From positions 32,001-96,000 of the forward strand of contig JAEOUA010000010.1 of NCBI GenBank assembly GCA_016839555.1: a stretch of 64,000 nt of DNA. Reading direction: 5' to 3'. The translations under genes and the position numbers were made by a program. Of this stretch, positions 1 through 64,000 are shown one piece after another. Below the pieces are notes generated by a model. That model was not told the DNA's origin. It made no database searches and was given only the letters and a program-made list of their open reading frames with translations. Every line of letters begins with the position of its first letter. The first letter of the stretch is position 1. The stretch is from Promethearchaeota archaeon. Its GTDB lineage: Archaea; Asgardarchaeota; Lokiarchaeia; Sigyniarchaeales; SOKP01.

Positions 1-1367
1 GATTGGTTAAATGTGTAATAGATTCCGGTATAAATTCCAAGGTCTCCTTCTGGTGCAAGCGCCCATAAAATTGGAAAAGAATTGACTATAAATCCCATCC
101 AAGGCACAGAAACTAACACCAACATAATAATCATAATTAATTCATCATGATTTTTGTATAACGGTGGAATTATGATAAAAGTCATTATAATCAATGAAAT
201 TATTAACCATATAAGAAATATCTTAACGGCATTTTTCCGCCCCACTTTTTTTGATTGTCCTAGCAAACCTACGAAATAAGCGACTGCAATCATCGGGCCG
301 GAATAAAATAAGAATAATCTACTCGCTTGTGCTTCTGTTGCTCCTAAATATTCTTGTGCAAAAAGAGAAAAGAAAGATTCTACTGAAGCGAATGCTAAAT
401 ACATAAAGATTATTGTTCCCAAAAAATATGCAAAATCTCTATGTCGTTTCATAATCTGAAATGCTTCCCGATAAGAACTAAATTTTTTACGCCGATTTAG
501 TTGAATTTCCTCGCTCCCTTTTTTTAACTCACGAGCTTTGAATGTAGCGGGTTCGATATCGAGTCTATTTTCGGAAATTTGAATAAATTTGTCTCCTGTT
601 GGTGTTTCCTTAAGAAAAATATTTTGGATTATCAATAATAATACCATGATGATCGCAACTGCGAGAAAGGGAATAAAATCTCCAATAATACTTGAAGGTA
701 CCATATAGGAAAGATTCATTCCAAATATATCTCCAAGATTTATAATAAATTCTTGAAAAGCAGTGGGCTTAGAAAACATTGTTTTTGGAAAGATCATCGG
801 CATGGCAAATCCTACTAATCCTCCGATATTCGCAATAAATTGCTGTACTGCGCTGGCTTTGGAATAAACCTTATCAGAAGTATAATCCGGTAATATAGCA
901 ATCGAAGCACTTCTATAAATCGACATTGCTATATCGAAAAGTAAAATGATAAGAACTAATCCTGCGATTACTCTAATAAGTGGGATTAAGGTAAAAAAAA
1001 ATGCAGAGGAGGTTGTTCCTAAAATTATGTATGGCATGCGACGACCAATTTTGCTTTTTGTTCGATCACTTAAGTCACCGAAGAATGGTTGTAAAATAAC
1101 TGCTGTAATATTATCAATTGCCATAATAGACCCTATTATAACGCTTATAAATGGATTCTTGCTTCCTAACTCATTTATTAATACCTCATTTAATATTAAA
1201 GGTACCTTGAAATTGAAATAGCTCCATGCTAAAAGGACTATAAAAAACGCGAGGGAAATAACAATTGTTCTTTTATAATTCAACTTGTCTGGCGGGATTG
1301 GCTCCATTTTTGGTTCATAAGGAAGATAAGTCGCTTCTTTTTTATCATCTTGTGCTATTTTTATCAC
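1..1367 (-). CDS. MFS transporter (sugar/SLC45-like), truncated by window edge; not in ORF track
   Basis: Minus-strand frame reads ...LNYKRTIVISLAFFIVLLAWSYFNFKVPL...MAIDNITAVILQPFFGDLSDRTKSKIGRRMPYIILG (MFS motif A), similar to 34836..36251. Start ambiguous: GTG 1367, ATA 1358 or ATG 1307. Confidence 0.85.
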   Translation of the reverse strand, partial: MIKIAQDDKKEATYLPYEPKMEPIPPDKLNYKRTIVISLAFFIVLLAWSYFNFKVPLILNEVLINELGSKNPFISVIIGSIMAIDNITAVILQPFFGDLSDRTKSKIGRRMPYIILGTTSSAFFFTLIPLIRVIAGLVLIILLFDIAMSIYRSASIAILPDYTSDKVYSKASAVQQFIANIGGLVGFAMPMIFPKTMFSKPTAFQEFIINLGDIFGMNLSYMVPSSIIGDFIPFLAVAIIMVLLLIIQNIFLKETPTGDKFIQISENRLDIEPATFKARELKKGSEEIQLNRRKKFSSYREAFQIMKRHRDFAYFLGTIIFMYLAFASVESFFSLFAQEYLGATEAQASRLFLFYSGPMIAVAYFVGLLGQSKKVGRKNAVKIFLIWLIISLIIMTFIIIPPLYKNHDELIMIIMLVLVSVPWMGFIVNSFPILWALAPEGDLGIYTGIYYTFNQ

Positions 1368-1478
1368 CTAAGTTTTATATTGCTAAGGTTTAATTTAAAT
1401 TAATTTAAATTTGTATAAAAGAAAAAATTAAAACCTTTTTATTAGATAAAAAATAAAAAATTAAAAAAATAGAGGTAT

Positions 1479-2903
1479 TTAGATTATTTCTTCATACTTA
1501 TCAAGATCGACCATTTTCCCTTTTTCTTCGTGCATCTTATCGAGCTCTATTTGCATTGCATCATATTTCTCTTTGGTGACTGGGAATCGCAAGAGTGCTA
1601 ATAGTCCTAACCCTAGAGCAATGGCTGGTAAAAAATACATAAGGATAAAGATACCTATATTTGTTTGGGGCGTGTAAGCACTAGGATCATAAATAACCCC
1701 CCATCCAATTCCCCAAAATATGAAGAAAATTGCTAAATAGACCCCAATGGTCGATAATCGTATGATGAGGGCATTAACTCCATAATATGCCCCTTCTCTT
1801 CTAATTCCAACCTTCAATTCATCGGTATCAATTATAGTACTCATCATCATATCTCGGCCGAACATAATCCCGGCAAACCCAAAACCTGCAATAATATAAG
1901 TAAAAATTGCTGCTATCGGATGAAGCATGAACAAAAATGGAGTCATTGTGAGAATTAAACATCCCAATGCCATTAGTTCAGCCTTCCTCGGCCCAAATTT
2001 AGCAAAAATTTTACTCCAGAGTATCATAAAGGCTATTGCAGAAATAAACAAGATGGCTAAGTAGATTGACGGTATCATACCCCCTTCCACTCCAAGAATA
2101 AACCTTACATAATACGGATTAATAATAGGCACTAACCCGAAAACAAACCATACTGCTAAATTAGTTCCGACATACGTTGTAAATGATTTATTTTTGAATG
2201 TTAATTTCACAGAATCTTTAAATGAAGGCGCTTTTAATGGATCTTTTGCATATTCAACCCGTTCTTTTAATCCTTTTTTAATGAAAATTAATCCGAAAAC
2301 CGTCGCTAATATTGCCATTATAATAGAGCCCACGATATATCCCCCTTCTGTGCCTGGTTCCACACTGGTAGGTACAAACAAAGTGGGAATGATTGCAGCA
2401 AATAATAGTCCAATAATATTAAAGATTTGAACGTAATTATTCGCTACCGCTCTCTGTTCAAGGTTTTCAAACATTTCAGGAAATAAGGATGTCTGGTTTA
2501 AAGAATACATCGTGTAAAAGAAATCAAAAAGAATAATGATAATAAGGAAATAAATGTACTGTACCACATCGGGTCCGAATGGAGTCCATACAAGTATGAT
2601 CAATGCTATTAGTGGTATTAATCCTAATACAATGAATGGGCGACGGCGACCCCATTTTGAAGAGGATCTATCAGAAATGGCGCCTAAGAGGGGGTCGTTG
2701 AGAGCATTCCACACGGTCCATATCATAAATCCTATAACTACCCAAAGTAGTGGTAATTGCTTAACAGCGATGTAATAATTAAAAATGTAGAAAGAAAACA
2801 TCTGATAAGACATGGTATCGGCAATTCCCGCGAAGCTATAATAGATCATGTCCTTTTTTGTATATTCCGTTTTTACTCCTACTTTTTTTTCAGTCATTTT
2901 CAA
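1479..2903 (-). CDS. MFS transporter, GPH/MelB (Na+/glycoside symporter) family
   Basis: WNALNDPLLGAISDR..WGRRRPF; D.DELKVGIRREGAYYG; about 12 hydrophobic segments. Likely ATG at 2897. Confidence 0.9.
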   Translation of the reverse strand: MKMTEKKVGVKTEYTKKDMIYYSFAGIADTMSYQMFSFYIFNYYIAVKQLPLLWVVIGFMIWTVWNALNDPLLGAISDRSSSKWGRRRPFIVLGLIPLIALIILVWTPFGPDVVQYIYFLIIIILFDFFYTMYSLNQTSLFPEMFENLEQRAVANNYVQIFNIIGLLFAAIIPTLFVPTSVEPGTEGGYIVGSIIMAILATVFGLIFIKKGLKERVEYAKDPLKAPSFKDSVKLTFKNKSFTTYVGTNLAVWFVFGLVPIINPYYVRFILGVEGGMIPSIYLAILFISAIAFMILWSKIFAKFGPRKAELMALGCLILTMTPFLFMLHPIAAIFTYIIAGFGFAGIMFGRDMMMSTIIDTDELKVGIRREGAYYGVNALIIRLSTIGVYLAIFFIFWGIGWGVIYDPSAYTPQTNIGIFILMYFLPAIALGLGLLALLRFPVTKEKYDAMQIELDKMHEEKGKMVDLDKYEEII

Positions 2904-3080
2904 GTTTATTTTATATAATTTTTTGTATATAGAATTAGAATGAAAGTTTTATATAAATATGTAGTCTAATTTTTTTATAAATTTTGAGATTTTGAAAAAT
3001 AAAGATATAATAAATTTGTTTAATTTATGAGTGTTTGAACCAAGAAGCTTAATTTGGATTTAAAAATATTTTCCTTAAAT

Positions 3081-4742
3081 TTATTTTATTTTCCGCAATA
3101 ATTTCTCATTTACGTCATTTTTCAGAGTTTCATAAAAAACGGAGTAATATTTCTGATAAAATTCTCTCTTCTTAGCCAAAAATTTTTCTTTATCTTGTCG
3201 TTCTATGGTGCCTTCGCTCCAAAAAATCTTTCCTTGTTCATCTAGTGTAAGAATTTCCTCTTTTTTTACTATTGTTCCATTTTTTATAACATATTCCATA
3301 GTTTCTAAAGCGTTTTGGAGCTTCGAATAATCGTTTGAGAGATCTAAGTCTTGTAAATTAATGTTTAATATATTAACATCGCCATCAGCTCCCGGCGTGA
3401 ATCCTCCTTTGATATTTCCCAAACCTAATGATTTTGCGGGGCTTGCTCTCGAAATAACAATATATTCATAAAAGGATAAGACATCTTCATTATTGGAGAG
3501 CTGTGAGTTTTTTACAAACTTTTGGTTCATATCTTTCATAAATGCCTGTCGTGCTTTGCTACTCAGCAACCAAGTAGCGATTTTGGGGATATTATTTATA
3601 TGAGAATAATGCGGAAAATTAAGGGATAACTGAAGTTGCCACTTATTGTTCACTTGTAATGCTAAAGCTATACCATTTTCCCATAATTTACAATCATGTT
3701 CATTAGACTTGTTAAATTTTCTTAAACTAACGAAGGTGTCTCCCTCCGTTTCAATTGCATTTCGAAATAGCGTGCTATTATTGTGTGAATTTAAATGAGA
3801 AGTAATAAGGGTTCTATCGGAGGTAATTAATGGATTGATGGGGTCAAATCCAATTAATCCCAAATCCATGTCAATAGATTGATTATCATTGAAAAATGAA
3901 ATTAATTCTGAGATATTTCCATTAATATTATAGGAGTTTCCATGAGCTAAATGAAATATCTGCGATCTATCGAATTTAGAATTATTCTGATGCGTCAATT
4001 CGATTGACTTTAAAGCTTCTAAGAGTGTAGATAAGTTTTTATTTCCAACTTCATTTTCATAGCCTTCAATATGTGCGTGAATTGAATGAGGGAGCGCTAA
4101 TTTTTCGACTGCTTTCGTTAAATTCATATAGACTTCCAGAGCAAAAAAGTTATATAATTTCCCACCTTGCTCTATACTTTCTCTAAGGTTATTAAAATTC
4201 CAAGTTTCTGCTTCGAAAGGATTATAAGCCTTAATACCAAAACCTTTGCAAGTAGAAAGAAGATAAGATAAAAAAGTTGCGATATCGTCAATTTTTGCCC
4301 GTTCAAATTCAGATTCTAATACCCATAGATTGCTGGCATTTAATAACATTCCTTTATCTAAAACGGGCAAATATTTAAAATTGAAAATAGTCTGACTTGC
4401 AAGAGAAGGATAGGTATTTGCGTCCAATACAAAAGTATATCCATTTGCCAAGTAATCTTTTGCGATATTTTCTAAAGAAAATCCCTGCCATATCTCCCTA
4501 AATTTTTTGTTATTAGAACCTATTAATCGAGCCCAATTCACTTGTTGAGAAGCAATATGAGTATGAATATCAAGCGCGGCTGGAATTACAGTTTTATTCT
4601 TAGCATCTATTTCTTTTATATCGCTCTCTGAAGAGAATTTTTCCACAATAATTCCATTTTCTATTAAAATATCCTTTTGTTCTTCATTGATTTCATTTAA
4701 AGGATCATATACTATGCCATTCTTAATTAGTAATTTCTTCAT
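3081..4742 (-). CDS. fwdA: Divergent formylmethanofuran dehydrogenase subunit A (amidohydrolase fold)
   Basis: IKNGIVYDPLN, DIHTHIA, GIKAYNP, LPHSIHAH, RASPAKSLGL, GADGDV; context with B/D/G-like genes. Confidence 0.85.
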   Translation of the reverse strand: MKKLLIKNGIVYDPLNEINEEQKDILIENGIIVEKFSSESDIKEIDAKNKTVIPAALDIHTHIASQQVNWARLIGSNNKKFREIWQGFSLENIAKDYLANGYTFVLDANTYPSLASQTIFNFKYLPVLDKGMLLNASNLWVLESEFERAKIDDIATFLSYLLSTCKGFGIKAYNPFEAETWNFNNLRESIEQGGKLYNFFALEVYMNLTKAVEKLALPHSIHAHIEGYENEVGNKNLSTLLEALKSIELTHQNNSKFDRSQIFHLAHGNSYNINGNISELISFFNDNQSIDMDLGLIGFDPINPLITSDRTLITSHLNSHNNSTLFRNAIETEGDTFVSLRKFNKSNEHDCKLWENGIALALQVNNKWQLQLSLNFPHYSHINNIPKIATWLLSSKARQAFMKDMNQKFVKNSQLSNNEDVLSFYEYIVISRASPAKSLGLGNIKGGFTPGADGDVNILNINLQDLDLSNDYSKLQNALETMEYVIKNGTIVKKEEILTLDEQGKIFWSEGTIERQDKEKFLAKKREFYQKYYSVFYETLKNDVNEKLLRKIK

Positions 4743-5125
4743 TTATTTATCCCCCCCTTTTTTATCTTTTCAATCAATTCTTTTAATGGTGTAGGAGGAT
4801 CTCTGGTGGCTTCACAATTTACGGGAATATTTTTATTTAATAATTTCCCATTTTTAGTGCTTGTTAATTGATTAGACCATATTGATACTGGCATCGCAAT
4901 CGTTCCTTTAGGGATATTTTCATCTTGTTTAAATTTAACTACTACTTCCCCGTGCTCATTAAATAAATGGAGTTTTAAACTAGGTGTTAAATACATTTCT
5001 TCAAAATCCTCAGGATTAATATATGCCATGGCTAAAATTTCTTCCATTTTTTCAATTTCTCCAAATGTAAATTCTTTAGCTTGATCGTGATCAATCAATC
5101 TTATTGAATTTAATCTTAACTCCAT
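4739..5125 (-). CDS. fwdD: Formylmethanofuran dehydrogenase subunit D-like (molybdopterin dinucleotide-binding fold)
   Basis: YINPEDF..NEHGEVVV..IPKGTIAMP..WSNQL..KNIPV; ATGA overlap with fwdA. Confidence 0.8.
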   Translation of the reverse strand: MELRLNSIRLIDHDQAKEFTFGEIEKMEEILAMAYINPEDFEEMYLTPSLKLHLFNEHGEVVVKFKQDENIPKGTIAMPVSIWSNQLTSTKNGKLLNKNIPVNCEATRDPPTPLKELIEKIKKGGINK

Positions 5126-5130
5126 AGTTT

Positions 5131-6432
5131 TTATTCCCCCTTAATTTTTTTATTGATCTTGATTAATAATTCTTCATCGGAAGGAAGATCATTCGGAGGG
5201 TCAATTAATTTGGATAACTTAATGGGAACATCATCTATTCTGAATGCGGTCCCTCCTGCCTCTACTCCTGTAATAGCAGTGGGTAACACAACATCGGCAA
5301 CAAAATAGGTGCTAGATTTTCGATTATCTAATAAAATAAGGGGTTTTGAAGCTAAATGGGAAGCCAAAATTGATGGCAAATGTGAGATGGCATCTGTCCC
5401 AACTATAATGGAAAGATCAAAATCCTCATTCTCTATTTTAGTTATTATATTATCATCTGTATCAATTAGAGCATCATTTTTGAATTGAAGGCTATGATTT
5501 TTCCCGGTTAAACTTAAAGCAGTCTGATCAAATCCTGTCATGTTGAAATGACCTCCACCCATTATTACTGAGATTCTTCCTTTTTTATTAACATTATTAA
5601 GAATTTCAATCAATTCTAATAATTCTTTTAAAGGATCTCCATCTTCGCTTTGTTGTAACATACCTTGTCCTGTAAAAATGGAAATATTTTCAGAATCCAC
5701 TAGATTTGCTACTAACCTTTCTAAATCCATTTTATCTATTCCAGCAATACCTTCTGAAGGGATATCCATTTCTTTTTTACAAATTTTCTTTAATGCTTGA
5801 ATTAATTCTAAATCGGATTCTGGTTTTATTAATAGGGGGATATCTCGAGGACCCATTATATTATATGAAGCGGTTTTCACAGGATCTATTACAATAAGGG
5901 TTTTTATTTCTCTTCCAGTCATTCTAAATTTCCCTCTTGAAAATAAAATTTTATTTAATAAGCGAGGAATCGATTCAATTGGATTAAACCCCCATAAAAG
6001 AATAATATCTCCTTTATTTATTATTTCAGTGAGGGTTGTCATTGTCACTCCTACTTCTTTTGATTTATTTAATGTAATTCCTTGACAGATAGTGGAATTT
6101 GAATCTATAAACCCATTTATTGCTTTAGCTAATCGGATACCCTCTGCTTGCGCTTCACAAGAAGTAGTAGAAAATCCATAAAGGATCGGATTTGATGATT
6201 CCTTAATCAATTGAATTGCTTTCTCTAATGCTTCATCCCACCCTACTTCTTTTAAATCATCATTTTCTCTAAATAAGGGTTTTAATATTCTATTATGTGA
6301 TTTGATTGATTCAAGTCTCTCTTTTCCTCTTATACATGCGCCAATAACTTGCTCAATTTTTCTCTCATCATTTTCTTCTATTATTATATCATCACATAAT
6401 AATGAGCATCCTGTACATGTAATTCTTTTCAT
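5131..6432 (-). CDS. fwdB: Divergent formylmethanofuran dehydrogenase subunit B
   Basis: CTGCSLLCDD..AC Fe-S motif, YGFSTTSCEAQ, DSNSTICQG, WGFNP, GHFN, TAITGVEAGGTAFRIDDVP. Confidence 0.85.
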   Translation of the reverse strand: MKRITCTGCSLLCDDIIIEENDERKIEQVIGACIRGKERLESIKSHNRILKPLFRENDDLKEVGWDEALEKAIQLIKESSNPILYGFSTTSCEAQAEGIRLAKAINGFIDSNSTICQGITLNKSKEVGVTMTTLTEIINKGDIILLWGFNPIESIPRLLNKILFSRGKFRMTGREIKTLIVIDPVKTASYNIMGPRDIPLLIKPESDLELIQALKKICKKEMDIPSEGIAGIDKMDLERLVANLVDSENISIFTGQGMLQQSEDGDPLKELLELIEILNNVNKKGRISVIMGGGHFNMTGFDQTALSLTGKNHSLQFKNDALIDTDDNIITKIENEDFDLSIIVGTDAISHLPSILASHLASKPLILLDNRKSSTYFVADVVLPTAITGVEAGGTAFRIDDVPIKLSKLIDPPNDLPSDEELLIKINKKIKGE

Positions 6433-6488
6433 ATTAGCTATAACCTATTTTAATAATTCGAATTCTATCTCTAATTTTTTTTCAAATC

Positions 6489-6998
6489 TCATTCTTCTAC
6501 AAGGTCATAAGAGATTTCTAGGGCCTCGCGAGGACAATAAGTTTCACAAACTCGACATTCCCGCTCTCTCCCTTGAGCAGTAATCCTCCTACATTGATCT
6601 AGGGCTAGAAGCTCACATTTTCCATCTTTTATTACAAACAATTGATGTTCGTCAGGAGGATAGTCTGGTACCTTTCCGCTAAGAGTGGAATAACAATACC
6701 TAGCATTTACGGGACAAACAGTTACGCAGATTCCACATCCATCACATAACTCATCATCAATAGTGATTCTTAATTCTTTTTTCTTTCCTTCCTCTCCCCC
6801 AATTAATTCTTGTAATTGATCAAGTTTTTCCTTATATTTAGATTCCTCAATTAATGGAGGGCAATCCGCAATCTTTACATTCCCTTTAAGCAATTCGAGA
6901 GCAAATGCCATGCATGTTTTAGGTTCACATTTGCCACAATTGGTTTGTGGTAAGAATTTATAAATCTCCATAAAATTATCAGTTGGAATAATAATCAC
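6489..6998 (-). CDS. fwdG: FwdG-like ferredoxin (N-terminal FeS domain LPQTNCGKC plus 4Fe-4S dicluster)
   Basis: EIYKFLPQTNCGKC..CMAFA..CP; CDGCGICVTVCP; CRVCETYCP; directly upstream of fwdB. Confidence 0.7.
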   Translation of the reverse strand: MIIIPTDNFMEIYKFLPQTNCGKCEPKTCMAFALELLKGNVKIADCPPLIEESKYKEKLDQLQELIGGEEGKKKELRITIDDELCDGCGICVTVCPVNARYCYSTLSGKVPDYPPDEHQLFVIKDGKCELLALDQCRRITAQGRERECRVCETYCPREALEISYDLVEE

Positions 6999-7161
6999 CT
7001 TGTATTTGATTCCATTTTTTCTCTTTTCTGAGTGTAAAAGGTTTTTAAAATTATTAATTTTTTATATTATTCTTTATAAATTTTTTAATGGTTTACATAT
7101 CATAACTTAATAAATCGTAAATAAGAAGCAATTGAAGTATTAGGATATTAGATTATAAAAG

Positions 7162-8091
7162 CTATAAAGAAGAATTCCATAATCTCTTTTTCAGCTTTTG
7201 AAATATCTCTTCTATTGATTTGCTTGCGGGCGCATTTGGATCATAATCTACAACGGGTTCAGCATTCGCCATTGCGTGAGCAATTTGCAAGTCAAAAGGA
7301 ATTCTTCCCAATATATCATATCCCGTTGATTCTATAAATTCTTGAAACTTTTTTTGAAAAGGACTTTTTAGATCTGCTTTATTAATCACAATTCCAAAGG
7401 GGATTTCAAATTGTTGTACCACTTCTATTGCTCGTTTTACATCATGAAGTCCCGAAGGTGTTGGTTCGCAGATAGTAATAACATAATCTAATCCTGAAAC
7501 AGTAGCAATTACAGGACAACCTATACCTGGAGGTCCATCGATCAGGATCAAGTTGGAGTCTTCATATTCCTCAAGATTTTGAGTAAATTCTTTACTTTCT
7601 GATACTAGTTTCCCCGAAGTCGTGCTCCCTAATTCAGTTCGACCATATACTAAGCGTGGTTCTTTCCTTGTTATATATGAAATTATTTCGCCGCTTTTTA
7701 CAGGATGGATTTCAAATGCATGTTCAGGACATAGAACTTTACAAGCCCCACAGCCCTCGCATGCTAAATAACTAATAATGGGAATCTCTTGCTCCTCATT
7801 CCAATTTAATGCGTGAAATTCACAAAAATTATCTTCAATACATTGTTTGCAGTGAACACATTTTTCTTCAATAAACGATGCTTTTAAGGTGGTGTAGGTG
7901 TCTTGTATGTCGATATTATGCTCATTTTCCGCAGGCAAAATTAATGCCAAATTTGGAGCGTCTACATCACAATCCATTATAATTGGATTAATATCGGGAT
8001 CATTACTTGCCAAACTGGCTAGGGAAGCTGTTAAAGAAGTTTTCCCCACACCGCCTTTTCCACTTATTATGCCTATTGCTTTCCTTTCCAT
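7162..8091 (-). CDS. MinD-superfamily P-loop ATPase with inserted 4Fe-4S ferredoxin domain (COG1149-type)
   Basis: SGKGGVGKT, DCDVDAPN, CVHCKQC, CEGCGAC..CP, DGPPGIGCP, EPTPSG. Confidence 0.9.
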   Translation of the reverse strand: MERKAIGIISGKGGVGKTSLTASLASLASNDPDINPIIMDCDVDAPNLALILPAENEHNIDIQDTYTTLKASFIEEKCVHCKQCIEDNFCEFHALNWNEEQEIPIISYLACEGCGACKVLCPEHAFEIHPVKSGEIISYITRKEPRLVYGRTELGSTTSGKLVSESKEFTQNLEEYEDSNLILIDGPPGIGCPVIATVSGLDYVITICEPTPSGLHDVKRAIEVVQQFEIPFGIVINKADLKSPFQKKFQEFIESTGYDILGRIPFDLQIAHAMANAEPVVDYDPNAPASKSIEEIFQKLKKRLWNSSL

Positions 8092-8092
8092 T

Positions 8093-9028
8093 TTATTCTT
8101 TCACTCCTTGCATATGGCTGTTTTTCAACCAAATTTTAAGGGCATCAAAAATTTTCAGAAATGCTTGATATCCCGCTCCATTTATGTCAAATTTTCCACT
8201 ATTGTCCATAAGTGGAATACCTTGACAATATGATTGTACAATTTCATCATCTAAAGGAATATCTCCCAATACTTCTATTTTTTGCTCCGCTAATTCTTGC
8301 AAAAATTCATCTTTAAATCCTAAAAGAGAAGATCTATTTACAATCGTTTTATAATCCTTTTTTAATAATTTGATTAATTCTATAATTCGTTCCAAATCCA
8401 GTTTTCCAAATTTAGTGGGTTCAGTTACCGGAATAATTTTATCTGCTTGATCTATTAATAGTTCGACATCGCAATGAGCCCCTGGTGCCGTGTCTAAGAT
8501 TACTATATCATATTTTTCTGGTTCATTTTCAAGTGTCGTATTAAGTTTGTCGAGAAGTGCTTCTACGACCGATGCAGAACGTGCTTCTGAGGGCTTTAAT
8601 TCTCCTACTAAGAGGTCAATATTATCTTTTTGCGACTCGTAAATCCATCCTAGAACTTTAGTATCTTCTTCAATAGCATCTTCTGGGCAAATTTTATAAC
8701 ATAACTTACACCCAGAACATAAATTTAAAAAAGGGATGGGATAAGAGTCTTTCACCCATAATAATGCATTAGTCGCACAATTTTGGGCGCAAAGTCCACA
8801 CTTTGAACATTTTTCTTTAAGAATTACGGGTTTAAAAAACATTACCGGCGTTTTATTTTCTAACTCTAAACCTAATAAAAGATTGGTATTTGGATTTTCC
8901 ACATCGCCATCAATAAGGAGCACCTTTTTTCCCTCATTTTTGAACATCGTGGCTAGATTCACGGCAATAAGGGTCTTTCCCGTGCCCCCTTTTCCCCCGC
9001 TTACACAAATTATTGGTGGTTTTGCCAT
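8093..9028 (-). CDS. MinD-superfamily P-loop ATPase with inserted 4Fe-4S ferredoxin domain (COG1149-type)
   Basis: GGKGGTGKT, DGDVENPN, CSKCGLC, CSGCKLC..CP, DTAPGAHC, VTEPT. Confidence 0.9.
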   Translation of the reverse strand: MAKPPIICVSGGKGGTGKTLIAVNLATMFKNEGKKVLLIDGDVENPNTNLLLGLELENKTPVMFFKPVILKEKCSKCGLCAQNCATNALLWVKDSYPIPFLNLCSGCKLCYKICPEDAIEEDTKVLGWIYESQKDNIDLLVGELKPSEARSASVVEALLDKLNTTLENEPEKYDIVILDTAPGAHCDVELLIDQADKIIPVTEPTKFGKLDLERIIELIKLLKKDYKTIVNRSSLLGFKDEFLQELAEQKIEVLGDIPLDDEIVQSYCQGIPLMDNSGKFDINGAGYQAFLKIFDALKIWLKNSHMQGVKE

Positions 9029-9064
9029 AATAAATAAAAAGATTTATTAAAATTTAGATACATT

Positions 9065-9508
9065 TTAAAATCTTCGGCGTCCCATTCCGCCACCCATACC
9101 ACGACCACCTCCCATTCCGCCGCCTCCCATACCATAGTGTGCGCCAACATTTGCCCGAGAAATTTCTTGAAGCTCACCTTTTAAATACATATCAATGGCT
9201 TGCTTCACGGTTAGTTGTTGGTTTGGGAGTTGATAGATTTTCAAATTGAGAGAAGTCAACCCTTGGGAAGCGTTTGGACCTAAAAATCCAACGATAACTT
9301 CTGAGGCACCGTTATTTCCAATGATTTGTGCCGCCTGAATTCCAGCACCACCCATCGCGCTGGCAGCAGAATTAGGTACTGTTTTAACCTCTTGAATCTC
9401 TCCATCTTCGACCGTGACAAAGGTAAATGATTGGCATCTTCCAAAACGAGGACTTACATTCGCAGAAATTCCTCCACTACCCATGGAGGGTAATCCTATA
9501 ATCGTCAT
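9065..9508 (-). CDS. NifB/NifX-family (FeMo-co-binding fold) protein with Gly/Met/Arg-rich tail
   Basis: SPRFGRC..F, GGAGIQAAQ, GPNA; C-terminal GMGGGGMGGGRG tail. Confidence 0.9.
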   Translation of the reverse strand: MTIIGLPSMGSGGISANVSPRFGRCQSFTFVTVEDGEIQEVKTVPNSAASAMGGAGIQAAQIIGNNGASEVIVGFLGPNASQGLTSLNLKIYQLPNQQLTVKQAIDMYLKGELQEISRANVGAHYGMGGGGMGGGRGMGGGMGRRRF

Positions 9509-9562
9509 TATTTACTCAACCTTTTTTGTATTTTTTTCTTATTTTTACTATTTTATTTATTT

Positions 9563-9576
9563 TGAATATTTATTCA
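9563..9576. promoter_or_regulatory. Palindromic operator TGAATATTTATTCA upstream of NifX-MinD operon
   Basis: TGAATA-TT-TATTCA inverted repeat about 55 bp upstream of ATG 9508; same motif at 16284 and 37698. Confidence 0.7.
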
Positions 9577-9619
9577 ATAATTGTAATTGTAATTCGAATA
9601 AAAATTTATCCTTAATTTT

Positions 9620-9665
9620 TTCTAAATTATATAACAATTCAGTTCTAAATTATATAACAATTCAG
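9620..9665. repeat. Perfect 23-bp tandem duplication TTCTAAATTATATAACAATTCAG x2
   Basis: Copies at 9620-9642 and 9643-9665 in divergent intergenic region. Confidence 0.95.
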
Positions 9666-9732
9666 ATTTAAATAGGATAACGGTTAAACTTTATATATAT
9701 TTTAAAATACATCCCAATTTAATTAAAAAATT

Positions 9733-11874
9733 ATGGAACAAAAAGAAGTTAAGCTCCTTACCATATCGCTAATTTTAGTGGGATTAACTCTTTCTATTTC
9801 TTTATTAGCATCGTATAAATATATTATGCAATATTCTATTGAGGATGTTTCAGTTCCAATATATTTTACCGTCCTTATGGCAATATTGCTATTAATTGTA
9901 ACTCCCAGTTATTTATACTTAGAACGCTATAATCCTCTTCTTAGCAGAATCAAACCTAAAAAAGTTAAAAATGAGAAGCCGAAGAAATTATCCAAAAAAC
10001 AAATACGAATAATTGAAGTGGCAATTACTTCTATTTTAATTATAAGTATAATGATTGTCTTTATATACTTTTATTTTACGAATTATGATTTTGCGAAGAT
10101 ACTTGAGCAATTTACCGTGCCAATTATGATAGTAATAGGATTAGAGGTCGCGGTACCAGTATTATTCATAATTTCGTTTTTTCTAAAGAAAAAATTTAAA
10201 GTTCTCGCAAGATTGTTTAGTTTGTTAACCCTCATATCATTAGTATCATTTTATTTTTATATTCCTTACATTCCTATCAATATAGAACCTAACCACCCAG
10301 ACCCATTATGGAATCATGGAGTTGTGACCCATATTCTCCCTTCTGCGAGTCACAATCGCTTCATAATAAAGACTTCCTTTGATATTCCCGTAGCTAATCC
10401 ACAATTAAGAATAAATGGAACGGATATTGATGGGGAAAAAATGGATACTAGAGGATACTTTTGGCGTTTTGATGCCCAGAATTTAACACCTAATACAACT
10501 TATCAATTATCGCTTCATTCTGGACCCATTCCCTTATGCTCGTCGTGGCCCTTAAAAACCTTTCCCGATCCAAATGCAGACGTGGATCATTTAAGAATTG
10601 TAATTTTTACTGGTTCTGGAGGGCATGATGCGTGCAGGTCTTGGTATGGGATGGGGCAAATGCCTCTCTCAATAAGAAAGAAAATCTTAAATAGGGCATT
10701 AGATTTTAAACCAGATATTTTAATTGGCACTGGAGATCAAATCTATTATGATCTATATTTTGGGAAAGGACCGAATATTCTTGGTCAATCTAGAAGAGCT
10801 ATACAGTATAATGGAAGATATATACCGTATTTACCAGTTTTAGGAACGAGTAATGAAATATTCCTTAAAAATGCGGTTGATTGTCAAATATCTTATTTAT
10901 ATGGGACAGCTTGTAGATCAATTCCAACCTATTTTATTTTAGATGACCATGAATATTTTGCGAACGACGAAGCTATCCCTGAGGATGATATAGACTGGTC
11001 ACTTTTATTTGTATGGGCTGATCCAACCGTAAAGGAAGGGATTTCTTTTCCCCCAAGTCCTTTACTCTTAGAGCTTGGAAGAATTGCACGAAGATTATAT
11101 TTACCAGAATTTCTCCCCGATGAAAATAGACCCTTGGATCTTCCCGATACAAATTTGGATGGAAGTGCAGAAAATACATCGGAATTTTTTGGTACGCTTC
11201 GTTATGGAAAACTAGTAGAAGGACTATTATATGATCTTAGAAGATACGTAACTCTCACCGGATCAAACGCGACATTTTTACCACCTAAAGCGGAGAATTG
11301 GATAGTTGATCGTATGGAAGCAGAAGATACGGAATATGTTATTAATATCTCCCCAATTAGTTTTGGTTGGAGCGCAGGAAAATGGCTTTCATGGTATCCT
11401 GATGTCAAAATAAAAGTGGATGGACAACCAACGCTCAGTAAATTCGAATATAAATTTGCATGGCAATCTGGATGGTTTCAACAACATAATCGAATATTAA
11501 ATGCCTCATTTAATATGGAGAACGCGACTGATTTGTTTCTCTGTGGTGATATGCATACCCAGGCTGCTGGATATATATTGAGAAGTGGTGAGCTAGATTT
11601 TTCATCGGATCCTATACCCTCTGTACTAGTGGGTTCTCTAGGGGCAGATGGGGGAAGCTATCCGTCGGGAGGGCTCAGAGGGATTGAAGCAATGCCGCCA
11701 AATGATCTATTAGTAGCGGAATTTCTCCCTAGCTATGAAAAGTCCGGTTTTGTGGTTGCTGATTTTACCCATACTGATATTACAGTAAGTTTTTTTGGAT
11801 GGCGTATGGATATGGATAATATTGACGAAATAGATACATTAACCCTTCATTACATCTTTAAAATTCCACGTTAA
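9733..11874 (+). CDS. PhoD-like metallophosphatase with multi-TM N-terminus
   Basis: GTGDQIYYD, LDDHEYFAND, LYDLRRY, CGDMH; 4-5 N-terminal hydrophobic helices. Confidence 0.75.
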   Translation: MEQKEVKLLTISLILVGLTLSISLLASYKYIMQYSIEDVSVPIYFTVLMAILLLIVTPSYLYLERYNPLLSRIKPKKVKNEKPKKLSKKQIRIIEVAITSILIISIMIVFIYFYFTNYDFAKILEQFTVPIMIVIGLEVAVPVLFIISFFLKKKFKVLARLFSLLTLISLVSFYFYIPYIPINIEPNHPDPLWNHGVVTHILPSASHNRFIIKTSFDIPVANPQLRINGTDIDGEKMDTRGYFWRFDAQNLTPNTTYQLSLHSGPIPLCSSWPLKTFPDPNADVDHLRIVIFTGSGGHDACRSWYGMGQMPLSIRKKILNRALDFKPDILIGTGDQIYYDLYFGKGPNILGQSRRAIQYNGRYIPYLPVLGTSNEIFLKNAVDCQISYLYGTACRSIPTYFILDDHEYFANDEAIPEDDIDWSLLFVWADPTVKEGISFPPSPLLLELGRIARRLYLPEFLPDENRPLDLPDTNLDGSAENTSEFFGTLRYGKLVEGLLYDLRRYVTLTGSNATFLPPKAENWIVDRMEAEDTEYVINISPISFGWSAGKWLSWYPDVKIKVDGQPTLSKFEYKFAWQSGWFQQHNRILNASFNMENATDLFLCGDMHTQAAGYILRSGELDFSSDPIPSVLVGSLGADGGSYPSGGLRGIEAMPPNDLLVAEFLPSYEKSGFVVADFTHTDITVSFFGWRMDMDNIDEIDTLTLHYIFKIPR

Positions 11875-11996
11875 GTCTTATTTAATTCTTTTTTTTTCAT
11901 TTCTAACTCTTTATTTAAAAGATATATTTTTTTCTCATGAAAACTGAATTTGAAAATAGATAAAAACGCAAAAAAAAGATAAATTAAAACTATTAT

Positions 11997-12815
11997 TTAT
12001 TCCGATTCCTTCCTAAAGGCAGTTAAAAATATTACTCCAAGCACGACAATTCCAATTCCAAACACTTGAATGAGAATGATTAATTCATTCAATGTGATAA
12101 TCCCTAAAAGAATTGAAAGACTAATGCTAGCAGAAGTGAAGCATGGTACGACTCTATTAGCTTTTGATTTAGCAAACGCAAATTGAGTCATAATTAAAGT
12201 GAGAACTGACATTATCATTGTCATGATGATGAAAATTATTTGCAAATAAGGATCTGGGATTGCGGTAACTCGTTTTGAGACGGTCTGAAATGCCATAAGA
12301 GTGCCAGCTGTACTTCCAAGGATTAAACCCGCCGCTTTGTAATTACTCATTTTTGAAATTATTATTAGGATACCTTCGAACAATAATAAAATAAAAAGAA
12401 TAATAATAAAATACAAAAAATTAAAATCACCTGATTGCACAGCACTCGGATTTGGATTAAAAGCTGTAGCAAGAATTACCCCTAAAACAATTAATATTAT
12501 GCCAAAAATTTCTATTTTAGTGATATTCTCATTTAAGACAAAATAAGAGAAAATTATTAACACAATCAATCCTAATCCTTCAAGAGGAGCAATAACATTG
12601 ATAGGAGCGAAAAAGAGAGCAATCCATTGGACAAACATATAAATGCTAGTAAGGATTGTCCCACCAATCCAAACGCCTGAATTTTTACCTTTAATCTTCT
12701 TCTCTGCTTTAAATCCTTCAATCGCCATTTTCTGTATCCCTTTGCCTAGGTTCAATAACACATACGCAACTAATCCTATAGAAATACCTATAACAATATT
12801 TTCTCCAATAACCAT
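11997..12815 (-). CDS. DMT-superfamily transporter (NIPA/Mg2+-transporter-like)
   Basis: LGKGIQK, W..G, ALFFAP..VIAPL, VLNE; about 9 TM helices. Confidence 0.7.
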   Translation of the reverse strand: MVIGENIVIGISIGLVAYVLLNLGKGIQKMAIEGFKAEKKIKGKNSGVWIGGTILTSIYMFVQWIALFFAPINVIAPLEGLGLIVLIIFSYFVLNENITKIEIFGIILIVLGVILATAFNPNPSAVQSGDFNFLYFIIILFILLLFEGILIIISKMSNYKAAGLILGSTAGTLMAFQTVSKRVTAIPDPYLQIIFIIMTMIMSVLTLIMTQFAFAKSKANRVVPCFTSASISLSILLGIITLNELIILIQVFGIGIVVLGVIFLTAFRKESE

Positions 12816-12858
12816 TCTTTATTTTTTCACTTTTTTTTAGATATTTAATATAATTAGA

Positions 12859-13953
12859 TTAATATTCTGGATATCCCTCAAAATCTTTTAATTCTTCTTG
12901 AATTTTTTCAGAATTTTTTATATCCGCCTCCGTTGGATACGGGACCTCTGCAAAAAGGTCCACATCAGGAAGATCCAGTTTCTTGCGTACTTTTTTCTCT
13001 TTTGGCCCAAATCCTACGCGAGGGGCAAAGAATTTGATTACCTTAAATTTCACTTTTGAGAACCATTTTTCCCATTCTTCAGCAAATCCACCATTTTCAA
13101 TATGCTTAAGAACATTTTTCTGTATATTAGCAATTTTTTCTACTACTTTATTATATTCTATTTCGTTACTTACAATCCCATATTGAGTCCTTTCAGGATA
13201 TGCTTGGATATATCTTGAGAGCCCGTATTCAGTTATTTTTTTATAAATTGATTTTAATTGTCCCGAAAGAATTAATTCAATCAAAACTGCATCGACAGAA
13301 TATCCCGCTTTCATTAAAATATTCATGGTCTCTAATAAAACCCTTCCAAACGAGGGACCAAATCCTTGTTCGGTGAAAAGATCTAAAACGGCTTCTTGCT
13401 TAAATGTGACTTCAATTGCTCCTAATTTGAGTGTTCCTAAGGCTTTACATAACGCTAATAAATTCTGTTTCGCTTCTCCAGAAGCATTTTGATGAACATT
13501 GATAAAACTAAAATAACTTTTTTTATTCAAAAAACGTTCTCTCACACCAATACCAATCATACGTGGAGCAATGAGTAACACATCTACAAAATCTGGTGGT
13601 TTCAGCAGATCAAAAGCAATATTATACCCGCTTGCAAATATTAAACTCTGGTTTTTATGTAAATTAGGTAAAATCTTTTCTTCAAATACCTCATTCATTA
13701 TCTCATCTGGAATTAAATAGAATAATATATCTGCCTTTTTAATAGCTTCTTCTATTGAATATACTTTAAATCCGTCTTTTTCTGCTCTCTGTTTATATTC
13801 ATCATCTCTATTGCCTACTATTACATCTAATCCAGAATCTCTCATGTTTAAAGCTTGAGATCTGCCTTGATTTCCATATCCTATCATCCCAACTATTTTA
13901 TTTGTTAAAATTGAAAGATCTCCATCTTTTTCATAATATATATTAGTTTTCAT
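12859..13953 (-). CDS. ilvC: Ketol-acid reductoisomerase family protein (copy A; NAD(P)H domain and DLFTEQ intact)
   Basis: GYGNQGRSQALNMRDSG, PDE, APRMIG, EAVLDLFTEQ, IENGGFAEEW. Confidence 0.85.
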   Translation of the reverse strand: MKTNIYYEKDGDLSILTNKIVGMIGYGNQGRSQALNMRDSGLDVIVGNRDDEYKQRAEKDGFKVYSIEEAIKKADILFYLIPDEIMNEVFEEKILPNLHKNQSLIFASGYNIAFDLLKPPDFVDVLLIAPRMIGIGVRERFLNKKSYFSFINVHQNASGEAKQNLLALCKALGTLKLGAIEVTFKQEAVLDLFTEQGFGPSFGRVLLETMNILMKAGYSVDAVLIELILSGQLKSIYKKITEYGLSRYIQAYPERTQYGIVSNEIEYNKVVEKIANIQKNVLKHIENGGFAEEWEKWFSKVKFKVIKFFAPRVGFGPKEKKVRKKLDLPDVDLFAEVPYPTEADIKNSEKIQEELKDFEGYPEY

Positions 13954-13987
13954 ATTTATTACTTTTTTATTCTATTTCTTCTAATTA

Positions 13988-15085
13988 TTAAAATTGGCTA
14001 TAAAATTTCTTATAAGTTTCATATGTAGTTCTTAGCTCTTTATATTTAGTTAATTGCTCTTTTGAGGGAAGCTTTAGTTCTTGTCCTTTCTCTGGTATTG
14101 AATAATTAAGATTTTTATAGACCTCTTGTTCTAATTTACTAAAATTAGTAGTAAAGGCAAAGTATTTCATAATATTTAATTTTGCAGTGTTTTTATAATG
14201 CTCCCACTCCTGTGAAAATTGACCTTTTTCAATATATTGCAAAATTTTTTTATGTATCTTATCAATATCGCCTCCTACTTTTGCATATTTAACCCCACGG
14301 CTTAAAGAACCATACTGAGATGTTTGGGAGTGAAAATTCATTTGCTTAATTAACCCCACATTAATCATTTTGTCGACTGTATAAATCATTTCTTCTGAAA
14401 GTATTAATTCAATATATATTGCCTCAGCGGGATAACCTGCTTCCATTAAATTTTTAATAGCCCTCATTAATACCTGATTAAAAGCTGCCCTAAAAGTTTG
14501 TTCAGCAAATAATTTTAAGCTGGTTTGTTGCATAAATGACATCTTAATTGCTGCTTTTTTTAAACCTCCAATCGCTTTTGTTAATGCTAATAAATGATTC
14601 AAGGCATTTCTAGAACTATTTTGAGTAATCCCGATAAAAGTAAAAAAGCCCTCTTTATTAATAAATTGTTTTCTTACGACCTCTCCAAGTGCAAGTGGAG
14701 TAATTAACAGTACATCAATATCTTTGGGAACTTCTATAGTGCTAAAAGCCACATAATATCCATCAGAAAAAATGAGTGTTTTTTGTTTATTCAAATGAGA
14801 AATTACTTGTTTTTCAAAAATTTCTTTCATATCTTTATCTGGGAGTAATAAAAATATGAAATCACCCCGTTTGACAGCCTCTGCAATAGAAAAGGTTTCA
14901 AAGCCATCTTTATCTGCTCGCATTTTATATTTTTCATTAGAAATGCCAATTATTACATTAAGTTCCGAATCTCTCATATTTAGCGCTTGAGCTTTTGCTT
15001 GATTTCCATACCCAATAACTGATATTGTTTTATTCTTTAAAAGGGATAAATCGGCATCATTCTCCCGAAAAATTGTAGTTTCCAT
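13988..15085 (-). CDS. ilvC: Ketol-acid reductoisomerase family protein (copy B; degenerate N-terminal site, HSQTSQYG intact)
   Basis: GYGNQAKAQALNMRDS, KLFAEQ, ELILSEE, HSQTSQYG, IEKGQFSQEW. Confidence 0.8.
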   Translation of the reverse strand: METTIFRENDADLSLLKNKTISVIGYGNQAKAQALNMRDSELNVIIGISNEKYKMRADKDGFETFSIAEAVKRGDFIFLLLPDKDMKEIFEKQVISHLNKQKTLIFSDGYYVAFSTIEVPKDIDVLLITPLALGEVVRKQFINKEGFFTFIGITQNSSRNALNHLLALTKAIGGLKKAAIKMSFMQQTSLKLFAEQTFRAAFNQVLMRAIKNLMEAGYPAEAIYIELILSEEMIYTVDKMINVGLIKQMNFHSQTSQYGSLSRGVKYAKVGGDIDKIHKKILQYIEKGQFSQEWEHYKNTAKLNIMKYFAFTTNFSKLEQEVYKNLNYSIPEKGQELKLPSKEQLTKYKELRTTYETYKKFYSQF

Positions 15086-15490
15086 TTAGTTTTTTCCTTT
15101 TTGTATTTCTTTAACGATTAATAGTTATATATGATTTCTTTGTAATAATATTTAAACCTTAAATATTCTTAAAAAGCTAAATTTAAAAATATAGACTATC
15201 ATAAAAAATGTAAAACGCATTTTAATAAAAATAAATTTCTTTATTGAATTATTGAATTTTAAAAAAAAAAATCAAAGATCTTAAGAAAATTAAAAATCAA
15301 GATTTTATTAATAAGAAAAAATGTTCTAATAAATAATTACCAACCATAAAAAATTTAAGTAAAAATCTTTATTATATTCAAAACTTACATATTTAAGAAG
15401 CATTTAAAAAGCAGTATAAAGAAATATTTATCACATTTATTTGATTTAACAGGTTATAGGAAATAATTTAAAAAGGAGTAGGATCATACC

Positions 15491-16033
15491 ATAGAATATC
15501 GTACATATAAGATATGCATTGTTGGTGATGGAGGTGTAGGTAAGACCACAATCGTCCATCGCTATGTAGATGATATATTTTTAGATGATACAAAAATTAC
15601 AATCGGTACCAATTTATTTGTGAAAAGAATAGACCTCCCTAACAAAAAGAAGAAAATTACGCTTCAGATTTGGGATTTGGGTGGTGAAGCAAAATTCGAA
15701 GGCATAAGAAATAGCTTCTATGCTGGAGCGAATGGTATTATTTATACATTTGATTTAACTAGAAGATTTTCACTGATGAATTTAAGTAAATGGAAGACTG
15801 AAATTGAACGAGTTATAGGATCTAAACCTAGTGTGTTAGTAGGAAATAAGCTCGATTTAGTGAAGTATGATAATGAGAGACCGATTCCAGAAAGTGAAGG
15901 AGAAAAAATAAAAGAGGAATTAGGATGCAGCTATTATTTAGAAACCTCCGCAAAAGAAGATGTGAGAATAGATAAAGCATTTCTAAAGCTTTCTGAACTT
16001 ATTTTAAATACATATAAACCATTAGATTATTAG
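15491..16033 (+). CDS. Rab-like small GTPase; real N-terminus extends upstream of the ORF-track GTG (probable ATA start)
   Basis: In-frame from 15491: IEYRTYKICIVGDGGVGKTT..TIG..WDLGGE..GNKLD..ETSAK; in-frame TAG at 15479-15481; no C-terminal prenylation Cys. Confidence 0.9.
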   Translation: MEYRTYKICIVGDGGVGKTTIVHRYVDDIFLDDTKITIGTNLFVKRIDLPNKKKKITLQIWDLGGEAKFEGIRNSFYAGANGIIYTFDLTRRFSLMNLSKWKTEIERVIGSKPSVLVGNKLDLVKYDNERPIPESEGEKIKEELGCSYYLETSAKEDVRIDKAFLKLSELILNTYKPLDY

Positions 16034-16283
16034 TCTCTCAATTAAAAATTTGATAATTTGGACCTATTTATTCTCTTTGTTTTTCATTGATTCGTGTTGA
16101 TTAAAAAATAAGTTTTTTATTTTTTGAAAAAATTAAAAATTCTTGATATCTATTAAAGAATTGAAGAAATATATAAACATACATAGAGATATATGCTTTT
16201 TTTGAACAGGATTTATTTTATGGCTTTATTCTATATTTATCAAGTAATTGCTTTTATATTATAGATAAAAAGTTTAATAATAA

Positions 16284-16297
16284 TGAATATATATTCA
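16284..16297. promoter_or_regulatory. Palindromic operator TGAATATATATTCA 3 nt downstream of a TATA-like box, upstream of Mrp
   Basis: AAAAG-TTTAATAA-taa-TGAATATATATTCA; perfect palindrome. Confidence 0.7.
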
Positions 16298-16478
16298 CAA
16301 TATATAGAATTGCTTCTATAAATATTTTCCTCTCTCGAATATAAATGTATAATTTAAAATGGATTATTTTTCATAAATTATTACCAATATACTAATAGAG
16401 GAAGGATTATTTCAAGAATAAAAGAATAAATGGAATTAATTTTTTAAAAATTAATAAATAATAATAAAGGGAAAAAAT

Positions 16479-17354
16479 ATGGAAGAAAAAGACATCCCAG
16501 ATGAAATTGATCTGAATAAGACTGTTCAAGAAGGTAAAAAAGAAGCTATGGAACAACGCTTGGAAGACATTAAGATGAATATGGCCAGGATAAAACATAA
16601 ATTAGTGATAATTAGTGGAAAGGGCGGGGTAGGCAAAACTACGGTTGCAGTAAATTTAGCTATGAGCTTAGCAAGTTTAGGATTAAGAGTAGGAATCCTT
16701 GATGTTGATATTACAGGACCAAATGTCACAAAAATGCTAGGGGTTGATGATGAGTTAAAGCCCAGAGTTGACAAAGGAAGGAATAAATTTTATCCTGTAA
16801 ATGGTCCCCTCAATATTAAGGTGCTTTCTATGTCATTTCTTACAGAAAATACAGATACGCCTGTAATTTGGAGAGGTCCAATGAAAATGGGAGCTATAAG
16901 ACAGTTTTTAGGCGATGCAGAATGGGGAGAGTTGGATTATATTGTATTCGACTTACCCCCGGGAACATCCGATGAAACTCTTGATATTTTACAATTAATT
17001 CCTGATGAAAATGTAATTGTGGTTACTACACCTCAAGAAGTAGCGTTACTTGATGCCCGCAAAACCATTAGAATGTCCCAAATTATGGAGAGAAATGTAT
17101 TAGGTATAATTGAAAACATGTCCGGCTTTGATTGTCCGCATTGTGGGAAACATATAGATTTATATCCTCCTGGTGGGGCTGAAAAGGCTGCAAATGATTT
17201 TAATGTCGAACTCTTAGGGCAAGTACCATTTGAGATCGAAGTTGGCGTGCAGGGTGATCGGGGTCTACCATTTGTTGTAAAGTATCCTGATTCAGAAAGC
17301 GCAAAAGAATTCAAAAAAATTGTAATTAAGATAAGAGAGAGAATTGAAAACTAA
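16479..17354 (+). CDS. mrp: Mrp/ApbC/NBP35 Fe-S cluster carrier ATPase
   Basis: SGKGGVGKT, DVDITGP, IWRGP, DLPPGTSD, VTTPQ, ENMSGFDCPHC. Confidence 0.95.
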   Translation: MEEKDIPDEIDLNKTVQEGKKEAMEQRLEDIKMNMARIKHKLVIISGKGGVGKTTVAVNLAMSLASLGLRVGILDVDITGPNVTKMLGVDDELKPRVDKGRNKFYPVNGPLNIKVLSMSFLTENTDTPVIWRGPMKMGAIRQFLGDAEWGELDYIVFDLPPGTSDETLDILQLIPDENVIVVTTPQEVALLDARKTIRMSQIMERNVLGIIENMSGFDCPHCGKHIDLYPPGGAEKAANDFNVELLGQVPFEIEVGVQGDRGLPFVVKYPDSESAKEFKKIVIKIRERIEN

Positions 17355-17562
17355 AATCTAATCTTAATTCCTTAATCTTATTTTTCTTTTTTAAATTTAA
17401 ATCTATTAGCTTCTCTCAACTAAGATATTTATAATTGTGAAAAATAAAAATTGTGGCTTATTGACTTTAGATTAATCTATTCTCATAAAGAAATTTTATA
17501 TATTCATAATCTAATATCATTATATAGAATGGATATTAAATCTATTTTTAATTGCGAATATT

Positions 17563-18423
17563 ATGTCAAATAAAACGGCGACAGTCTTCATACAATGCCC
17601 TATATGCCATAAGAGCGGTACAATAGAAGTAAAAAAAAAAGAAATAGAACGAAGTCCTACGGGCTTAACAACTATTGAAATAAAAGAAGATATCTGTGAG
17701 CACCGATTTTTAGTTTATGTTGATAAAAATTTTAAAATGCGAGAAAGCGAAAAATTAGACTTCATTCAATCTCCAGATATAGTATTTGAAATCCAAAAAG
17801 GAAAAGAAGCAATCTTTGATAAGGATCAAATGAATGTGATTAAATTATATGTGTATCCATTAACTCTTAGTTATATCTTAAAATGTTTAATGTTTAATCA
17901 AAAAATAGGAATTCTCATTAATGATAATAAGCCTTTTTTAAAAAGAATCTATAAAACTCTTTTTAATTATCTTTTTGAAGGTGCTTTTTCGATAGACTAT
18001 CAAATTTTACCCTATAGTGAATTTATTTCAGCAAAAAATAATATAGATTTACCAATTATTATTAGAGATATAGATATTTTGCGAGATCAAAACAATTTTC
18101 TTACTGGTGCTGATCTTGCGGTGGAAAGGGGATTTGTGAAGAAATTTTATAATGAAAAATATGGTATTGAGACCTTAAAAGCGTTGAAAATGGAAATAAA
18201 AAATGCGTTTATTTTAGCAAGTTCAATCAAAGAACTTATAATAATGAAAAAAAAGTTAAATATACACAAAATAATAAATTTTTTACAAAAACAATTTAAC
18301 ATTAAAGTCAATATACGCTATGCGGAATTTCTATTAGACATATTAAAATATTATTATCATATCAATCTAAAAGGGATCTATAAAAATGTAGAATTTTTGA
18401 AATTTAAAAAATTAGGAAAATAG
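17563..18423 (+). CDS. Hypothetical protein with N-terminal Zn-binding CPxC..CxH domain (tandem paralogue 1)
   Basis: CPICHK..ICEHRFLVYVDKNF; strongly similar to 18627..19484. Confidence 0.8.
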   Translation: MSNKTATVFIQCPICHKSGTIEVKKKEIERSPTGLTTIEIKEDICEHRFLVYVDKNFKMRESEKLDFIQSPDIVFEIQKGKEAIFDKDQMNVIKLYVYPLTLSYILKCLMFNQKIGILINDNKPFLKRIYKTLFNYLFEGAFSIDYQILPYSEFISAKNNIDLPIIIRDIDILRDQNNFLTGADLAVERGFVKKFYNEKYGIETLKALKMEIKNAFILASSIKELIIMKKKLNIHKIINFLQKQFNIKVNIRYAEFLLDILKYYYHINLKGIYKNVEFLKFKKLGK

Positions 18424-18480
18424 CAACAAAAATTTCGAATAAACTTTTTTCCTCTATAAATAGGATAAATAGAGAACGCA

Positions 18481-18519
18481 GTAAGTAAAAACAACTCAGT
18501 ATTTGTCAATTGTCCTATG
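18481..18519 (+). pseudogene. Possible remnant 5' end of a third paralogue
   Basis: Translates VSKNNSVFVNCPM, compared with MSNKTATVFIQCPI and MSNKKQVFIQCPV of the flanking genes. Confidence 0.4.
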
Positions 18520-18626
18520 ATAGTAGAATTTACTTCTAAACTCTCCCTACTCATCATTCTTACACAATAAATCTCCTATGATATAAAAATATAAATATCA
18601 AAAATGTATTTTTTCATTTAACTATC

Positions 18627-19484
18627 ATGTCAAATAAAAAACAGGTTTTTATTCAATGTCCCGTATGTAAAAAAAGTGGTAAAATTGAAGTACCGAAAAA
18701 AAAAATAGAGGAAAAAAGTTCAGGGTTAAGCATAATAATTGTCAAGAAACTAATCTGTGAACATGTTTTTCTAGCTTATATTGACAAGAATTTCATAATG
18801 CGTGAAAGTGAAGAAGTATATTATGTACCTTCTCCAGAAATTATTGAGAAATCTAAAGAAATTAAGGAGGAATTTTTTGATGATCATGAAATGGTTATGA
18901 TTCAAATGAATCTCTATCCATTAACTCTTAGTTATATCCTAAAATGTTTTTTAAATAATCAATCTGTGGGGATAATTTTAGAAGAAAATCAAGATTTCTT
19001 AAAACCTACTTATGAGAAATTATTCAATTATCTGTTTAATAGGACTTTTGAAATTAATTATCAAATTTTATCTGAATATGATTATTCTAATTTAAAAAAT
19101 GAATTGGATTTACCCATTATTATTAAAAATGTAGAAATTTTAAAAGATGAACACGGTTTTTTAACCGAAAATGAATTTGCAGTTGAGAGGGGTTTTATTA
19201 ATAAATTTTATAATGAGAATTATGGGCGCGACACCTTAAAGGCTCTAAAATTGGAAATTAATAATGCATTTATGTTAGCAAATACAACAAAAAATTATAT
19301 AACTAATAATAAAAAGTTGAATCTAAATAAAATAATAAAATATTTAGAAAATGAGTTTAAAATCAATGTCGATATAAAATATGCTGAGTTTTTACTAGAA
19401 ATCATAAAAAATTATTTTAATCTAGAAGTGAAATCAATATATAAGAATGTGGAGTTTCTTAAATTTAAGAAATTAAGCAAATAA
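18627..19484 (+). CDS. Hypothetical protein with N-terminal Zn-binding CPxC..CxH domain (tandem paralogue 2)
   Basis: CPVCKK..ICEHVFLAYIDKNF; shared LYPLTLSYILKC, AVERGF, IYKNVEFLKFKKL. Confidence 0.8.
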   Translation: MSNKKQVFIQCPVCKKSGKIEVPKKKIEEKSSGLSIIIVKKLICEHVFLAYIDKNFIMRESEEVYYVPSPEIIEKSKEIKEEFFDDHEMVMIQMNLYPLTLSYILKCFLNNQSVGIILEENQDFLKPTYEKLFNYLFNRTFEINYQILSEYDYSNLKNELDLPIIIKNVEILKDEHGFLTENEFAVERGFINKFYNENYGRDTLKALKLEINNAFMLANTTKNYITNNKKLNLNKIIKYLENEFKINVDIKYAEFLLEIIKNYFNLEVKSIYKNVEFLKFKKLSK

Positions 19485-19644
19485 GTATTTTTTTCTCTAA
19501 TTATATTTACTTTCTTTATTCTTGGGTATTTAATCACTAAACCCTCAATTTAACTTCATAGCTTAAAACTGAAATATAGACAAAATTAATTAAATGTCAA
19601 ACAATATTATGTTTAACTAATAACTAAGTTAATATATGTAAATT

Positions 19645-20979
19645 ATGAAAAAATCAATTGATACTAATTCTTCCAAAGAAAATGTATCCAGAGAAACAAA
19701 ATGGATTATTTTTTTAATAGGGCTTTCAGGTAACCTTGCATGGGCTGTGGAAAATCAATTTTACAACGTGTATATGTACAATAAAATTAGTCCCACACCT
19801 ATCTATATCTCAATAATGGTTGCGGCAAGTGCTATTGTAGCAGGAATTACTGCTATTATTATGGGAGCGTTAAGTGATATAAAAGGAAAAAGAAGACCGT
19901 TTATGCTTTTTGGTTTCATTTTCTGGGGAATCACTACAGCAATATATCCTTTAGCGGGAGTCTTTCGACCAGTACTATTAGCTATTGCCATAGCTATTCT
20001 TTTTGATTGTATAATGACGTATTTTGGGTCTACAGCGTTTGATGCGGTCTTTAGCGGATATTTTACCGATATTACCAACGAACAGAATAGAGGAAAAGCA
20101 TTAGGTGTTCTCCAAACTACAATGTTACTCTCAACTCTGGTTATTTATGGAATCTCAGGATTTATTATTGAAGGTTTTGAGGCGACGATTGGGTTCGGTT
20201 ATGAAATTTTCTTTGTTATTATGGGAGGATTTGCGATCCTTGGCATAATAGGTGCTTATATGTCTAAAGAGCCTGTTGGGCTAGAGCCTTCAGGATTGAG
20301 CTTAAAAGAACATGTAAAGAAATTATTCCGAAAAGATATGATAAAGGATAATAAGGACTGCTTTTTAATTCTCACTGGAATATTGATCTGGGCAACTGCA
20401 TTTTACATATTTTTCCCCTTTATACTCGTCTATTTACAGCACTACCTCGGATTTGACTTGTCGGCCTCTTCGATAATTGTATTCATTGGTTTTATAATCT
20501 GTATTATTCTAGCATATCCATTAGGTATGTATATAGATAAAATTGGAAGAAAGAAAATAACAATTGTTTGTGTCGTCGGTGACGGGCTATCCTTGTTTCT
20601 TTTCATCATTAGCGCTAATTTTTTTCTTTTAATCATAGCTGCAGTATTAATGCAATTATTCATGACAGGTTGGAATATGGCAGCAAATGCATGGATGAGA
20701 GACTTGTTTCCGGCAAGCCAAACTGGAGAATTCAGCGGATATTATACATTGTTCGCGGCTACTCTTCCAATGGTCATTGGTTCTCCTATCGGAGGCATAT
20801 TATCTAGTATATCTGGACAGAGGATCTTGATTGATGGGATTCCAGGATATGTTCCAACACCATTAATCTTTATAGTTGCTGCATTTATAATGATACCCGC
20901 AATTATTCCTTTGTTTTTCGCAAAAGAGACTAAAGGAAAATTGGTCTCAAAATCTAGTGCTTTAAAAAAACCAATGTAA
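19645..20979 (+). CDS. MFS transporter
   Basis: LAWAVENQF, GALSDIKGKRRPF, DKIGRK; about 12 TM. Confidence 0.9.
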   Translation: MKKSIDTNSSKENVSRETKWIIFLIGLSGNLAWAVENQFYNVYMYNKISPTPIYISIMVAASAIVAGITAIIMGALSDIKGKRRPFMLFGFIFWGITTAIYPLAGVFRPVLLAIAIAILFDCIMTYFGSTAFDAVFSGYFTDITNEQNRGKALGVLQTTMLLSTLVIYGISGFIIEGFEATIGFGYEIFFVIMGGFAILGIIGAYMSKEPVGLEPSGLSLKEHVKKLFRKDMIKDNKDCFLILTGILIWATAFYIFFPFILVYLQHYLGFDLSASSIIVFIGFIICIILAYPLGMYIDKIGRKKITIVCVVGDGLSLFLFIISANFFLLIIAAVLMQLFMTGWNMAANAWMRDLFPASQTGEFSGYYTLFAATLPMVIGSPIGGILSSISGQRILIDGIPGYVPTPLIFIVAAFIMIPAIIPLFFAKETKGKLVSKSSALKKPM

Positions 20980-21200
20980 TAACTCTAAAAAAATAATCTT
21001 TTATCTTCTTTATTTTTTTCTTTATCTTATCTTAAAACAAAATTTATGAGAAAAGATAGCTTAATTATTCAACTTAAATGATTTAAAAAACTATGATATT
21101 TCATTTTTACAGAAAAAAACATAACTTTTTAATTAAGATTTTTCTCATTTATATATAATTATTTATAGAGATAAAATAAAGCATACTGAGCTTAAAAAAA

Positions 21201-21917
21201 ATGTCAGTTATAGAAATAATTTATCATTCTTTAGGGTTTATTCTTTTATTATCGGTATTAATAGTAGCATTTAAGTTTTTCATTAATTATCGTTATACTG
21301 GTCAAAAGGAAATGATTGCGGGAGTTATCATACTAATTGCATTTCTATTTGGATTAATAATTACATCAATAAATTTGATCCTCGGTCTTTTCGGAACTCA
21401 ACTTCCGATAACTGAAACAGATTTACGGATGATTTCCCCCATATTTAATGCGATAATGGTAATAGGTTGGTTTTATGTATTTTATCAACTTATATATTCC
21501 ACCTCAAATAAAATGAAAATAATATTCTATAGTTTCACATTTATTAATCTTCTTTGGGTTGGAATCTATATAATTCTCGCATTTTCGATTGGTTTTTCTA
21601 ATATTGTCATTGTCCTAGAAATCTATGATATTTTTTCTTTGACTATAACTCTCATTACACTTGTTGTTTTAGCTATAAAATCAATTAGGTCTAAAGATAG
21701 AGTATTAAAATATAGGGGAATATTTTTAATTGTTGGTTTTCTACTCGCAGGAGGATCATTATTGTTTGATGATGGGATTTTTACTCCGGAGTTTCCTATC
21801 ATAGATCTCTTAGCAAGAATTGTCTTTATTATTGGTGTCTTTTTTATATATCAAGGATTCTTTTTAACCGAAGAGAGTAAAACTTATAAAGTATTAGGAA
21901 AATCTAATAAAGAATAG
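21201..21917 (+). CDS. 7-TM membrane protein (tandem paralogue 1)
   Basis: Seven hydrophobic segments; DLLAR in last helix; similar to 22102..22821. Confidence 0.8.
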   Translation: MSVIEIIYHSLGFILLLSVLIVAFKFFINYRYTGQKEMIAGVIILIAFLFGLIITSINLILGLFGTQLPITETDLRMISPIFNAIMVIGWFYVFYQLIYSTSNKMKIIFYSFTFINLLWVGIYIILAFSIGFSNIVIVLEIYDIFSLTITLITLVVLAIKSIRSKDRVLKYRGIFLIVGFLLAGGSLLFDDGIFTPEFPIIDLLARIVFIIGVFFIYQGFFLTEESKTYKVLGKSNKE

Positions 21918-22101
21918 ATGTAACAACAAGCAATATGCCGAGAACTCTTAAAATCTCAAAATAGATATACCCATTTTATTAATATCTTTCTTACTTTTTT
22001 TTTCAGATAAATAATATTCATAAATTATTTTAATGTTGATATAAAATATTATATATTAAAAGCAAATGTATAAATTTAAATAGCTGGATAAGTGAAAAAA
22101 A

Positions 22102-22821
22102 ATGGTCTTAGAAATAATATACCATTCATTAGGCTTTTTGATTATGCTTTTAATGGTATTAGTTGCTGTAAAATTTTTTATAAATTATAAATATACGGGT
22201 CAAAAAGAGTTAATTGCTGGTGTGATTTTTGCAATAGCTTTCCTCGCTGGTTTGTTTTATTTTAGCTTCAAATTTTTATTAGGTGCCTTCGGAATTGATA
22301 TATCTGTTGATAATAGAACATTACTCTTTATAAACTTTGGTTTCATTTTTCTTGTAATGCTTTCTTGGTTCTATATCTTTTATCAATTTTTATATCCGAA
22401 TAATAACTCAGTAAGGATTCTTTTTTATTTACTGGTGGTTTTAAATGTCATATGGGAGAGTTTCTTTATTTCTGTAATCTTTTTCAGCTCTATTCTACTT
22501 GAAACAGTTGAAATTATTGTATTCGTATATGATATGTTCGCGCTCATTTTAACGGGAGTTTTTGTTTTAATTTTAGCTATAAAGTCAATGATTTCAAAAG
22601 ATAAAGTTTTGAAATATAGAGGGCTATTTTTGTTGATAGGTTTTATACTAGGGGGCGGATCATTGGTGTTTGATAATGGAATATTTAATGCTGAGCAAGC
22701 TATAATTGATATTATCGCAAGACTTGCTTTAATACTTGGTATATTTATAATCTTTTTCGGTTTCTTTATGACTTCGGAAAGTAGAATCTATAAATTATTA
22801 TTTGAAAAAAAAACTGAATAG
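22102..22821 (+). CDS. 7-TM membrane protein (tandem paralogue 2)
   Basis: Shared EIIYHSLGF, KFFINYxYTGQKE, SKDxVLKYRG, GGSLxFD, DIIAR. Confidence 0.8.
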   Translation: MVLEIIYHSLGFLIMLLMVLVAVKFFINYKYTGQKELIAGVIFAIAFLAGLFYFSFKFLLGAFGIDISVDNRTLLFINFGFIFLVMLSWFYIFYQFLYPNNNSVRILFYLLVVLNVIWESFFISVIFFSSILLETVEIIVFVYDMFALILTGVFVLILAIKSMISKDKVLKYRGLFLLIGFILGGGSLVFDNGIFNAEQAIIDIIARLALILGIFIIFFGFFMTSESRIYKLLFEKKTE

Positions 22822-22843
22822 TAAAACAAAAAGAGAAACTATA

Positions 22844-23854
22844 ATGACAGCAAAAAAAGTAATAATTGATACAGATAACACGATGGGGAAACCATTTCTC
22901 TGGAATGATGATGGCTTGGCAATTCTCTATTCTTTTGGTCAAGAAGAGTTTGAGATTTTAGGAATAACAACTGTCTTCGGCAATTCATCCGGTAAAAATG
23001 TATTTAAGACAACTAAAAAATTCTTAAAGGCAATTGGAAAAGAAGAGATTCCTTTAAAGAAAGGCGCACCCAAGAAAGAAAAAATAAATACAGAGGCAGC
23101 TGAATTTCTTGCTGACATCGTCGCATCCAATCCAGGTGAAATAACAATATTAACATTAGGTCCTGTTACGAACCTTTATGCTGCCCATCTCATAGATAAA
23201 AATTTCTATAAAAACTTAAAAGAAATTATTTTAATGGGAGGCATTACTAAAGAACGATTGGAAATAGGGCGAATTAAAATGAAAGATGCTAATTTAAAGA
23301 ATGATCTTCAAGCAGCTAAAGATGTGTTAAATGCTGAATGTCCTGTAACAATAATAAATTGTCATATCTGTAAACAAGTACCGTTCAGGCGTGAGCATAT
23401 GAAGAAAGTACAATTTTGGCCTGAAAAGATATTAGAAAAAATAGAAAATGAATTTTGGGTTCATCAAAAAGTACATCATTTGGACCACATCTTTATTTGG
23501 GATGTATTAGTACCGGTCTATTTGACAAATCCAGAGCTTTTTGAAAAGAACGAAATTACTATAAAAGCATCTAAGATTGAAGATATCGAAGATGGTAGAT
23601 TAAAAAGTATAAAAAGTCGCGGAGTAATGGTTAATATGCCTACTAAGGTTTTAGACAAGAAAAAATTCTATGAATTAATCATCTCTTCATGGAAAACCTT
23701 TCATGACCAAATAATGCAAAAAAATGAGGAATATAAAAACTTCAAATTTAATAAGGTTAAATTAGCAATTATGAAGAGATTATTTGCGCTATTAATTCCA
23801 CTCTTGTTAAAAATGATGTATAAGAAAAAAGGCGATTATTATTACGAGGAATAG
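22844..23854 (+). CDS. Inosine/uridine-preferring nucleoside hydrolase family protein
   Basis: IIDTD..DDG, GITTVFGN, LGPVTNL, LMGG, WD; ATG 22844 preferred over overlapping TTG 22802. Confidence 0.9.
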   Translation: MTAKKVIIDTDNTMGKPFLWNDDGLAILYSFGQEEFEILGITTVFGNSSGKNVFKTTKKFLKAIGKEEIPLKKGAPKKEKINTEAAEFLADIVASNPGEITILTLGPVTNLYAAHLIDKNFYKNLKEIILMGGITKERLEIGRIKMKDANLKNDLQAAKDVLNAECPVTIINCHICKQVPFRREHMKKVQFWPEKILEKIENEFWVHQKVHHLDHIFIWDVLVPVYLTNPELFEKNEITIKASKIEDIEDGRLKSIKSRGVMVNMPTKVLDKKKFYELIISSWKTFHDQIMQKNEEYKNFKFNKVKLAIMKRLFALLIPLLLKMMYKKKGDYYYEE

Positions 23855-24021
23855 AAATAAATTACACATATAATCACAAAATTCTTTTTTATTCTACACC
23901 TTTTTATTTATCTTTTTATTAAAAGGATATTTACTACTTAATGAGATAAAACGAATGAAATAATTTTCATTGGATCTTTAAATAATAAATTAAATTCTAA
24001 TTAGTTAATTTTGAATCTAGT

Positions 24022-25122
24022 ATGAGAAAAATTGGATTAATAGTAAATCCTATAGCGGGTATGGGGGGGTCCGTAGGATTAAAGGGAACAGATGGAGAAA
24101 TTTATAAGAAGGCTATTGAATTAGGGGCTGAACCAGTCACACCCAAAAGAATTGAAAGATTTTTATCTAATATTAAACAAAAAGAGAATTTATTATTTTT
24201 AGTGGCGTCCGGTAAGATGGGAGAAAACTATTTAAAAGATCTTAATTTTAATTTTGAAGTTGTCGGTGAAATTGCTGAAAAAACTACCGCCGATGATACA
24301 AAAAGAATAGCAAAAGAAATGTTAAAAAAACATATTGAAATACTGATCTTTTGTGGTGGAGATGGAACCGCAAGAGATATTTATGATGTGGTTGACTTAA
24401 AAATCCCGGTTATTGGTATTCCATCTGGAGTAAAAATGTTTAGTTCTATTTTTGCGATAAATCCACAAGCAGCATATAATCTACTGGAAAGTTTTTTAGA
24501 AGGATCAGAGCTTCAAGAAAATGAAGTCCTTGATATTGATGAGAAAGCATTTCGAGAAGATAAACTTGATTCAAAACTCTATGGATATTTAAAAATTCCT
24601 AAGGTTAGACAATTTATTCAAGGGGGTAAAAAAGCATCTGGAAAAAAAAGAAGTGAAGCAGAAAATAAAATACAGATTGCAAAATATATAATTGATGATA
24701 TGAAGGAGAATGTTGTATATTTTTTAGGCCCAGGAACAACCGTAAAATCGATTTCAAACGAACTTAATATACCCAAATCACTCTTAGGGATTGATGCCAT
24801 ATATAATAAAGAATTATTAGAGAAGGATATAAATGAAGCAAAAATTTTGGAAATTTTAGAAGAATATAATAATGGGAAAATTGTAATTTCGCCGATAGGA
24901 GGGCAAGGTTTTATTTTTGGGAGAGGTAATAAACAGTTTACACCTGAAGTTATAAAGAAAATTGGAAGAGAAAATATTATTGTGGTTTCTACTGAGGAGA
25001 AATTAAAAGAGCTTAATTGCCTGCGAGTTGATACTGGCGATTTAGAAGCAGATAATATGCTAAAAGGGTTTAAAAAAGTTATCGTTGGTTCTAAAGAAAA
25101 AGAACTTATTGAAGTGAAATAA
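24022..25122 (+). CDS. ATP-NAD kinase family protein (COG3199-type)
   Basis: VNPIAGMGG.VGLKGTDG, GGDGTARD, GVKM.S, GGQGFIFGRGN, LRVDTGD. Confidence 0.9.
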   Translation: MRKIGLIVNPIAGMGGSVGLKGTDGEIYKKAIELGAEPVTPKRIERFLSNIKQKENLLFLVASGKMGENYLKDLNFNFEVVGEIAEKTTADDTKRIAKEMLKKHIEILIFCGGDGTARDIYDVVDLKIPVIGIPSGVKMFSSIFAINPQAAYNLLESFLEGSELQENEVLDIDEKAFREDKLDSKLYGYLKIPKVRQFIQGGKKASGKKRSEAENKIQIAKYIIDDMKENVVYFLGPGTTVKSISNELNIPKSLLGIDAIYNKELLEKDINEAKILEILEEYNNGKIVISPIGGQGFIFGRGNKQFTPEVIKKIGRENIIVVSTEEKLKELNCLRVDTGDLEADNMLKGFKKVIVGSKEKELIEVK

Positions 25123-25146
25123 AAAGAATAAACTTTTCGATGAAAA

Positions 25147-26124
25147 ATGAAAGAAATAAGATTAGATAAAAATGAAATGCCTTATCCGCCTCCAAAAAGC
25201 ATCAGAGATTCCATAAAAGAATTATTAAAAAATATAAATCGGTATACGCCTCAAGAACTAGTTAACGAATTACTGTATGTATTATCTAAATATAATAATA
25301 TAGAGAAAGAGACCATAATATTAAGTTCTGGCTCAGATATTTTAATTAAGGAATTTATTTTTCTTTTTTCGGAACTTAGTCAATTAATCATTGCCGACCC
25401 AACATTTATCATAATTAATAATGCAGCCATGAAAAGCTCTTCAGAACTTTTAAAAGTTAAGCTCTCTGAGCCAGAATTTAAATTTCCGGTAGATTTCATT
25501 AGAAATGAATTAGATAAACCTACTTTAATCGTATTAGACAATCCAAATAATCCCACAGGCAAATTAATTATAACACAAGAAGAAGTAAAAGCTCTCTTAA
25601 AAAATGAAAATATCATTCTATTAATTGATGAAGCTTATTATGAATTTTCTGGGATTACATTTCTTCCTTTAATCAAAGTATTTCCTAACCTCGCTATATT
25701 AAGGACGTTAAGTAAATCATTTGGATTAGCTGGCTCGGGAATAGGCTATTTATTGGCTGGAAAAAAGATTCAAGAGAAATTCGAGGGATTAGAGATTATG
25801 CTTCCATCTCCTAGCGTGATAGGTGCTATATCAGCCTTGAATGAAAAAGGCTATATGGGTGAATATATAAAGCATGTAAATGAAGAAAAGAAGAAAATAA
25901 TAGAGCAACTTAATGATCTGGGAGTAATTTGTTATCCAAGTAGCACTAATTTTCTATTAGTGAAAACAAACACTCCTAATATAGCTAAAAAATTAGCCGA
26001 GAAAGGAGTATACGTCTATGATGCCTCCAATTATTTTAATTCGAATTATATCAGAGTGACGATTGGTTCCAATAATGAAAATGAATATTTTTTACAAAGT
26101 ATGAAAGAAATTATAAAAAAATAG
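25147..26124 (+). CDS. Class I/II PLP aminotransferase, HisC-like
   Basis: LDKNE.P, NPNNPTG, DEAYYEF, RTLSKSFGLAG, RVTIG. Confidence 0.85.
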   Translation: MKEIRLDKNEMPYPPPKSIRDSIKELLKNINRYTPQELVNELLYVLSKYNNIEKETIILSSGSDILIKEFIFLFSELSQLIIADPTFIIINNAAMKSSSELLKVKLSEPEFKFPVDFIRNELDKPTLIVLDNPNNPTGKLIITQEEVKALLKNENIILLIDEAYYEFSGITFLPLIKVFPNLAILRTLSKSFGLAGSGIGYLLAGKKIQEKFEGLEIMLPSPSVIGAISALNEKGYMGEYIKHVNEEKKKIIEQLNDLGVICYPSSTNFLLVKTNTPNIAKKLAEKGVYVYDASNYFNSNYIRVTIGSNNENEYFLQSMKEIIKK

Positions 26125-26229
26125 TAATTAAAAATCTTTAAGAATAATCTCGAAAAATTTTTAATATTAAAACTCAAAATAAAGGTATAAAAAAAATAAT
26201 TAGTTAATTCTATATAATTGGTGATTTAA

Positions 26230-27063
26230 ATGGTTAAAGATATTAAAAATGTAGCAGTAATAGGATCAGGATTTACTGGAAAACAAATTGCGGCGAGAAG
26301 TGCTCTCTATGATTTTAAAACATATCTATATGATATAGATTCTATAGCTTTAAAAGAAGCAGAAAAACTTTTAGATAAAATGTTTCGCCCTAAAGATAAA
26401 AAACTTAAGCGAGATAATTTGATATTAACGGAAGATCTTTCTCAAGCATTAAAAAATGCAGATCTTGTGATTGAGGCGGTTCCTGAGGATGTAGAAATTA
26501 AAAAAAAGGTATTTAGTCAAATTGATGAGCTTGCTCCACCTCATACAATTATCGGAACAAATAGTTCTTCTTTTCCTGTTTCGAAAATGGAGAATGCCGT
26601 GAAACGTAAGGATAAATTGTTGAATATCCATTTTTATCCTCCCATTCCCCTTCGCCCCATGGCTGATATCATGAGAGGAAGCGAAACAAGCGAAGAAACT
26701 TTTCAGAAGGGCAAAAAATGGATTGAAGATATAGATTGTACCCCATTAATAGTTAAAAAAGAAATTATGGGATTTGTTTTCAATAGGATCTGGCGAGCGG
26801 CAAAGAGAGAAGCCCTCCATATGTGGGCGGGAGGATATGTTGATTTTGAGACAATAGATACTGCGTGGAAGATTTTTACCGGTATGAATATGGGGCCCTT
26901 CGAGCTCATGGATGGAGTAGGCTTAGATATTACTTATAATGTCGAAATGTCTTATTATAAGGAAAGTGGAGACCCAAAGGATAAACCTCCAGAAAAATTA
27001 AAGGAAAAACTAGAACGAGGAGAATTAGGATTAAAAACCAAAAAAGGTTTTTACAAATGGTAA
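26230..27063 (+). CDS. 3-hydroxyacyl-CoA dehydrogenase family protein
   Basis: GSGFTG, IEAVPE, TNSSS, GFVFNRIW, GPFELMDGVGLD, KGFY. Confidence 0.9.
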   Translation: MVKDIKNVAVIGSGFTGKQIAARSALYDFKTYLYDIDSIALKEAEKLLDKMFRPKDKKLKRDNLILTEDLSQALKNADLVIEAVPEDVEIKKKVFSQIDELAPPHTIIGTNSSSFPVSKMENAVKRKDKLLNIHFYPPIPLRPMADIMRGSETSEETFQKGKKWIEDIDCTPLIVKKEIMGFVFNRIWRAAKREALHMWAGGYVDFETIDTAWKIFTGMNMGPFELMDGVGLDITYNVEMSYYKESGDPKDKPPEKLKEKLERGELGLKTKKGFYKW

Positions 27064-27244
27064 ATCTCGGAAAATTTAGGGTTTAAGTTATCCTTTTTTG
27101 TCCTTTTTAATTTAACTCTTTTTGAAAAAGAATCAAAATCTAAAAAACTTTTTTTAAAAAAAATCCCAATTCATATCTTATCAAAATTCTTATATATTTT
27201 TTTATCTAAATTATTAATTAACTAATAAAAAATATAAAATAAAA

Positions 27245-28153
27245 ATGAAACCAGACCTTCTTACTCAAAAAAAGGTTATTATAACAGTTGCAATCACGGG
27301 TGGAGCCCACGGAAAATGGGCTAATCCAAACTTACCTATTACTCCTGAAGAGCAAGCGCAAGCCGCTCTCGAATGTTATAATGCAGGCGCAGCTATATGT
27401 CATCTCCACGTACGAGGAGAAGATGGGCAAAATACTCCTAACATAGATGTATATAATAAAGCAGTCAAACTAATTAAAGAAAAATGTCCAATTATCGTTC
27501 AAATTGGGAATGGAATAGGAGCATGGATTGAACATGGAGTAAAGGTAAGTAGTAGTGGGAAACCATATGGTCAAGCAATTATAATGGCTTCCCTCAAGCA
27601 ACGATTAAACTTATTTACTATTTCCCCTCAACCAGAGATGTTTACGATTAATGCAGGTACTTTTGAATTCAGAACACGATATGGAAGCCACACATTCGAC
27701 AATCCTTTAAAATTTAATCAGAGATTTGTAAAACAATGTAAAAAATTAGGTTGTGGGATTGAAATTGAGGTATATGATTCCGGTCATATTTCCAATATTA
27801 TGGATTTAGTTGATATGAAAGTTCTAGAACCCCCCCTCCATTTCAGTTTAGTTTTAGGTATAAAGGGTGGCGCTCCCGCTACGGTAGAAAATTTACTACA
27901 TTTGGTTCATCAACTTCCAGAGGATTCTACATGGCAAGTCGTGACTATTGGAAGATTTAATCTCAGAACAACAGTTATTGCTATGTGTATGGGAGGAAAT
28001 ATTAGAACGGGCTTAGAAGATACTATTTATTATGATAAAGGAGAGCTCGCAGCGGGGAATGCTCAACTTGTGAAACGGATGGTAAGATTAGCTAAAGAAA
28101 TTGGAAGAGAACCCGCCAGTGTGAATGAAACAAAAAGTATGCTCAATTTATAA
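27245..28153 (+). CDS. Beta-keto acid cleavage enzyme (Kce/BKACE family)
   Basis: ITVAITG, NLPITPEE, AGAAICHLHVR, EIEVYD.GH, RTGLED. Confidence 0.92.
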   Translation: MKPDLLTQKKVIITVAITGGAHGKWANPNLPITPEEQAQAALECYNAGAAICHLHVRGEDGQNTPNIDVYNKAVKLIKEKCPIIVQIGNGIGAWIEHGVKVSSSGKPYGQAIIMASLKQRLNLFTISPQPEMFTINAGTFEFRTRYGSHTFDNPLKFNQRFVKQCKKLGCGIEIEVYDSGHISNIMDLVDMKVLEPPLHFSLVLGIKGGAPATVENLLHLVHQLPEDSTWQVVTIGRFNLRTTVIAMCMGGNIRTGLEDTIYYDKGELAAGNAQLVKRMVRLAKEIGREPASVNETKSMLNL

Positions 28154-28417
28154 GTTATTTTTTTTAATAATCTTGGAACTCAAACATTATTAGATTTTTT
28201 TATGTTTTTTATATTAAATTTTATTGAAATTTAAGTATTAATAGTGAATTTAATACAAAATTAAAATTTTTATTAAACATCTAATTAAAACTTACTTTTT
28301 TGGATCTAATTAATCATTTTTAAATGTTTTGATTTATAATCATATTTATATACACAAATTATCTTAACTTAAGTAAGAATTATTATAATTTTTATTAATT
28401 GATTTGCATAGATTATT

Positions 28418-28666
28418 ATGAATGGAATGAAACCTTTTTACATTGGAAAATTCAGAGGCAGAATAAAATCGTATCTCAAGGTTGAAAGTTTTACCGTAGA
28501 TGATGTTATTGAGGATGTTTTGGCCCGAATTCCTCGTGATGATGATGGAGAATTAAAGATTTATAAAATTAATATCATTTCAGGTGAGAAAAGGTTAGTG
28601 AAAAAGGTTTTAATTATAAACGAATTATTTATTTCGGAAAGAGAAGAAAGAACCCTAATTCATTAA
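28418..28666 (+). CDS. Small hypothetical protein
   Basis: 82-aa ORF with protein-like composition in an otherwise very AT-rich spacer. Confidence 0.6.
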   Translation: MNGMKPFYIGKFRGRIKSYLKVESFTVDDVIEDVLARIPRDDDGELKIYKINIISGEKRLVKKVLIINELFISEREERTLIH

Positions 28667-29281
28667 GATTTTTAGAAATAAAAATATAGTATTCATAATT
28701 TTTTTAAAGTTTGTATCTGTTTCTCAATTCTTAAAAAAATAAAAAAATGCTATTGATATATTCTGGATATTACATCATTTAATAATTTTGCATTTTCTCT
28801 TTAATTATTTAAATGGAATTATTAGAAACCGAGATTGAAATTTATAATAGTAAGTTAAGATTATTCAATTGGTTATATGAGGAGATGCAACTATTTTACA
28901 GCGATTTAAGGGAAGAAATTAATCAGAAAGGAAAAAATTTACCCATAAATCTTTAAATAGTAATCTTCATAAAAGAGAATTCAAAAAGCTTGAAAAATTA
29001 CGCTTTTTTTATAATAATTCTTCTTGATTCCTTTAGTAGGGAGTAATGATATTTATTAACATTAAGATCGAAAAATAGATCGTGAAATCTGGCTTTCACG
29101 AACATATACCTATATGCCCATAATATAGATGTATATTCAATTTAGAGGAAAAGATTAGGAATATAATGAAATATAATTATTAATCAAAGGTGAAAAATTC
29201 AGAAGAAGATTATTCTTCTTATTTCAGTAGCAAAAAATTTAAAATTAAAATTAAAGTGAAATAAAAATAAAAAAAAGATAT

Positions 29282-30757
29282 TTATTTTGTTAATTCAGGA
29301 TGTTTTGCTAATTCTTCTCTCATTTTCAAAAGTCTATCACCGTGAAGCTTGTACAACTTGAAAAATAGTATGGATACCAAGCAACCAAGCGCTGGGAATA
29401 AGAAAATTATTAATTTCAATCCGAGTATAACATCAACTCCGCCTTGAGGTTTATAGCCTCCTGCCCAACTGGTCCCTTGAAAGACTATAAATATGGTTAA
29501 CATTGTAAGGATTGTACTAATCCTATGAATAAATGCATTAATCCCATAGAACACACCAGATCTTTTCACACCAAAATTAAGAGCATCTTCGTCTATAATG
29601 TCGCCATGAATAATATCAACATAAAATAATGCGCCTCCTAAGCCAAGTCCTTGTAATGCAGTGATTAATATACCAAGGATCTCCATTGTTCCAAAACCCC
29701 CAGCTTCACCTAATCTAATCACCTGGCCAAGGATTTCTATATCTACATAATTTTGCGCACCAGGTCCTAAAAAGAAATAGGGTACTAATAAAACAATCCA
29801 CAATCCTAATGTAATCATAATAGCATTACGCATTCCAACTTTTGATCCAAGCCACTTATGAAAAGGTAATACTAATGCAGCTACTAATAATGCACTCAAA
29901 AGAGAAATTGTTTTCAAAAATGCTAAATTGGGAGGAATATCAATAACATATTCAAAGTAGAGTGGGAAGATAGTAATTAATGTATTAAATACATACCATA
30001 TCATCGTATTTGCAATAACAAATTTCACGAATGTTTTATTTTTCAATGTAATTTTTAAAGATTGGAAAAAGCTTGGTCGCTTTGCTTCTAATTCATCTGA
30101 GATCCTCTTTTCTTTTATTCCTTTTAATAAAAATGGTACAGCAAAAACGATTACAACAATAGCTAAATAAATGCCCCAAATTGGATAAGCCGTTTTTAAT
30201 TGAGAGACGGTTACATTTCCTTTAGGAGTCTGAGGGGTGAGTGTCGGAATAGCAGCAAGCATAACAGCAAGTACTGTGAATCCCTTTATAAATATATTGG
30301 TTTGAGCTCGTTTAGATTCAGAGGTAAATTGTTCTGGAAAAATAGCGTTTACGTTTACGTCAAAAAGCGTATAAAAGAATTCAAACAGGATGATAATAGC
30401 TAAGAAGTAGGAAAATTCAGGAATTTTAGATTCCGTTGAAAATGGTACGAAAAAGAGAAAGAACATAGATAGTGCAAGGGGTACAATTGAGAGGATTAAA
30501 TAATATTTTCTCTTTCCTAATTTTCCTTTTTGTTTCGTTTTTTCTGATAACGCTCCCAAGATGGGGTCGTTTATCATATTCCAGAAGGTCCAAATTATAA
30601 ATCCAATCCATACTAAATTCCCTAATTGTATTACAGAGAAATAATATGTAAATACCAGCAGAGAAAATGCTTGATATGTTGCTTGGTCGGGGATTGCGGA
30701 TAAACCGAAGAGCACTCTTTCTTTTAATGGAACTCTTTCTGTATCTTCTTGACTCAT
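29282..30757 (-). CDS. MFS transporter, GPH/MelB family
   Basis: WNMINDPILGALS, FPEQF, DEDALNFGVKRSGVFYG; paralogue of 1479..2903. Confidence 0.9.
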   Translation of the reverse strand: MSQEDTERVPLKERVLFGLSAIPDQATYQAFSLLVFTYYFSVIQLGNLVWIGFIIWTFWNMINDPILGALSEKTKQKGKLGKRKYYLILSIVPLALSMFFLFFVPFSTESKIPEFSYFLAIIILFEFFYTLFDVNVNAIFPEQFTSESKRAQTNIFIKGFTVLAVMLAAIPTLTPQTPKGNVTVSQLKTAYPIWGIYLAIVVIVFAVPFLLKGIKEKRISDELEAKRPSFFQSLKITLKNKTFVKFVIANTMIWYVFNTLITIFPLYFEYVIDIPPNLAFLKTISLLSALLVAALVLPFHKWLGSKVGMRNAIMITLGLWIVLLVPYFFLGPGAQNYVDIEILGQVIRLGEAGGFGTMEILGILITALQGLGLGGALFYVDIIHGDIIDEDALNFGVKRSGVFYGINAFIHRISTILTMLTIFIVFQGTSWAGGYKPQGGVDVILGLKLIIFLFPALGCLVSILFFKLYKLHGDRLLKMREELAKHPELTK

Positions 30758-31088
30758 TCTTTTTTTCTCATTTTTATATAGTTTAGTTTTAAATAATAGA
30801 GCTAATTACATTTCTATTTGAAACTATTTAAAACTTTAGTTCTTAATATCATATGAATTATTGGCAATAAAATTTCTTAATATTTTAATTTATAATTTTT
30901 AATTTATCAATATATAAGCGCCTAGATGACGGAAAGTCATCTTAGATTTAAATATTAGGAATTTCCATAAACTTTTGAAACATTCCAGTAAAAATGTTCT
31001 TCTATTTTCTTATTTGAGAGTTTTAATGCATTTTTCGTAAATATTTTTTCTTTTCTATACTCCCTTTAATAGCTCTATGTGGATATTT

Positions 31089-32117
31089 TTAATGAGCTCG
31101 AAGCGTGTTAATAAATTCTCTGAAATCTCTTTCTTTAAAAGTTGATAAATCTTTGATTTTATTGATTTGATTAGAAATTATTTCTGAAAACTTATTTCGA
31201 TCGATTAAATCCACATCTATTTCTTTTGCAATAAAACATATTAATATGTAATTTTTTCCTTTCATTCGTGAATCTTCAACCGAAGAATCATCAATCAATG
31301 AGCTGTAAATAAAAGCAACCTCTCCCTGGATGCCCCCAAAAGGTAAAGGTCCAAATAAACCGGTTCGATAATAAATTCCTTGTCCTATCGCAGTATAAAA
31401 ATAGATTCCACTCTTTAATAGAAGATTATAATCGACGGGATATTCAGAAAAGAGATGTTGTGGTCCTTGAGAGCTCATTTTATAAAAGATTATATTATTT
31501 ACGATTCCTATATGGCTTCGCAAAGTTAAAGTAAAAATATAATAAGATATAATAAAGCTAAGTAAAGAAATAAAAAGTGCTTCTAAAATTACATCATATA
31601 AGCCATATGGAATATCATCTCCAAAAAAGATATAAATCAATACATTGGAATGAAGTAAAAGACTAATAACACTTATTATATTATAGATTAATACTTGAAT
31701 TTGTTTAATTGAAATTAAAATTATAAATAAATTTCCAAAAAGTAAAAAAGACAAGGTCTTATACATATGTAGGGCGGATAAAGGATTTGCATTAAATAAT
31801 TCGACTATAACGAAATGGATTATGATCGTTAACATTATACCGCCTGAAAAATTTCCTGCTAAAATAGGCTTTCTAATCCTAATAAAAAGAAATGATAGAA
31901 AAATTAATCCAATTACGATAAAATCTCTTAAAAAATTCAAAATATCAAAACTCCTGAAATATTCTGGTAATCCATCTAGTAAAAATATAAATACCCACCC
32001 AGCAAGATATACAAGATTAATAAAAAGGAGATTTCTCATCTTTATCTTAATATCTGAGGGATATTCGTTATATACAGACAAAAAATAATTTTTCAACTTA
32101 TTATAAAATTTGAACAT
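31089..32117 (-). CDS. Polytopic membrane protein with C-terminal longin/uDENN-like domain
   Basis: About 6 TM helices, then IFYKMSSQGP..TAIGQG..LFGPLPF..FIYS..D.R..ILICF, resembling the N-terminus of 49144..50553. Confidence 0.65.
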   Translation of the reverse strand: MFKFYNKLKNYFLSVYNEYPSDIKIKMRNLLFINLVYLAGWVFIFLLDGLPEYFRSFDILNFLRDFIVIGLIFLSFLFIRIRKPILAGNFSGGIMLTIIIHFVIVELFNANPLSALHMYKTLSFLLFGNLFIILISIKQIQVLIYNIISVISLLLHSNVLIYIFFGDDIPYGLYDVILEALFISLLSFIISYYIFTLTLRSHIGIVNNIIFYKMSSQGPQHLFSEYPVDYNLLLKSGIYFYTAIGQGIYYRTGLFGPLPFGGIQGEVAFIYSSLIDDSSVEDSRMKGKNYILICFIAKEIDVDLIDRNKFSEIISNQINKIKDLSTFKERDFREFINTLRAH

Positions 32118-32258
32118 AGGAGAATAATTACATATTTAGTTTTATAAATTTTCATTTTTGAATAATTATCACTTTTAAATTTAAGCTAAAAATTCATTAT
32201 TAAAAGCATCTATAGATAGATATAATTAAATGGTTTAATTCTCATAATTAGAAATCAT

Positions 32259-33197
32259 ATGAAATATTTATATGGTCCCGTTCCGAGTCGAAGATTGGGG
32301 CAGAGTTTGGGTGTAGATCCCATTCCAAGTAAGACATGTAATTATCAGTGCATCTATTGTCAACTCGGAAGAACCAGTAATTTTACAAATCTGAGAAAAA
32401 ATTATTATCCAAAAGAAGAAATATTTAATGAATTAAAAACAGTATTAACCGAAAAAAAGCCATATTTTGATTATCTTACTTTTGTGGGCAGTGGTGAGCC
32501 CACTTTATATAAAGATTTGGGAGATCTCATTTCTTATGCAAAAGAATATACAGAAAAACCGATATGTGTAATCACAAACGGTTCCTTACTTTATAAAAGT
32601 GAGGTCAGAGATGATTTATATGATGTTGAAGTTGTGTTACCTACTTTAGATGCGGGAGATGAAAAAACTTTTCGGTTGATTAATAGACCTCATCCTGAGA
32701 TTAAATTTAAAGATCTAATAGAGGGATTTATTGAATTTAGAAACCACTATGATGGTCAATTTTGGGTTGAAGTTATGTTGGTTAAGAATGTAAATGATTC
32801 AAAAGAAGAATTGCTTAAAATAAAAGATAAAATGGACTTAATAGAGCCCGATAGAATAGATATTAACGTCCCCATTCGCCCACCCGCAGAAAGTTGGGTT
32901 GAAATTCCAAATAAATCCGTTATAAGTAGATTAAATGAGGTTTTCATTGATTATAATAATATTAATTTTCCAGAGATGGGGCATTTTAAATTTTATTCAT
33001 CTGATTTTGAAAAGGAACTCTTATCCATTATAGAACGGCATCCTATGAGAGAGGACCAAATTTTAGAAAGCTTTTCATCTCCAAATCTTAGTAAGCAAGA
33101 GATTCAAGAAAAACTTTCCTTGCTGGAAAAGCAAAACAAAATAACGGGAATGAATTATCATAATAATAAGTTTTGGAAACTAAAAATTATTAAATGA
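32259..33197 (+). CDS. Radical SAM protein (COG0731-like)
   Basis: YGPVPSRRLG.SLGVD, CNYQCIYC, GSGEPTL, ITNGS, RPPAE. Confidence 0.9.
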   Translation: MKYLYGPVPSRRLGQSLGVDPIPSKTCNYQCIYCQLGRTSNFTNLRKNYYPKEEIFNELKTVLTEKKPYFDYLTFVGSGEPTLYKDLGDLISYAKEYTEKPICVITNGSLLYKSEVRDDLYDVEVVLPTLDAGDEKTFRLINRPHPEIKFKDLIEGFIEFRNHYDGQFWVEVMLVKNVNDSKEELLKIKDKMDLIEPDRIDINVPIRPPAESWVEIPNKSVISRLNEVFIDYNNINFPEMGHFKFYSSDFEKELLSIIERHPMREDQILESFSSPNLSKQEIQEKLSLLEKQNKITGMNYHNNKFWKLKIIK

Positions 33198-33296
33198 ACT
33201 AAAATATCTTTGAAAGTGATAAGTATTAAATGATTATACATATAATCTTTAATATAATAAGTATAAGTTTGAATAATACACTACAAAGGATTTATT

Positions 33297-33716
33297 GTGA
33301 AAACTAACAGCTTAAATTCTAATATACCTCTTATAAAAGGTATTGTGATATGTAAAGATTCTGGAGAATACGTATTTGACTTAATGATTGACTCAGATTT
33401 AAATCCATTGTTACTGTCCTCATATGTTGGCGCTTTATCTTTGTTTGGACATGATAACGTGGGAAAAATTGATGAAATCATTATCAAAAGCAATAATATT
33501 GAAATGCTTATCATTAACAATTATAAATTAGTGTTTATCACGATATTAGATAAAACTTTTGCTATTAACCATGATTTTAAAAATGAAGCAGAGAGTTTAT
33601 TAAAAACTTTTTATGAAACTTATAAAGAGGACATCAATTCCGTGGAAGTAGGAAAATTCGAACCTTTTAAAAAATTATTAAAAAACAAATTAAAAGAATT
33701 TTTGGAAACAAACTGA
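33297..33716 (+). CDS. Longin/roadblock-like small protein
   Basis: Beta-beta (VICKDSG), helix (PLLLSSYVGAL..F), three strands, helices ending F..F; typical Asgard longin-like pattern. Confidence 0.6.
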   Translation: MKTNSLNSNIPLIKGIVICKDSGEYVFDLMIDSDLNPLLLSSYVGALSLFGHDNVGKIDEIIIKSNNIEMLIINNYKLVFITILDKTFAINHDFKNEAESLLKTFYETYKEDINSVEVGKFEPFKKLLKNKLKEFLETN

Positions 33717-33822
33717 TGTTTAATTAAATAGATATTCCCTCTACTAAACTCTTTTTCGTTTTTGATTTAATATAATAGACTTTATAATAAAATTGTCAAT
33801 AACAAATAAGTAATTTATTTTA

Positions 33823-34722
33823 CTAAAATTCAGGGGTTCTTTTCTTAAAAATTAAACTTCCCTGATCTACCCCAAATATTCGCTCCATTAATGAACATTT
33901 TGCTTTTAAGAGATAAAAAATATTTTTATTTTGGATCTTTGATTGAATAGATGTGTTTCCCGTAAGAGTTTCAAAATTTCCTTGTCCTTTTGATAAAATT
34001 AAACAGTCTTCTTCAAAAAAATAATGCTTAAATTCCTCGGTAACATCCGAAAAATCAATTCCTGGGGCACCACTGGACTCTATTACTTTCACTAACTTTG
34101 TTAATGATATATCTTTAGCATCTTCTATGGTAGCATCATTAATAATTGGAGCAGAGCGAACGGCACAAATTATCTCTAATTCAGGATATTCCGATAACAA
34201 CATCTCTATTAAAATTTTATCAAATACAATCTCTCCGGTGTTATCTAATATAATCAATAACCGCTTTTCTTTCTCTAACAATTTTTTAAATATAGGATAA
34301 TCATTAATCACTAAATCTTTTGGAGAAAATCTTTTTAAGTCATTTATAATGTCGATTTTATGCTGACTCGCAAAATCAATAGTATTTGCCAACGCTGATA
34401 CAATTATTGCCTCAAATACAGGATCTTGACCACTTTTTACAAAATTTTTCACTTCATCGTAATATTTTAATGCAAGTTGATTATAATGATGCTTCAGCTT
34501 TTTATATGGATCCTTAACCTTCATCATCTCGCCAACTAAATTGTATAAATATTTTCCCACTATCGGCGAGGAAATCTTCTCTACATCGTTGTCAAGTAGA
34601 AATTTCATAAGCTCTTTTTGTGCTTTCAAAATTACGGAAGGTTCAATGTCTGGCTTTAGCAATGTAAACGCTTGAACCATTTGATTAAAAAGACAACCTA
34701 TGCATTCCGGATGAAGCTTCAT
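33823..34722 (-). CDS. DUF89 / ARMT1-like damage-control phosphatase
   Basis: CIGC, DPY..K, N.IDF, DNTGEIVFD, PIINDAT, SKGQGNFETL, LKAKC. Confidence 0.92.
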   Translation of the reverse strand: MKLHPECIGCLFNQMVQAFTLLKPDIEPSVILKAQKELMKFLLDNDVEKISSPIVGKYLYNLVGEMMKVKDPYKKLKHHYNQLALKYYDEVKNFVKSGQDPVFEAIIVSALANTIDFASQHKIDIINDLKRFSPKDLVINDYPIFKKLLEKEKRLLIILDNTGEIVFDKILIEMLLSEYPELEIICAVRSAPIINDATIEDAKDISLTKLVKVIESSGAPGIDFSDVTEEFKHYFFEEDCLILSKGQGNFETLTGNTSIQSKIQNKNIFYLLKAKCSLMERIFGVDQGSLIFKKRTPEF

Positions 34723-34835
34723 TGCAGATGATAACTCTTTTAGATAGAAAAAGGCGTAAAAGTATTAAATTCTTGGATTTTGTGGATAATTTCTTATTAA
34801 ATAAAAAAAAATAAAAAAAAAAATAGAAGAGAGAT

Positions 34836-36251
34836 TTATACTTTCTGCATTGCTTTTTGCTTGGCCAGTTTTTCTTCTTCTGTCAACTCCACTTCTCCAC
34901 GCTTTACAAAGAACATAAATATCAGCGCTAACACAAAGAATACGGAAACCATCAGGAAAAACGTAATTTGCCCAAATAAATCTGTGAGGGCTCCAATTAT
35001 ATATGGCCCCAGAATTGCTGCTAACACACTGAAAAAGTAATAAGCTCCGGTGTACGTCCCTATCTTTTCTGCAGATGGCGCCAATTCCCATACAATGACT
35101 ATCGAATTCACATTTATACATGCCCAACCCATGCCGAATATGATCAAGATAATTATAAGAAGGATTAAGTTGGCTTGAATTATAAAACCAATTACCGTAA
35201 CGACAATTATTATTATTAAGCCGATCTTAATGGTTAATCGTCGACCTATTTTTCCAGCAATGATACCCGCGGGTAAGGCAAATATTATAAATGGTATGGC
35301 AACGAAATTAAATAAAAATCCTGCGGTACCTCTTGTCCCTACTATGGCAAGCCCTTCTGGGCCGGCATAAATAGAGAATAATGCTTCTGCGCCGTTGTAG
35401 CCCACGAACCAGCCAAATATCGCTAATAAAATAAACAAAGTGCTCTTATCCTCTTCTTTGAGAATATATTTAAGGCTTTTAAAGATTCCTGGCTTTTCTA
35501 TTCTTGGTTGAATCTCAGATATACCTTCTTTTCCCCCTTGCTCCATTTCTAGAATTAATTGATAGCTATATGCGTCTTTTTCTTTAACCTTTAGAAGGAG
35601 AATAATTAATGCCACGATCATAACAATAGAACCTATGATGAATGTGATTTCAAATCCAATATAATCCGAAGCAAGACTAAGTGTAAATGCCGCTATCGAA
35701 CCTACTCCTCCCATTAAATTAATAATGGCATTAGCTTTGCTACGATTATGAGGGCGGATGAAATCGGGCATTAAAGCAACGGCTTGAGAACGATAGAATC
35801 CCATGCTTATTGAAAAGAGTGCCATCCATAGAATCAAGAGCCAAAATCCTATTCCTAGACCACCAGAATCAGAGAAAGTTTTTGGTATTTTAATTACAAA
35901 TCCCAAAATGTCCAATTCCGTATATTTCGGCGTCCCAAATCCCGTGGGAATCAAAGCAAAAAAGATGGCGGCTGCAATAGTCCCAACGATTATGTATGGT
36001 ATTCGGCGTCCTAAACGGGTACGTGTTGAATCTGAAACGCCGCCCATGATGGGTTGGATAACCACTCCAACCATATTATCCATAGCCATTAAAAGACCAA
36101 CGATACCATATGTACCAAGATATAGAAAAAGCGCTTGATTGACTTGCGTGTTGTAAAGCGACCAGGATATACCAGTCGTAAAAAACGCAAACCCAATAAA
36201 GAAAGTCAGTTTGTAATCTAATTTTCCTTTAGACTGATTTTGTTCAGACAT
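34836..36251 (-). CDS. MFS transporter (maltose/SLC45-like)
   Basis: MAMDN, SDSTRTRLGRRIPY, ALMPD, RSKANAIINLMGG, GTYTG.YY. Confidence 0.9.
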   Translation of the reverse strand: MSEQNQSKGKLDYKLTFFIGFAFFTTGISWSLYNTQVNQALFLYLGTYGIVGLLMAMDNMVGVVIQPIMGGVSDSTRTRLGRRIPYIIVGTIAAAIFFALIPTGFGTPKYTELDILGFVIKIPKTFSDSGGLGIGFWLLILWMALFSISMGFYRSQAVALMPDFIRPHNRSKANAIINLMGGVGSIAAFTLSLASDYIGFEITFIIGSIVMIVALIILLLKVKEKDAYSYQLILEMEQGGKEGISEIQPRIEKPGIFKSLKYILKEEDKSTLFILLAIFGWFVGYNGAEALFSIYAGPEGLAIVGTRGTAGFLFNFVAIPFIIFALPAGIIAGKIGRRLTIKIGLIIIIVVTVIGFIIQANLILLIIILIIFGMGWACINVNSIVIVWELAPSAEKIGTYTGAYYFFSVLAAILGPYIIGALTDLFGQITFFLMVSVFFVLALIFMFFVKRGEVELTEEEKLAKQKAMQKV

Positions 36252-36451
36252 GATTACACCACTTTGATTAATTAATTTTTAAAAAATATTACTAGATTTA
36301 AATAGATTTTGTTCTATAAAAATCCTTAGATAATAGGGTTAATAATAAAATTCAATAAGAAATAAGACAAAATCTACGAAAATAGAATCAATTTAATGAG
36401 TAGAATATTTCAAAATATTATCAAACAAATAATAAGGAAAAGGAAAAAAAG

Positions 36452-36604
36452 TTAAGGTGTGATACTAATATTAATAGTGTTTATATCTTCTGGAATTCCT
36501 TTAATTGATTTCAAGAAGCCCATAGTGATATTTTTAAGCATGGCTTGCATAATCTCGTTCAAAGGAATCTCTTTTTCATTTACTTCTAATTTAATTTCTG
36601 CCAT
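36452..36604 (-). CDS. 50-aa protein resembling the stand-alone C-terminal domain of MobB-type proteins; not in ORF track
   Basis: MAEIKLEVNEKEIPLNEIMQAMLKNITMGFLKSIKGIPEDINTINISITP*; AAGGT upstream of ATG. Confidence 0.7.
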   Translation of the reverse strand: MAEIKLEVNEKEIPLNEIMQAMLKNITMGFLKSIKGIPEDINTINISITP

Positions 36605-36810
36605 TTTTTATCTATACCTTTGTATTGTTTGATTTGAAGAAAATTCTTTCAGCTTTAAATAAATTTAGGTTTTGATTTATAAAAAGAGAAATGATGATTT
36701 TTAGAATTGAGTTTTAGAGCTTAAATCAAAAATGGAAAGTTATTAAGCATTGAGAGGAGAAATATCGAATATATAACACAGAAAAACTGACCCAAAATAT
36801 TCTAATAGGA

Positions 36811-37209
36811 TTAATTAAGATCTTCATTAAGATTATAGAGTGCTTCTGAGACCTTTTTATTAAGGTGATGTTCAATTTTGCAGCAAATTTCTTCAATAGA
36901 AACATCTTCTTCACTCAAATTTAATACATTCAGAAAAAAATCTTTTAAGACTTCATATCTTTTTACGATTTTTTTTCCAATTTGTTTTCCTTTCTGGGTT
37001 AATCGCATGGACTTACGAGGCTTCCAATCAATAAGATCTAATTCAGCAAGTTTATATAACATATTGGTAACTGATGAGGGCTTCACATTTAATAAATCTG
37101 CAATTTCTGAATTAGAGACCCATCCTCCATGGTTTCGTTTTGAAATTAAATAGATTGCTTTTAAATAATTCTCTTGGCTTTCCGGTAGTTTTTCTGATAT
37201 TTCTTCCAT
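36811..37209 (-). CDS. DtxR/MntR-family metal-dependent transcriptional regulator
   Basis: SQENYLKAIY, IA..L.VKPSSVTNML.KL, LT.KG, CKIEH. Confidence 0.92.
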   Translation of the reverse strand: MEEISEKLPESQENYLKAIYLISKRNHGGWVSNSEIADLLNVKPSSVTNMLYKLAELDLIDWKPRKSMRLTQKGKQIGKKIVKRYEVLKDFFLNVLNLSEEDVSIEEICCKIEHHLNKKVSEALYNLNEDLN

Positions 37210-37257
37210 TTTATCTTGTTAGTTTTTAATTTTTTCAAAAAAAAATAAAAAAAAATA

Positions 37258-37641
37258 TTATTTTTGTTCTAGATCACTAATTCTTTTAGAGATATCTTCT
37301 AGTGCACTTTTAATTCCATTCATGTCGGATTCTAAATAATCTTTTTCTTGTTTGAGCATATTAAGCTGCTGTTCATCACTTAAAGGTGCTGCGGGGGCAA
37401 CAGGATAAGTACCAGGTGCGGCAACAGGAGGGACGTATGCGCGAAAACCCCATCCTCTGCCACGTCCCCATGCCATACCTCTTCCATATCCTCTAAAACC
37501 TCTCCCTCGTCCCCATCCCCAGGCCATACCCATTCCTGGGCCTTTTGTGTATCCGGGGGAGCTATATCCAGCACAATAACCTAATCCTCTACCCGTCATA
37601 GGACCTAGTCCGCCAGGTCCAGTACCATCTCCTCCAGGCAT
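37258..37641 (-). CDS. DUF5320 family Gly/Arg-rich protein
   Basis: MPGGDGTGP.G.GPMTGRG.GYC, GRG repeats, C-terminal coiled coil; GGAGG SD. Confidence 0.9.
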   Translation of the reverse strand: MPGGDGTGPGGLGPMTGRGLGYCAGYSSPGYTKGPGMGMAWGWGRGRGFRGYGRGMAWGRGRGWGFRAYVPPVAAPGTYPVAPAAPLSDEQQLNMLKQEKDYLESDMNGIKSALEDISKRISDLEQK

Positions 37642-37697
37642 TTTAATTTATAACCTCCTTTTATAAATAATTTTGAAATTTTTTTAATTGTCAATAT

Positions 37698-37711
37698 TGA
37701 ATAATTATTCA
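37698..37711. promoter_or_regulatory. Palindromic operator TGAATAATTATTCA upstream of DUF5320-DtxR
   Basis: Minus strand reads CCGAACA-TTTAAAAA-taa-TGAATAATTATTCA; about 56 bp upstream of ATG 37641. Confidence 0.7.
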
Positions 37712-37947
37712 TTATTTTTAAATGTTCGGGTAAAAAAAGGAAAACAAAAAATAATACTTCTTAAAATGTAAATACCAATGAGATTAATTTAAAAATTGAG
37801 GAATTAAAACAAAAGATCGAGAAAAAAATTAAATTAATATAATTTTTATTAACTATCGTGTTTTTTTTTTTTAACATTAATGTTTATTTATAAAAATAGC
37901 TTAATGCATATTATAAAATTTCAATTAATCAATAATGATTAGGAGAA

Positions 37948-38793
37948 GTGATTAAAATGGAAATCGGTGTATTAAAATTAAGAGAAGATGTCAAACAACC
38001 ATATGAAATTATTTCTACTTCTGATGGAAAGACTTTATTTTTAAGAGAATGGTCTCCTTCTAAGTCTTCAAATATAGCGATTCTTATTTTTCACGGAATA
38101 ACTGGCCATAGTGGTCCTTATGAAATGTTTGGAGAACCGGTATCAAAAATGGGGTATGCTGTATATGGATTAGATCTACGGGGTCACGGATTATCAGAAG
38201 GGATAAGAGGAGATTATCCAAGTAAAGAGCGATTAATAGAGGATATTGGTGAAACGATATCATTTTTAAAGAAAAAATATGCTAAATTAATAATATTTGG
38301 ACATAGCTTGGGTGTTTTAACAGCACTTATGGCATGCAACTTCTATTTAGATCAAATTGATGGGCTAATTCTTTTAAGTGCAGCTAGAGAAACCAGACCA
38401 GGGGTATATAAAAAACTAAGTTTTTTTAAAACATTGAAGATTTTGTTTAGTTCTCTTATAAAACCCAAAAAACCTGTTATATCGTATTATCGCGATGGTA
38501 TGACAGGGTTAGATGATCCATTATTTAATTTTAAATATACTTTTCGATTCATGAGAATATTTGATGCGAAAACGCTTTCATTTCCTGAGAAGTTAGATTT
38601 TCCTGTTCTATTAGGGGTTGGAGAAAATGATGAGATTTTTACTGCGGAAGCTGCTCGCTCTTTATTTAATGAAATCCCGAGTGATAATAAAGAATTTATT
38701 GTCTTACCCAGAGCAAAACATGCTGACTTCCCAGAAAATTCATTGAAAGAGCTAATTGATTGGTTAAATACTAATTTTAAATTAAAAAGTTAA
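37948..38793 (+). CDS. Alpha/beta hydrolase (lysophospholipase/Hydrolase_4-like)
   Basis: HG, DLRGHGLS, GHSLG nucleophile, D and H of the triad; likely ATG at 37957. Confidence 0.9.
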   Translation: MIKMEIGVLKLREDVKQPYEIISTSDGKTLFLREWSPSKSSNIAILIFHGITGHSGPYEMFGEPVSKMGYAVYGLDLRGHGLSEGIRGDYPSKERLIEDIGETISFLKKKYAKLIIFGHSLGVLTALMACNFYLDQIDGLILLSAARETRPGVYKKLSFFKTLKILFSSLIKPKKPVISYYRDGMTGLDDPLFNFKYTFRFMRIFDAKTLSFPEKLDFPVLLGVGENDEIFTAEAARSLFNEIPSDNKEFIVLPRAKHADFPENSLKELIDWLNTNFKLKS

Positions 38794-38823
38794 CTTCAAT
38801 TCATATTTGTAGGTTGATGTAAT

Positions 38824-39648
38824 ATCTCTAATCAAATTAAAAATGTAAGTATTATTGGTATAGGAAATTTAGGCAAACAAATTGCTGAATGGTCCGCGCT
38901 TCATAACTATAAGGTTAGTATTTTTGATATTAACCAAGAAGGTATAAAAGAATATATCGATGAGGCACTTAAAAAGATAAGAGAGAAGAATGTGAGTGGA
39001 GAAATTTTAAACCACAATTCAATTAAAGAAGCGGTAAAGAATGCAGACCTTATTATTGAAGCAGTCCCAGAAAAGTTAGAACTTAAAAAAGACGTTTTTT
39101 CTCAAATCGATAAAGCGGCTCCTCCTCATGCCATAGTTGCTACTAATAGTTCTTCAATACCAATTTCAAGAATTGAAAATGCTGTTAAGCGTAAGGATAA
39201 AGTGTTAAATATCCATTTCTATAAATTGCCTGATTTTCCTATGGCAGATATAGCACGTGGAACTAAAACCAGTAATGAGTCTTTCAATACCGGTAAAAAG
39301 TGGCTAGAAAGTATCGATATGACTCCATTAGTATTAAAGAAAGAATGCCTTGGTTTTGTATTTAATAGAGTATGGCGCGCTATTAAAAAGGAAGGTTTGA
39401 AAATATGGGCAGGGGGGTATGCTGATTTAGAAGATGTGGATAAAGCATGGAAAATCTTCACTGGGATGCCTTTAGGACCGTTTGAGCTAATGGACATTGT
39501 TGGCTTAGATGTGGTATATGATATCGAACTTATGTATTATAGAGAAAGTGGAGATCCCAATGATAAACCCCCAAATATGCTTAAAGAGATGGTAGATAAG
39601 AGTTATCTTGGAGTTAAATCCGGGAAAGGATTTTACGAGTATAAATAA
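38824..39648 (+). CDS. 3-hydroxyacyl-CoA dehydrogenase family protein (paralogue of 26230); probable ATC start
   Basis: Frame extends upstream of GTG 38992: ISNQIKNVSIIGIGNLGKQIA (Rossmann motif); in-frame TGA at 38815-38817. Confidence 0.88.
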   Translation: MSNQIKNVSIIGIGNLGKQIAEWSALHNYKVSIFDINQEGIKEYIDEALKKIREKNVSGEILNHNSIKEAVKNADLIIEAVPEKLELKKDVFSQIDKAAPPHAIVATNSSSIPISRIENAVKRKDKVLNIHFYKLPDFPMADIARGTKTSNESFNTGKKWLESIDMTPLVLKKECLGFVFNRVWRAIKKEGLKIWAGGYADLEDVDKAWKIFTGMPLGPFELMDIVGLDVVYDIELMYYRESGDPNDKPPNMLKEMVDKSYLGVKSGKGFYEYK

Positions 39649-39652
39649 GTAA

Positions 39653-39753
39653 ATTGTTAAGGCAGGTATAATAGGAACATTTTATACAAAATTCCTTGGA
39701 AAAATAATAATGAAAAACCGGATATTCTATTTAGAACTGCAATGTGGAGTTAA
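39653..39753 (+). pseudogene. Possible thiolase 5' remnant
   Basis: IVKAGIIGTFYTKF resembles thiolase N-termini (AIIGVGHTKFG at 54616); the continuation is frameshifted and stops early. Confidence 0.3.
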
Positions 39754-39901
39754 TATACAATTTATTTTTTTTTTCTTAAATTCTATTTCAAATGTAATTT
39801 TTATTGCTTATTCTTTTTTAGGATAAATAGTAAAACATAACTTTGGTATTTATGATCTAAAGGAAGAACTTTTAATAATTAAAATAATCCTATTATTATC
39901 A

Positions 39902-40528
39902 ATGTCGAATGAAGATTTAGAAAGTAAAATCTCCTTATTTAGGAAGAAAGTAAGAAATCTCTTTACGGAAATCCAAGAGGGTTTTTCCAGCTTATATACT
40001 GATAATGAGGATTATATCACCCTCAGAATTTCTGTTGAGAAGGCAGAACAAATTGCGGAAAAGAAATTGAAGCATTATATTAATACCCATAAAATAAATA
40101 TTAAGATTCGAGAAGCAAAAGAAAGAGACATTCCAAAAATAAATGAAATTTATCATCGCTCGTGGAAAGCTTCGGAATTACCAATGAAAGAAGTGACAGA
40201 AGAACTCTTAATGGAGATTTTTCAAGATTCTGACACTCATTTTTTATTAGCCCGCTTAGATTCAGAAGATGTGGGGTTTATCTTAATTGAATTCAATAAG
40301 CTAAATCGGGAAATTGGATTAATTTCAGGATTAGGAGTTTTACCGAGATATCAAAAAGGAGGAATTGGGAAATATCTTTCCCTAGAAGCATGGAAATTTT
40401 TTAAGGATAAACGTGTGAAAGAATTACGCTGTGAAGTATATAAGAAAAATGAAATGGCAAAACGTTTCATTAAAGATCTCGGTTTTGAAGAAAGAGGCAT
40501 CCCTCCAAGTCCATATACCTTAAAATAA
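39902..40528 (+). CDS. GNAT acetyltransferase with N-terminal extension
   Basis: IREA..DI, LGVLPRYQKGGIGK, N..A.RF...LGF. Confidence 0.85.
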   Translation: MSNEDLESKISLFRKKVRNLFTEIQEGFSSLYTDNEDYITLRISVEKAEQIAEKKLKHYINTHKINIKIREAKERDIPKINEIYHRSWKASELPMKEVTEELLMEIFQDSDTHFLLARLDSEDVGFILIEFNKLNREIGLISGLGVLPRYQKGGIGKYLSLEAWKFFKDKRVKELRCEVYKKNEMAKRFIKDLGFEERGIPPSPYTLK

Positions 40529-40719
40529 TCGATATAAATAAGAAAATTTTAATAAAAAGGTTGTAACTTTTTGGAGATTTAAGGTTTAAAATTTATATAT
40601 CCCCAAATGATATTAAACTCTCGCAATAAATAAAATAAATTTTATCTAATTATGGGAAAAAAAGTAAAAAAAAAATAAAAAATAAGATATGAAATTCTTT
40701 ATTTACATCTGCTCATATT

Positions 40720-41220
40720 TTATTGGATTTGTATTCGTGGTTTAATAGGTGTAGCCCCTGCCATGTTAGTCATAACTGGGCAATGTTTAAGAGCTCTATC
40801 GAGTAATTCTTGAACCTTTTCTTTTGGTGCATCTGCCTTAATCCTGATCACTGGTTCAAAGTCGGTATAACCTGGTAATTCATCTTCATCAATTCCAAAT
40901 ATCCCAGATAAATTAATTTTACCTCTTGAATATATTTCCATCTTTTCTATTTTAATATCCTCAATCAATGCCCAGAATTTGACTACTGCTATGATACAGG
41001 CTCCAATAACACCTAAAATGACTAATAAAGGACTTGGTCCTTTATTTGTTCCACCCAACCCTTCAGGAGCGTCAATTAAAATTTCAAAACCATCTCCCAT
41101 ATCCACTTTAGTCTGCATTCCTTCTTCTAGCATTTCACATTTTACATTAAAATTTTTCTGTCCAGCTTCATAATTTTTTTTTATTGCTTCATACGTTTCT
41201 TTAAATCCCATTTTGTTCAA
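40720..41220 (-). CDS. OsmC/Ohr family protein
   Basis: DAPEGLGGTNKGPSP, GAC, HCPV. Confidence 0.9.
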   Translation of the reverse strand: MNKMGFKETYEAIKKNYEAGQKNFNVKCEMLEEGMQTKVDMGDGFEILIDAPEGLGGTNKGPSPLLVILGVIGACIIAVVKFWALIEDIKIEKMEIYSRGKINLSGIFGIDEDELPGYTDFEPVIRIKADAPKEKVQELLDRALKHCPVMTNMAGATPIKPRIQIQ

Positions 41221-41459
41221 CTTGTTATTTTAGTTTTAAAGTTATGTGAGTAAATAAAAAATAAATAAAAAGTTTTATGAATGTAAATTCACAACCTTAC
41301 TAATCACACTTTAGGAGGAATTTTAGCTTCAAATTCAAAATTTTCTTTTTTCTATGAAGTTTCATTTTTTCTTTCATAGTTGATCGACTTTTATAATCAA
41401 TAAGGAAATGATATTTAAACTATATTTGAATATCATATTATAAAAATAGCTTAATGTGA

Positions 41460-42008
41460 ATGAATCTCAAAATGGAAGAAGCGAGAACTGTTTCTGAATC
41501 AAAAACCGAAATTGCCCAATTGATGATGCCCCCCGATGCAAATCCAGCGGGGAATGTACATGGTGGAACTATTATGAAATTAATTGATCAATGTGGTGCG
41601 ATTGTTGCATCCCGCCATTGTCATTCGAATTGTGTTACTGCTTCAGTGGATCGTATTGATTTTATCAACCCAGCTTTTATGGGGAATGTTGTAATACTAA
41701 AAGGATCCTTAAACTATGTTGGAAGGACTTCGATGGAAATAGGAGTCCGAGTGGAAGATGAATGTTTAATAACAGGTGCTAAAGCGCATATAGCTACTGC
41801 CTACGTCACCTATGTTGCATTAGATGAGGATGATAATCCTAGGGAAGTACCTCGTTTAATTCCTGAGACGGAGGAAGAAAAACAGCGATTTGAAGAAGCA
41901 AAAATGCGGAGAGAAGAGAGATTAAGTCGTATTCCTAAGCATATTGAACCAAAAGAGGGACCATGCATCCAGAGACCCAGTAAAATTAAAAAAAATTGGT
42001 ATAGCTAG
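41460..42008 (+). CDS. Acyl-CoA thioesterase (HotDog fold)
   Basis: P.DAN..GNVHGG.IMKLID, VTASVD, GRTSMEIGV. Confidence 0.92.
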   Translation: MNLKMEEARTVSESKTEIAQLMMPPDANPAGNVHGGTIMKLIDQCGAIVASRHCHSNCVTASVDRIDFINPAFMGNVVILKGSLNYVGRTSMEIGVRVEDECLITGAKAHIATAYVTYVALDEDDNPREVPRLIPETEEEKQRFEEAKMRREERLSRIPKHIEPKEGPCIQRPSKIKKNWYS

Positions 42009-42067
42009 TGCCAGATTTATTCTTTTATTTTTAAAAAATATAAGAAGTTAAATTAGTTGATTTAAAG

Positions 42068-42490
42068 ATGAAAAATGAATACTCTATCGCAGCCGTCGTA
42101 ATTTATGATAAGGAGTATTTATTGCTTAAGTATGAGATGGGCCATTGGGGATTGGTAAAAGGAAATAAGGAAGAAAAAGAAACTCCAGAAGAGACGATTA
42201 TGCGAGAATTGAAGGAAGAAACAGGTATTGATAATGCCCAAATAATAAAAAATTTTGAAGAACAATATGAGTATTATTATAAATTAAAAGATGATTTGAT
42301 TCATAAATTTGTAAAATGTCTTTTAATCAAATCAAAAACAAAAAAAGTTGATCTTAGTTATGAGCATGTCGATTATGCGTGGTTACCGTTTGAGGAGGCA
42401 TTACAGCGTTTATCTCATAAAAATACGAAGAAGATACTCAAAAAAGCGAAAGAATTCCTTTCGACTCAATTAGATCGATTTCTGAATTAA
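42068..42490 (+). CDS. NUDIX hydrolase (Ap4A hydrolase-like)
   Basis: GHW..KG.....E......RELKEETG, LSYEH. Confidence 0.9.
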   Translation: MKNEYSIAAVVIYDKEYLLLKYEMGHWGLVKGNKEEKETPEETIMRELKEETGIDNAQIIKNFEEQYEYYYKLKDDLIHKFVKCLLIKSKTKKVDLSYEHVDYAWLPFEEALQRLSHKNTKKILKKAKEFLSTQLDRFLN

Positions 42491-42631
42491 GTATTTTAAT
42501 TTCATCGTAAATCTATCCTAATTTATTGATAGCCGGTAATTAATATTTGTTGCGGTAGGTATCACAGAAAAAAAAAATATCTTCAAATTTTTTTACAACT
42601 TTATTTTTTATTTACCTAGGAGGTTACAATA

Positions 42632-42895
42632 TTGGGTAAAGTAAAATCATACGATAAAATTACACAACAAGCATTAAAGAATTTTGAAAACATTAAAGAA
42701 GCAATTAAAGGGATTTATGAACTAATCAGAATTAATTTCAATAAAGATCACATTTATTATAAGATTGGAGTAGATAATATTATCGCACTTTATACCAATA
42801 TAATTGAATTAGGGGCAAACGAATCTGGATTGAAGGAAATCATAGAAAAGTTTAAAAATTCTGAGTTAGAACTCGACATCCCACTTGATTTATAA
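42632..42895 (+). CDS. Hypothetical protein
   Basis: 87-aa ORF, strong AGGAGG SD before TTG. Confidence 0.7.
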   Translation: MGKVKSYDKITQQALKNFENIKEAIKGIYELIRINFNKDHIYYKIGVDNIIALYTNIIELGANESGLKEIIEKFKNSELELDIPLDL

Positions 42896-43103
42896 TTAAA
42901 GACAATTCATTTAAATTTCCTTCTTTAATTTTATCAAAAATAAACCTTATCTAATTATCAAATTCTAATTCTAAAAAGAAGATTTAAAAAAAAGTAATCT
43001 CTCTTCTATTTATACCATTATAATTTTATAAAGTAAAAATAATAATCTCTCTACGCAAGATTAGTAATAAATATAACTTTATATATAAAAAAGAATATAT
43101 AAT

Positions 43104-44120
43104 ATGCCGTCTCAAAAAAGCAAAGTTCTAATTCTAGGCTCACTTGCTTTTGACTATATTATGGGCTTCGATTCAAATTTCGTATACGCAACGAAAATAG
43201 ATAAATTGAAAGAGGAATACCAAAGCACGATAACAGCGAATAGCAGAAAACAACATTTTGGAGGAACCGCAGGAAACATTGCCTATAATATGGGGTTGCT
43301 AAATATTGGCTCCGTTTCATTGATAGGAAGCGTTGGAAAGGATTTTGAGAGCCTCGGCTATAAAGATCATATAACAGTTTTTGGGAATGTCGAATTGGGA
43401 ATTGATATCCATGAAGATGAATTTACTGCAGCATGTTATATAGTAAATGATGTGAAAGCAAATCAGATGATAATTTTCCATGGAGGGGCATTAGATAGGT
43501 GTAAAGAGCTCAATTTAAAAGATAAGATTGATGATCCGGAAAACTATATTTATGCAATCAATTCCACCCAAAGCGTTGAAGCGATGATCAATTTCACAGA
43601 TCAATTATATGACCTTCAAATTCCAATTATTTTTGATCCGGGACAAGTAACTCCACTCTTTCCAAAAGAAATGCTATTTGAAACTATTAAAAAATCGGCA
43701 ATAATAATAGGAAACAAATTTGAAATAGAGCAAATACAAGAAAAACTTGATATGTCCCAAGAGGATCTTATGTCATATCTTCAAGCAATTATTATCACTA
43801 AAAGTAAAGAAGGATCAGAATTAATTTATAAAAGTGATAATAGAATCTATCACTCTGAAATTCCGATTTCCACTCCAAATGAAATTATAGATACTACTGG
43901 TGCTGGTGATGGATATAGAGCCGGTATTTTATCAGGATTAATGTTAAATATGACATTACTCGATGCCTGTCGCCTTGGTTCCGTCGTTGCATCCTTTGTT
44001 GTTGAAACCGTAGGCGCACAGACACATCGTTATTCAATTAGTCAAGTAAGAAAAAGATTTTTTAAAACTTTTAATTATATTCCCACAGAATTGGAGGGAA
44101 TTAGGAATAAAAAAGCATAA
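43104..44120 (+). CDS. PfkB-family carbohydrate/nucleoside kinase
   Basis: GSLAFD, FGGTAGNIA, FDPGQ, N..E, DTTGAGD.YRAG. Confidence 0.92.
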   Translation: MPSQKSKVLILGSLAFDYIMGFDSNFVYATKIDKLKEEYQSTITANSRKQHFGGTAGNIAYNMGLLNIGSVSLIGSVGKDFESLGYKDHITVFGNVELGIDIHEDEFTAACYIVNDVKANQMIIFHGGALDRCKELNLKDKIDDPENYIYAINSTQSVEAMINFTDQLYDLQIPIIFDPGQVTPLFPKEMLFETIKKSAIIIGNKFEIEQIQEKLDMSQEDLMSYLQAIIITKSKEGSELIYKSDNRIYHSEIPISTPNEIIDTTGAGDGYRAGILSGLMLNMTLLDACRLGSVVASFVVETVGAQTHRYSISQVRKRFFKTFNYIPTELEGIRNKKA

Positions 44121-44259
44121 GTCAATCAATATTATCAATATACCAAACATTACTTTTTCCTATACTATTCAATATTAAAAATTCTCTTACATATGGTTAA
44201 ATGAGTTTTTAAAATTAAAAAAGAAAGCAAATAACAAGGAACAACTTAGAAATTGTAAA

Positions 44260-44892
44260 ATGTCCGAGGAAAAAGAATTCAGATTTAAATGTAAAAGATG
44301 TGGGAGTTGTTGTACTGATAAAAATACAATTGTGAATGTAACTTACAATGATATTTTAAGAATTAAAGAAGCCTTAGGTTTAAATCTAGATGAAATCAAT
44401 TTTATATTGAGCTTTTATATCTTTGAAAAAGAGCCAACAGAAGAAGATAAGAAAAAAATGGTCGTTTCCCCCGTGGAAACTGAGAGAGGTAAGGCGTTCG
44501 TCGGATTAAAAAAGACTCCTGATGGCAGTTGTTATTTTTATGATAAAAATCAGAAAAAATGTCGAATATATAAGGCTAGGCCCAATTTCTGTCGAACTTT
44601 TCCTTTTTCATTTAGAATATATGATAAGACGGCAAAAAAATTAGAAAAAATGATTGAAATCAAATATACTGAGAAAGCAAAACAATACTGTCAAGGAATT
44701 GGCGAAGAAGCTCCAATTATTAATAAAAAAAAGTGGCTTAAGTTGGGAAAAGTAACTTTGGAAGACTTAAATAAAAATTATTATATTATTCAAAAATGGA
44801 ATAAAGCTGTCCAGAATAAAGAGATGGAACCAAATGTTAGCAATTTCTTACGAATTATTTTAAATATCGAGGAAAAAAGAGAAAAAAATTAG
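44260..44892 (+). CDS. YkgJ-family CxxCxxCC Fe-S/Zn cluster protein
   Basis: CKRCGSCC, C.F, C.IY..RP..CRTFPF, C.G. Confidence 0.88.
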   Translation: MSEEKEFRFKCKRCGSCCTDKNTIVNVTYNDILRIKEALGLNLDEINFILSFYIFEKEPTEEDKKKMVVSPVETERGKAFVGLKKTPDGSCYFYDKNQKKCRIYKARPNFCRTFPFSFRIYDKTAKKLEKMIEIKYTEKAKQYCQGIGEEAPIINKKKWLKLGKVTLEDLNKNYYIIQKWNKAVQNKEMEPNVSNFLRIILNIEEKREKN

Positions 44893-44904
44893 CTTATTAA
44901 CCAT

Positions 44905-45987
44905 TTATTTTATTAACTCTTGATATTGAAGAATAGTTATTAAAACCCAAAAAAGCATTTTAAGCTCAACTTTTAATGATATAATATCTTCTTTCCAATA
45001 AAATTTCTTATTCTCCATATCGGAACTAAAAAAGGGAGTTGTATTAATAATGGTATCTAATAATTTAAAAACTAATTCCTTTTCTTCATCTGTTATATTG
45101 AGTATAGATATTATTAATAATAATTGAGAAACTTCTATAATAGTCAATTGATTTAAATCAAGATTACTAGTAAAGTTTTTCAATTTTTGAATATATTTTT
45201 CTCTCAACTCTTCTAATTCCCCATTTGGATTTAATAAAATTATACTACATAAAAAATAAAAAGTATCAGAAATAAGATTATAATTCTCTATTTTTGATAA
45301 TTCTAAATTAGATAATTTTTCTAATATTTCATCTTTTTGTAAATTTACCAATAAACCTCTCTTTTTCAAAATATTAACACTATTTAATATAAAATAATTA
45401 TTATATAACGCATTTGGGTTAAAATAACTTAATTCTAATTGAATATACTGTTTAATTGTTTGTAAATCGATAAATTCTATATTTTTAAAATTACTTATTT
45501 CTGATATAACTGATAAACCATAAAAAGTGTTAATGGGATCGGGAACTTGGGTATCAGGGGCAGTAAAAACTGTGTTATGAGTTTGATTTTTAATAATATC
45601 AAAAGCATTATCCATAAAATTCTTTACAAGGTCAACTTCAAGCATTTTTAATATTGAAATATAAAGAAACATGATTTCTAAATCAATATTTTTAAGAAAT
45701 TTGGTAATAGAGGTTATTAAATTTGATTTTTCAATAGAAATTTTATTTCTCACTTCAGTATTAATTGAAGGAAACTGTCCATAATAATCTAAAAAGGTTT
45801 TAGTAGTTGTTTTGAGTACTTTTTCAATGCTACTAATTGTTCCTATTTTATTTTTAAATGATTCTAATGAGATATTAATATCCTTTTTAAGAGAATCAAT
45901 GTTATCTTTTATTGATCTTCGTAATTTATTGATTTCTTCAAAGGTATTAGCTTTATTACTATTTTTTTGATTATTATCATCGCTCAT
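44905..45987 (-). CDS. Hypothetical helical protein (possible prenyltransferase-like repeats)
   Basis: 360-aa ORF; repeated TFY..L..I helices. Confidence 0.6.
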   Translation of the reverse strand: MSDDNNQKNSNKANTFEEINKLRRSIKDNIDSLKKDINISLESFKNKIGTISSIEKVLKTTTKTFLDYYGQFPSINTEVRNKISIEKSNLITSITKFLKNIDLEIMFLYISILKMLEVDLVKNFMDNAFDIIKNQTHNTVFTAPDTQVPDPINTFYGLSVISEISNFKNIEFIDLQTIKQYIQLELSYFNPNALYNNYFILNSVNILKKRGLLVNLQKDEILEKLSNLELSKIENYNLISDTFYFLCSIILLNPNGELEELREKYIQKLKNFTSNLDLNQLTIIEVSQLLLIISILNITDEEKELVFKLLDTIINTTPFFSSDMENKKFYWKEDIISLKVELKMLFWVLITILQYQELIK

Positions 45988-46173
45988 GAGTTTTCCTCTC
46001 TAATACTATATTAAGATTCTTTATTTATAGTTTTCTTAAAATAAATAATAACATTAAAATATTTTTAAATATATTCAATCGATTTCTAATAATAAAAATT
46101 AAGAGTATTATAAAAAAATTTATCAAACAAGTTTTTTCTATGAGAATTAATTGAGACTTTTTATAGAAGCGGA

Positions 46174-46992
46174 GTGAATTTATTATTATGTAATTCTTTT
46201 ATACAATTAGATCAGATAAATCCTATTCTAAATTCAAAAGATATGAAAAAATCGATACAGTACAAAAACTTAGCAAAAGATTATCACAACAAGCGAAGAC
46301 ATCCTTGGAAAGATTTTGAAAAATTTCTTAAAGAATTAATAGAAAAAGGCTTGGATATAAAGGGCACGGTAATTGATTTGGGATGTGCGAATGGTAGACA
46401 TTTCGATCTTATTACAAATTCAAGAAATAGGCTAATAGGTATTGATAACTCTATTGAATTTTTGAAAATTGCTAAAGAACAACTCCGAGTTAAAATTAAT
46501 AATGAATTGAAGAAAAATCAAATCCAAATCATTCAAGCAGATCTCAATTATTTGCCTATTCGTTCTACTTCAATAAATTCTATTTTTTCAATTGCTGCAA
46601 TACATCATTTAAAAACTAAAGAATTGAGAGCAAAGATTTTCTCGGAAATTTCTAAAGTCTTAAAGAATGGGGGATTTATTATTTTTACAGTATGGCGGAG
46701 ATGGCAAAAAAGATTTTATATACATTTTCTAAAAGATTGGATAAAGAGAAGATTTTACCCATCTTATAAAAAGAAACAAATTAAAAAGGAATTAAAAAAT
46801 TTTGGAGATATTTTCGTTCCATGGACCTTATCATCGGAGAATATAAAAATTAAACGATTTTATCATTTATACTCTTCACATGAATTGAAAAAAGTTTTAA
46901 AAGATTTCATAATTCAAAAATTTGAGAAAAGAGGAGGTCCTGGTGGAAAAGATAATTTTTTTGTATTCGCATCTAATAAAAATTATCAATAA
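46174..46992 (+). CDS. Class I SAM methyltransferase, Trm9/ALKBH8-like
   Basis: DLGCANGRH, GIDNS, SIAAIHHL, LK.GG...TVW, DIFVPW, RFYHL; likely ATG at 46243. Confidence 0.8.
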   Translation: MNLLLCNSFIQLDQINPILNSKDMKKSIQYKNLAKDYHNKRRHPWKDFEKFLKELIEKGLDIKGTVIDLGCANGRHFDLITNSRNRLIGIDNSIEFLKIAKEQLRVKINNELKKNQIQIIQADLNYLPIRSTSINSIFSIAAIHHLKTKELRAKIFSEISKVLKNGGFIIFTVWRRWQKRFYIHFLKDWIKRRFYPSYKKKQIKKELKNFGDIFVPWTLSSENIKIKRFYHLYSSHELKKVLKDFIIQKFEKRGGPGGKDNFFVFASNKNYQ

Positions 46993-47025
46993 TACTTTTT
47001 ATGTGGTATATTTTAAAAGACATAA

Positions 47026-47526
47026 TTAATGACATTTGACAGATTTATAACATTCTATAATATAAGGCTTAAAATTTTGGTATAATTGCTCAATAATAGT
47101 AGAATGCAGAGAGAAGAAACGTTCTGACATATCACAATAAAACAAGCCATGTATCGCTTGTTCTTCATAATAATTACGATTAATTCTTTTTCTACGATTC
47201 CCAAACCAAAATGTAAACTCATGGCTTCGTACCCATGTATTCTCTTTATTAATTACTACCATATTTATTGAATTGTAAATATCAATCGATTTCTGAACTT
47301 CTTTATAATGAGCAAAATCCAATCTGCTTTTGGTTTCCCAACTGATTTCCATCTTGGCATTGGCTTTCCAATTCTCATCATATTCATTCGCAGAATGTAA
47401 AATTACTCTTCCTTCTTTCTCATTGCCTTCGATTTTCTTTTCTTTAAACCACACAGGCATTCTGTTTATAGTTATATTAAATTCAGGTCTTTCGTATACA
47501 TAATAAGTTTGTTGCATTAAAATCAT
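47026..47526 (-). CDS. Hypothetical protein
   Basis: 166-aa ORF, ends KCH. Confidence 0.7.
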   Translation of the reverse strand: MILMQQTYYVYERPEFNITINRMPVWFKEKKIEGNEKEGRVILHSANEYDENWKANAKMEISWETKSRLDFAHYKEVQKSIDIYNSINMVVINKENTWVRSHEFTFWFGNRRKRINRNYYEEQAIHGLFYCDMSERFFSLHSTIIEQLYQNFKPYIIECYKSVKCH

Positions 47527-47585
47527 TAAATTTATTTATTTTTTATATATATGATGAAAATTGAGAATTGATAAAGAAATCTCAA

Positions 47586-48164
47586 TTATTTTTCTAATAA
47601 CTTTTTACCTTCTTCAATCCAGTCCTTTATAGAAGCTTCGGAGGTACCACTTACCAGTTTTGCCAATTCTGATGGATTTTCTTTTATTAAATCATTCACT
47701 GAGTGTACTCCGAGGGCATTTAATTTTTCTTGCGTTTTAGGACCTAATCCATACAATTCCGTCAAAGGTATAATCTTTTCTTCTAGTTTCGTCTTCGGGA
47801 TTTTTTGCTTGATTATCTTTTCCTTCTCTGGTTTTTTCTTCTTTACAGGTTCTTTTTCTGGTATTTTTTTTTCGGAAACCAGCTTTTTTTTGGGTTTTTT
47901 TTCTTTAAATGGTGTTCCTTTCTTCTCCTTTTTCACAAATGGTTCTTTTTTTTCTTTTTTCTTTTTAGGAGGTTCTAATGTTTTTAATTGTTCTATATTT
48001 CTTTCGTGAGCAGATTTTCTAAAATAATCAATTTTAATATTTAATTCTTTTAGTAGCTGAACACTTTTCCCAGCCTTTTTAATTTCTGATATGGAAAATC
48101 CGTCTCCTTCTCTATAATGCTGGGTTCTAGATGGAGATTTTACCATTGCTATTTTTTCTTCCAT
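47586..48164 (-). CDS. rpl13e: Ribosomal protein eL13 domain + Lys/Glu-rich linker + helix-hairpin-helix domain
   Basis: R.G.GFS..EIKKAG..ID..RKS.H..N...L; C-terminal LTELYGLGPKT..KL..LGV. Confidence 0.8.
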   Translation of the reverse strand: MEEKIAMVKSPSRTQHYREGDGFSISEIKKAGKSVQLLKELNIKIDYFRKSAHERNIEQLKTLEPPKKKKEKKEPFVKKEKKGTPFKEKKPKKKLVSEKKIPEKEPVKKKKPEKEKIIKQKIPKTKLEEKIIPLTELYGLGPKTQEKLNALGVHSVNDLIKENPSELAKLVSGTSEASIKDWIEEGKKLLEK

Positions 48165-48321
48165 AATTATACCCGCCTTAATTTTTTAATATTGAAAACA
48201 TATCAAAAGTTTTATTTTTTTCTATTTGGAGATTTTTTTATTTTAGTAATACAATTTGAAATGTATAAATTTAATAAAAAAAATATGAAGTTCTATTTTT
48301 TACTTATTTTCTCAACATTAA

Positions 48322-48963
48322 TTAGAAAGAGATAATTTCTTTCTCTTCCAATTTGTTAAGAATTTGGAGGATTTCAATTTTGCTTTTGTTGAATATTCGA
48401 GAAATATCTAACGGAGAATTTTTTCCATTACATTTTAATGCGATTAAATAATCAAGATCGTTAATAATACCCATGGAATGTATTTTTCTCAATATATTTT
48501 TAATTACAGATAATTTAGGGTAGTCTTCCGCTATTTTACCTCCCATAGTTATAATTTCTATATCATTTTTAAAAGTTTTAAATTTGCTTTTTTCGCTGGT
48601 CGTTCGAAATAATTTTATATCTGAATCATGTTTTTTCCAAAATCTATTTCCAATTTTATACGCAACGCTCTTTATTTTTTCAACATTATCTCCCGCATCA
48701 GAAATTGAACATATTAATACCCTCGATTGCTGGTGATAAAAAATAGTTATAATGGAACTTTCCGCTTCAATTATTCTAGTTTTTTCAAATTTTGTTTTTC
48801 CTTTTGCCATAGCTTTATGGATTGAGTCTATTGTTTTATTTATGGCATTGAAGAAATCTGGAAATACTTCTTTTTCTATTTTCTTATTTTGAAATTCTTT
48901 AAATGTGGTATCTAATATTGCAATACCATTATCAGCATCAATTAAATAGACTTTATAAATCAA
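48322..48963 (-). CDS. Longin-like domain + C-terminal winged-helix protein
   Basis: VYLID..G, FF.AI..., IG.RF.KK, then C.GK.S..DIS..F......I..IL.KL..K.II. Confidence 0.65.
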   Translation of the reverse strand: MIYKVYLIDADNGIAILDTTFKEFQNKKIEKEVFPDFFNAINKTIDSIHKAMAKGKTKFEKTRIIEAESSIITIFYHQQSRVLICSISDAGDNVEKIKSVAYKIGNRFWKKHDSDIKLFRTTSEKSKFKTFKNDIEIITMGGKIAEDYPKLSVIKNILRKIHSMGIINDLDYLIALKCNGKNSPLDISRIFNKSKIEILQILNKLEEKEIISF

Positions 48964-49143
48964 TCCATCTTTCCCTAATTATTATAATTTCTTATAAAGA
49001 TAATAACAATTCATTCTTATAATTTAAACTCTCTCTTAAAAATAGAAATTTATATACTTCTTTTTGTATGATTAACAATTAGAATTTTAATTAATGGTGG
49101 TCTTGTCGGAGGTGATAGTTTTTTAATATTTTTAATTGCTTCA

Positions 49144-50553
49144 TCAAATATAAGTATTTACTAATTCCACCAAGTTATCGGATAAATCAGGTAAATTTTG
49201 TTCTATTTTATCAATACTTGTATCTATTTCCAAAAGCAAGAGTAAATAAAGAGTATATTTCTGAACCTTAATTCTTTTAAAAACCATCTTTTTTGAATCA
49301 TTTATAGATAGACTTACGATATAATCCTTTTTTAACAATTTAAACTCCTTAAAAGTTTTATAGAGCGTTTGGAAATGAGGAGCACTAATTTCAAAGACTT
49401 TCTCTTGCGTATCATCATGGGAATAATTGGATATGATGATACCATTTTCATTTAATAATAATATAGATTCTATTGAAGTTTTTTTTGCAAATTGTTTGAG
49501 TTGCTGGCGAAATAGTTCCCGATTGGGGCTTAATTGTCCCAACCCAAAAGAATACGCTACCATTAAGGACCATTGAGTGAAAACTGAAGTCTTAAATATC
49601 TTTACAAAAAATCTATCTGATAAATCTTTAATTTTTTCATACAAATACTGATAATGTTGGTTTGTTTCTTCAGAATTTTGTAAATCAGGATCATATTTAT
49701 TTAAACATACCACAATAGGAGGAAATTCATCAAAATCATTTAGAGATCTGATAACATTTCTATATAATGCTAATGATTGATCAAACCGTTTTTGGTCTTG
49801 AATATCTATGAAAAAAAATAATAGATCTATATTATATAAATAAAGTTTACTCTGTTCAAAATATTTATCTAAATACTTCTGCTGTCCACCTAGATCCCAA
49901 ATCATTATTTCGCTGTTCTTTTGAGAAATAAGTTCTTCCTCGCTTCTATTTACTCCCTTAGTTGGCATTGATTTAATTATTTCAGAGTACTTTTTTTTTA
50001 CTCCATATAAAAAACTGGTCTTACCGGCTTTGTCCAAACCTACAAATACGATTTTAATTTTTCGTTTTAAAGAAAAGGGATCTTTTAATTCAATAGTGAA
50101 TTCATTTAATTCTTCTTTTAACGCATCGATATATTGTTGATATTTTATTTTATCTAATGTTTCTTGAATCTTGGTTGCAGTCCTATCTATTATGACCCGT
50201 AAGTATTTCATATTTTCATATAAAAAATTCTTATTATCTTCATCTACAAGGATTGTTATAGTGGCTGCTTTCGCATTCCCTCGTGCTTTAGGATCGGGTA
50301 TTAAAAAGAAATAGGTTAGACCTGTTAACTTGAGATCAGGGAAAGGGATTACTCCAAAATAATTTATTCCATTTATTTCAGAAGAGTCTTGATATGTTGA
50401 ATCGCCCATTAATAGAGAAATTGTTTTCATAGAAATCAATAATCCTGCTCGCTTTTCTAATGATTTTGGCCAATATATTACTGGAATAGGACCATCACTG
50501 CCAAATTCGCTTAATACTATTGATTTAATTACCTGTCTATCAGATTTTTCCAT
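49144..50553 (-). CDS. Longin/NPRL2-uDENN-like + Arf/Rag-like GTPase + roadblock fusion protein
   Basis: LSEFGSDGP.P N-domain; GLDKAGKT, PTKG, WDLGGQ, NKYD, KTSV; C-terminal ILLLNENGIIIS. ORF-track start 50601; ATG 50553 likely. Confidence 0.85.
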   Translation of the reverse strand: MEKSDRQVIKSIVLSEFGSDGPIPVIYWPKSLEKRAGLLISMKTISLLMGDSTYQDSSEINGINYFGVIPFPDLKLTGLTYFFLIPDPKARGNAKAATITILVDEDNKNFLYENMKYLRVIIDRTATKIQETLDKIKYQQYIDALKEELNEFTIELKDPFSLKRKIKIVFVGLDKAGKTSFLYGVKKKYSEIIKSMPTKGVNRSEEELISQKNSEIMIWDLGGQQKYLDKYFEQSKLYLYNIDLLFFFIDIQDQKRFDQSLALYRNVIRSLNDFDEFPPIVVCLNKYDPDLQNSEETNQHYQYLYEKIKDLSDRFFVKIFKTSVFTQWSLMVAYSFGLGQLSPNRELFRQQLKQFAKKTSIESILLLNENGIIISNYSHDDTQEKVFEISAPHFQTLYKTFKEFKLLKKDYIVSLSINDSKKMVFKRIKVQKYTLYLLLLLEIDTSIDKIEQNLPDLSDNLVELVNTYI

Positions 50554-50755
50554 AGTGATATTTTTTTGAAATGAGTTCTTACATAATAAAAAAAAAATCA
50601 TTATTTTTAATTATATTGGTAAAAAATATGGGATTTCTGAATAAACCATAAATGTAGCTTTTACGATAAAATTACTTAAATTAATTTATTTGGGTTAGAG
50701 ATGTTTTTACCGCTTAATAGTATATCTATACCCTATCTTTGTTTATAAATACTTA

Positions 50756-51577
50756 TTGTTTTCTTTTATTATTATGTTTAAACTTAATTCAAGAGAAAAA
50801 ATACAATTATTTTTCCGAGAATTATTTCAAGTATTAAAAAGTATAAAAAAAAACTGGAATACCCCATGGATTGAAATTCCTACTATATCGTTTTTTAATA
50901 ATTTAAATGTTCATGAAATTAACGAGTTCATTCACTATTTTAATTTTTTAAAGAAAGAAGCTTTCAATTGTATATCAATCAATAAAATTGAATTTATTAT
51001 CGAATCAATGGCAATTTTAAATTATGATATTAAAGTATACTCAGAAATAATAGATTATCATGGATTCGAATTATTAATAAAGAAGATCCTTTGCAGAAAT
51101 GGATATTATGTTATTAATAATTTTTATTTTTCAGATAATTCTCCTTTAAAAGCCCAAAACGGTCAAAAACGTTATGAGATTGATATAGTGGGCTTAAAAA
51201 AAGATATACTCCTTATAATAGATGCAAAACAATGGTTTAAGAGAAGTCCTTCCCAAGCGATTAGTAATGCAGCAAATCTTCAATACCAAAGAGGTTTAGC
51301 ACTCATTCAGAATCCAGAAATTTTAAATGAATTATTATCAAAATTACTTAACTCCTTTAAACATAAGAAAAAAAAGCCTGTGAAAAGATATGGTTTATTA
51401 AAATTAGTTCCATTAATGGTGACCTTAGAGGAAAATTTCATGAAATTAAATGAAAACCATGTTCCTCTTGTTTGTATTAATAGATTAAATTCTTTTTTAA
51501 ATGAATTAGGAATTACTTTAGATAAGTTTCATTACCTAATATTTAATAATTTCTCCCCCAAACCTATAAATTATTGA
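50756..51577 (+). CDS. PD-(D/E)xK nuclease-fold protein (NERD/Mrr-like)
   Basis: GFE..I..IL...GY, EIDIVG....IIDAKQW; start uncertain. Confidence 0.7.
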   Translation: MFSFIIMFKLNSREKIQLFFRELFQVLKSIKKNWNTPWIEIPTISFFNNLNVHEINEFIHYFNFLKKEAFNCISINKIEFIIESMAILNYDIKVYSEIIDYHGFELLIKKILCRNGYYVINNFYFSDNSPLKAQNGQKRYEIDIVGLKKDILLIIDAKQWFKRSPSQAISNAANLQYQRGLALIQNPEILNELLSKLLNSFKHKKKKPVKRYGLLKLVPLMVTLEENFMKLNENHVPLVCINRLNSFLNELGITLDKFHYLIFNNFSPKPINY

Positions 51578-51768
51578 TAAGTTTTTCAAAGTTTTATGTT
51601 TAATTATTAAGTCTCATAAAATCATCTTATTATAATTAAAAAATTAAAGAAAGACCTAGTAATCTTATATAGATTAAGAATAAGTTTTAAAATGAAAAAA
51701 CTAATTAAGATTCAAAAATAACTAAGTATGGTTATCTATTACTTAATTAATATCTTTTAAAATGCTTT

Positions 51769-52008
51769 ATGGTCGGTAAAATTAAAATTGAGGAAGAATA
51801 CTGCAAAGGTTGTGGCTATTGCGTCGAAATATGTTCAAAAGAAGTATTAAAACAAAATAATAAAATAAATAGCAGAGGGTATATTCTTCCTGAAGTTATT
51901 AATGAAAAGGATTGTATTTTTTGTAAAAAATGTGAATTAATTTGTCCAGAGATGGCGATAAGTATTATAAAGGTGGATTTCCCCGAAAATGAAAGAAATT
52001 CAAGTTGA
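51769..52008 (+). CDS. korD: 2-oxoacid:ferredoxin oxidoreductase delta subunit (2x4Fe-4S)
   Basis: CKGCGYCVEIC, CIFCKKCELICP; operon context. Confidence 0.85.
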   Translation: MVGKIKIEEEYCKGCGYCVEICSKEVLKQNNKINSRGYILPEVINEKDCIFCKKCELICPEMAISIIKVDFPENERNSS

Positions 52009-53167
52009 TGATTTATTAGAGCCTAAAATTCAATTTGCTACGGGTAATGAGGCAATCGTTTATGGAGCCTTATTAGCAAATTGTCGGTTTTTTGCAGGAT
52101 ATCCCATCACTCCTGCAAGTGAAATTCTAGAATTAATGGCTAAATATTTGCCCTTATTAAAGGGAGGATATTTTTTACAAATGGAAGATGAAATAGCTTC
52201 AATTGCAGCAATTATCGGAGCCAGCTGGAATAATTATAGAACAATGACCGCAACCTCCGGCCCTGGATTTTCCTTAATGCAGGAGAATATTGGATTTGCT
52301 TGTATGACAGAAACGCCTTGCGTAATCATTGATGTTCAGCGCTCTGGACCATCAACAGGACAACCCACCAAACCCGCACAAGGAGATATTATGGAAGTGA
52401 GATGGGGTACTCATGGAGATCATAATATTATAGCATTATATCCAAATAGTGTTCAAGAATCCCTTTGGATGACGATACGAGCTTTTAATTTGGCGGATAA
52501 ATACAGAGTGCCTGTAATTGTACTTTCAGATGCAGCAATTGCTCATATGAGAGAAAAATTAGTTATACCAAATCAAAATGAAGTAGATATCATCAAAAGA
52601 ATACCAGTGACTATTGAAAAGCCAAAATATCATCCTTTCCGAACAGGGTATACGCATCCAACTAAAGTGCCCGAAATGGATACTCTAGGAGGAAAATACC
52701 ATACTTATTTAACTGGGCTAACCCACGATTGGAAAGCTCATCCCGAGACAGATGATCCAGAAGTACATGAAAAATTAGTAAGACGATTTTATGAAAAAAT
52801 AGAAGATAATAAAGACGATATTATTAGCTATCAAGAAGAATATCTTGAGAATGCGGATATTGTGATAGTCTCTTATGGGATTACCTCTAGAGTAATAGGA
52901 ACAGCAATTGAAAAGGCAAGAGAGCAGGGTTATCGCGTGGGTCATTTTCGTTTAATAACTATATGGCCCTTTCCAGCAGAAGAGATTTTGGATCTTTCAT
53001 TAGAGATAAAAAAGTTTATTGTGGTAGAAATGAATCTTGGACAATTATATCATTCTATTGTAGAGTATTCAAATGGAAATTGCCAAGTAGATAAGCTTTT
53101 TTCCATAGGTGGTAAGATTCCAACTCCAAAGGACATTTTGAAAGTAATTAAAAAGAGGATATTATAG
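51989..53167 (+). CDS. korA: 2-oxoacid:ferredoxin oxidoreductase alpha subunit
   Basis: GNEA, GYPITP.SE, QMEDE, TATSGPGFSLMQE, QRSGPSTG, VEMN.GQ. Confidence 0.92.
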   Translation: MKEIQVDDLLEPKIQFATGNEAIVYGALLANCRFFAGYPITPASEILELMAKYLPLLKGGYFLQMEDEIASIAAIIGASWNNYRTMTATSGPGFSLMQENIGFACMTETPCVIIDVQRSGPSTGQPTKPAQGDIMEVRWGTHGDHNIIALYPNSVQESLWMTIRAFNLADKYRVPVIVLSDAAIAHMREKLVIPNQNEVDIIKRIPVTIEKPKYHPFRTGYTHPTKVPEMDTLGGKYHTYLTGLTHDWKAHPETDDPEVHEKLVRRFYEKIEDNKDDIISYQEEYLENADIVIVSYGITSRVIGTAIEKAREQGYRVGHFRLITIWPFPAEEILDLSLEIKKFIVVEMNLGQLYHSIVEYSNGNCQVDKLFSIGGKIPTPKDILKVIKKRIL

Positions 53168-53170
53168 ACA

Positions 53171-54055
53171 ATGGCAAAATCGACAGAAGAATTAAGGGAA
53201 AAATATTTAAGAACAGATCTTTTACCTACAATTTTTTGTCCTGGTTGTGGGATCGGACAGATTATGCAATATGTGGTAAGAGCGATTAATGATCTTGAAA
53301 TTAATCAAGATAACTTAGTTTTTGTATCTGGTATTGGATGCTCATCTAGATTACCAGCATATTTTGAAGCTTATGGTGTGCATACGCTCCATGGTCGTGC
53401 ATTAGCATATGCAACTGGAATTAAAGTTACTAATCCAAATCTCACCGTTATTGTGTTCACTGGAGACGGAGATCTTGCAGCAATAGGTTTAGGTCATTTT
53501 CTTCATGCTATAAGGCGAAATATAGATATTAACGTTATATGTGTGAATAATGAAACTTATGGAATGACCGGAGGGCAAATAAGCCCAACAACATCCATGG
53601 GAACGATCACAAAAACCACGCCATATAGTAATATTGAACACTCCTTTAATCTTTCATTTTTAGCGAAAGCTGCAGGGGCAGTATATGTATCGCGATGGAC
53701 AACGGCACATTCTGTCCAGGTTATTAAATCCATTAAAAAAGGAATAAAAAAGAAGGGACTTGCCTTTATTGAATTGATTTCCCCATGTCCAACAAGCAAT
53801 AGAAAATACGAAGACCCTAAAGAATATTTAAATTATTTCCTCAATGAAACTATTAATTACTCTAAAGCATGCAAAGATGAATATTCAAGTCATATCTTTA
53901 AAGATTTAGATGAATGCTTTACCGCACGTTATCAAGGAAAGCTTATTATTGGCGAAATTACAGATCTTGATAAACCAGACTATCATACTTTATATGCACA
54001 ATTAAAAGAGAGAATCATAGATGAATATTGGGAAAAACGAGCAGAAAGAGAGTAA
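53171..54055 (+). CDS. korB: 2-oxoacid:ferredoxin oxidoreductase beta subunit
   Basis: FCPGCG, SGIGCS, HTLHGR, GDGD, NN..YGMTGGQ.SPT, SPCP. Confidence 0.92.
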   Translation: MAKSTEELREKYLRTDLLPTIFCPGCGIGQIMQYVVRAINDLEINQDNLVFVSGIGCSSRLPAYFEAYGVHTLHGRALAYATGIKVTNPNLTVIVFTGDGDLAAIGLGHFLHAIRRNIDINVICVNNETYGMTGGQISPTTSMGTITKTTPYSNIEHSFNLSFLAKAAGAVYVSRWTTAHSVQVIKSIKKGIKKKGLAFIELISPCPTSNRKYEDPKEYLNYFLNETINYSKACKDEYSSHIFKDLDECFTARYQGKLIIGEITDLDKPDYHTLYAQLKERIIDEYWEKRAERE

Positions 54056-54566
54056 TATTAGGTTTTGTGGCTCAGGAGGAATGGGTGTTATCCTTGCAAG
54101 TATCATTTTAGGAAGAGCCGCCATTTATGAAGGTAAAAGTGCAATCCAAATTCAATCTTATGGCGCGGAACAGAGAGGTACTAGAGTTAAAAGCGACATT
54201 CTTATCTCCCAGCATGAGGAACCAGCTTTTCCTTTATTCGATAAGGTTGATATATTAGTAGCGTTTTCGCAAGAGGCCTTTAATCATTATCTAATTGATA
54301 TTTGGGAAGAAAGTATTGTAATCATAAATGAAGATCTTGTAGAATCTAAGGAAGAACGAAAAAATCTTTATAAGATCCCGGCAAGTTCTCTTGCAGGAGA
54401 TTTGAAAAACCCTAAAGTTATGAATATTATCATGCTCGGAGGATTAGTTAAAATAACAAATATTATTTCAAAAGATTCTTTACTTAAAGCCATTAATATT
54501 TCAGTCCCAAAAAAATATATTAAAGTAAACATTGAAGGATTTCAACAAGGATATAATATTATATAA
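54021..54566 (+). CDS. korC: 2-oxoacid:ferredoxin oxidoreductase gamma subunit
   Basis: G.GGMGV, QSYGAEQRG, NIIMLG, N..GF..G. Confidence 0.9.
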   Translation: MNIGKNEQKESNIRFCGSGGMGVILASIILGRAAIYEGKSAIQIQSYGAEQRGTRVKSDILISQHEEPAFPLFDKVDILVAFSQEAFNHYLIDIWEESIVIINEDLVESKEERKNLYKIPASSLAGDLKNPKVMNIIMLGGLVKITNIISKDSLLKAINISVPKKYIKVNIEGFQQGYNII

Positions 54567-54615
54567 CAATCTTATTTGAAATTAAATTAAATATTTTAAT
54601 ATTAAAAATTGAATC

Positions 54616-55851
54616 ATGAATCGCCACTGTGCTATTATTGGAGTTGGGCATACTAAATTTGGACGAATAGAAGAAAAAAATTTAATGGATTTATTATGTG
54701 AAGCTTCCTTAGAAGCTATAAAAGACTCCAATACAGATACTAAGGATTTTGATTCGGTCTATGTTGGATGCATGAGTGCAAACGCTTTTAATAATATTTC
54801 GGGAATAGCAAGTGCATTAGTAGATAAGATTAGTCTATTACCTGCAGCGGCAGATCATATTAAGAATGGACCAGCCAGCGGGGGATCTGCTGTGAAAGCA
54901 GGATTTCAAGCTATAATGTCTGGCATGAGCGATCTAGTTCTTATTGTAGGAGGTGAAAAAATGACACATATTGCAAAACCAGGATTTATAACATCTAATG
55001 TTGCAACCATTACGCATCCCGAAGCGGAAAGAATTCATGGTGTTTCTCTTCCTGCTATGGCGGGTCTTTTAACCAGAACTTATCTAAATGAATATAATGC
55101 TAAATTAAGTTGGCTTTCAGATATCGCTATTAAAAATCATAATAATGGGGTGTTAAATCCTTTAGCTCATTTTCAGAAAAGTATAGAAGATATCATGAAA
55201 CACGCAATCAAAAAAGGGAAGGGAAATTGGAACGATATTCAAGAATTTTTAAAAGATGACAAAGTAAATCCTATAATTGCGGATCCACTTCGTTTATATC
55301 ATATATGCCCTATTTCCGATGGAAGTGCAGCACTCATTCTTTGTAATGCGGATATTGCGAAAGAATTTTGTGATACCCCTATATTAATTTCTGGAATTGG
55401 TCAAGCTACAGATACTCATATTATATATGAAAGAGAAGATATAACTACTTTAAAAGCATTGAAAATATGTTCTCAGCAAGCGTATAAAATGGCAGGAATT
55501 TCACCTGAAGATATTGATGTAGCTGAACTGCACGATGCTTTTGAAATTTTAGAAGCTGTTGAAAGTGAGGATATTGGATTCTTTCCCAAAGGAGAAGGGG
55601 CAAAAGCAGCTCATGAGGGTTTGACAGAGATAGGAGGGAAAATTCCAATCAATCCATCGGGAGGTTTAAAAGCACGTGGTCATCCTTTAGGTGCTACTGG
55701 TGTGGCGCAAATTGTCGAATTATATTGGCAATTACAAGGAGAGGCGGGAAAACGACAAATCGATGGGGCTGAAAAAGGTATAAGCTGTAATTTTGGAGGT
55801 TTTGGAAATAATATATTATCTTTTATTTTAGAGAGAATGGATCGGATTTAG
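54616..55851 (+). CDS. SCP-x-type thiolase-fold protein lacking the N-terminal nucleophilic Cys
   Basis: IIGVG.TKFG, KNGPASG (for ENACASG), GGEKM, PISDGSAA, ELHDAF, NPSGGLKARGHP.GATG. Confidence 0.9.
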   Translation: MNRHCAIIGVGHTKFGRIEEKNLMDLLCEASLEAIKDSNTDTKDFDSVYVGCMSANAFNNISGIASALVDKISLLPAAADHIKNGPASGGSAVKAGFQAIMSGMSDLVLIVGGEKMTHIAKPGFITSNVATITHPEAERIHGVSLPAMAGLLTRTYLNEYNAKLSWLSDIAIKNHNNGVLNPLAHFQKSIEDIMKHAIKKGKGNWNDIQEFLKDDKVNPIIADPLRLYHICPISDGSAALILCNADIAKEFCDTPILISGIGQATDTHIIYEREDITTLKALKICSQQAYKMAGISPEDIDVAELHDAFEILEAVESEDIGFFPKGEGAKAAHEGLTEIGGKIPINPSGGLKARGHPLGATGVAQIVELYWQLQGEAGKRQIDGAEKGISCNFGGFGNNILSFILERMDRI

Positions 55852-55854
55852 AGA

Positions 55855-56223
55855 ATGAATGAAAATATAATTGAAATTCGATGGAAAAAATGTAATAATT
55901 GTGGATTCTTACAACATAATTCTCATTTAAGATGTCTGCAATGTAAAAGTGATAACTTTTCTTTAATTAATCCATCTGGACTTGGAACACTAGTAAGTTA
56001 TACTATTTTAAATGCTCCACCCATGGAATTTAGAGAAAAAAAATCTTACGCTTTGGGAATTATAGAATTTAGTAATAATATTAAAACTTTAGGGCAAATC
56101 ACAAGAACTGATAATTTAAAAATTGGGATGAAATTAAAACCAATTTATCAAGAAATATGCCCTAATTTAGATGGAAAAAAAGTTATAACATATATATTTG
56201 AACCTATAGAGAAATTAGCCTGA
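55855..56223 (+). CDS. DUF35 Zn-ribbon/OB-fold protein (thiolase partner)
   Basis: CNNCG..C..C, G.LVSYT, IGM. Confidence 0.88.
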   Translation: MNENIIEIRWKKCNNCGFLQHNSHLRCLQCKSDNFSLINPSGLGTLVSYTILNAPPMEFREKKSYALGIIEFSNNIKTLGQITRTDNLKIGMKLKPIYQEICPNLDGKKVITYIFEPIEKLA

Positions 56224-56240
56224 GAAGAGGGATCAAAATA

Positions 56241-57917
56241 ATGTTTTCTAAAGAAGAGTTAAATAAAATAAAACAATTAAAAAAGAATTGGAAATCTAAG
56301 GTTTTAAAAAATAATGTAAAGAAAGGGGAGAGAAAAGATAAAATTGAGACTCCCTCTGGGATTACTTTAAAGGAAATTTATGATCCACTAAATATTAAAA
56401 ATTTAGATTATCTAGAACACCTCTCTTATCCAGGCTTACCTCCTTATACCCGAGGAGTCTATCCAACCATGTATAGAGGACGATTATGGACAATGCGACA
56501 ATATAGTGGATTTGCGGATGCGCAGAAAACAAATGAACGATTTAAATACCTTATTTCTCAAGGACAAAAAGGATTATCTATTGCTTTTGATCTCCCCACT
56601 CAAATGGGTTATGATCCAGATAATGAATTATGTATCGGAGAAGTTGGAAGAGTTGGTGTTTCAGTTAGTTCATTAAAAGACTTTGAACAATTGTTTGAAG
56701 GTATTCCCCTAGATCAAATATCTACTAGTATGACAATAAATTCACCTACCGCAATTCTTTTAGCAATGTATATTGTTGTTGCCGAACAAAAAGGAATCGA
56801 GAAGGCAAAACTGAGGGGGACTGTACAGAATGATATTTTAAAAGAATATGTAGCCAGAGGTACTTATATTTTTCCTCCAGATCCTTCATTAAGATTAACA
56901 GCAGATGTGATTGAGTATTGTTCAAAATATATGCCTCTTTTTAATATCATAAGTATTAGTGGCTATCATATGCGGGAAGCAGGGTCTAATGCAATACAAG
57001 AGGTAGCATTTACATTAGCTAATGGAATTAGCTATGTGAAGGAAGTTTTAAAGAGAGGTATGAATATTGATGAGTTTGCGCCTAGATTATCATTTTTTTT
57101 TGCAGCACAAAATAATTTTTTTGAAGAAATTGCTAAATTTAGAGCAGCTAGACGATTATGGGCACGAATTATGAAAACAAAATTTAATGCTAAAGATCCT
57201 AAGTCTTTAAAAATGAGATTCCATACACAGACGGCCGGAATAACCTTAACTGCACAACAGCCTAAAGTTAATATAATAAGAGTTGCGCTTCAAGCATTAT
57301 CTAGCATTCTTGGAGGTACCCAAAGTCTTCATACATGTGGGGCAGACGAAGCATTAAGTATCCCTACAAAAGATTCTGTGAGATTATCATTAAGAACCCA
57401 ACAAGTAATAGCATATGAATCGGGTGTGTCAGATGTAATAGATCCATTAGGAGGGTCATATTATCTCGAATCTTTAACCACTGAATTAGAACAAAGAGCA
57501 ATGGAATATATAGATAAAATTGAGGAAATGGGGGGTATGGCAGCAGCAATAAATAAAAACTTTATTCAAAAAGAAATCTCCAATAATGCCTATTTGACCC
57601 AAAAAAAAATCGAGGAAGGTAATATAAAAATAATAGGTGTAAATATATTTCAAAGCAAGTATGATTTAGAAACCGAGACATTTAAATTTGATGAGAGTAT
57701 AGCTGAAAAAAAAATAAAGGAATTACAACAATTAAAAAAGGAAAGAGATAATGAAGCGGTACATGAGAGCTTAATTAATTTAAAAAAAGTAGCAGCAACT
57801 AATGAAAATATTATGCCTTCAATAATCAAAACAGTAAAATCATATGCTACTCTTCAAGAGATTTGTGATATATTAAGAGATGTATTTGGAATATATCAAA
57901 AAAGACAGATTTTTTGA
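56241..57917 (+). CDS. mcmA: Methylmalonyl-CoA mutase, substrate-binding large subunit
   Basis: PG.PPYTRG, WTMRQYSGF, AFDLPTQ.G.D, QNDILKEY.ARG, ISGYH.REAG, DPLGGS; no B12-binding domain. Confidence 0.93.
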   Translation: MFSKEELNKIKQLKKNWKSKVLKNNVKKGERKDKIETPSGITLKEIYDPLNIKNLDYLEHLSYPGLPPYTRGVYPTMYRGRLWTMRQYSGFADAQKTNERFKYLISQGQKGLSIAFDLPTQMGYDPDNELCIGEVGRVGVSVSSLKDFEQLFEGIPLDQISTSMTINSPTAILLAMYIVVAEQKGIEKAKLRGTVQNDILKEYVARGTYIFPPDPSLRLTADVIEYCSKYMPLFNIISISGYHMREAGSNAIQEVAFTLANGISYVKEVLKRGMNIDEFAPRLSFFFAAQNNFFEEIAKFRAARRLWARIMKTKFNAKDPKSLKMRFHTQTAGITLTAQQPKVNIIRVALQALSSILGGTQSLHTCGADEALSIPTKDSVRLSLRTQQVIAYESGVSDVIDPLGGSYYLESLTTELEQRAMEYIDKIEEMGGMAAAINKNFIQKEISNNAYLTQKKIEEGNIKIIGVNIFQSKYDLETETFKFDESIAEKKIKELQQLKKERDNEAVHESLINLKKVAATNENIMPSIIKTVKSYATLQEICDILRDVFGIYQKRQIF

Positions 57918-57974
57918 AATGAAAGTAGATGACTTATATTTTTTTATTTTTGTAATTTAATTCTTTATAGATTA

Positions 57975-59009
57975 TTATTGATTATTTTTCTTTAATAAGC
58001 GTTTTAATTGTTTATTAACAAAAGTACTAGCGATATGTATGATCCCGCTCTTGACTTTTGGATTAGAGAAAATAATTAGGATATTATCACTTAAATCTGC
58101 AGTATTATAATAAAGAGGTGCTAAATCTAACACACCTTCTGTTCCTCTGAGTGTTATCGAATGCAAAACACCAGCATTTAAACCATCAATAATATCTGTT
58201 CCAATCATGAATAAATTTTGTGCGATTGTGGCAAATAAGGAATCAGAAGCTCGATCAGAAATGGCAGATGCTAGGATTTTTCCATCATTATTTAAGATTG
58301 CAGATGCTTCTATATGTATATCTATATTTAATAATTCCTTCAATACTTCATTTAAATTTTCCGGTTTTAACTCTTTTTTACTTTTAACTTTTTCATATGA
58401 TTGTTCCTTATTAACTGTCAATTCAGGAGATGGTAACTTTTCTGATAAAAATGATAAAACTGTTTTCATATCCTTAGCTAGACGCTTTTGCCTATCTGGA
58501 GTGGCTGGTAAACATTCTTCCTTAGTTGATAATTCTTGCGTTTCATCGATTAAGTTTGATTTTGAGGGCTTTTTTATCTCTTTCTTATATGAAGGGGTTA
58601 AAAAAGAACCATCAAAAGGTATTGGGTCAATTTCCTTTAAATATTCTTTTTTATCATATTCCATCTCAATTGAATTAGACTCAAATGATGGTTCCTCATT
58701 TGTCGTTAACCCTTTATTTGGTATATCTTGAAGGTCTGATTTCTTTGGTTTTTGTTGAGACTTTGAATTCTTGCTTAGATTAGGGCCACTAAAGAATTTT
58801 AATTCTCCATATAAATCCATTTTTTGATTATTTTGGACATCTTGATCTTTTTTCTTATTTTTTGGCAAATTTTCTAGGGTATTATTTGCATTTCCATATT
58901 GAATTCGAACTCGTGGAGGTTCGGATGATACAGGGAGAACTGCGCCACATCTTCTACAAACCTTTGCATCATCTCCATTTGATGACCCACAATTACTGCA
59001 TATTCTCAT
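57975..59009 (-). CDS. Zn-ribbon + low-complexity linker + roadblock/LC7 domain protein
   Basis: CSNCG..CRRCG; C-terminal IEASAILNNDG.ILAS..L..G.L..I..RG.EG. Confidence 0.8.
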   Translation of the reverse strand: MRICSNCGSSNGDDAKVCRRCGAVLPVSSEPPRVRIQYGNANNTLENLPKNKKKDQDVQNNQKMDLYGELKFFSGPNLSKNSKSQQKPKKSDLQDIPNKGLTTNEEPSFESNSIEMEYDKKEYLKEIDPIPFDGSFLTPSYKKEIKKPSKSNLIDETQELSTKEECLPATPDRQKRLAKDMKTVLSFLSEKLPSPELTVNKEQSYEKVKSKKELKPENLNEVLKELLNIDIHIEASAILNNDGKILASAISDRASDSLFATIAQNLFMIGTDIIDGLNAGVLHSITLRGTEGVLDLAPLYYNTADLSDNILIIFSNPKVKSGIIHIASTFVNKQLKRLLKKNNQ

Positions 59010-59215
59010 GCTTAACCTCTAATATTTTAGATATTAAATGATATAAATGATATATTGTTTTTTATATAAATATGCTTCCTTTTTTATAAATTACAGTCTA
59101 AAAGAACTATAAAAACAAAATAATAAAAATTTATTCTTTATAAATTGAAAACCTAAATTTTGAAATAGTTACATGCTATTAATATTAAAAAATATTTAAA
59201 AAAACCAAGAAAAAT

Positions 59216-60154
59216 TTACCTAATAAATGATTCCAAAAAATTACTTAATATTACTACTGAATCATTATTATAGGTGGATTCCTTCTTTACAAAAAGTAGA
59301 TAATAAGGTGGATTAACCCTTATTTGGGAAAAGAAAAAATATCTATTATGTCGATATACAATAATTTTATCTTCTGGATTCTTTACAGAAAAACCTCTGG
59401 TCCCAACTAATAGATTAAATCGGTCATTTAAGCGAAGAAAATAAGGAGGAACTAAATTCATTAATTCTTCAATATTGTTATCTTCAAAAAAAGAACTGAC
59501 TATTAAGGAATTATTATCAATTAATACTGCCCCTTCACAGTTTTCTTTATAAGCAAATTGTTCTAATGTTCTATTTAATAACTCAGGTTTATCTATAAGT
59601 GTGAGGAAAATTTCAGACATTACTTGTATTAATCCAGAAATATCATATACAGAAGTCTTATAGAAATAGAGCCGTTTATAGTTAGATGCTTTCTTAATAT
59701 CTTCCTTTAAATTGATTATTAATTCCGAATATTCATTTAATGCACTTCTTTCCAACGCGGGATCGTACTTATGAAAGAATATATAAATTGGAGGATTGAT
59801 TTCTAATTCCTCAAATTTTTTGATAACATCATCAAGATAACTAAGAGCCTCTGGAATCCTTTTTTTATTTCTGATGTCTATACAAAAGATACAGATTTCT
59901 GTATTATCGAAATATTTACCAGGATTTTTAATATATGAGATACGATAGAGTTCTTGTCCACCAAGGTCCCACTCGCTTATGTTTCTTCCTAAGAAACTAA
60001 AAACCCTTCTCTGAGCCCCTCTAGTGGGAGTAATAGAAGATATTTTCGAAAATTCTCTTTGTAAAGCTAGTATAATAGAGCTTTTTCCTGCATTATCCAA
60101 TCCGGTGAAGAGAATCTTCTCAACCTCGATGTCCTCTTGTTTTAAATATTCCAT
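59216..60154 (-). CDS. Rag/Arf-like small GTPase with C-terminal roadblock-like domain
   Basis: GLDNAGKS, PTRG, WDLGGQ, HKYD, KTSV; AVLIDNNSLIVSS. Confidence 0.87.
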   Translation of the reverse strand: MEYLKQEDIEVEKILFTGLDNAGKSSIILALQREFSKISSITPTRGAQRRVFSFLGRNISEWDLGGQELYRISYIKNPGKYFDNTEICIFCIDIRNKKRIPEALSYLDDVIKKFEELEINPPIYIFFHKYDPALERSALNEYSELIINLKEDIKKASNYKRLYFYKTSVYDISGLIQVMSEIFLTLIDKPELLNRTLEQFAYKENCEGAVLIDNNSLIVSSFFEDNNIEELMNLVPPYFLRLNDRFNLLVGTRGFSVKNPEDKIIVYRHNRYFFFSQIRVNPPYYLLFVKKESTYNNDSVVILSNFLESFIR

Positions 60155-60220
60155 TTGTGAATTTCACCTTACACTCATTAATATTTATTATAATAAATAA
60201 ATATAATAAATATTTGCAAT

Positions 60221-61573
60221 CTAGAAATTTTCTTTTAAAAAGGCTTTAAAATCTTGATATGTTTCAATTTTAACGGGATTGGGAATTTCTTTTTTTTTTT
60301 CAATTTTTTTTAATGATATTGGCATTTCTGGAGTAATATTGATTAGATTAATGATTTCATCAGGAAATTTAGCAGGATCCGCTGTTTCTAAGGTGATTGA
60401 TTTTAATTTGAAATCCCTTGGATAATCTCTTCGATATTTTTGGAGCGCAGCCCAGCCTACAGCACCATGAGGCTCAATAATTTTATTAAAATTTTTATAA
60501 AATCTTTCGATTGTTTTTTTCGTCAATTCATCGGAGATAGAATAAGAAACGATATCTTGACGTATTTTATCCATATTAGGCTTCTTAAGAAGATTTCCTT
60601 TTTCGTTCATTTGTCCTCCATATAAATCAATTAATCTTGCCAAGTTAGAAGGATGCCCAACATTCATAGCATTAGAAATGCAGTTTATGGAGGGCTCTAT
60701 TTTTTGATATACTCCTGTTTTTAGAAATTGAGGGAATTCATTGTTTTCATTTACAGCGGCAATGAATTTACCACCAGGGAGTCCCATTCTATATGCGATT
60801 AACCCTCCCATTAAATTTCCAAAATTTCCTGAGGGAGCTGAAAATATAATTTTTTCATCTTTTTTTTCTATAATTTGAGCATAACTCCAAAAATAATAAA
60901 GAGTTTGAGGCAATAAACGTCCAAAATTTATTGAGTTGGCAGAGGATAAATTTAAATGCGAAAGATCCTCATCTGCAAATGCGGTTTTTACCATTTTCTG
61001 ACAATCATCAAATTTTTCTTCTATTCCAATCGAAATAATATTTTTTCCTAATGTGGTCATTTGTTTTCGTTGTAATTCACTTATTTCATTTTTAGGATAT
61101 AACACAACGACTTTAATTCCATTTATCTCATAGAAAGCATTACACGCAGCACCTCCAGTATCTCCACTTGTGGCAACAAGAATAATAATATTCATATTTT
61201 CTTGTTTAAGGAAATATTCCATTAAATTCGCCAATGTTCTCATACCTATATCCTTAAAGCTACAAGTTGGACCCCGATCCAAATAACAAATATAATCCTT
61301 TTTAGTTATCTTTTCAATGGGTGCAGGAAAATTTAAAGCTCTATTAATTATTGTTTTTAAATCATCTGAGGGAATCTCATCCCCAATTATTTTTGATAAA
61401 ACTATAAAAGCGATTTCTTGGAATTCTAAATTTTTAAAAGAATAAATTTGATTTTTATTTAATTTAGGAATTTGATTTAGCATATATAATCCTTTGTCTA
61501 AGGCTTGCCCCCTTAAAATTGCTGTTTTAAATCCGACTTCCTTTGTTTTATAATTTGTAGAATGAAATAACAT
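60221..61573 (-). CDS. thrC: Threonine synthase
   Basis: GPT.SFKD, ATSGDTG, Q..QMTT, FDDCQ, SANSIN.GRL.PQ, PSGNFGN, EPHGAV. Confidence 0.95.
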   Translation of the reverse strand: MLFHSTNYKTKEVGFKTAILRGQALDKGLYMLNQIPKLNKNQIYSFKNLEFQEIAFIVLSKIIGDEIPSDDLKTIINRALNFPAPIEKITKKDYICYLDRGPTCSFKDIGMRTLANLMEYFLKQENMNIIILVATSGDTGGAACNAFYEINGIKVVVLYPKNEISELQRKQMTTLGKNIISIGIEEKFDDCQKMVKTAFADEDLSHLNLSSANSINFGRLLPQTLYYFWSYAQIIEKKDEKIIFSAPSGNFGNLMGGLIAYRMGLPGGKFIAAVNENNEFPQFLKTGVYQKIEPSINCISNAMNVGHPSNLARLIDLYGGQMNEKGNLLKKPNMDKIRQDIVSYSISDELTKKTIERFYKNFNKIIEPHGAVGWAALQKYRRDYPRDFKLKSITLETADPAKFPDEIINLINITPEMPISLKKIEKKKEIPNPVKIETYQDFKAFLKENF

Positions 61574-61844
61574 AATTTATATGATAAAGTTAACCAAAAT
61601 TAATTAAAATTTTCCAAAAAAATCTGTGATATCAAAATATATCATAATTTCTTTTCCATTTACTTCAATAACTTTATTTATTTATACTATAATATCTGGC
61701 TTTAATCTTTTTCCAACTGGGATAAGTGTATTTTTAAAAAATTTATTATAGAATTAGATTTTGTTTTAAAGTTTTCTTTAAGCATTTCCTTCTTATTCCT
61801 ATTTTCTTCGCTTTTTTCGGATAATATGATTTAATCACTTAATT

Positions 61845-62405
61845 TTAAAATTCTTCTGCCAAATCCAGATTTATTTTCATATTTTTTTTATTAATTAATT
61901 TATTAACCAATTCAAGAACTTGTTCTGGTGATTCTGCTTCATAAATTTTATCGTTTCTTCTATTATCAATGCTTTTTCCAGCTAATTTTTCCGACCAGCC
62001 TCCAACACCTGTTAATGCTATAACTGGCTTTTCATATATCCAAGCGAAAGCCATCTCACTTAAAGTTCCTGCTTTTCCTCCAATGGCAACAACTATATCT
62101 CCACTAAGAACCACCACAATATTTCTTGCTTGTGAAAATGGTACGGGTATTGCAATATCTACATATCGATTAGCAGCATCTTTTTGCTTATAAGGAATGA
62201 TTCCAATAGTAAGACCGTTTTCTTGCTTTGCACCTTTACACACTGCCTCCATCCCACCAAAAAGCCCTCCACAGGCAATAGCATATTTATTTTTTGCTAA
62301 AAGCTTGCCTATTTCAAATGCTTTTTTTTCAGTATTAGTATCGATTTCACTCCCACAAATAATTGAAATTATTCCTTTATAATCTCGTTGAAAATTAAAG
62401 TCCAT
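61845..62405 (-). CDS. TIGR00725-like LOG/Rossmann-fold nucleotide-binding protein
   Basis: CGG..GGMEA.CKGA, TIGIIP, ARN, GG.AGTLSE. Confidence 0.88.
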   Translation of the reverse strand: MDFNFQRDYKGIISIICGSEIDTNTEKKAFEIGKLLAKNKYAIACGGLFGGMEAVCKGAKQENGLTIGIIPYKQKDAANRYVDIAIPVPFSQARNIVVVLSGDIVVAIGGKAGTLSEMAFAWIYEKPVIALTGVGGWSEKLAGKSIDNRRNDKIYEAESPEQVLELVNKLINKKNMKINLDLAEEF

Positions 62406-62600
62406 CTTTATTTTCTTTAATAATAATTTAAATTAATTTAAATATATTCTATTTAAGATAAAATAATTTTTAAAATTGATATAAGCTCTTTTCTTATAAA
62501 TGCATTTATTTTTGATTTAAAAACAGACATAATGATTTAATTTAATTTTTGAATGAAATTTCTCAGAAATAGAAAAAAATAGAAAAAATTTTAAAATTTT

Positions 62601-63158
62601 TTAATAAGATTCTCTTCTAATAGAAAAAAGATGTATTAAAGAGGTAATTATAGTTATTATTGCAGGAATTAATACTAAGTAAAATCCTACACCAGCCTCA
62701 GCGGATGCTAACTTAAGGATTATTGCTATAAAAATATTCAGAATAAAAACGAAGGTAGGGATTTCAGGTTTAATATAATTTTTAAAAATATAAAATTGAA
62801 TAATTGTAATTAATACTAAAACAACTCCAATTATTATAATAAGAATAACCACAGATTTAGCCTCAGTACTAATTAATTGAATTATTCCCAAAATTGATAT
62901 TGCTATTGCTAAAACAAGCATCATATATCCAATTATTGAAGGAGCCAACACTATACTTCCTGCAAGATTCTCTAAATCACTAACATTATTAATTATGGGT
63001 ATTCCAGTCATCTTACCTAATGGAGTTATTTCAATTGATAATAATCCATATATATCGATTTTCCCTATAGGTAAAAATATCCCAAGAAGAGCCAAGCCCC
63101 CTAGAATTATAGAAAAGATACCAGCATATTTATTAAAACCCACTTGTATTTTCACCAT
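62601..63158 (-). CDS. Hypothetical membrane protein (4-5 TM)
   Basis: Hydrophobic; LGIFLP near N-terminus, G.GFY near C-terminus. Confidence 0.75.
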   Translation of the reverse strand: MVKIQVGFNKYAGIFSIILGGLALLGIFLPIGKIDIYGLLSIEITPLGKMTGIPIINNVSDLENLAGSIVLAPSIIGYMMLVLAIAISILGIIQLISTEAKSVVILIIIIGVVLVLITIIQFYIFKNYIKPEIPTFVFILNIFIAIILKLASAEAGVGFYLVLIPAIITIITSLIHLFSIRRESY

Positions 63159-63782
63159 TTAATTTAAATTTATTGTAAATTAATAGAATTACATTAAATT
63201 TAAAGGTTTTGCGTATTAATATTGAAAAGGATTTAAAAAATTTTATTATTTCTAATTTTCTTGAATTAATTCTCTAATAAAGTTCTAATTATGATAAATT
63301 TTTAGTAAAAAGATTTTTTTAAATGCTTTTTGAATTAATCTTAGTCTTTAGAAATTCTTTTTATCTATTTTTTAGAATAAAACTCAATTCAAAAAACCCT
63401 CAAAAGAATTCTATATAATATTTCTTTACTCTGATTTTATGATTTTATTATTATTGAATTTTTAATTATGTTACTTTCAACCCAAATTCATTAAAGAATA
63501 TTGATTTCTAATTAACTTATTGGAAATTAATTTTTGATATTTTTACAATTAAAGCCTCTGTTTTCGTTTCCTAATAATTTGGATATGGATATCTTTTTCA
63601 ATACGCAAAATAAATCAAATTAAAAGAGATCAATAATAAAAAAAATATAGATTCTATGAATTAATTACAATTATTATTTTTTTAAGATACTTGAAAAAAG
63701 AGGTTTAAAAAAAAAAAAATTAAAATTAAATTTTAGAATTTTTATTATTATTTTTATTATTATTATTTAGTTTTTATAGCGT

Positions 63783-64000
63783 CTAGCCCCTCATCTTTAT
63801 GATTAAAACTATTTCAACGATCAATGCTATGATTGCACCAATAATAATATAATAGAATCCTAAAGCTGCTTTAGTTACCACACCACCCAACATTATTACA
63901 GCCGCAAAGAGCCCTGCGTCACCAGTTAAATCTGCCATTATTATAGAGATTAATATAATCATTGGATCCCCTACTAATGCTGATGGAATTGAAGCCAATA
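63783..64000 (-). CDS. 3' end of membrane protein, probable paralogue of 62601..63158 (truncated by window)
   Basis: AALGFYYIIIGAIIALI compared with AGVGFYLVLIPAIITII. Confidence 0.6.
   Translation of the reverse strand, partial: LASIPSALVGDPMIILISIIMADLTGDAGLFAAVIMLGGVVTKAALGFYYIIIGAIIALIVEIVLIIKMRG

Follow-up and report, generated by a model that had tools for sequence, protein, structure and literature searches.

Comparison across Promethearchaeota indicates that the palindrome TGAATAWWTATTCA is a genuine and widely conserved operator of an Fe-S/"orange protein"-type gene set, and that it ties together three loci dispersed over the window, the 64,000-nucleotide stretch of a Promethearchaeota contig analyzed here. 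The operator is most likely read by the homodimer of a single DUF134/UPF0251 protein. We place the probability of the whole explanation, a conserved regulon with a DUF134 reader that likely acts by repression, at roughly 0.7. The DUF134 assignment rests on comparative genomics and homology to DeoR, and gives the uncharacterized DUF134 a testable function.

The box is a 14-base palindrome with a 6-2-6 layout (TGAATA-NN-TATTCA). The three perfect copies that a preliminary description had reported in the window were confirmed at their positions (Table 1), where 0.01 matches were expected, and this count was reached in none of 100 shuffles. The approximately 55 bp it had given between box and ATG for the NifX-like and DUF5320 genes agrees with measured distances of 54 and 56 bp, and the promoter geometry it considered common to two loci is present as TTTAATAA-taa-BOX before Mrp (+) and TTTAAAAA-taa-BOX before DUF5320 (-). 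Scanning the whole 3.74-Mb genome returned seven TGAATANNTATTCA sites, located upstream of two of the three NifX-like genes, Mrp, the sole DUF5320 gene (DUF5320-DtxR), feoA, a CutA1/TrmB-like gene and a small ORF. The motif exceeds chance: six of the seven sites are intergenic where 0.68 would be expected, a count that ranks first of 384 composition-matched 6-NN-6 palindromes (runner-up, five). Sites with one mismatch showed no bulk enrichment over the whole genome (26 versus 22 expected). Across 40 related genomes there were 169 boxes, versus 17 for a reversed control.

Approximately 90 Promethearchaeota loci were chosen via DUF134, independently of the motif. Among these, a perfect box lies upstream of 39 of 47 NifX1 genes, 29 of 43 NifX2 genes and 30 of 37 Mrp genes; for DUF5320 the figure is 7/10, or 10/10 when one mismatch is allowed, and for other genes it is 1/249. 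When loci from distant families (f7, f14, f23 and others) were picked by the motif alone, 12 of 20 proved to be a NifX-MinD operon, some of the loci having a GC content of 45-49%, and most of the NifX-MinD operons reached in this way also encode DUF134. Together, the orthologue counts and the genome-wide enrichment support the proposal that the palindrome marks a real regulon joining the three loci. The NifX, Mrp and DUF5320 genes form one compact cluster in most relatives, and the set is thus scattered in this genome, as the preliminary description had claimed. The cluster has been broken up here, each fragment retaining its own operator.

The proposed full operator, TTA-TGAATAWWTATTCA-TAA, belongs to a metallocluster/Fe-S regulon conserved across Asgard archaea, with a core of two NifX-like proteins, two MinD-ferredoxin ATPases, Mrp/NBP35, an IscU/NifU-like scaffold, a radical SAM enzyme and DUF5320. 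Members that vary with lineage are feoAB, a DtxR/MntR-like regulator, thioredoxin, FMN reductase, an OsmC-like protein, MBL-fold proteins and an Mvh-type hydrogenase subunit. In relatives, radical SAM is the third gene of a box-controlled Mrp-IscU/NifU-rSAM operon; here it is detached. The degenerate copy described before it, TGAATAATTATCAC, does occur at 32159-32172, but was rejected as a full operator because it scores -2.3 bits on a matrix from orthologous sites and has no counterpart upstream of the radical SAM orthologue in four same-genus species. Nor is the suggested extension into a divergent fwd block supported, as the fwd-like genes (3081-6998) are co-directional with NifX-MinD and downstream of it; in relatives they lie outside the cluster.

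Table 1. Operator boxes, promoter elements and genes of the window.
Feature	Position	Strand	Location or basis	Score
Operator box 1, TGAATATTTATTCA	9563..9576		54 bp upstream of NifX1 ATG (9508, -)	20.2 bits
TATA-like, AAATAAATAAAAT	9550-9562	-	Between box 1 and NifX1	
NifX1-MinD/Fer4_A-MinD/Fer4_B operon, ORP-type core	7162..9508	-	Pfam; gene order kept in relatives	
NifX1, Nitro_FeMo-Co	9065-9508	-	Pfam	
MinD with ferredoxin insert (Fer4_A)	8093-9028	-	Pfam	
MinD with ferredoxin insert (Fer4_B)	7162-8091	-	Pfam	
Operator box 2, TGAATATATATTCA	16284..16297		181 bp to Mrp ATG (16479)	21.5 bits
BRE/TATA-like, AAAAAG-TTTAATAA	16267-16280	+	3 bp upstream of box 2	
Mrp/NBP35-type (Mrp/NUBPL) Fe-S carrier ATPase	16479..17354	+	PF10609	1.2e-92
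Radical SAM	32259..33197	+	Pfam	
DUF89/ARMT1-like protein	33823-34722	-	Pfam	
MFS transporter	34836-36251	-	Pfam	
DtxR/MntR-like regulator, N- and C-terminal DtxR domains	36811-37209	-	Pfam	
DUF5320	37258-37641	-	Pfam	
Operator box 3, TGAATAATTATTCA	37698..37711		56 bp upstream of DUF5320 ATG (37641, -)	23.7 bits
TATA-like elements	37715-37722, 37676-37688		Flanking box 3 on both sides	
Weaker box, TGAATGTAAATTCA	41278..41291		66 bp upstream of OsmC-related gene 40720-41211 (-)	12.6 bits

The link to Desulfovibrio drawn in the preliminary description is borne out, as the gene set matches the orp ('orange protein') cluster of Desulfovibrio vulgaris, whose operons are under the sigma54 activator OrpR (PMC8359166) and whose MrpORP has been described (PMC6345978). 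Both systems contain Nitro_FeMo-Co/ORP-like proteins, two MinD ATPases with ferredoxin inserts and an Mrp/NBP35 carrier, and the C-terminal domain of MrpORP is matched by Asgard NifX2 (2.4e-26). The orp system is likewise anaerobe-specific, with one regulatory region common to divergent operons. However, the bacterial system is activated at sigma54 promoters by an enhancer-binding protein that carries an Fe-S PAS sensor, whereas the Asgard palindrome of 14-20 bp abuts an archaeal TATA/BRE and its candidate reader is small, an HTH joined to a zinc ribbon. The Asgard regulon is also wider, adding IscU, radical SAM, feoAB, DtxR, Trx, OsmC and a hydrogenase subunit.

DUF134 proteins combine an N-terminal DeoR/sigma-70-region-4-like HTH with a C-terminal CxxC...CxxC zinc ribbon. 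A DUF134 protein encoded elsewhere had been the second candidate regulator of the preliminary description, and its presence in the clusters, its box-first position and its DeoR homology make it the best one; in this genome (G000) the gene lies on another contig (C7:30532-30939). DUF134 is the only transcription factor in the clusters of families f1, f2, f3, f7 and f14. In f1 it and NifX2 diverge from either side of a box, and in f7, f14 and one f9 genome the box is followed directly by DUF134 as the leading gene. Isolated DUF134 genes have a half-degenerate box 20-70 bp upstream, a site with at most two mismatches being present for 63/91 of them versus 26/249 in the background. Upstream of DUF134 in the genome studied here there is a half-site only, TGAATAATGGTTAA. 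G002 (93% complete) has three boxes, yet no DUF134 was found in it, and family f4, with genomes of ~55% GC and a different gene context, has DUF134 homologues and no box.

Among solved structures, the DUF134 HTH is closest to Bacillus subtilis DeoR (SorC family; PDB 7BHY, 8R7Y). The HTH profile matches the DeoR DNA-binding domain with an E-value of 4.3e-8 (ISQPTFSRIL versus ISRPTVSRLL), and Foldseek aligns the two with an rmsd of 0.7 Å over 39 residues. In the solved left operator of DeoR, ATTGAACAAAATTTCAAT, which corresponds to TGAA-N6-TTCA, R39 contacts G4 and T14 (PMC11229326). The arms and spacing recognized by the DeoR dimer are those of the Asgard box, and the Arg equivalent to the G-contacting Arg of DeoR is kept in DUF134 of every lineage examined; judging from their 5-residue spacing, R34 and R39 of DeoR would be the two Arg of ISRPTVSR. 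DeoR differs in having a large sugar-phosphate effector domain and in binding as a tetramer to a 39-bp operator at a bacterial sigma-A promoter, whereas DUF134 has only a ~40-residue Cys4 ribbon, is without the SorC domain and works in an archaeal promoter context. Modeling predicts a DUF134 homodimer with an ipSAE of 0.62, a mark reached by 20 of 30 solved homodimers and 1 of 23 solved single chains, versus 0.00 for the best control; partner pLDDT was at least 69 and contact agreement between runs at least 43%.

In the predicted dimer, the two recognition helices would take one TGAA/TTCA arm each, and the conserved Arg (R62) would fall on the only G:C pair. The recognition helix is variable (SQPTFSR, SQSSYSR, SQPTLHR) against a constant box, so specificity could be set by only some helix positions. 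More speculatively, the Cys4 module may serve as a sensor of metal, Fe-S or redox status. IscR and SufR, of the Rrf2 and ArsR-type families, control Fe-S assembly and carrier genes, are autoregulated and use a Cys-ligated cofactor as sensor. The analogy is functional only; DUF134 is a different protein family, and its Cys4 site may bind an Fe-S cluster or structural zinc.

DUF134 bound at the box is probably a repressor: the box always abuts the core promoter, which favors repression, and a bound dimer would block TBP/TFB or RNA polymerase. Each of the five f14 genomes has TATA followed after 3-4 bp by the box and, another 4 bp on, by the DUF134 GTG start; one f9 genome likewise has its box placed after TATA and before the start codon of the DUF134 operon. 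Autorepression would be expected wherever DUF134 leads the genes behind the box. The placement just downstream of TATA that the preliminary description gave its repressor site is found at Mrp in this genus, where G001 and G005 retain both box 2 and the TATA before it, and at DUF134 in f14 and the f9 genome, but not at NifX1, NifX2 and DUF5320 in most relatives, where the TATA-like element lies between box and gene, leaving the box on the BRE side. In f1 and f2 this element begins 3-5 bp from the box, and in f7 10 bp separate the end of the box from the downstream TATA of a leaderless DUF134 operon.

Because the box occupies different sides of TATA depending on the lineage, a dual activator/repressor such as SurR or TrmBL1 would fit its placement equally well. 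Both of these archaeal regulators activate when bound upstream of BRE/TATA and repress when bound downstream of it. It is possible, if clearly less probable than repression, that DUF134 at the same operator is mainly an activator or a dual regulator, recruiting TFB/TBP from the BRE-adjacent site at NifX1, NifX2 and DUF5320 and repressing only with the site downstream of TATA. The f1, f2 and f7 arrangements point this way, as does the control of bacterial orp operons by the activator OrpR (PMC8359166). However, the 3-5 bp gap in f1 leaves BRE no free room, in f14 and the f9 genome TATA precedes the box and the start codon of that same operon follows it, and box pairs 61-62 bp apart, the preferred spacing of tandem boxes (15 of 30 pairs), are more typical of repressor looping.

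The first candidate of the preliminary description was the DtxR/MntR-like protein behind DUF5320, which would be a metal-dependent repressor of an iron/manganese regulon, autoregulated via box 3. DtxR-family proteins are dimers on AT-rich palindromes, and the DtxR/IdeR/MntR repressors, including Archaeoglobus fulgidus MDR1, are metal-dependent, have feoAB-type targets and a palindromic promoter-proximal operator, and are autoregulated. The Asgard regulon shares the metal-related targets (feoAB) and the promoter-proximal palindrome, and encodes a family member with a complete N-terminal HTH, a dimerization/metal domain and a C-x2-E-H metal motif. A perfect box is found at the DtxR operon in G000, G010, G014 and several other loci, in the latter genomes and loci again with the DUF5320-DtxR pair behind it, and a box also occurs at feoA-feoB in G000, G001, G005 and G020. 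This reading is nevertheless unlikely, as the box persists in lineages with DtxR-free clusters: those of f2 (G025, G032, G035, G036, G038), f7 and f14 are without DtxR and retain the box on NifX, MinD and DUF5320. In the f1 genomes G013, G019 (100% complete) and G016 (99%) boxes occur, yet the DtxR of the window is represented only by a paralogue of 45-50% identity, the sole DtxR homologue of the closed genome G032 lies over 600 kb away from the nearest box, and DtxR is never the first gene behind a box except at one G012 locus. Since clusters of other Asgard families keep the box without it, DtxR is probably not the regulator, and the DUF5320-DtxR operon (36811..37641, -) is probably a box-regulated member and not the source of the box binder. 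The co-directional MFS and DUF89/ARMT1 genes behind DtxR (33823..36251, -) may be the tail of this operon; the MFS-DUF89/ARMT1 order likewise follows DtxR in G012 (L067).

It is very unlikely that a different factor reads the box with DUF134 as a co-clustered passenger: one perfect box (C12:41794) abuts the start of a gene for a TrmB/MarR-like protein and DUF134 was not found in a few box-bearing genomes, but the box was not recovered at the TrmB-like orthologue in four relatives checked, and no factor other than DUF134 recurs in the f1, f2, f7 and f14 clusters. The same applies to a Fur-like protein, as the likeness to the Bacillus Fur box TGATAATNATTATCA is superficial (the layout is 6-2-6, not 7-1-7) and G000 has no true Fur, the only match being 22.9 bits to a wHTH segment of a 320-aa frame.

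The weaker box at 41278 falls outside the range covered by the preliminary description; the orthologue of the OsmC-related gene behind it lies within box-preceded operons in relatives.

The perfect palindrome TGAATAWWTATTCA (TGAATA-NN-TATTCA, hereafter the box) occurs three times in the window, against 0.01 occurrences expected from dinucleotide shuffles. These three sites were confirmed as given in the preliminary description, and its gene calls were borne out by Pfam (see table). The whole 3.74-Mb genome (29.6% GC) of this Loki-type Asgard archaeon (Promethearchaeota) contains only seven TGAATANNTATTCA sites. In a scan against a matched background, intergenic DNA contained 6 boxes where 0.68 would be expected, more than for any other of 384 composition-matched palindromes, in line with the enrichment that had been anticipated. 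By itself this count is only moderately unusual. Boxes with one mismatch are not enriched as a class in this genome (26 against 22 expected) and were counted only individually, where orthology backs them. The regulon is convincing because of the functional coherence of the box targets and not through the count alone. A box is found upstream of two of the three NifX-like genes and of the sole DUF5320 gene, and the extended motif is a 20-bp palindrome, TTA-TGAATAATTATTCA-TAA.

Coordinates of boxes, associated genes and a second palindrome (window positions, or contig (C) and position in the genome under study; the window is C10:32001-96000)
Feature	Position	Strand	Target, context or source
Box 1, perfect	9563		NifX1
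Box 2, perfect	16284		Mrp
Box 3, perfect	37698		DUF5320
NifX-like gene and two MinD-ferredoxin ATPases	7162-9508	-	Pfam
Mrp	16479-17354		Pfam
DUF5320 and DtxR-family gene	36811-37641		Pfam
DtxR/MntR-like protein	36811-37209		behind DUF5320
Radical SAM	32259-33197		Pfam
DUF89	33823-34722		Pfam
Box outside window			59 bp upstream of second NifX-like gene
Box outside window			37 bp upstream of feoA-feoB
Box outside window			between CutA1 and TrmB-like gene
Box outside window			upstream of small ORF, then nucleotidyltransferase-like gene
One-mismatch box, orthology-backed	C5:17606		MBL-fold gene
One-mismatch box, orthology-backed	C10:144144		FMN reductase
One-mismatch box, orthology-backed	C10:143466		Trx operon
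One-mismatch boxes, orthology-backed	C9:60141-60205		hydrogenase
DUF134	C7:30532-30939		candidate regulator
AAATCC-NN-GGATTT sites	C3:1906, C3:120063, C4:17581, C11:123878, C11:278427		

In 40 related genomes there are 169 boxes and 17 copies of the reversed control, and in four relatives boxes lie upstream of orthologues of the same genes as in the genome under study. The cleanest test of conservation used 80 loci, all from Promethearchaeota, that were found by DUF134 homology and independently of the motif. Within 250 bp upstream, a perfect box was present for NifX1 in 39 of 47 cases, NifX2 in 29 of 43, Mrp in 30 of 37 and DUF5320 in 7 of 10 (10 of 10 with at most one mismatch), compared with 1 of 249 background genes in these loci; the motif thus recurs upstream of orthologues, as the preliminary description had supposed. 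In a scan of 150 genomes, boxes outnumbered reversed controls in the Promethearchaeota families f1, f2, f7, f14, f16, f20 and f23. When 20 loci from distant families were chosen by motif alone, 12 fell on a NifX-MinD operon, and DUF134 was also present in most of the operons hit. As some of these distant genomes have a GC content of 45-49%, a chance origin of the AT-rich 14-mer is unlikely. Together, over-representation and conservation upstream of orthologues mark the box as the shared operator of a predicted regulon.

Further members of this regulon were seen via the four relatives and have one-mismatch boxes in the genome under study: an FMN reductase, a zinc-ribbon protein with thioredoxin, two MBL-fold proteins and an MvhG/VhuG-like hydrogenase subunit. 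Approximately 420-485 bp upstream of the hydrogenase small-subunit gene, three one-mismatch boxes fall within 78 bp (C9:60141-60218); its orthologues in two related genomes (G010 and G014) have a perfect box.

The usual layout in relatives is a single compact cluster, NifX2-box-DUF134, MinD_B-MinD_A-NifX1-box-Mrp-IscU/NifU-radical SAM, which DUF5320-DtxR often joins behind its own box. Considering that this compact form is the usual one, an ancestral cluster has been dispersed in the genome under study, with an operator kept by each fragment, which upholds the earlier view of a scattered but operator-linked cluster. The Mrp and NifX1 units have one common box in relatives and one box each here, and the genes that separate the box-linked loci of the window are unrelated housekeeping genes. 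With one operator left on each fragment, the scattered cluster is an example of cis-elements that keep a regulon together once its synteny is gone. Between the NifX and Mrp loci are two tandem ketol-acid reductoisomerase paralogues and a Ras-family small GTPase (12859-15085 and 15620-16033).

Two extensions of the regulon proposed in the preliminary description did not hold. The degenerate site placed before the radical SAM gene (32159-32172) has a broken right arm and a score of -2.3 bits, and four species of the genus (G001, G002, G004 and G006) lack it. The divergent fwd block into which the regulon was thought to extend is not divergent: the fwd-like genes (3081-6998) lie downstream of NifX-MinD on the same strand, and outside the cluster elsewhere. 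This formylmethanofuran-dehydrogenase-like block on the minus strand, comprising an Fe-S protein, a molybdopterin oxidoreductase, a Molydop_binding protein and an amidohydrolase, directly follows the NifX-MinD operon after a 163-bp gap, an adjacency not found in relatives.

Of the two regulators that had been named, a DUF134-type protein and the DtxR/MntR-like protein encoded behind DUF5320, the former is favored. As a reader of the box, the DtxR/MntR-like protein would be a plausible initial candidate. It contains an N-terminal HTH (PF01325, 3.3e-15) and a C-terminal metal/dimerisation domain (PF02742, 3.6e-11), and its best NCBIfam match is MntR, below the cut-off of that model. However, the box is kept in f2, f7 and f14 clusters without any DtxR, complete f1 genomes such as G013, G016 and G019 have no orthologue of the protein, and in the closed genome G032 the sole DtxR homologue is far from every box. 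The regulator is therefore not found wherever operator and targets are conserved, as it would be in a DtxR-type regulon. Fur can be rejected as a binder, as the genome under study encodes no true Fur, only a 22.9-bit partial wHTH match, and the architecture of the box is 6-2-6 and not the 7-1-7 of a Fur box.

DUF134 (PF02001, UPF0251) fits better as the candidate reader, judging from its distribution and sequence. It is present in a single copy (64.9 bits against a cut-off of 27), is the sole transcription factor common to all box-bearing clusters, and immediately follows the box as first gene in f7, f14 and one f9 genome. DUF134 co-occurs and co-localises with the box across lineages, with the exception of the relative G002 and a few incomplete genomes. 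Isolated DUF134 copies have a half-degenerate box (at most two mismatches) 20-70 bp upstream in 63 of 91 cases, compared with 26 of 249 background genes. Family f4 was considered as a natural no-box control, but with genomes of ~55% GC and a different context for DUF134 and MinD it proved uninformative.

The HTH profile of DUF134 matches the DNA-binding domain of B. subtilis DeoR with an E-value of 4.3e-8, and the two domains superpose with an rmsd of 0.7 Å (Foldseek/PDB, domain-level match); for the full-length fold Foldseek returned no PDB match at E ≤ 0.001, and all matches are at the domain level. The left operator of DeoR in the solved structure is ATTGAACAAAATTTCAAT, i.e. TGAA-N6-TTCA, and its G is contacted by DeoR R39 (PMC11229326). 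The Asgard box has exactly the same architecture, and the arginine corresponding to R39 is invariant in DUF134. A predicted DUF134 homodimer scored 0.62, with 0.00 for the best control, a partner pLDDT of at least 69 and a contact agreement between runs of at least 43%; that mark is reached by 20 of 30 solved homodimers and 1 of 23 single chains. The C-terminal half of the protein is a CxxC...CxxC zinc ribbon, and this Cys4 module, along with a regulon rich in Fe-S and redox genes, hints at sensing of metal, Fe-S or redox state. Public sources name DUF134 relatives merely as "DUF134 domain-containing" or "predicted DNA-binding protein", databases and full-text literature searches gave no function for DUF134/UPF0251, and nothing relevant was found in the literature on DUF134, DUF5320, UPF0251 or Asgard regulons. 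A widespread domain of unknown function thus gains a candidate specific operator, a target set and, via the DeoR analogy, a structural rationale. Two f9 loci (L185 in G065 and L189 in G081) contain a second, short DUF134 paralogue that is divergent from DUF5320 and adjoins MinD. Its intergenic region has a different repeated motif, TGTGCATA-like, and paralogue-specific operators could account for this arrangement.

The box always touches the core promoter, on sides that differ between lineages. On the NifX1, NifX2 or DUF5320 side of the box, f1 and f2 have a TATA-like element that begins 3-5 bp away. Three species of the genus have, upstream of Mrp, a box preceded by a BRE/TATA-like AAAAAG-TTTAATAA. 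The order in f14 is TATA, 3-4 bp, box, 4 bp and the GTG start of a leaderless DUF134, and the f7 box ends 10 bp before TATA. The aggregate signal of a genome-wide BRE profile was too weak to orient promoters in this 30% GC genome. The bound candidate regulator would occlude TBP/TFB or RNA polymerase. As such occlusion is the simplest uniform reading of these arrangements, we favor repression, with a probability of roughly two in three; the main alternative is a dual regulator whose effect would depend on the position of the box. Paired or tandem boxes show a strong preference for a centre-to-centre distance of 61-62 bp (15 of 30 unique pairs). The preference is seen at several promoters (loci L017, L021, L065, L066 and others) and suggests cooperative binding on one DNA face.

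Two other elements lie near boxes in the window. The long stretch of ~180 bp from box 2 to the start of Mrp contains blocks conserved in three species of the genus (16314-16470), among them a second TATA-like TTCTATAAAT and ATTATTAsCAATAnAyTAATAGAG. Rfam gave no family for this region and nothing meaningful across 9000-38500. A perfect tandem duplication of the 23-mer TTCTAAATTATATAACAATTCAG (9620-9665) is positioned between box 1 and a function-unassigned gene of 713 aa (9733-11874), and could act as a regulatory site of its own for this gene.

The box-linked genes have the content of the Desulfovibrio "orange protein" (ORP) set, namely Nitro_FeMo-Co protein(s), two MinD-ferredoxin ATPases and Mrp/NBP35, and are the archaeal counterpart of the orp operons. 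In Desulfovibrio these operons are under the control of sigma54 and of OrpR, an Fe-S redox sensor, and the OrpR authors suggested an archaeal origin of the ORP system (PMC8359166). In contrast, the control logic here is archaeal, and the candidate regulator belongs to a different, uncharacterised protein family. Sigma54 is not known to occur in archaea. A possible route for control of this anaerobe-specific system in archaea is thereby identified, and Asgard archaea, where transcriptional regulation is almost unexplored, gain a well-supported predicted regulon. More tentatively, and with the odds against it, DUF134/UPF0251 (COG1342) as a whole might represent the ancestral regulator dedicated to ORP-type NifX/MinD/Mrp clusters, both in archaea and in anaerobic bacteria; it would read TGAA-N6-TTCA operators and sense iron, Fe-S or redox state through its Cys4 module. 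If true, DUF134 would be to archaea what the redox sensor OrpR is to bacteria, and the set would be among the first regulator-operator-regulon sets defined for Asgard archaea.

A second palindrome, AAATCC-NN-GGATTT, occurs five times in intergenic DNA of the genome under study, against 0.05 expected. All five sites are within one repeated element of ~34 bp (CAAAAGACAAAAATCCAGGGATTTAAGCAAGG), and the flanks are different at a sixth site, C11:56488; a small dispersed repeat is the probable explanation.

Follow-up and report, generated by a model that had tools for sequence, protein, structure and literature searches.

Results

We analysed a window of 64,000 nucleotides from a Promethearchaeota archaeon (GCA_016839555.1, contig JAEOUA010000010.1, positions 32,001 to 96,000 of the forward strand; positions below refer to the window). 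Its minus strand carries two co-oriented genes for proteins similar to ketol-acid reductoisomerase (KARI), the upstream gene B (13988..15085, 365 aa) and the downstream gene A (12859..13953, 364 aa), which are separated by an A/T-rich spacer of 34 nt (13954..13987) between the B stop codon and the A start codon. The short spacing fits co-transcription. A membrane transporter of 272 aa (11997..12815) follows 43 nt downstream of A on the same strand and may be co-transcribed, with a Pfam hit to NIPA Mg-transporters at 31.5 bits, above the cut-off, and a weak EamA hit. No ilv gene lies within about 6 kb. The DNA occurs in marine-sediment and marsh metagenomes.

A and B are 41% identical over their full length and each contain one KARI_N domain (PF07991; 4.7e-54 and 182.8 bits for A, 2.3e-48 and 164.4 bits for B) and one KARI_C domain (PF01450; 41 and 55.1 bits, respectively). 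Both proteins, however, score below the curated ilvC equivalog cut-offs, with 215.0 (A) and 204.6 bits (B) against 226.15 bits for TIGR00465 and 236.6 (A) and 233.4 bits (B) against 336 bits for NF004017. AF2 predicted both proteins with high confidence as complete KARI folds (pLDDT 91.9 for A and 94.7 for B), and the B model superposes on solved class I KARIs at TM 0.8-0.9. The best PDB sequence match for A is Sso-KARI of Sulfolobus solfataricus (6jcv, 8.2e-64), which shares the unusual signatures FASGYN and APRM with A, HSxTSQYG with B, and a two-residue insertion between the positions of the two late glutamates (E-x5-E) with both.

The two proteins have lost opposite parts of the catalytic site. 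A keeps the motifs GYGNQG, PDE, FASGYN, APRM, and DLFTEQ, including the Mg ligands E187, D191 (13381-13383), and E195 (13369-13371), but has ELILSGQ, with Q232 (13258-13260) at the second glutamate, and YPERTQYG, with Y252, P253 (13195-13197), and R255 (13189-13191) in place of the H-S-x-T loop. B shows the reverse pattern. Its motifs GYGNQA, PDK, TPLAL, and KLFAEQ place A30, K84, L131, and K191 (14513-14515) where A has G30, E84, R131, and D191, together with D108 and Q187 where A has S108 and E187, whereas ELILSEE and HSQTSQYG preserve E226 (14408-14410), E232 (14390-14392), H252, S253 (14327-14329), and T255 (14321-14323).

To analyse whether this pattern is conserved, we searched a collection of 5.8 billion proteins, added genome-derived sequences, and aligned the resulting 246 proteins, which were classified by these positions into 141 intact, 39 A-type, 47 B-type, and 19 canonical proteins. 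D191 and E195 are kept in 39/39 A-type proteins, as are the PDE and APR motifs in all of them and E226 in 39/39, while E232 and T255 are kept in 0/39 and S253 in 6/39. In contrast, D191 is kept in 0/47 and E195 in 20/47 B-type proteins, and the PDE and APR motifs are degraded, but E226 is kept in 47/47 and E232, S253, and T255 in all 46 B-type proteins that cover the region. The last position of GxGxxG is G in 33/39 A-type and A in 41/47 B-type proteins. Retention of positions that are at least 90% conserved in 106 intact Asgard relatives is a mirror image, with 0.94 (A) and 0.74 (B) in the N domain, 0.78 and 0.58 in residues 184-225, and 0.50 and 0.79 in residues 226-270. The only positions invariant in intact relatives that are lost in A and kept in B are E232, H252, S253, and T255, whereas G30, N48, D51, E84, A129, M132, I133, E187, D191, G199, and F358, which lie in the cofactor loop, the catalytic loop, and the cis metal ligands, are lost in B and kept in A.

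Among 400 genomes of the phylum, 11 carry the tandem pair, always in the order B then A and with the complementary pattern, and in each of them, as in the genome studied here, the pair is the only KARI homologue. These genomes fall into at least three families of the sample. Spacing between the two genes is usually between -14 and about +60 nt, but is 2.8 kb in one genome. About 30 single-copy genes that we inspected, including all those most similar to A, are intact, and no inspected genome carried A or B alone. The recurrence of the complementary pattern is far beyond chance.

In a maximum-likelihood tree of 140 proteins, A (support 99) and B (support 100) are each monophyletic, have parallel internal topologies, and nest inside the intact Asgard clade that is related to Sso-KARI. 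This Asgard clade carries an extra C-terminal tail of about 35 residues. A small group of intact single copies from one genus (motif ELVYSGE) is drawn as sister to A (support 92), but an exclusive A+B clade is not rejected (AU p = 0.43), which leaves the exact timing of the duplication unresolved. A-A and B-B distances across the same 10 genomes correlate at r = 0.86. In these genomes, the Rossmann domain of B is less conserved than that of A in 45 of 45 genome pairs (identity 0.496 against 0.648), while the knotted domains are equally conserved (0.570 and 0.573). In the least saturated pair, the only one for which dS was not saturated, omega is 0.08 for A and 0.19 for B, with 0.25 in the N domain and 0.13 in the C domain of B. 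B is therefore relaxed but clearly not a pseudogene.

The physiological role is uncertain. The pairs in 10 other genomes are also not located beside ilv genes, while canonical ilvC in related genomes sits directly beside ilvD. Recurrent neighbours are an Nramp-like metal transporter directly upstream of B in five genomes, ADP-forming acyl-CoA synthetase alpha and beta subunits, enoyl-CoA hydratases, SCP2, and aldehyde:ferredoxin oxidoreductase, and some intact relatives are fused to SCP2. The transporter downstream of A is not conserved among the pairs. The genome studied here encodes IlvD (two copies), 2-isopropylmalate synthase (LeuA), citramalate synthase (CimA), IlvE, and four AHAS-like enzymes, but no ALS small subunit was found.

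Discussion

Here, we provide comparative sequence evidence that two neighbouring KARI-like proteins of Asgard archaea have undergone complementary loss of a catalytic site that in class I KARIs is built by two chains. According to published class I structures, Mg(I) is bound by D191 and E195 and Mg(II) by D191, E227, and E231 (Sac-KARI numbering), with D191 and E227/E231 of one site located on different chains (PMC5940873). [quoted passage not shown] That S253 and T255 also act in trans is an inference from the KARI-fold enzyme ApnO, in which His222', sequence-equivalent to KARI Glu230, and the conserved carboxylate-binding Ser239' come from the other subunit (PMC13753588), and from the probable arrangement in class II enzymes.

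These findings support the original prediction that each paralogue lost the half-site that the other kept and that the pair probably functions as an obligate heterodimer. Three details of this prediction need correction. Loss of the arginine or lysine of the APR(K/R) motif in B, regarded as part of the pattern, is peculiar to this genome, as 46 of 47 B-type proteins keep R or K at this position. GxGxxA alone does not abolish nucleotide binding. The downstream transporter, proposed as a hint at a different substrate, is weak grounds for this given its lack of conservation, although other evidence does leave the physiological substrate open.

The most likely explanation, which we favour with fair confidence although it rests on comparative sequence evidence without physical evidence of a complex, is that B and A descend from a single duplication of an intact, homodimeric class I KARI of the Sso-KARI type and now form an obligate A/B heterodimer. 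The two knotted C-terminal domains would intertwine as in any class I KARI. The inferred live pocket uses the Rossmann domain of A for NAD(P)H, the catalytic loop of A (S108, R131), and E187/D191/E195 of A, and in trans E226/E232 of B for the second Mg2+ and H252-S253-x-T255 of B for the substrate carboxylate. The reciprocal pocket, composed of the Rossmann domain and Q187/K191 of B with Q232/P253/R255 of A, is inferred to be unable to bind the bridging metals and to be dead, although B keeps GxGxxA, D83, and usually R131, so that its pocket may retain some nucleotide binding or another role. A/A and B/B homodimers would each lack one half of every site. Strict conservation in B of residues that only make sense opposite an intact D191/E195 pocket, and the reverse in A, is hard to explain unless A and B pair. 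As the composite site reproduces every residue of the intact relatives, the reaction is most likely the Mg2+-dependent alkyl migration plus NAD(P)H reduction of acetohydroxy acids.

Other explanations are less well supported. It is possible, though less likely, that the heterodimer acts on a substrate other than acetolactate or acetohydroxybutyrate, such as another 2-keto or 2-hydroxy acid linked to the fermentative acyl-CoA metabolism of these archaea, in which case the whole Asgard single-copy clade would not be the branched-chain amino-acid KARI. In accordance with this, the pair and its intact relatives are never next to ilvB, ilvN, or ilvD, two genomes carry both a canonical ilvC and an intact Asgard-type copy, and both proteins score below the ilvC equivalog cut-offs. 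In addition, presence of this subfamily does not track LeuA or IlvD among 40 relatives, many near-complete relatives have IlvD and LeuA but no KARI and some genomes with the pair lack LeuA. The recurrent acyl-CoA-related neighbours and the SCP2 fusions point in the same direction. However, the composite site keeps every residue of Sso-KARI, which appears to be active on 2-acetolactate in vitro, and the genome encodes IlvD, LeuA, CimA, IlvE, and AHAS-like enzymes but no other KARI. A ketopantoate reductase role is unlikely, because no PanB was found and a PanE-like gene is present.

It is improbable that A and B do not pair and instead form homodimers with new functions, for example A as a one-metal 2-keto-acid reductase and B as a non-catalytic binding or regulatory protein. 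Both proteins are confidently predicted to fold as complete KARIs, B keeps GxGxxA, D83, and mostly R131, and the genes are 2.8 kb apart in one genome. Yet in a B/B dimer the strictly conserved E226, E232, S253, and T255 would face a pocket lacking D191 and E187, so there would be no reason to conserve them, and the same holds for D191/E195 in an A/A dimer. The congruent trees, the tight gene spacing, and the absence of A or B alone from the inspected genomes further argue against this hypothesis. Decay of B towards a pseudogene, with A alone carrying whatever function remains, is very unlikely. B evolves about 1.2 times faster overall, and faster still in its N domain, and in this genome has lost even R131, but it is intact in 47 database clusters spanning several Asgard classes, has an omega well below 1, and has a knotted domain as conserved as that of A, while A alone lacks a Mg ligand and the carboxylate-binding loop.

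Sso-KARI (6jcv/6jd2) and Sac-KARI (5yeq) have the same two-chain active-site architecture but are homo-oligomers in which every chain carries both half-sites. In class II KARI (Escherichia coli IlvC 1yrl, plant KARI), two non-identical knot halves of one chain of about 490 aa build one site. The proposed A/B arrangement is functionally that of class II KARI, but reached by duplication of the gene rather than the domain, with products that stay separate, about 365 aa and one KARI_C domain per protein, and an orphan Rossmann domain under relaxed constraint in B. No B-A fusion appeared among the 150 best cluster representatives. An engineered Ignisphaera KARI with a duplicated knot domain (5e4r), the best PDB sequence hit for B and matching it with both copies, shows that a class I dimer interface can be replaced by two tandem knot copies, but is an artificial single chain with copies of identical sequence. 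The repurposed KARI-fold enzymes BurG (7pco) and ApnO (PMC13753588) also have a binuclear metal site that uses residues of the second subunit, yet they are homodimers with altered chemistry, while the composite site of the A/B pair is unaltered relative to intact KARIs. More speculatively, and with low probability, the orphan Rossmann domain of B could have taken on a new role in nucleotide or redox sensing or in allosteric control of the single live site, and the enzyme would then serve a fermentative or metal-dependent pathway rather than ordinary branched-chain amino-acid synthesis. The recurrent pairing with divalent-metal transporters (Nramp-like, NIPA-like) and acyl-CoA genes points that way.

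KARI is a heavily studied drug and herbicide target and a workhorse of biofuel engineering. In the literature searched, it has been described only as a homo-oligomer (class I) or as a chain with duplicated domains (class II), and we found no report of a heteromeric KARI and nothing relevant on KARI in Asgard archaea or on paralogue or pseudoenzyme KARI. About 86 database proteins labelled "ketol-acid reductoisomerase" or "NAD(P)-binding protein" are predicted to be inactive alone. A conserved two-gene KARI with one live and one dead site would be a third architecture of this enzyme and a clean natural case of a homodimer becoming an obligate heterodimer through complementary loss after duplication, which would parallel, as separate genes, the route that produced class II enzymes.

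Genomic neighbourhood of the gene pair

In five pair-bearing genomes from two families (our genomes G107, G112, G030, G097, and G117), a membrane protein of about 480 aa without a Pfam hit is encoded directly upstream of B and in the same orientation (in G107 at positions 11045-12481 of locus L034), and it is also found nearby in G014. Protein-language-model features place this protein with Nramp/MntH divalent-metal transporters (score 0.98). The genome studied here has no homologue of it, but instead has a NIPA-like Mg-transporter gene after A. It is thus possible that the pair is linked to metal supply.

A second recurrent context is apparent at L048:2396-7129 (genome G001), L038:6704-8815 (G030), and loci L039, L040, and L047. 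Genes for ADP-forming acyl-CoA synthetase alpha and beta subunits, two enoyl-CoA hydratases, and SCP2 lie directly upstream of B-A in G001, and the same genes lie near intact single copies in other genomes. Aldehyde:ferredoxin oxidoreductase is adjacent in four genomes. In addition, three intact relatives (proteins P0192-P0194, about 510 aa) are fused to an SCP2 domain.

Two more tandem paralogue pairs lie near A and B in the window. One, at 17563-18423 and 18627-19484 (+), is a pair of 285-aa proteins with an N-terminal Cys motif and no Pfam hit. The other, at 7162-8091 and 8093-9028 (-), is a pair of MinD/ParA-type ATPases with inserted 4Fe-4S ferredoxin domains, located next to a Nitro_FeMo-Co (NifX-like) gene at 9065-9508. 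The Ras/Rab-like GTPase ORF at 15620-16033 (+), read from its first canonical start, matches the Pfam Ras profile only from position 43, and the P-loop must therefore lie upstream of any ATG, GTG, or TTG.

Distribution of KARI types among relatives

Several near-complete related genomes (among G008-G011, G015, G018, and G020-G022) encode LeuA, and most of them also IlvD, above the curated cut-offs, yet show no KARI homologue of any type. This may represent a 'missing KARI', or these enzymes may serve another purpose there.

The closest intact relatives of the A clade are intact single-copy KARIs with the motif ELVYSGE or ELIYSGE, which are 56-59% identical to A and were found in genomes G250, G269, G273, and G274 (loci L039, L047, L062, and L040). 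Genera g1 and g2 of our sample each mix different KARI types, which suggests replacement or differential loss. The intact single-copy KARIs closest to A may mark the state just before the duplication, or just after it.
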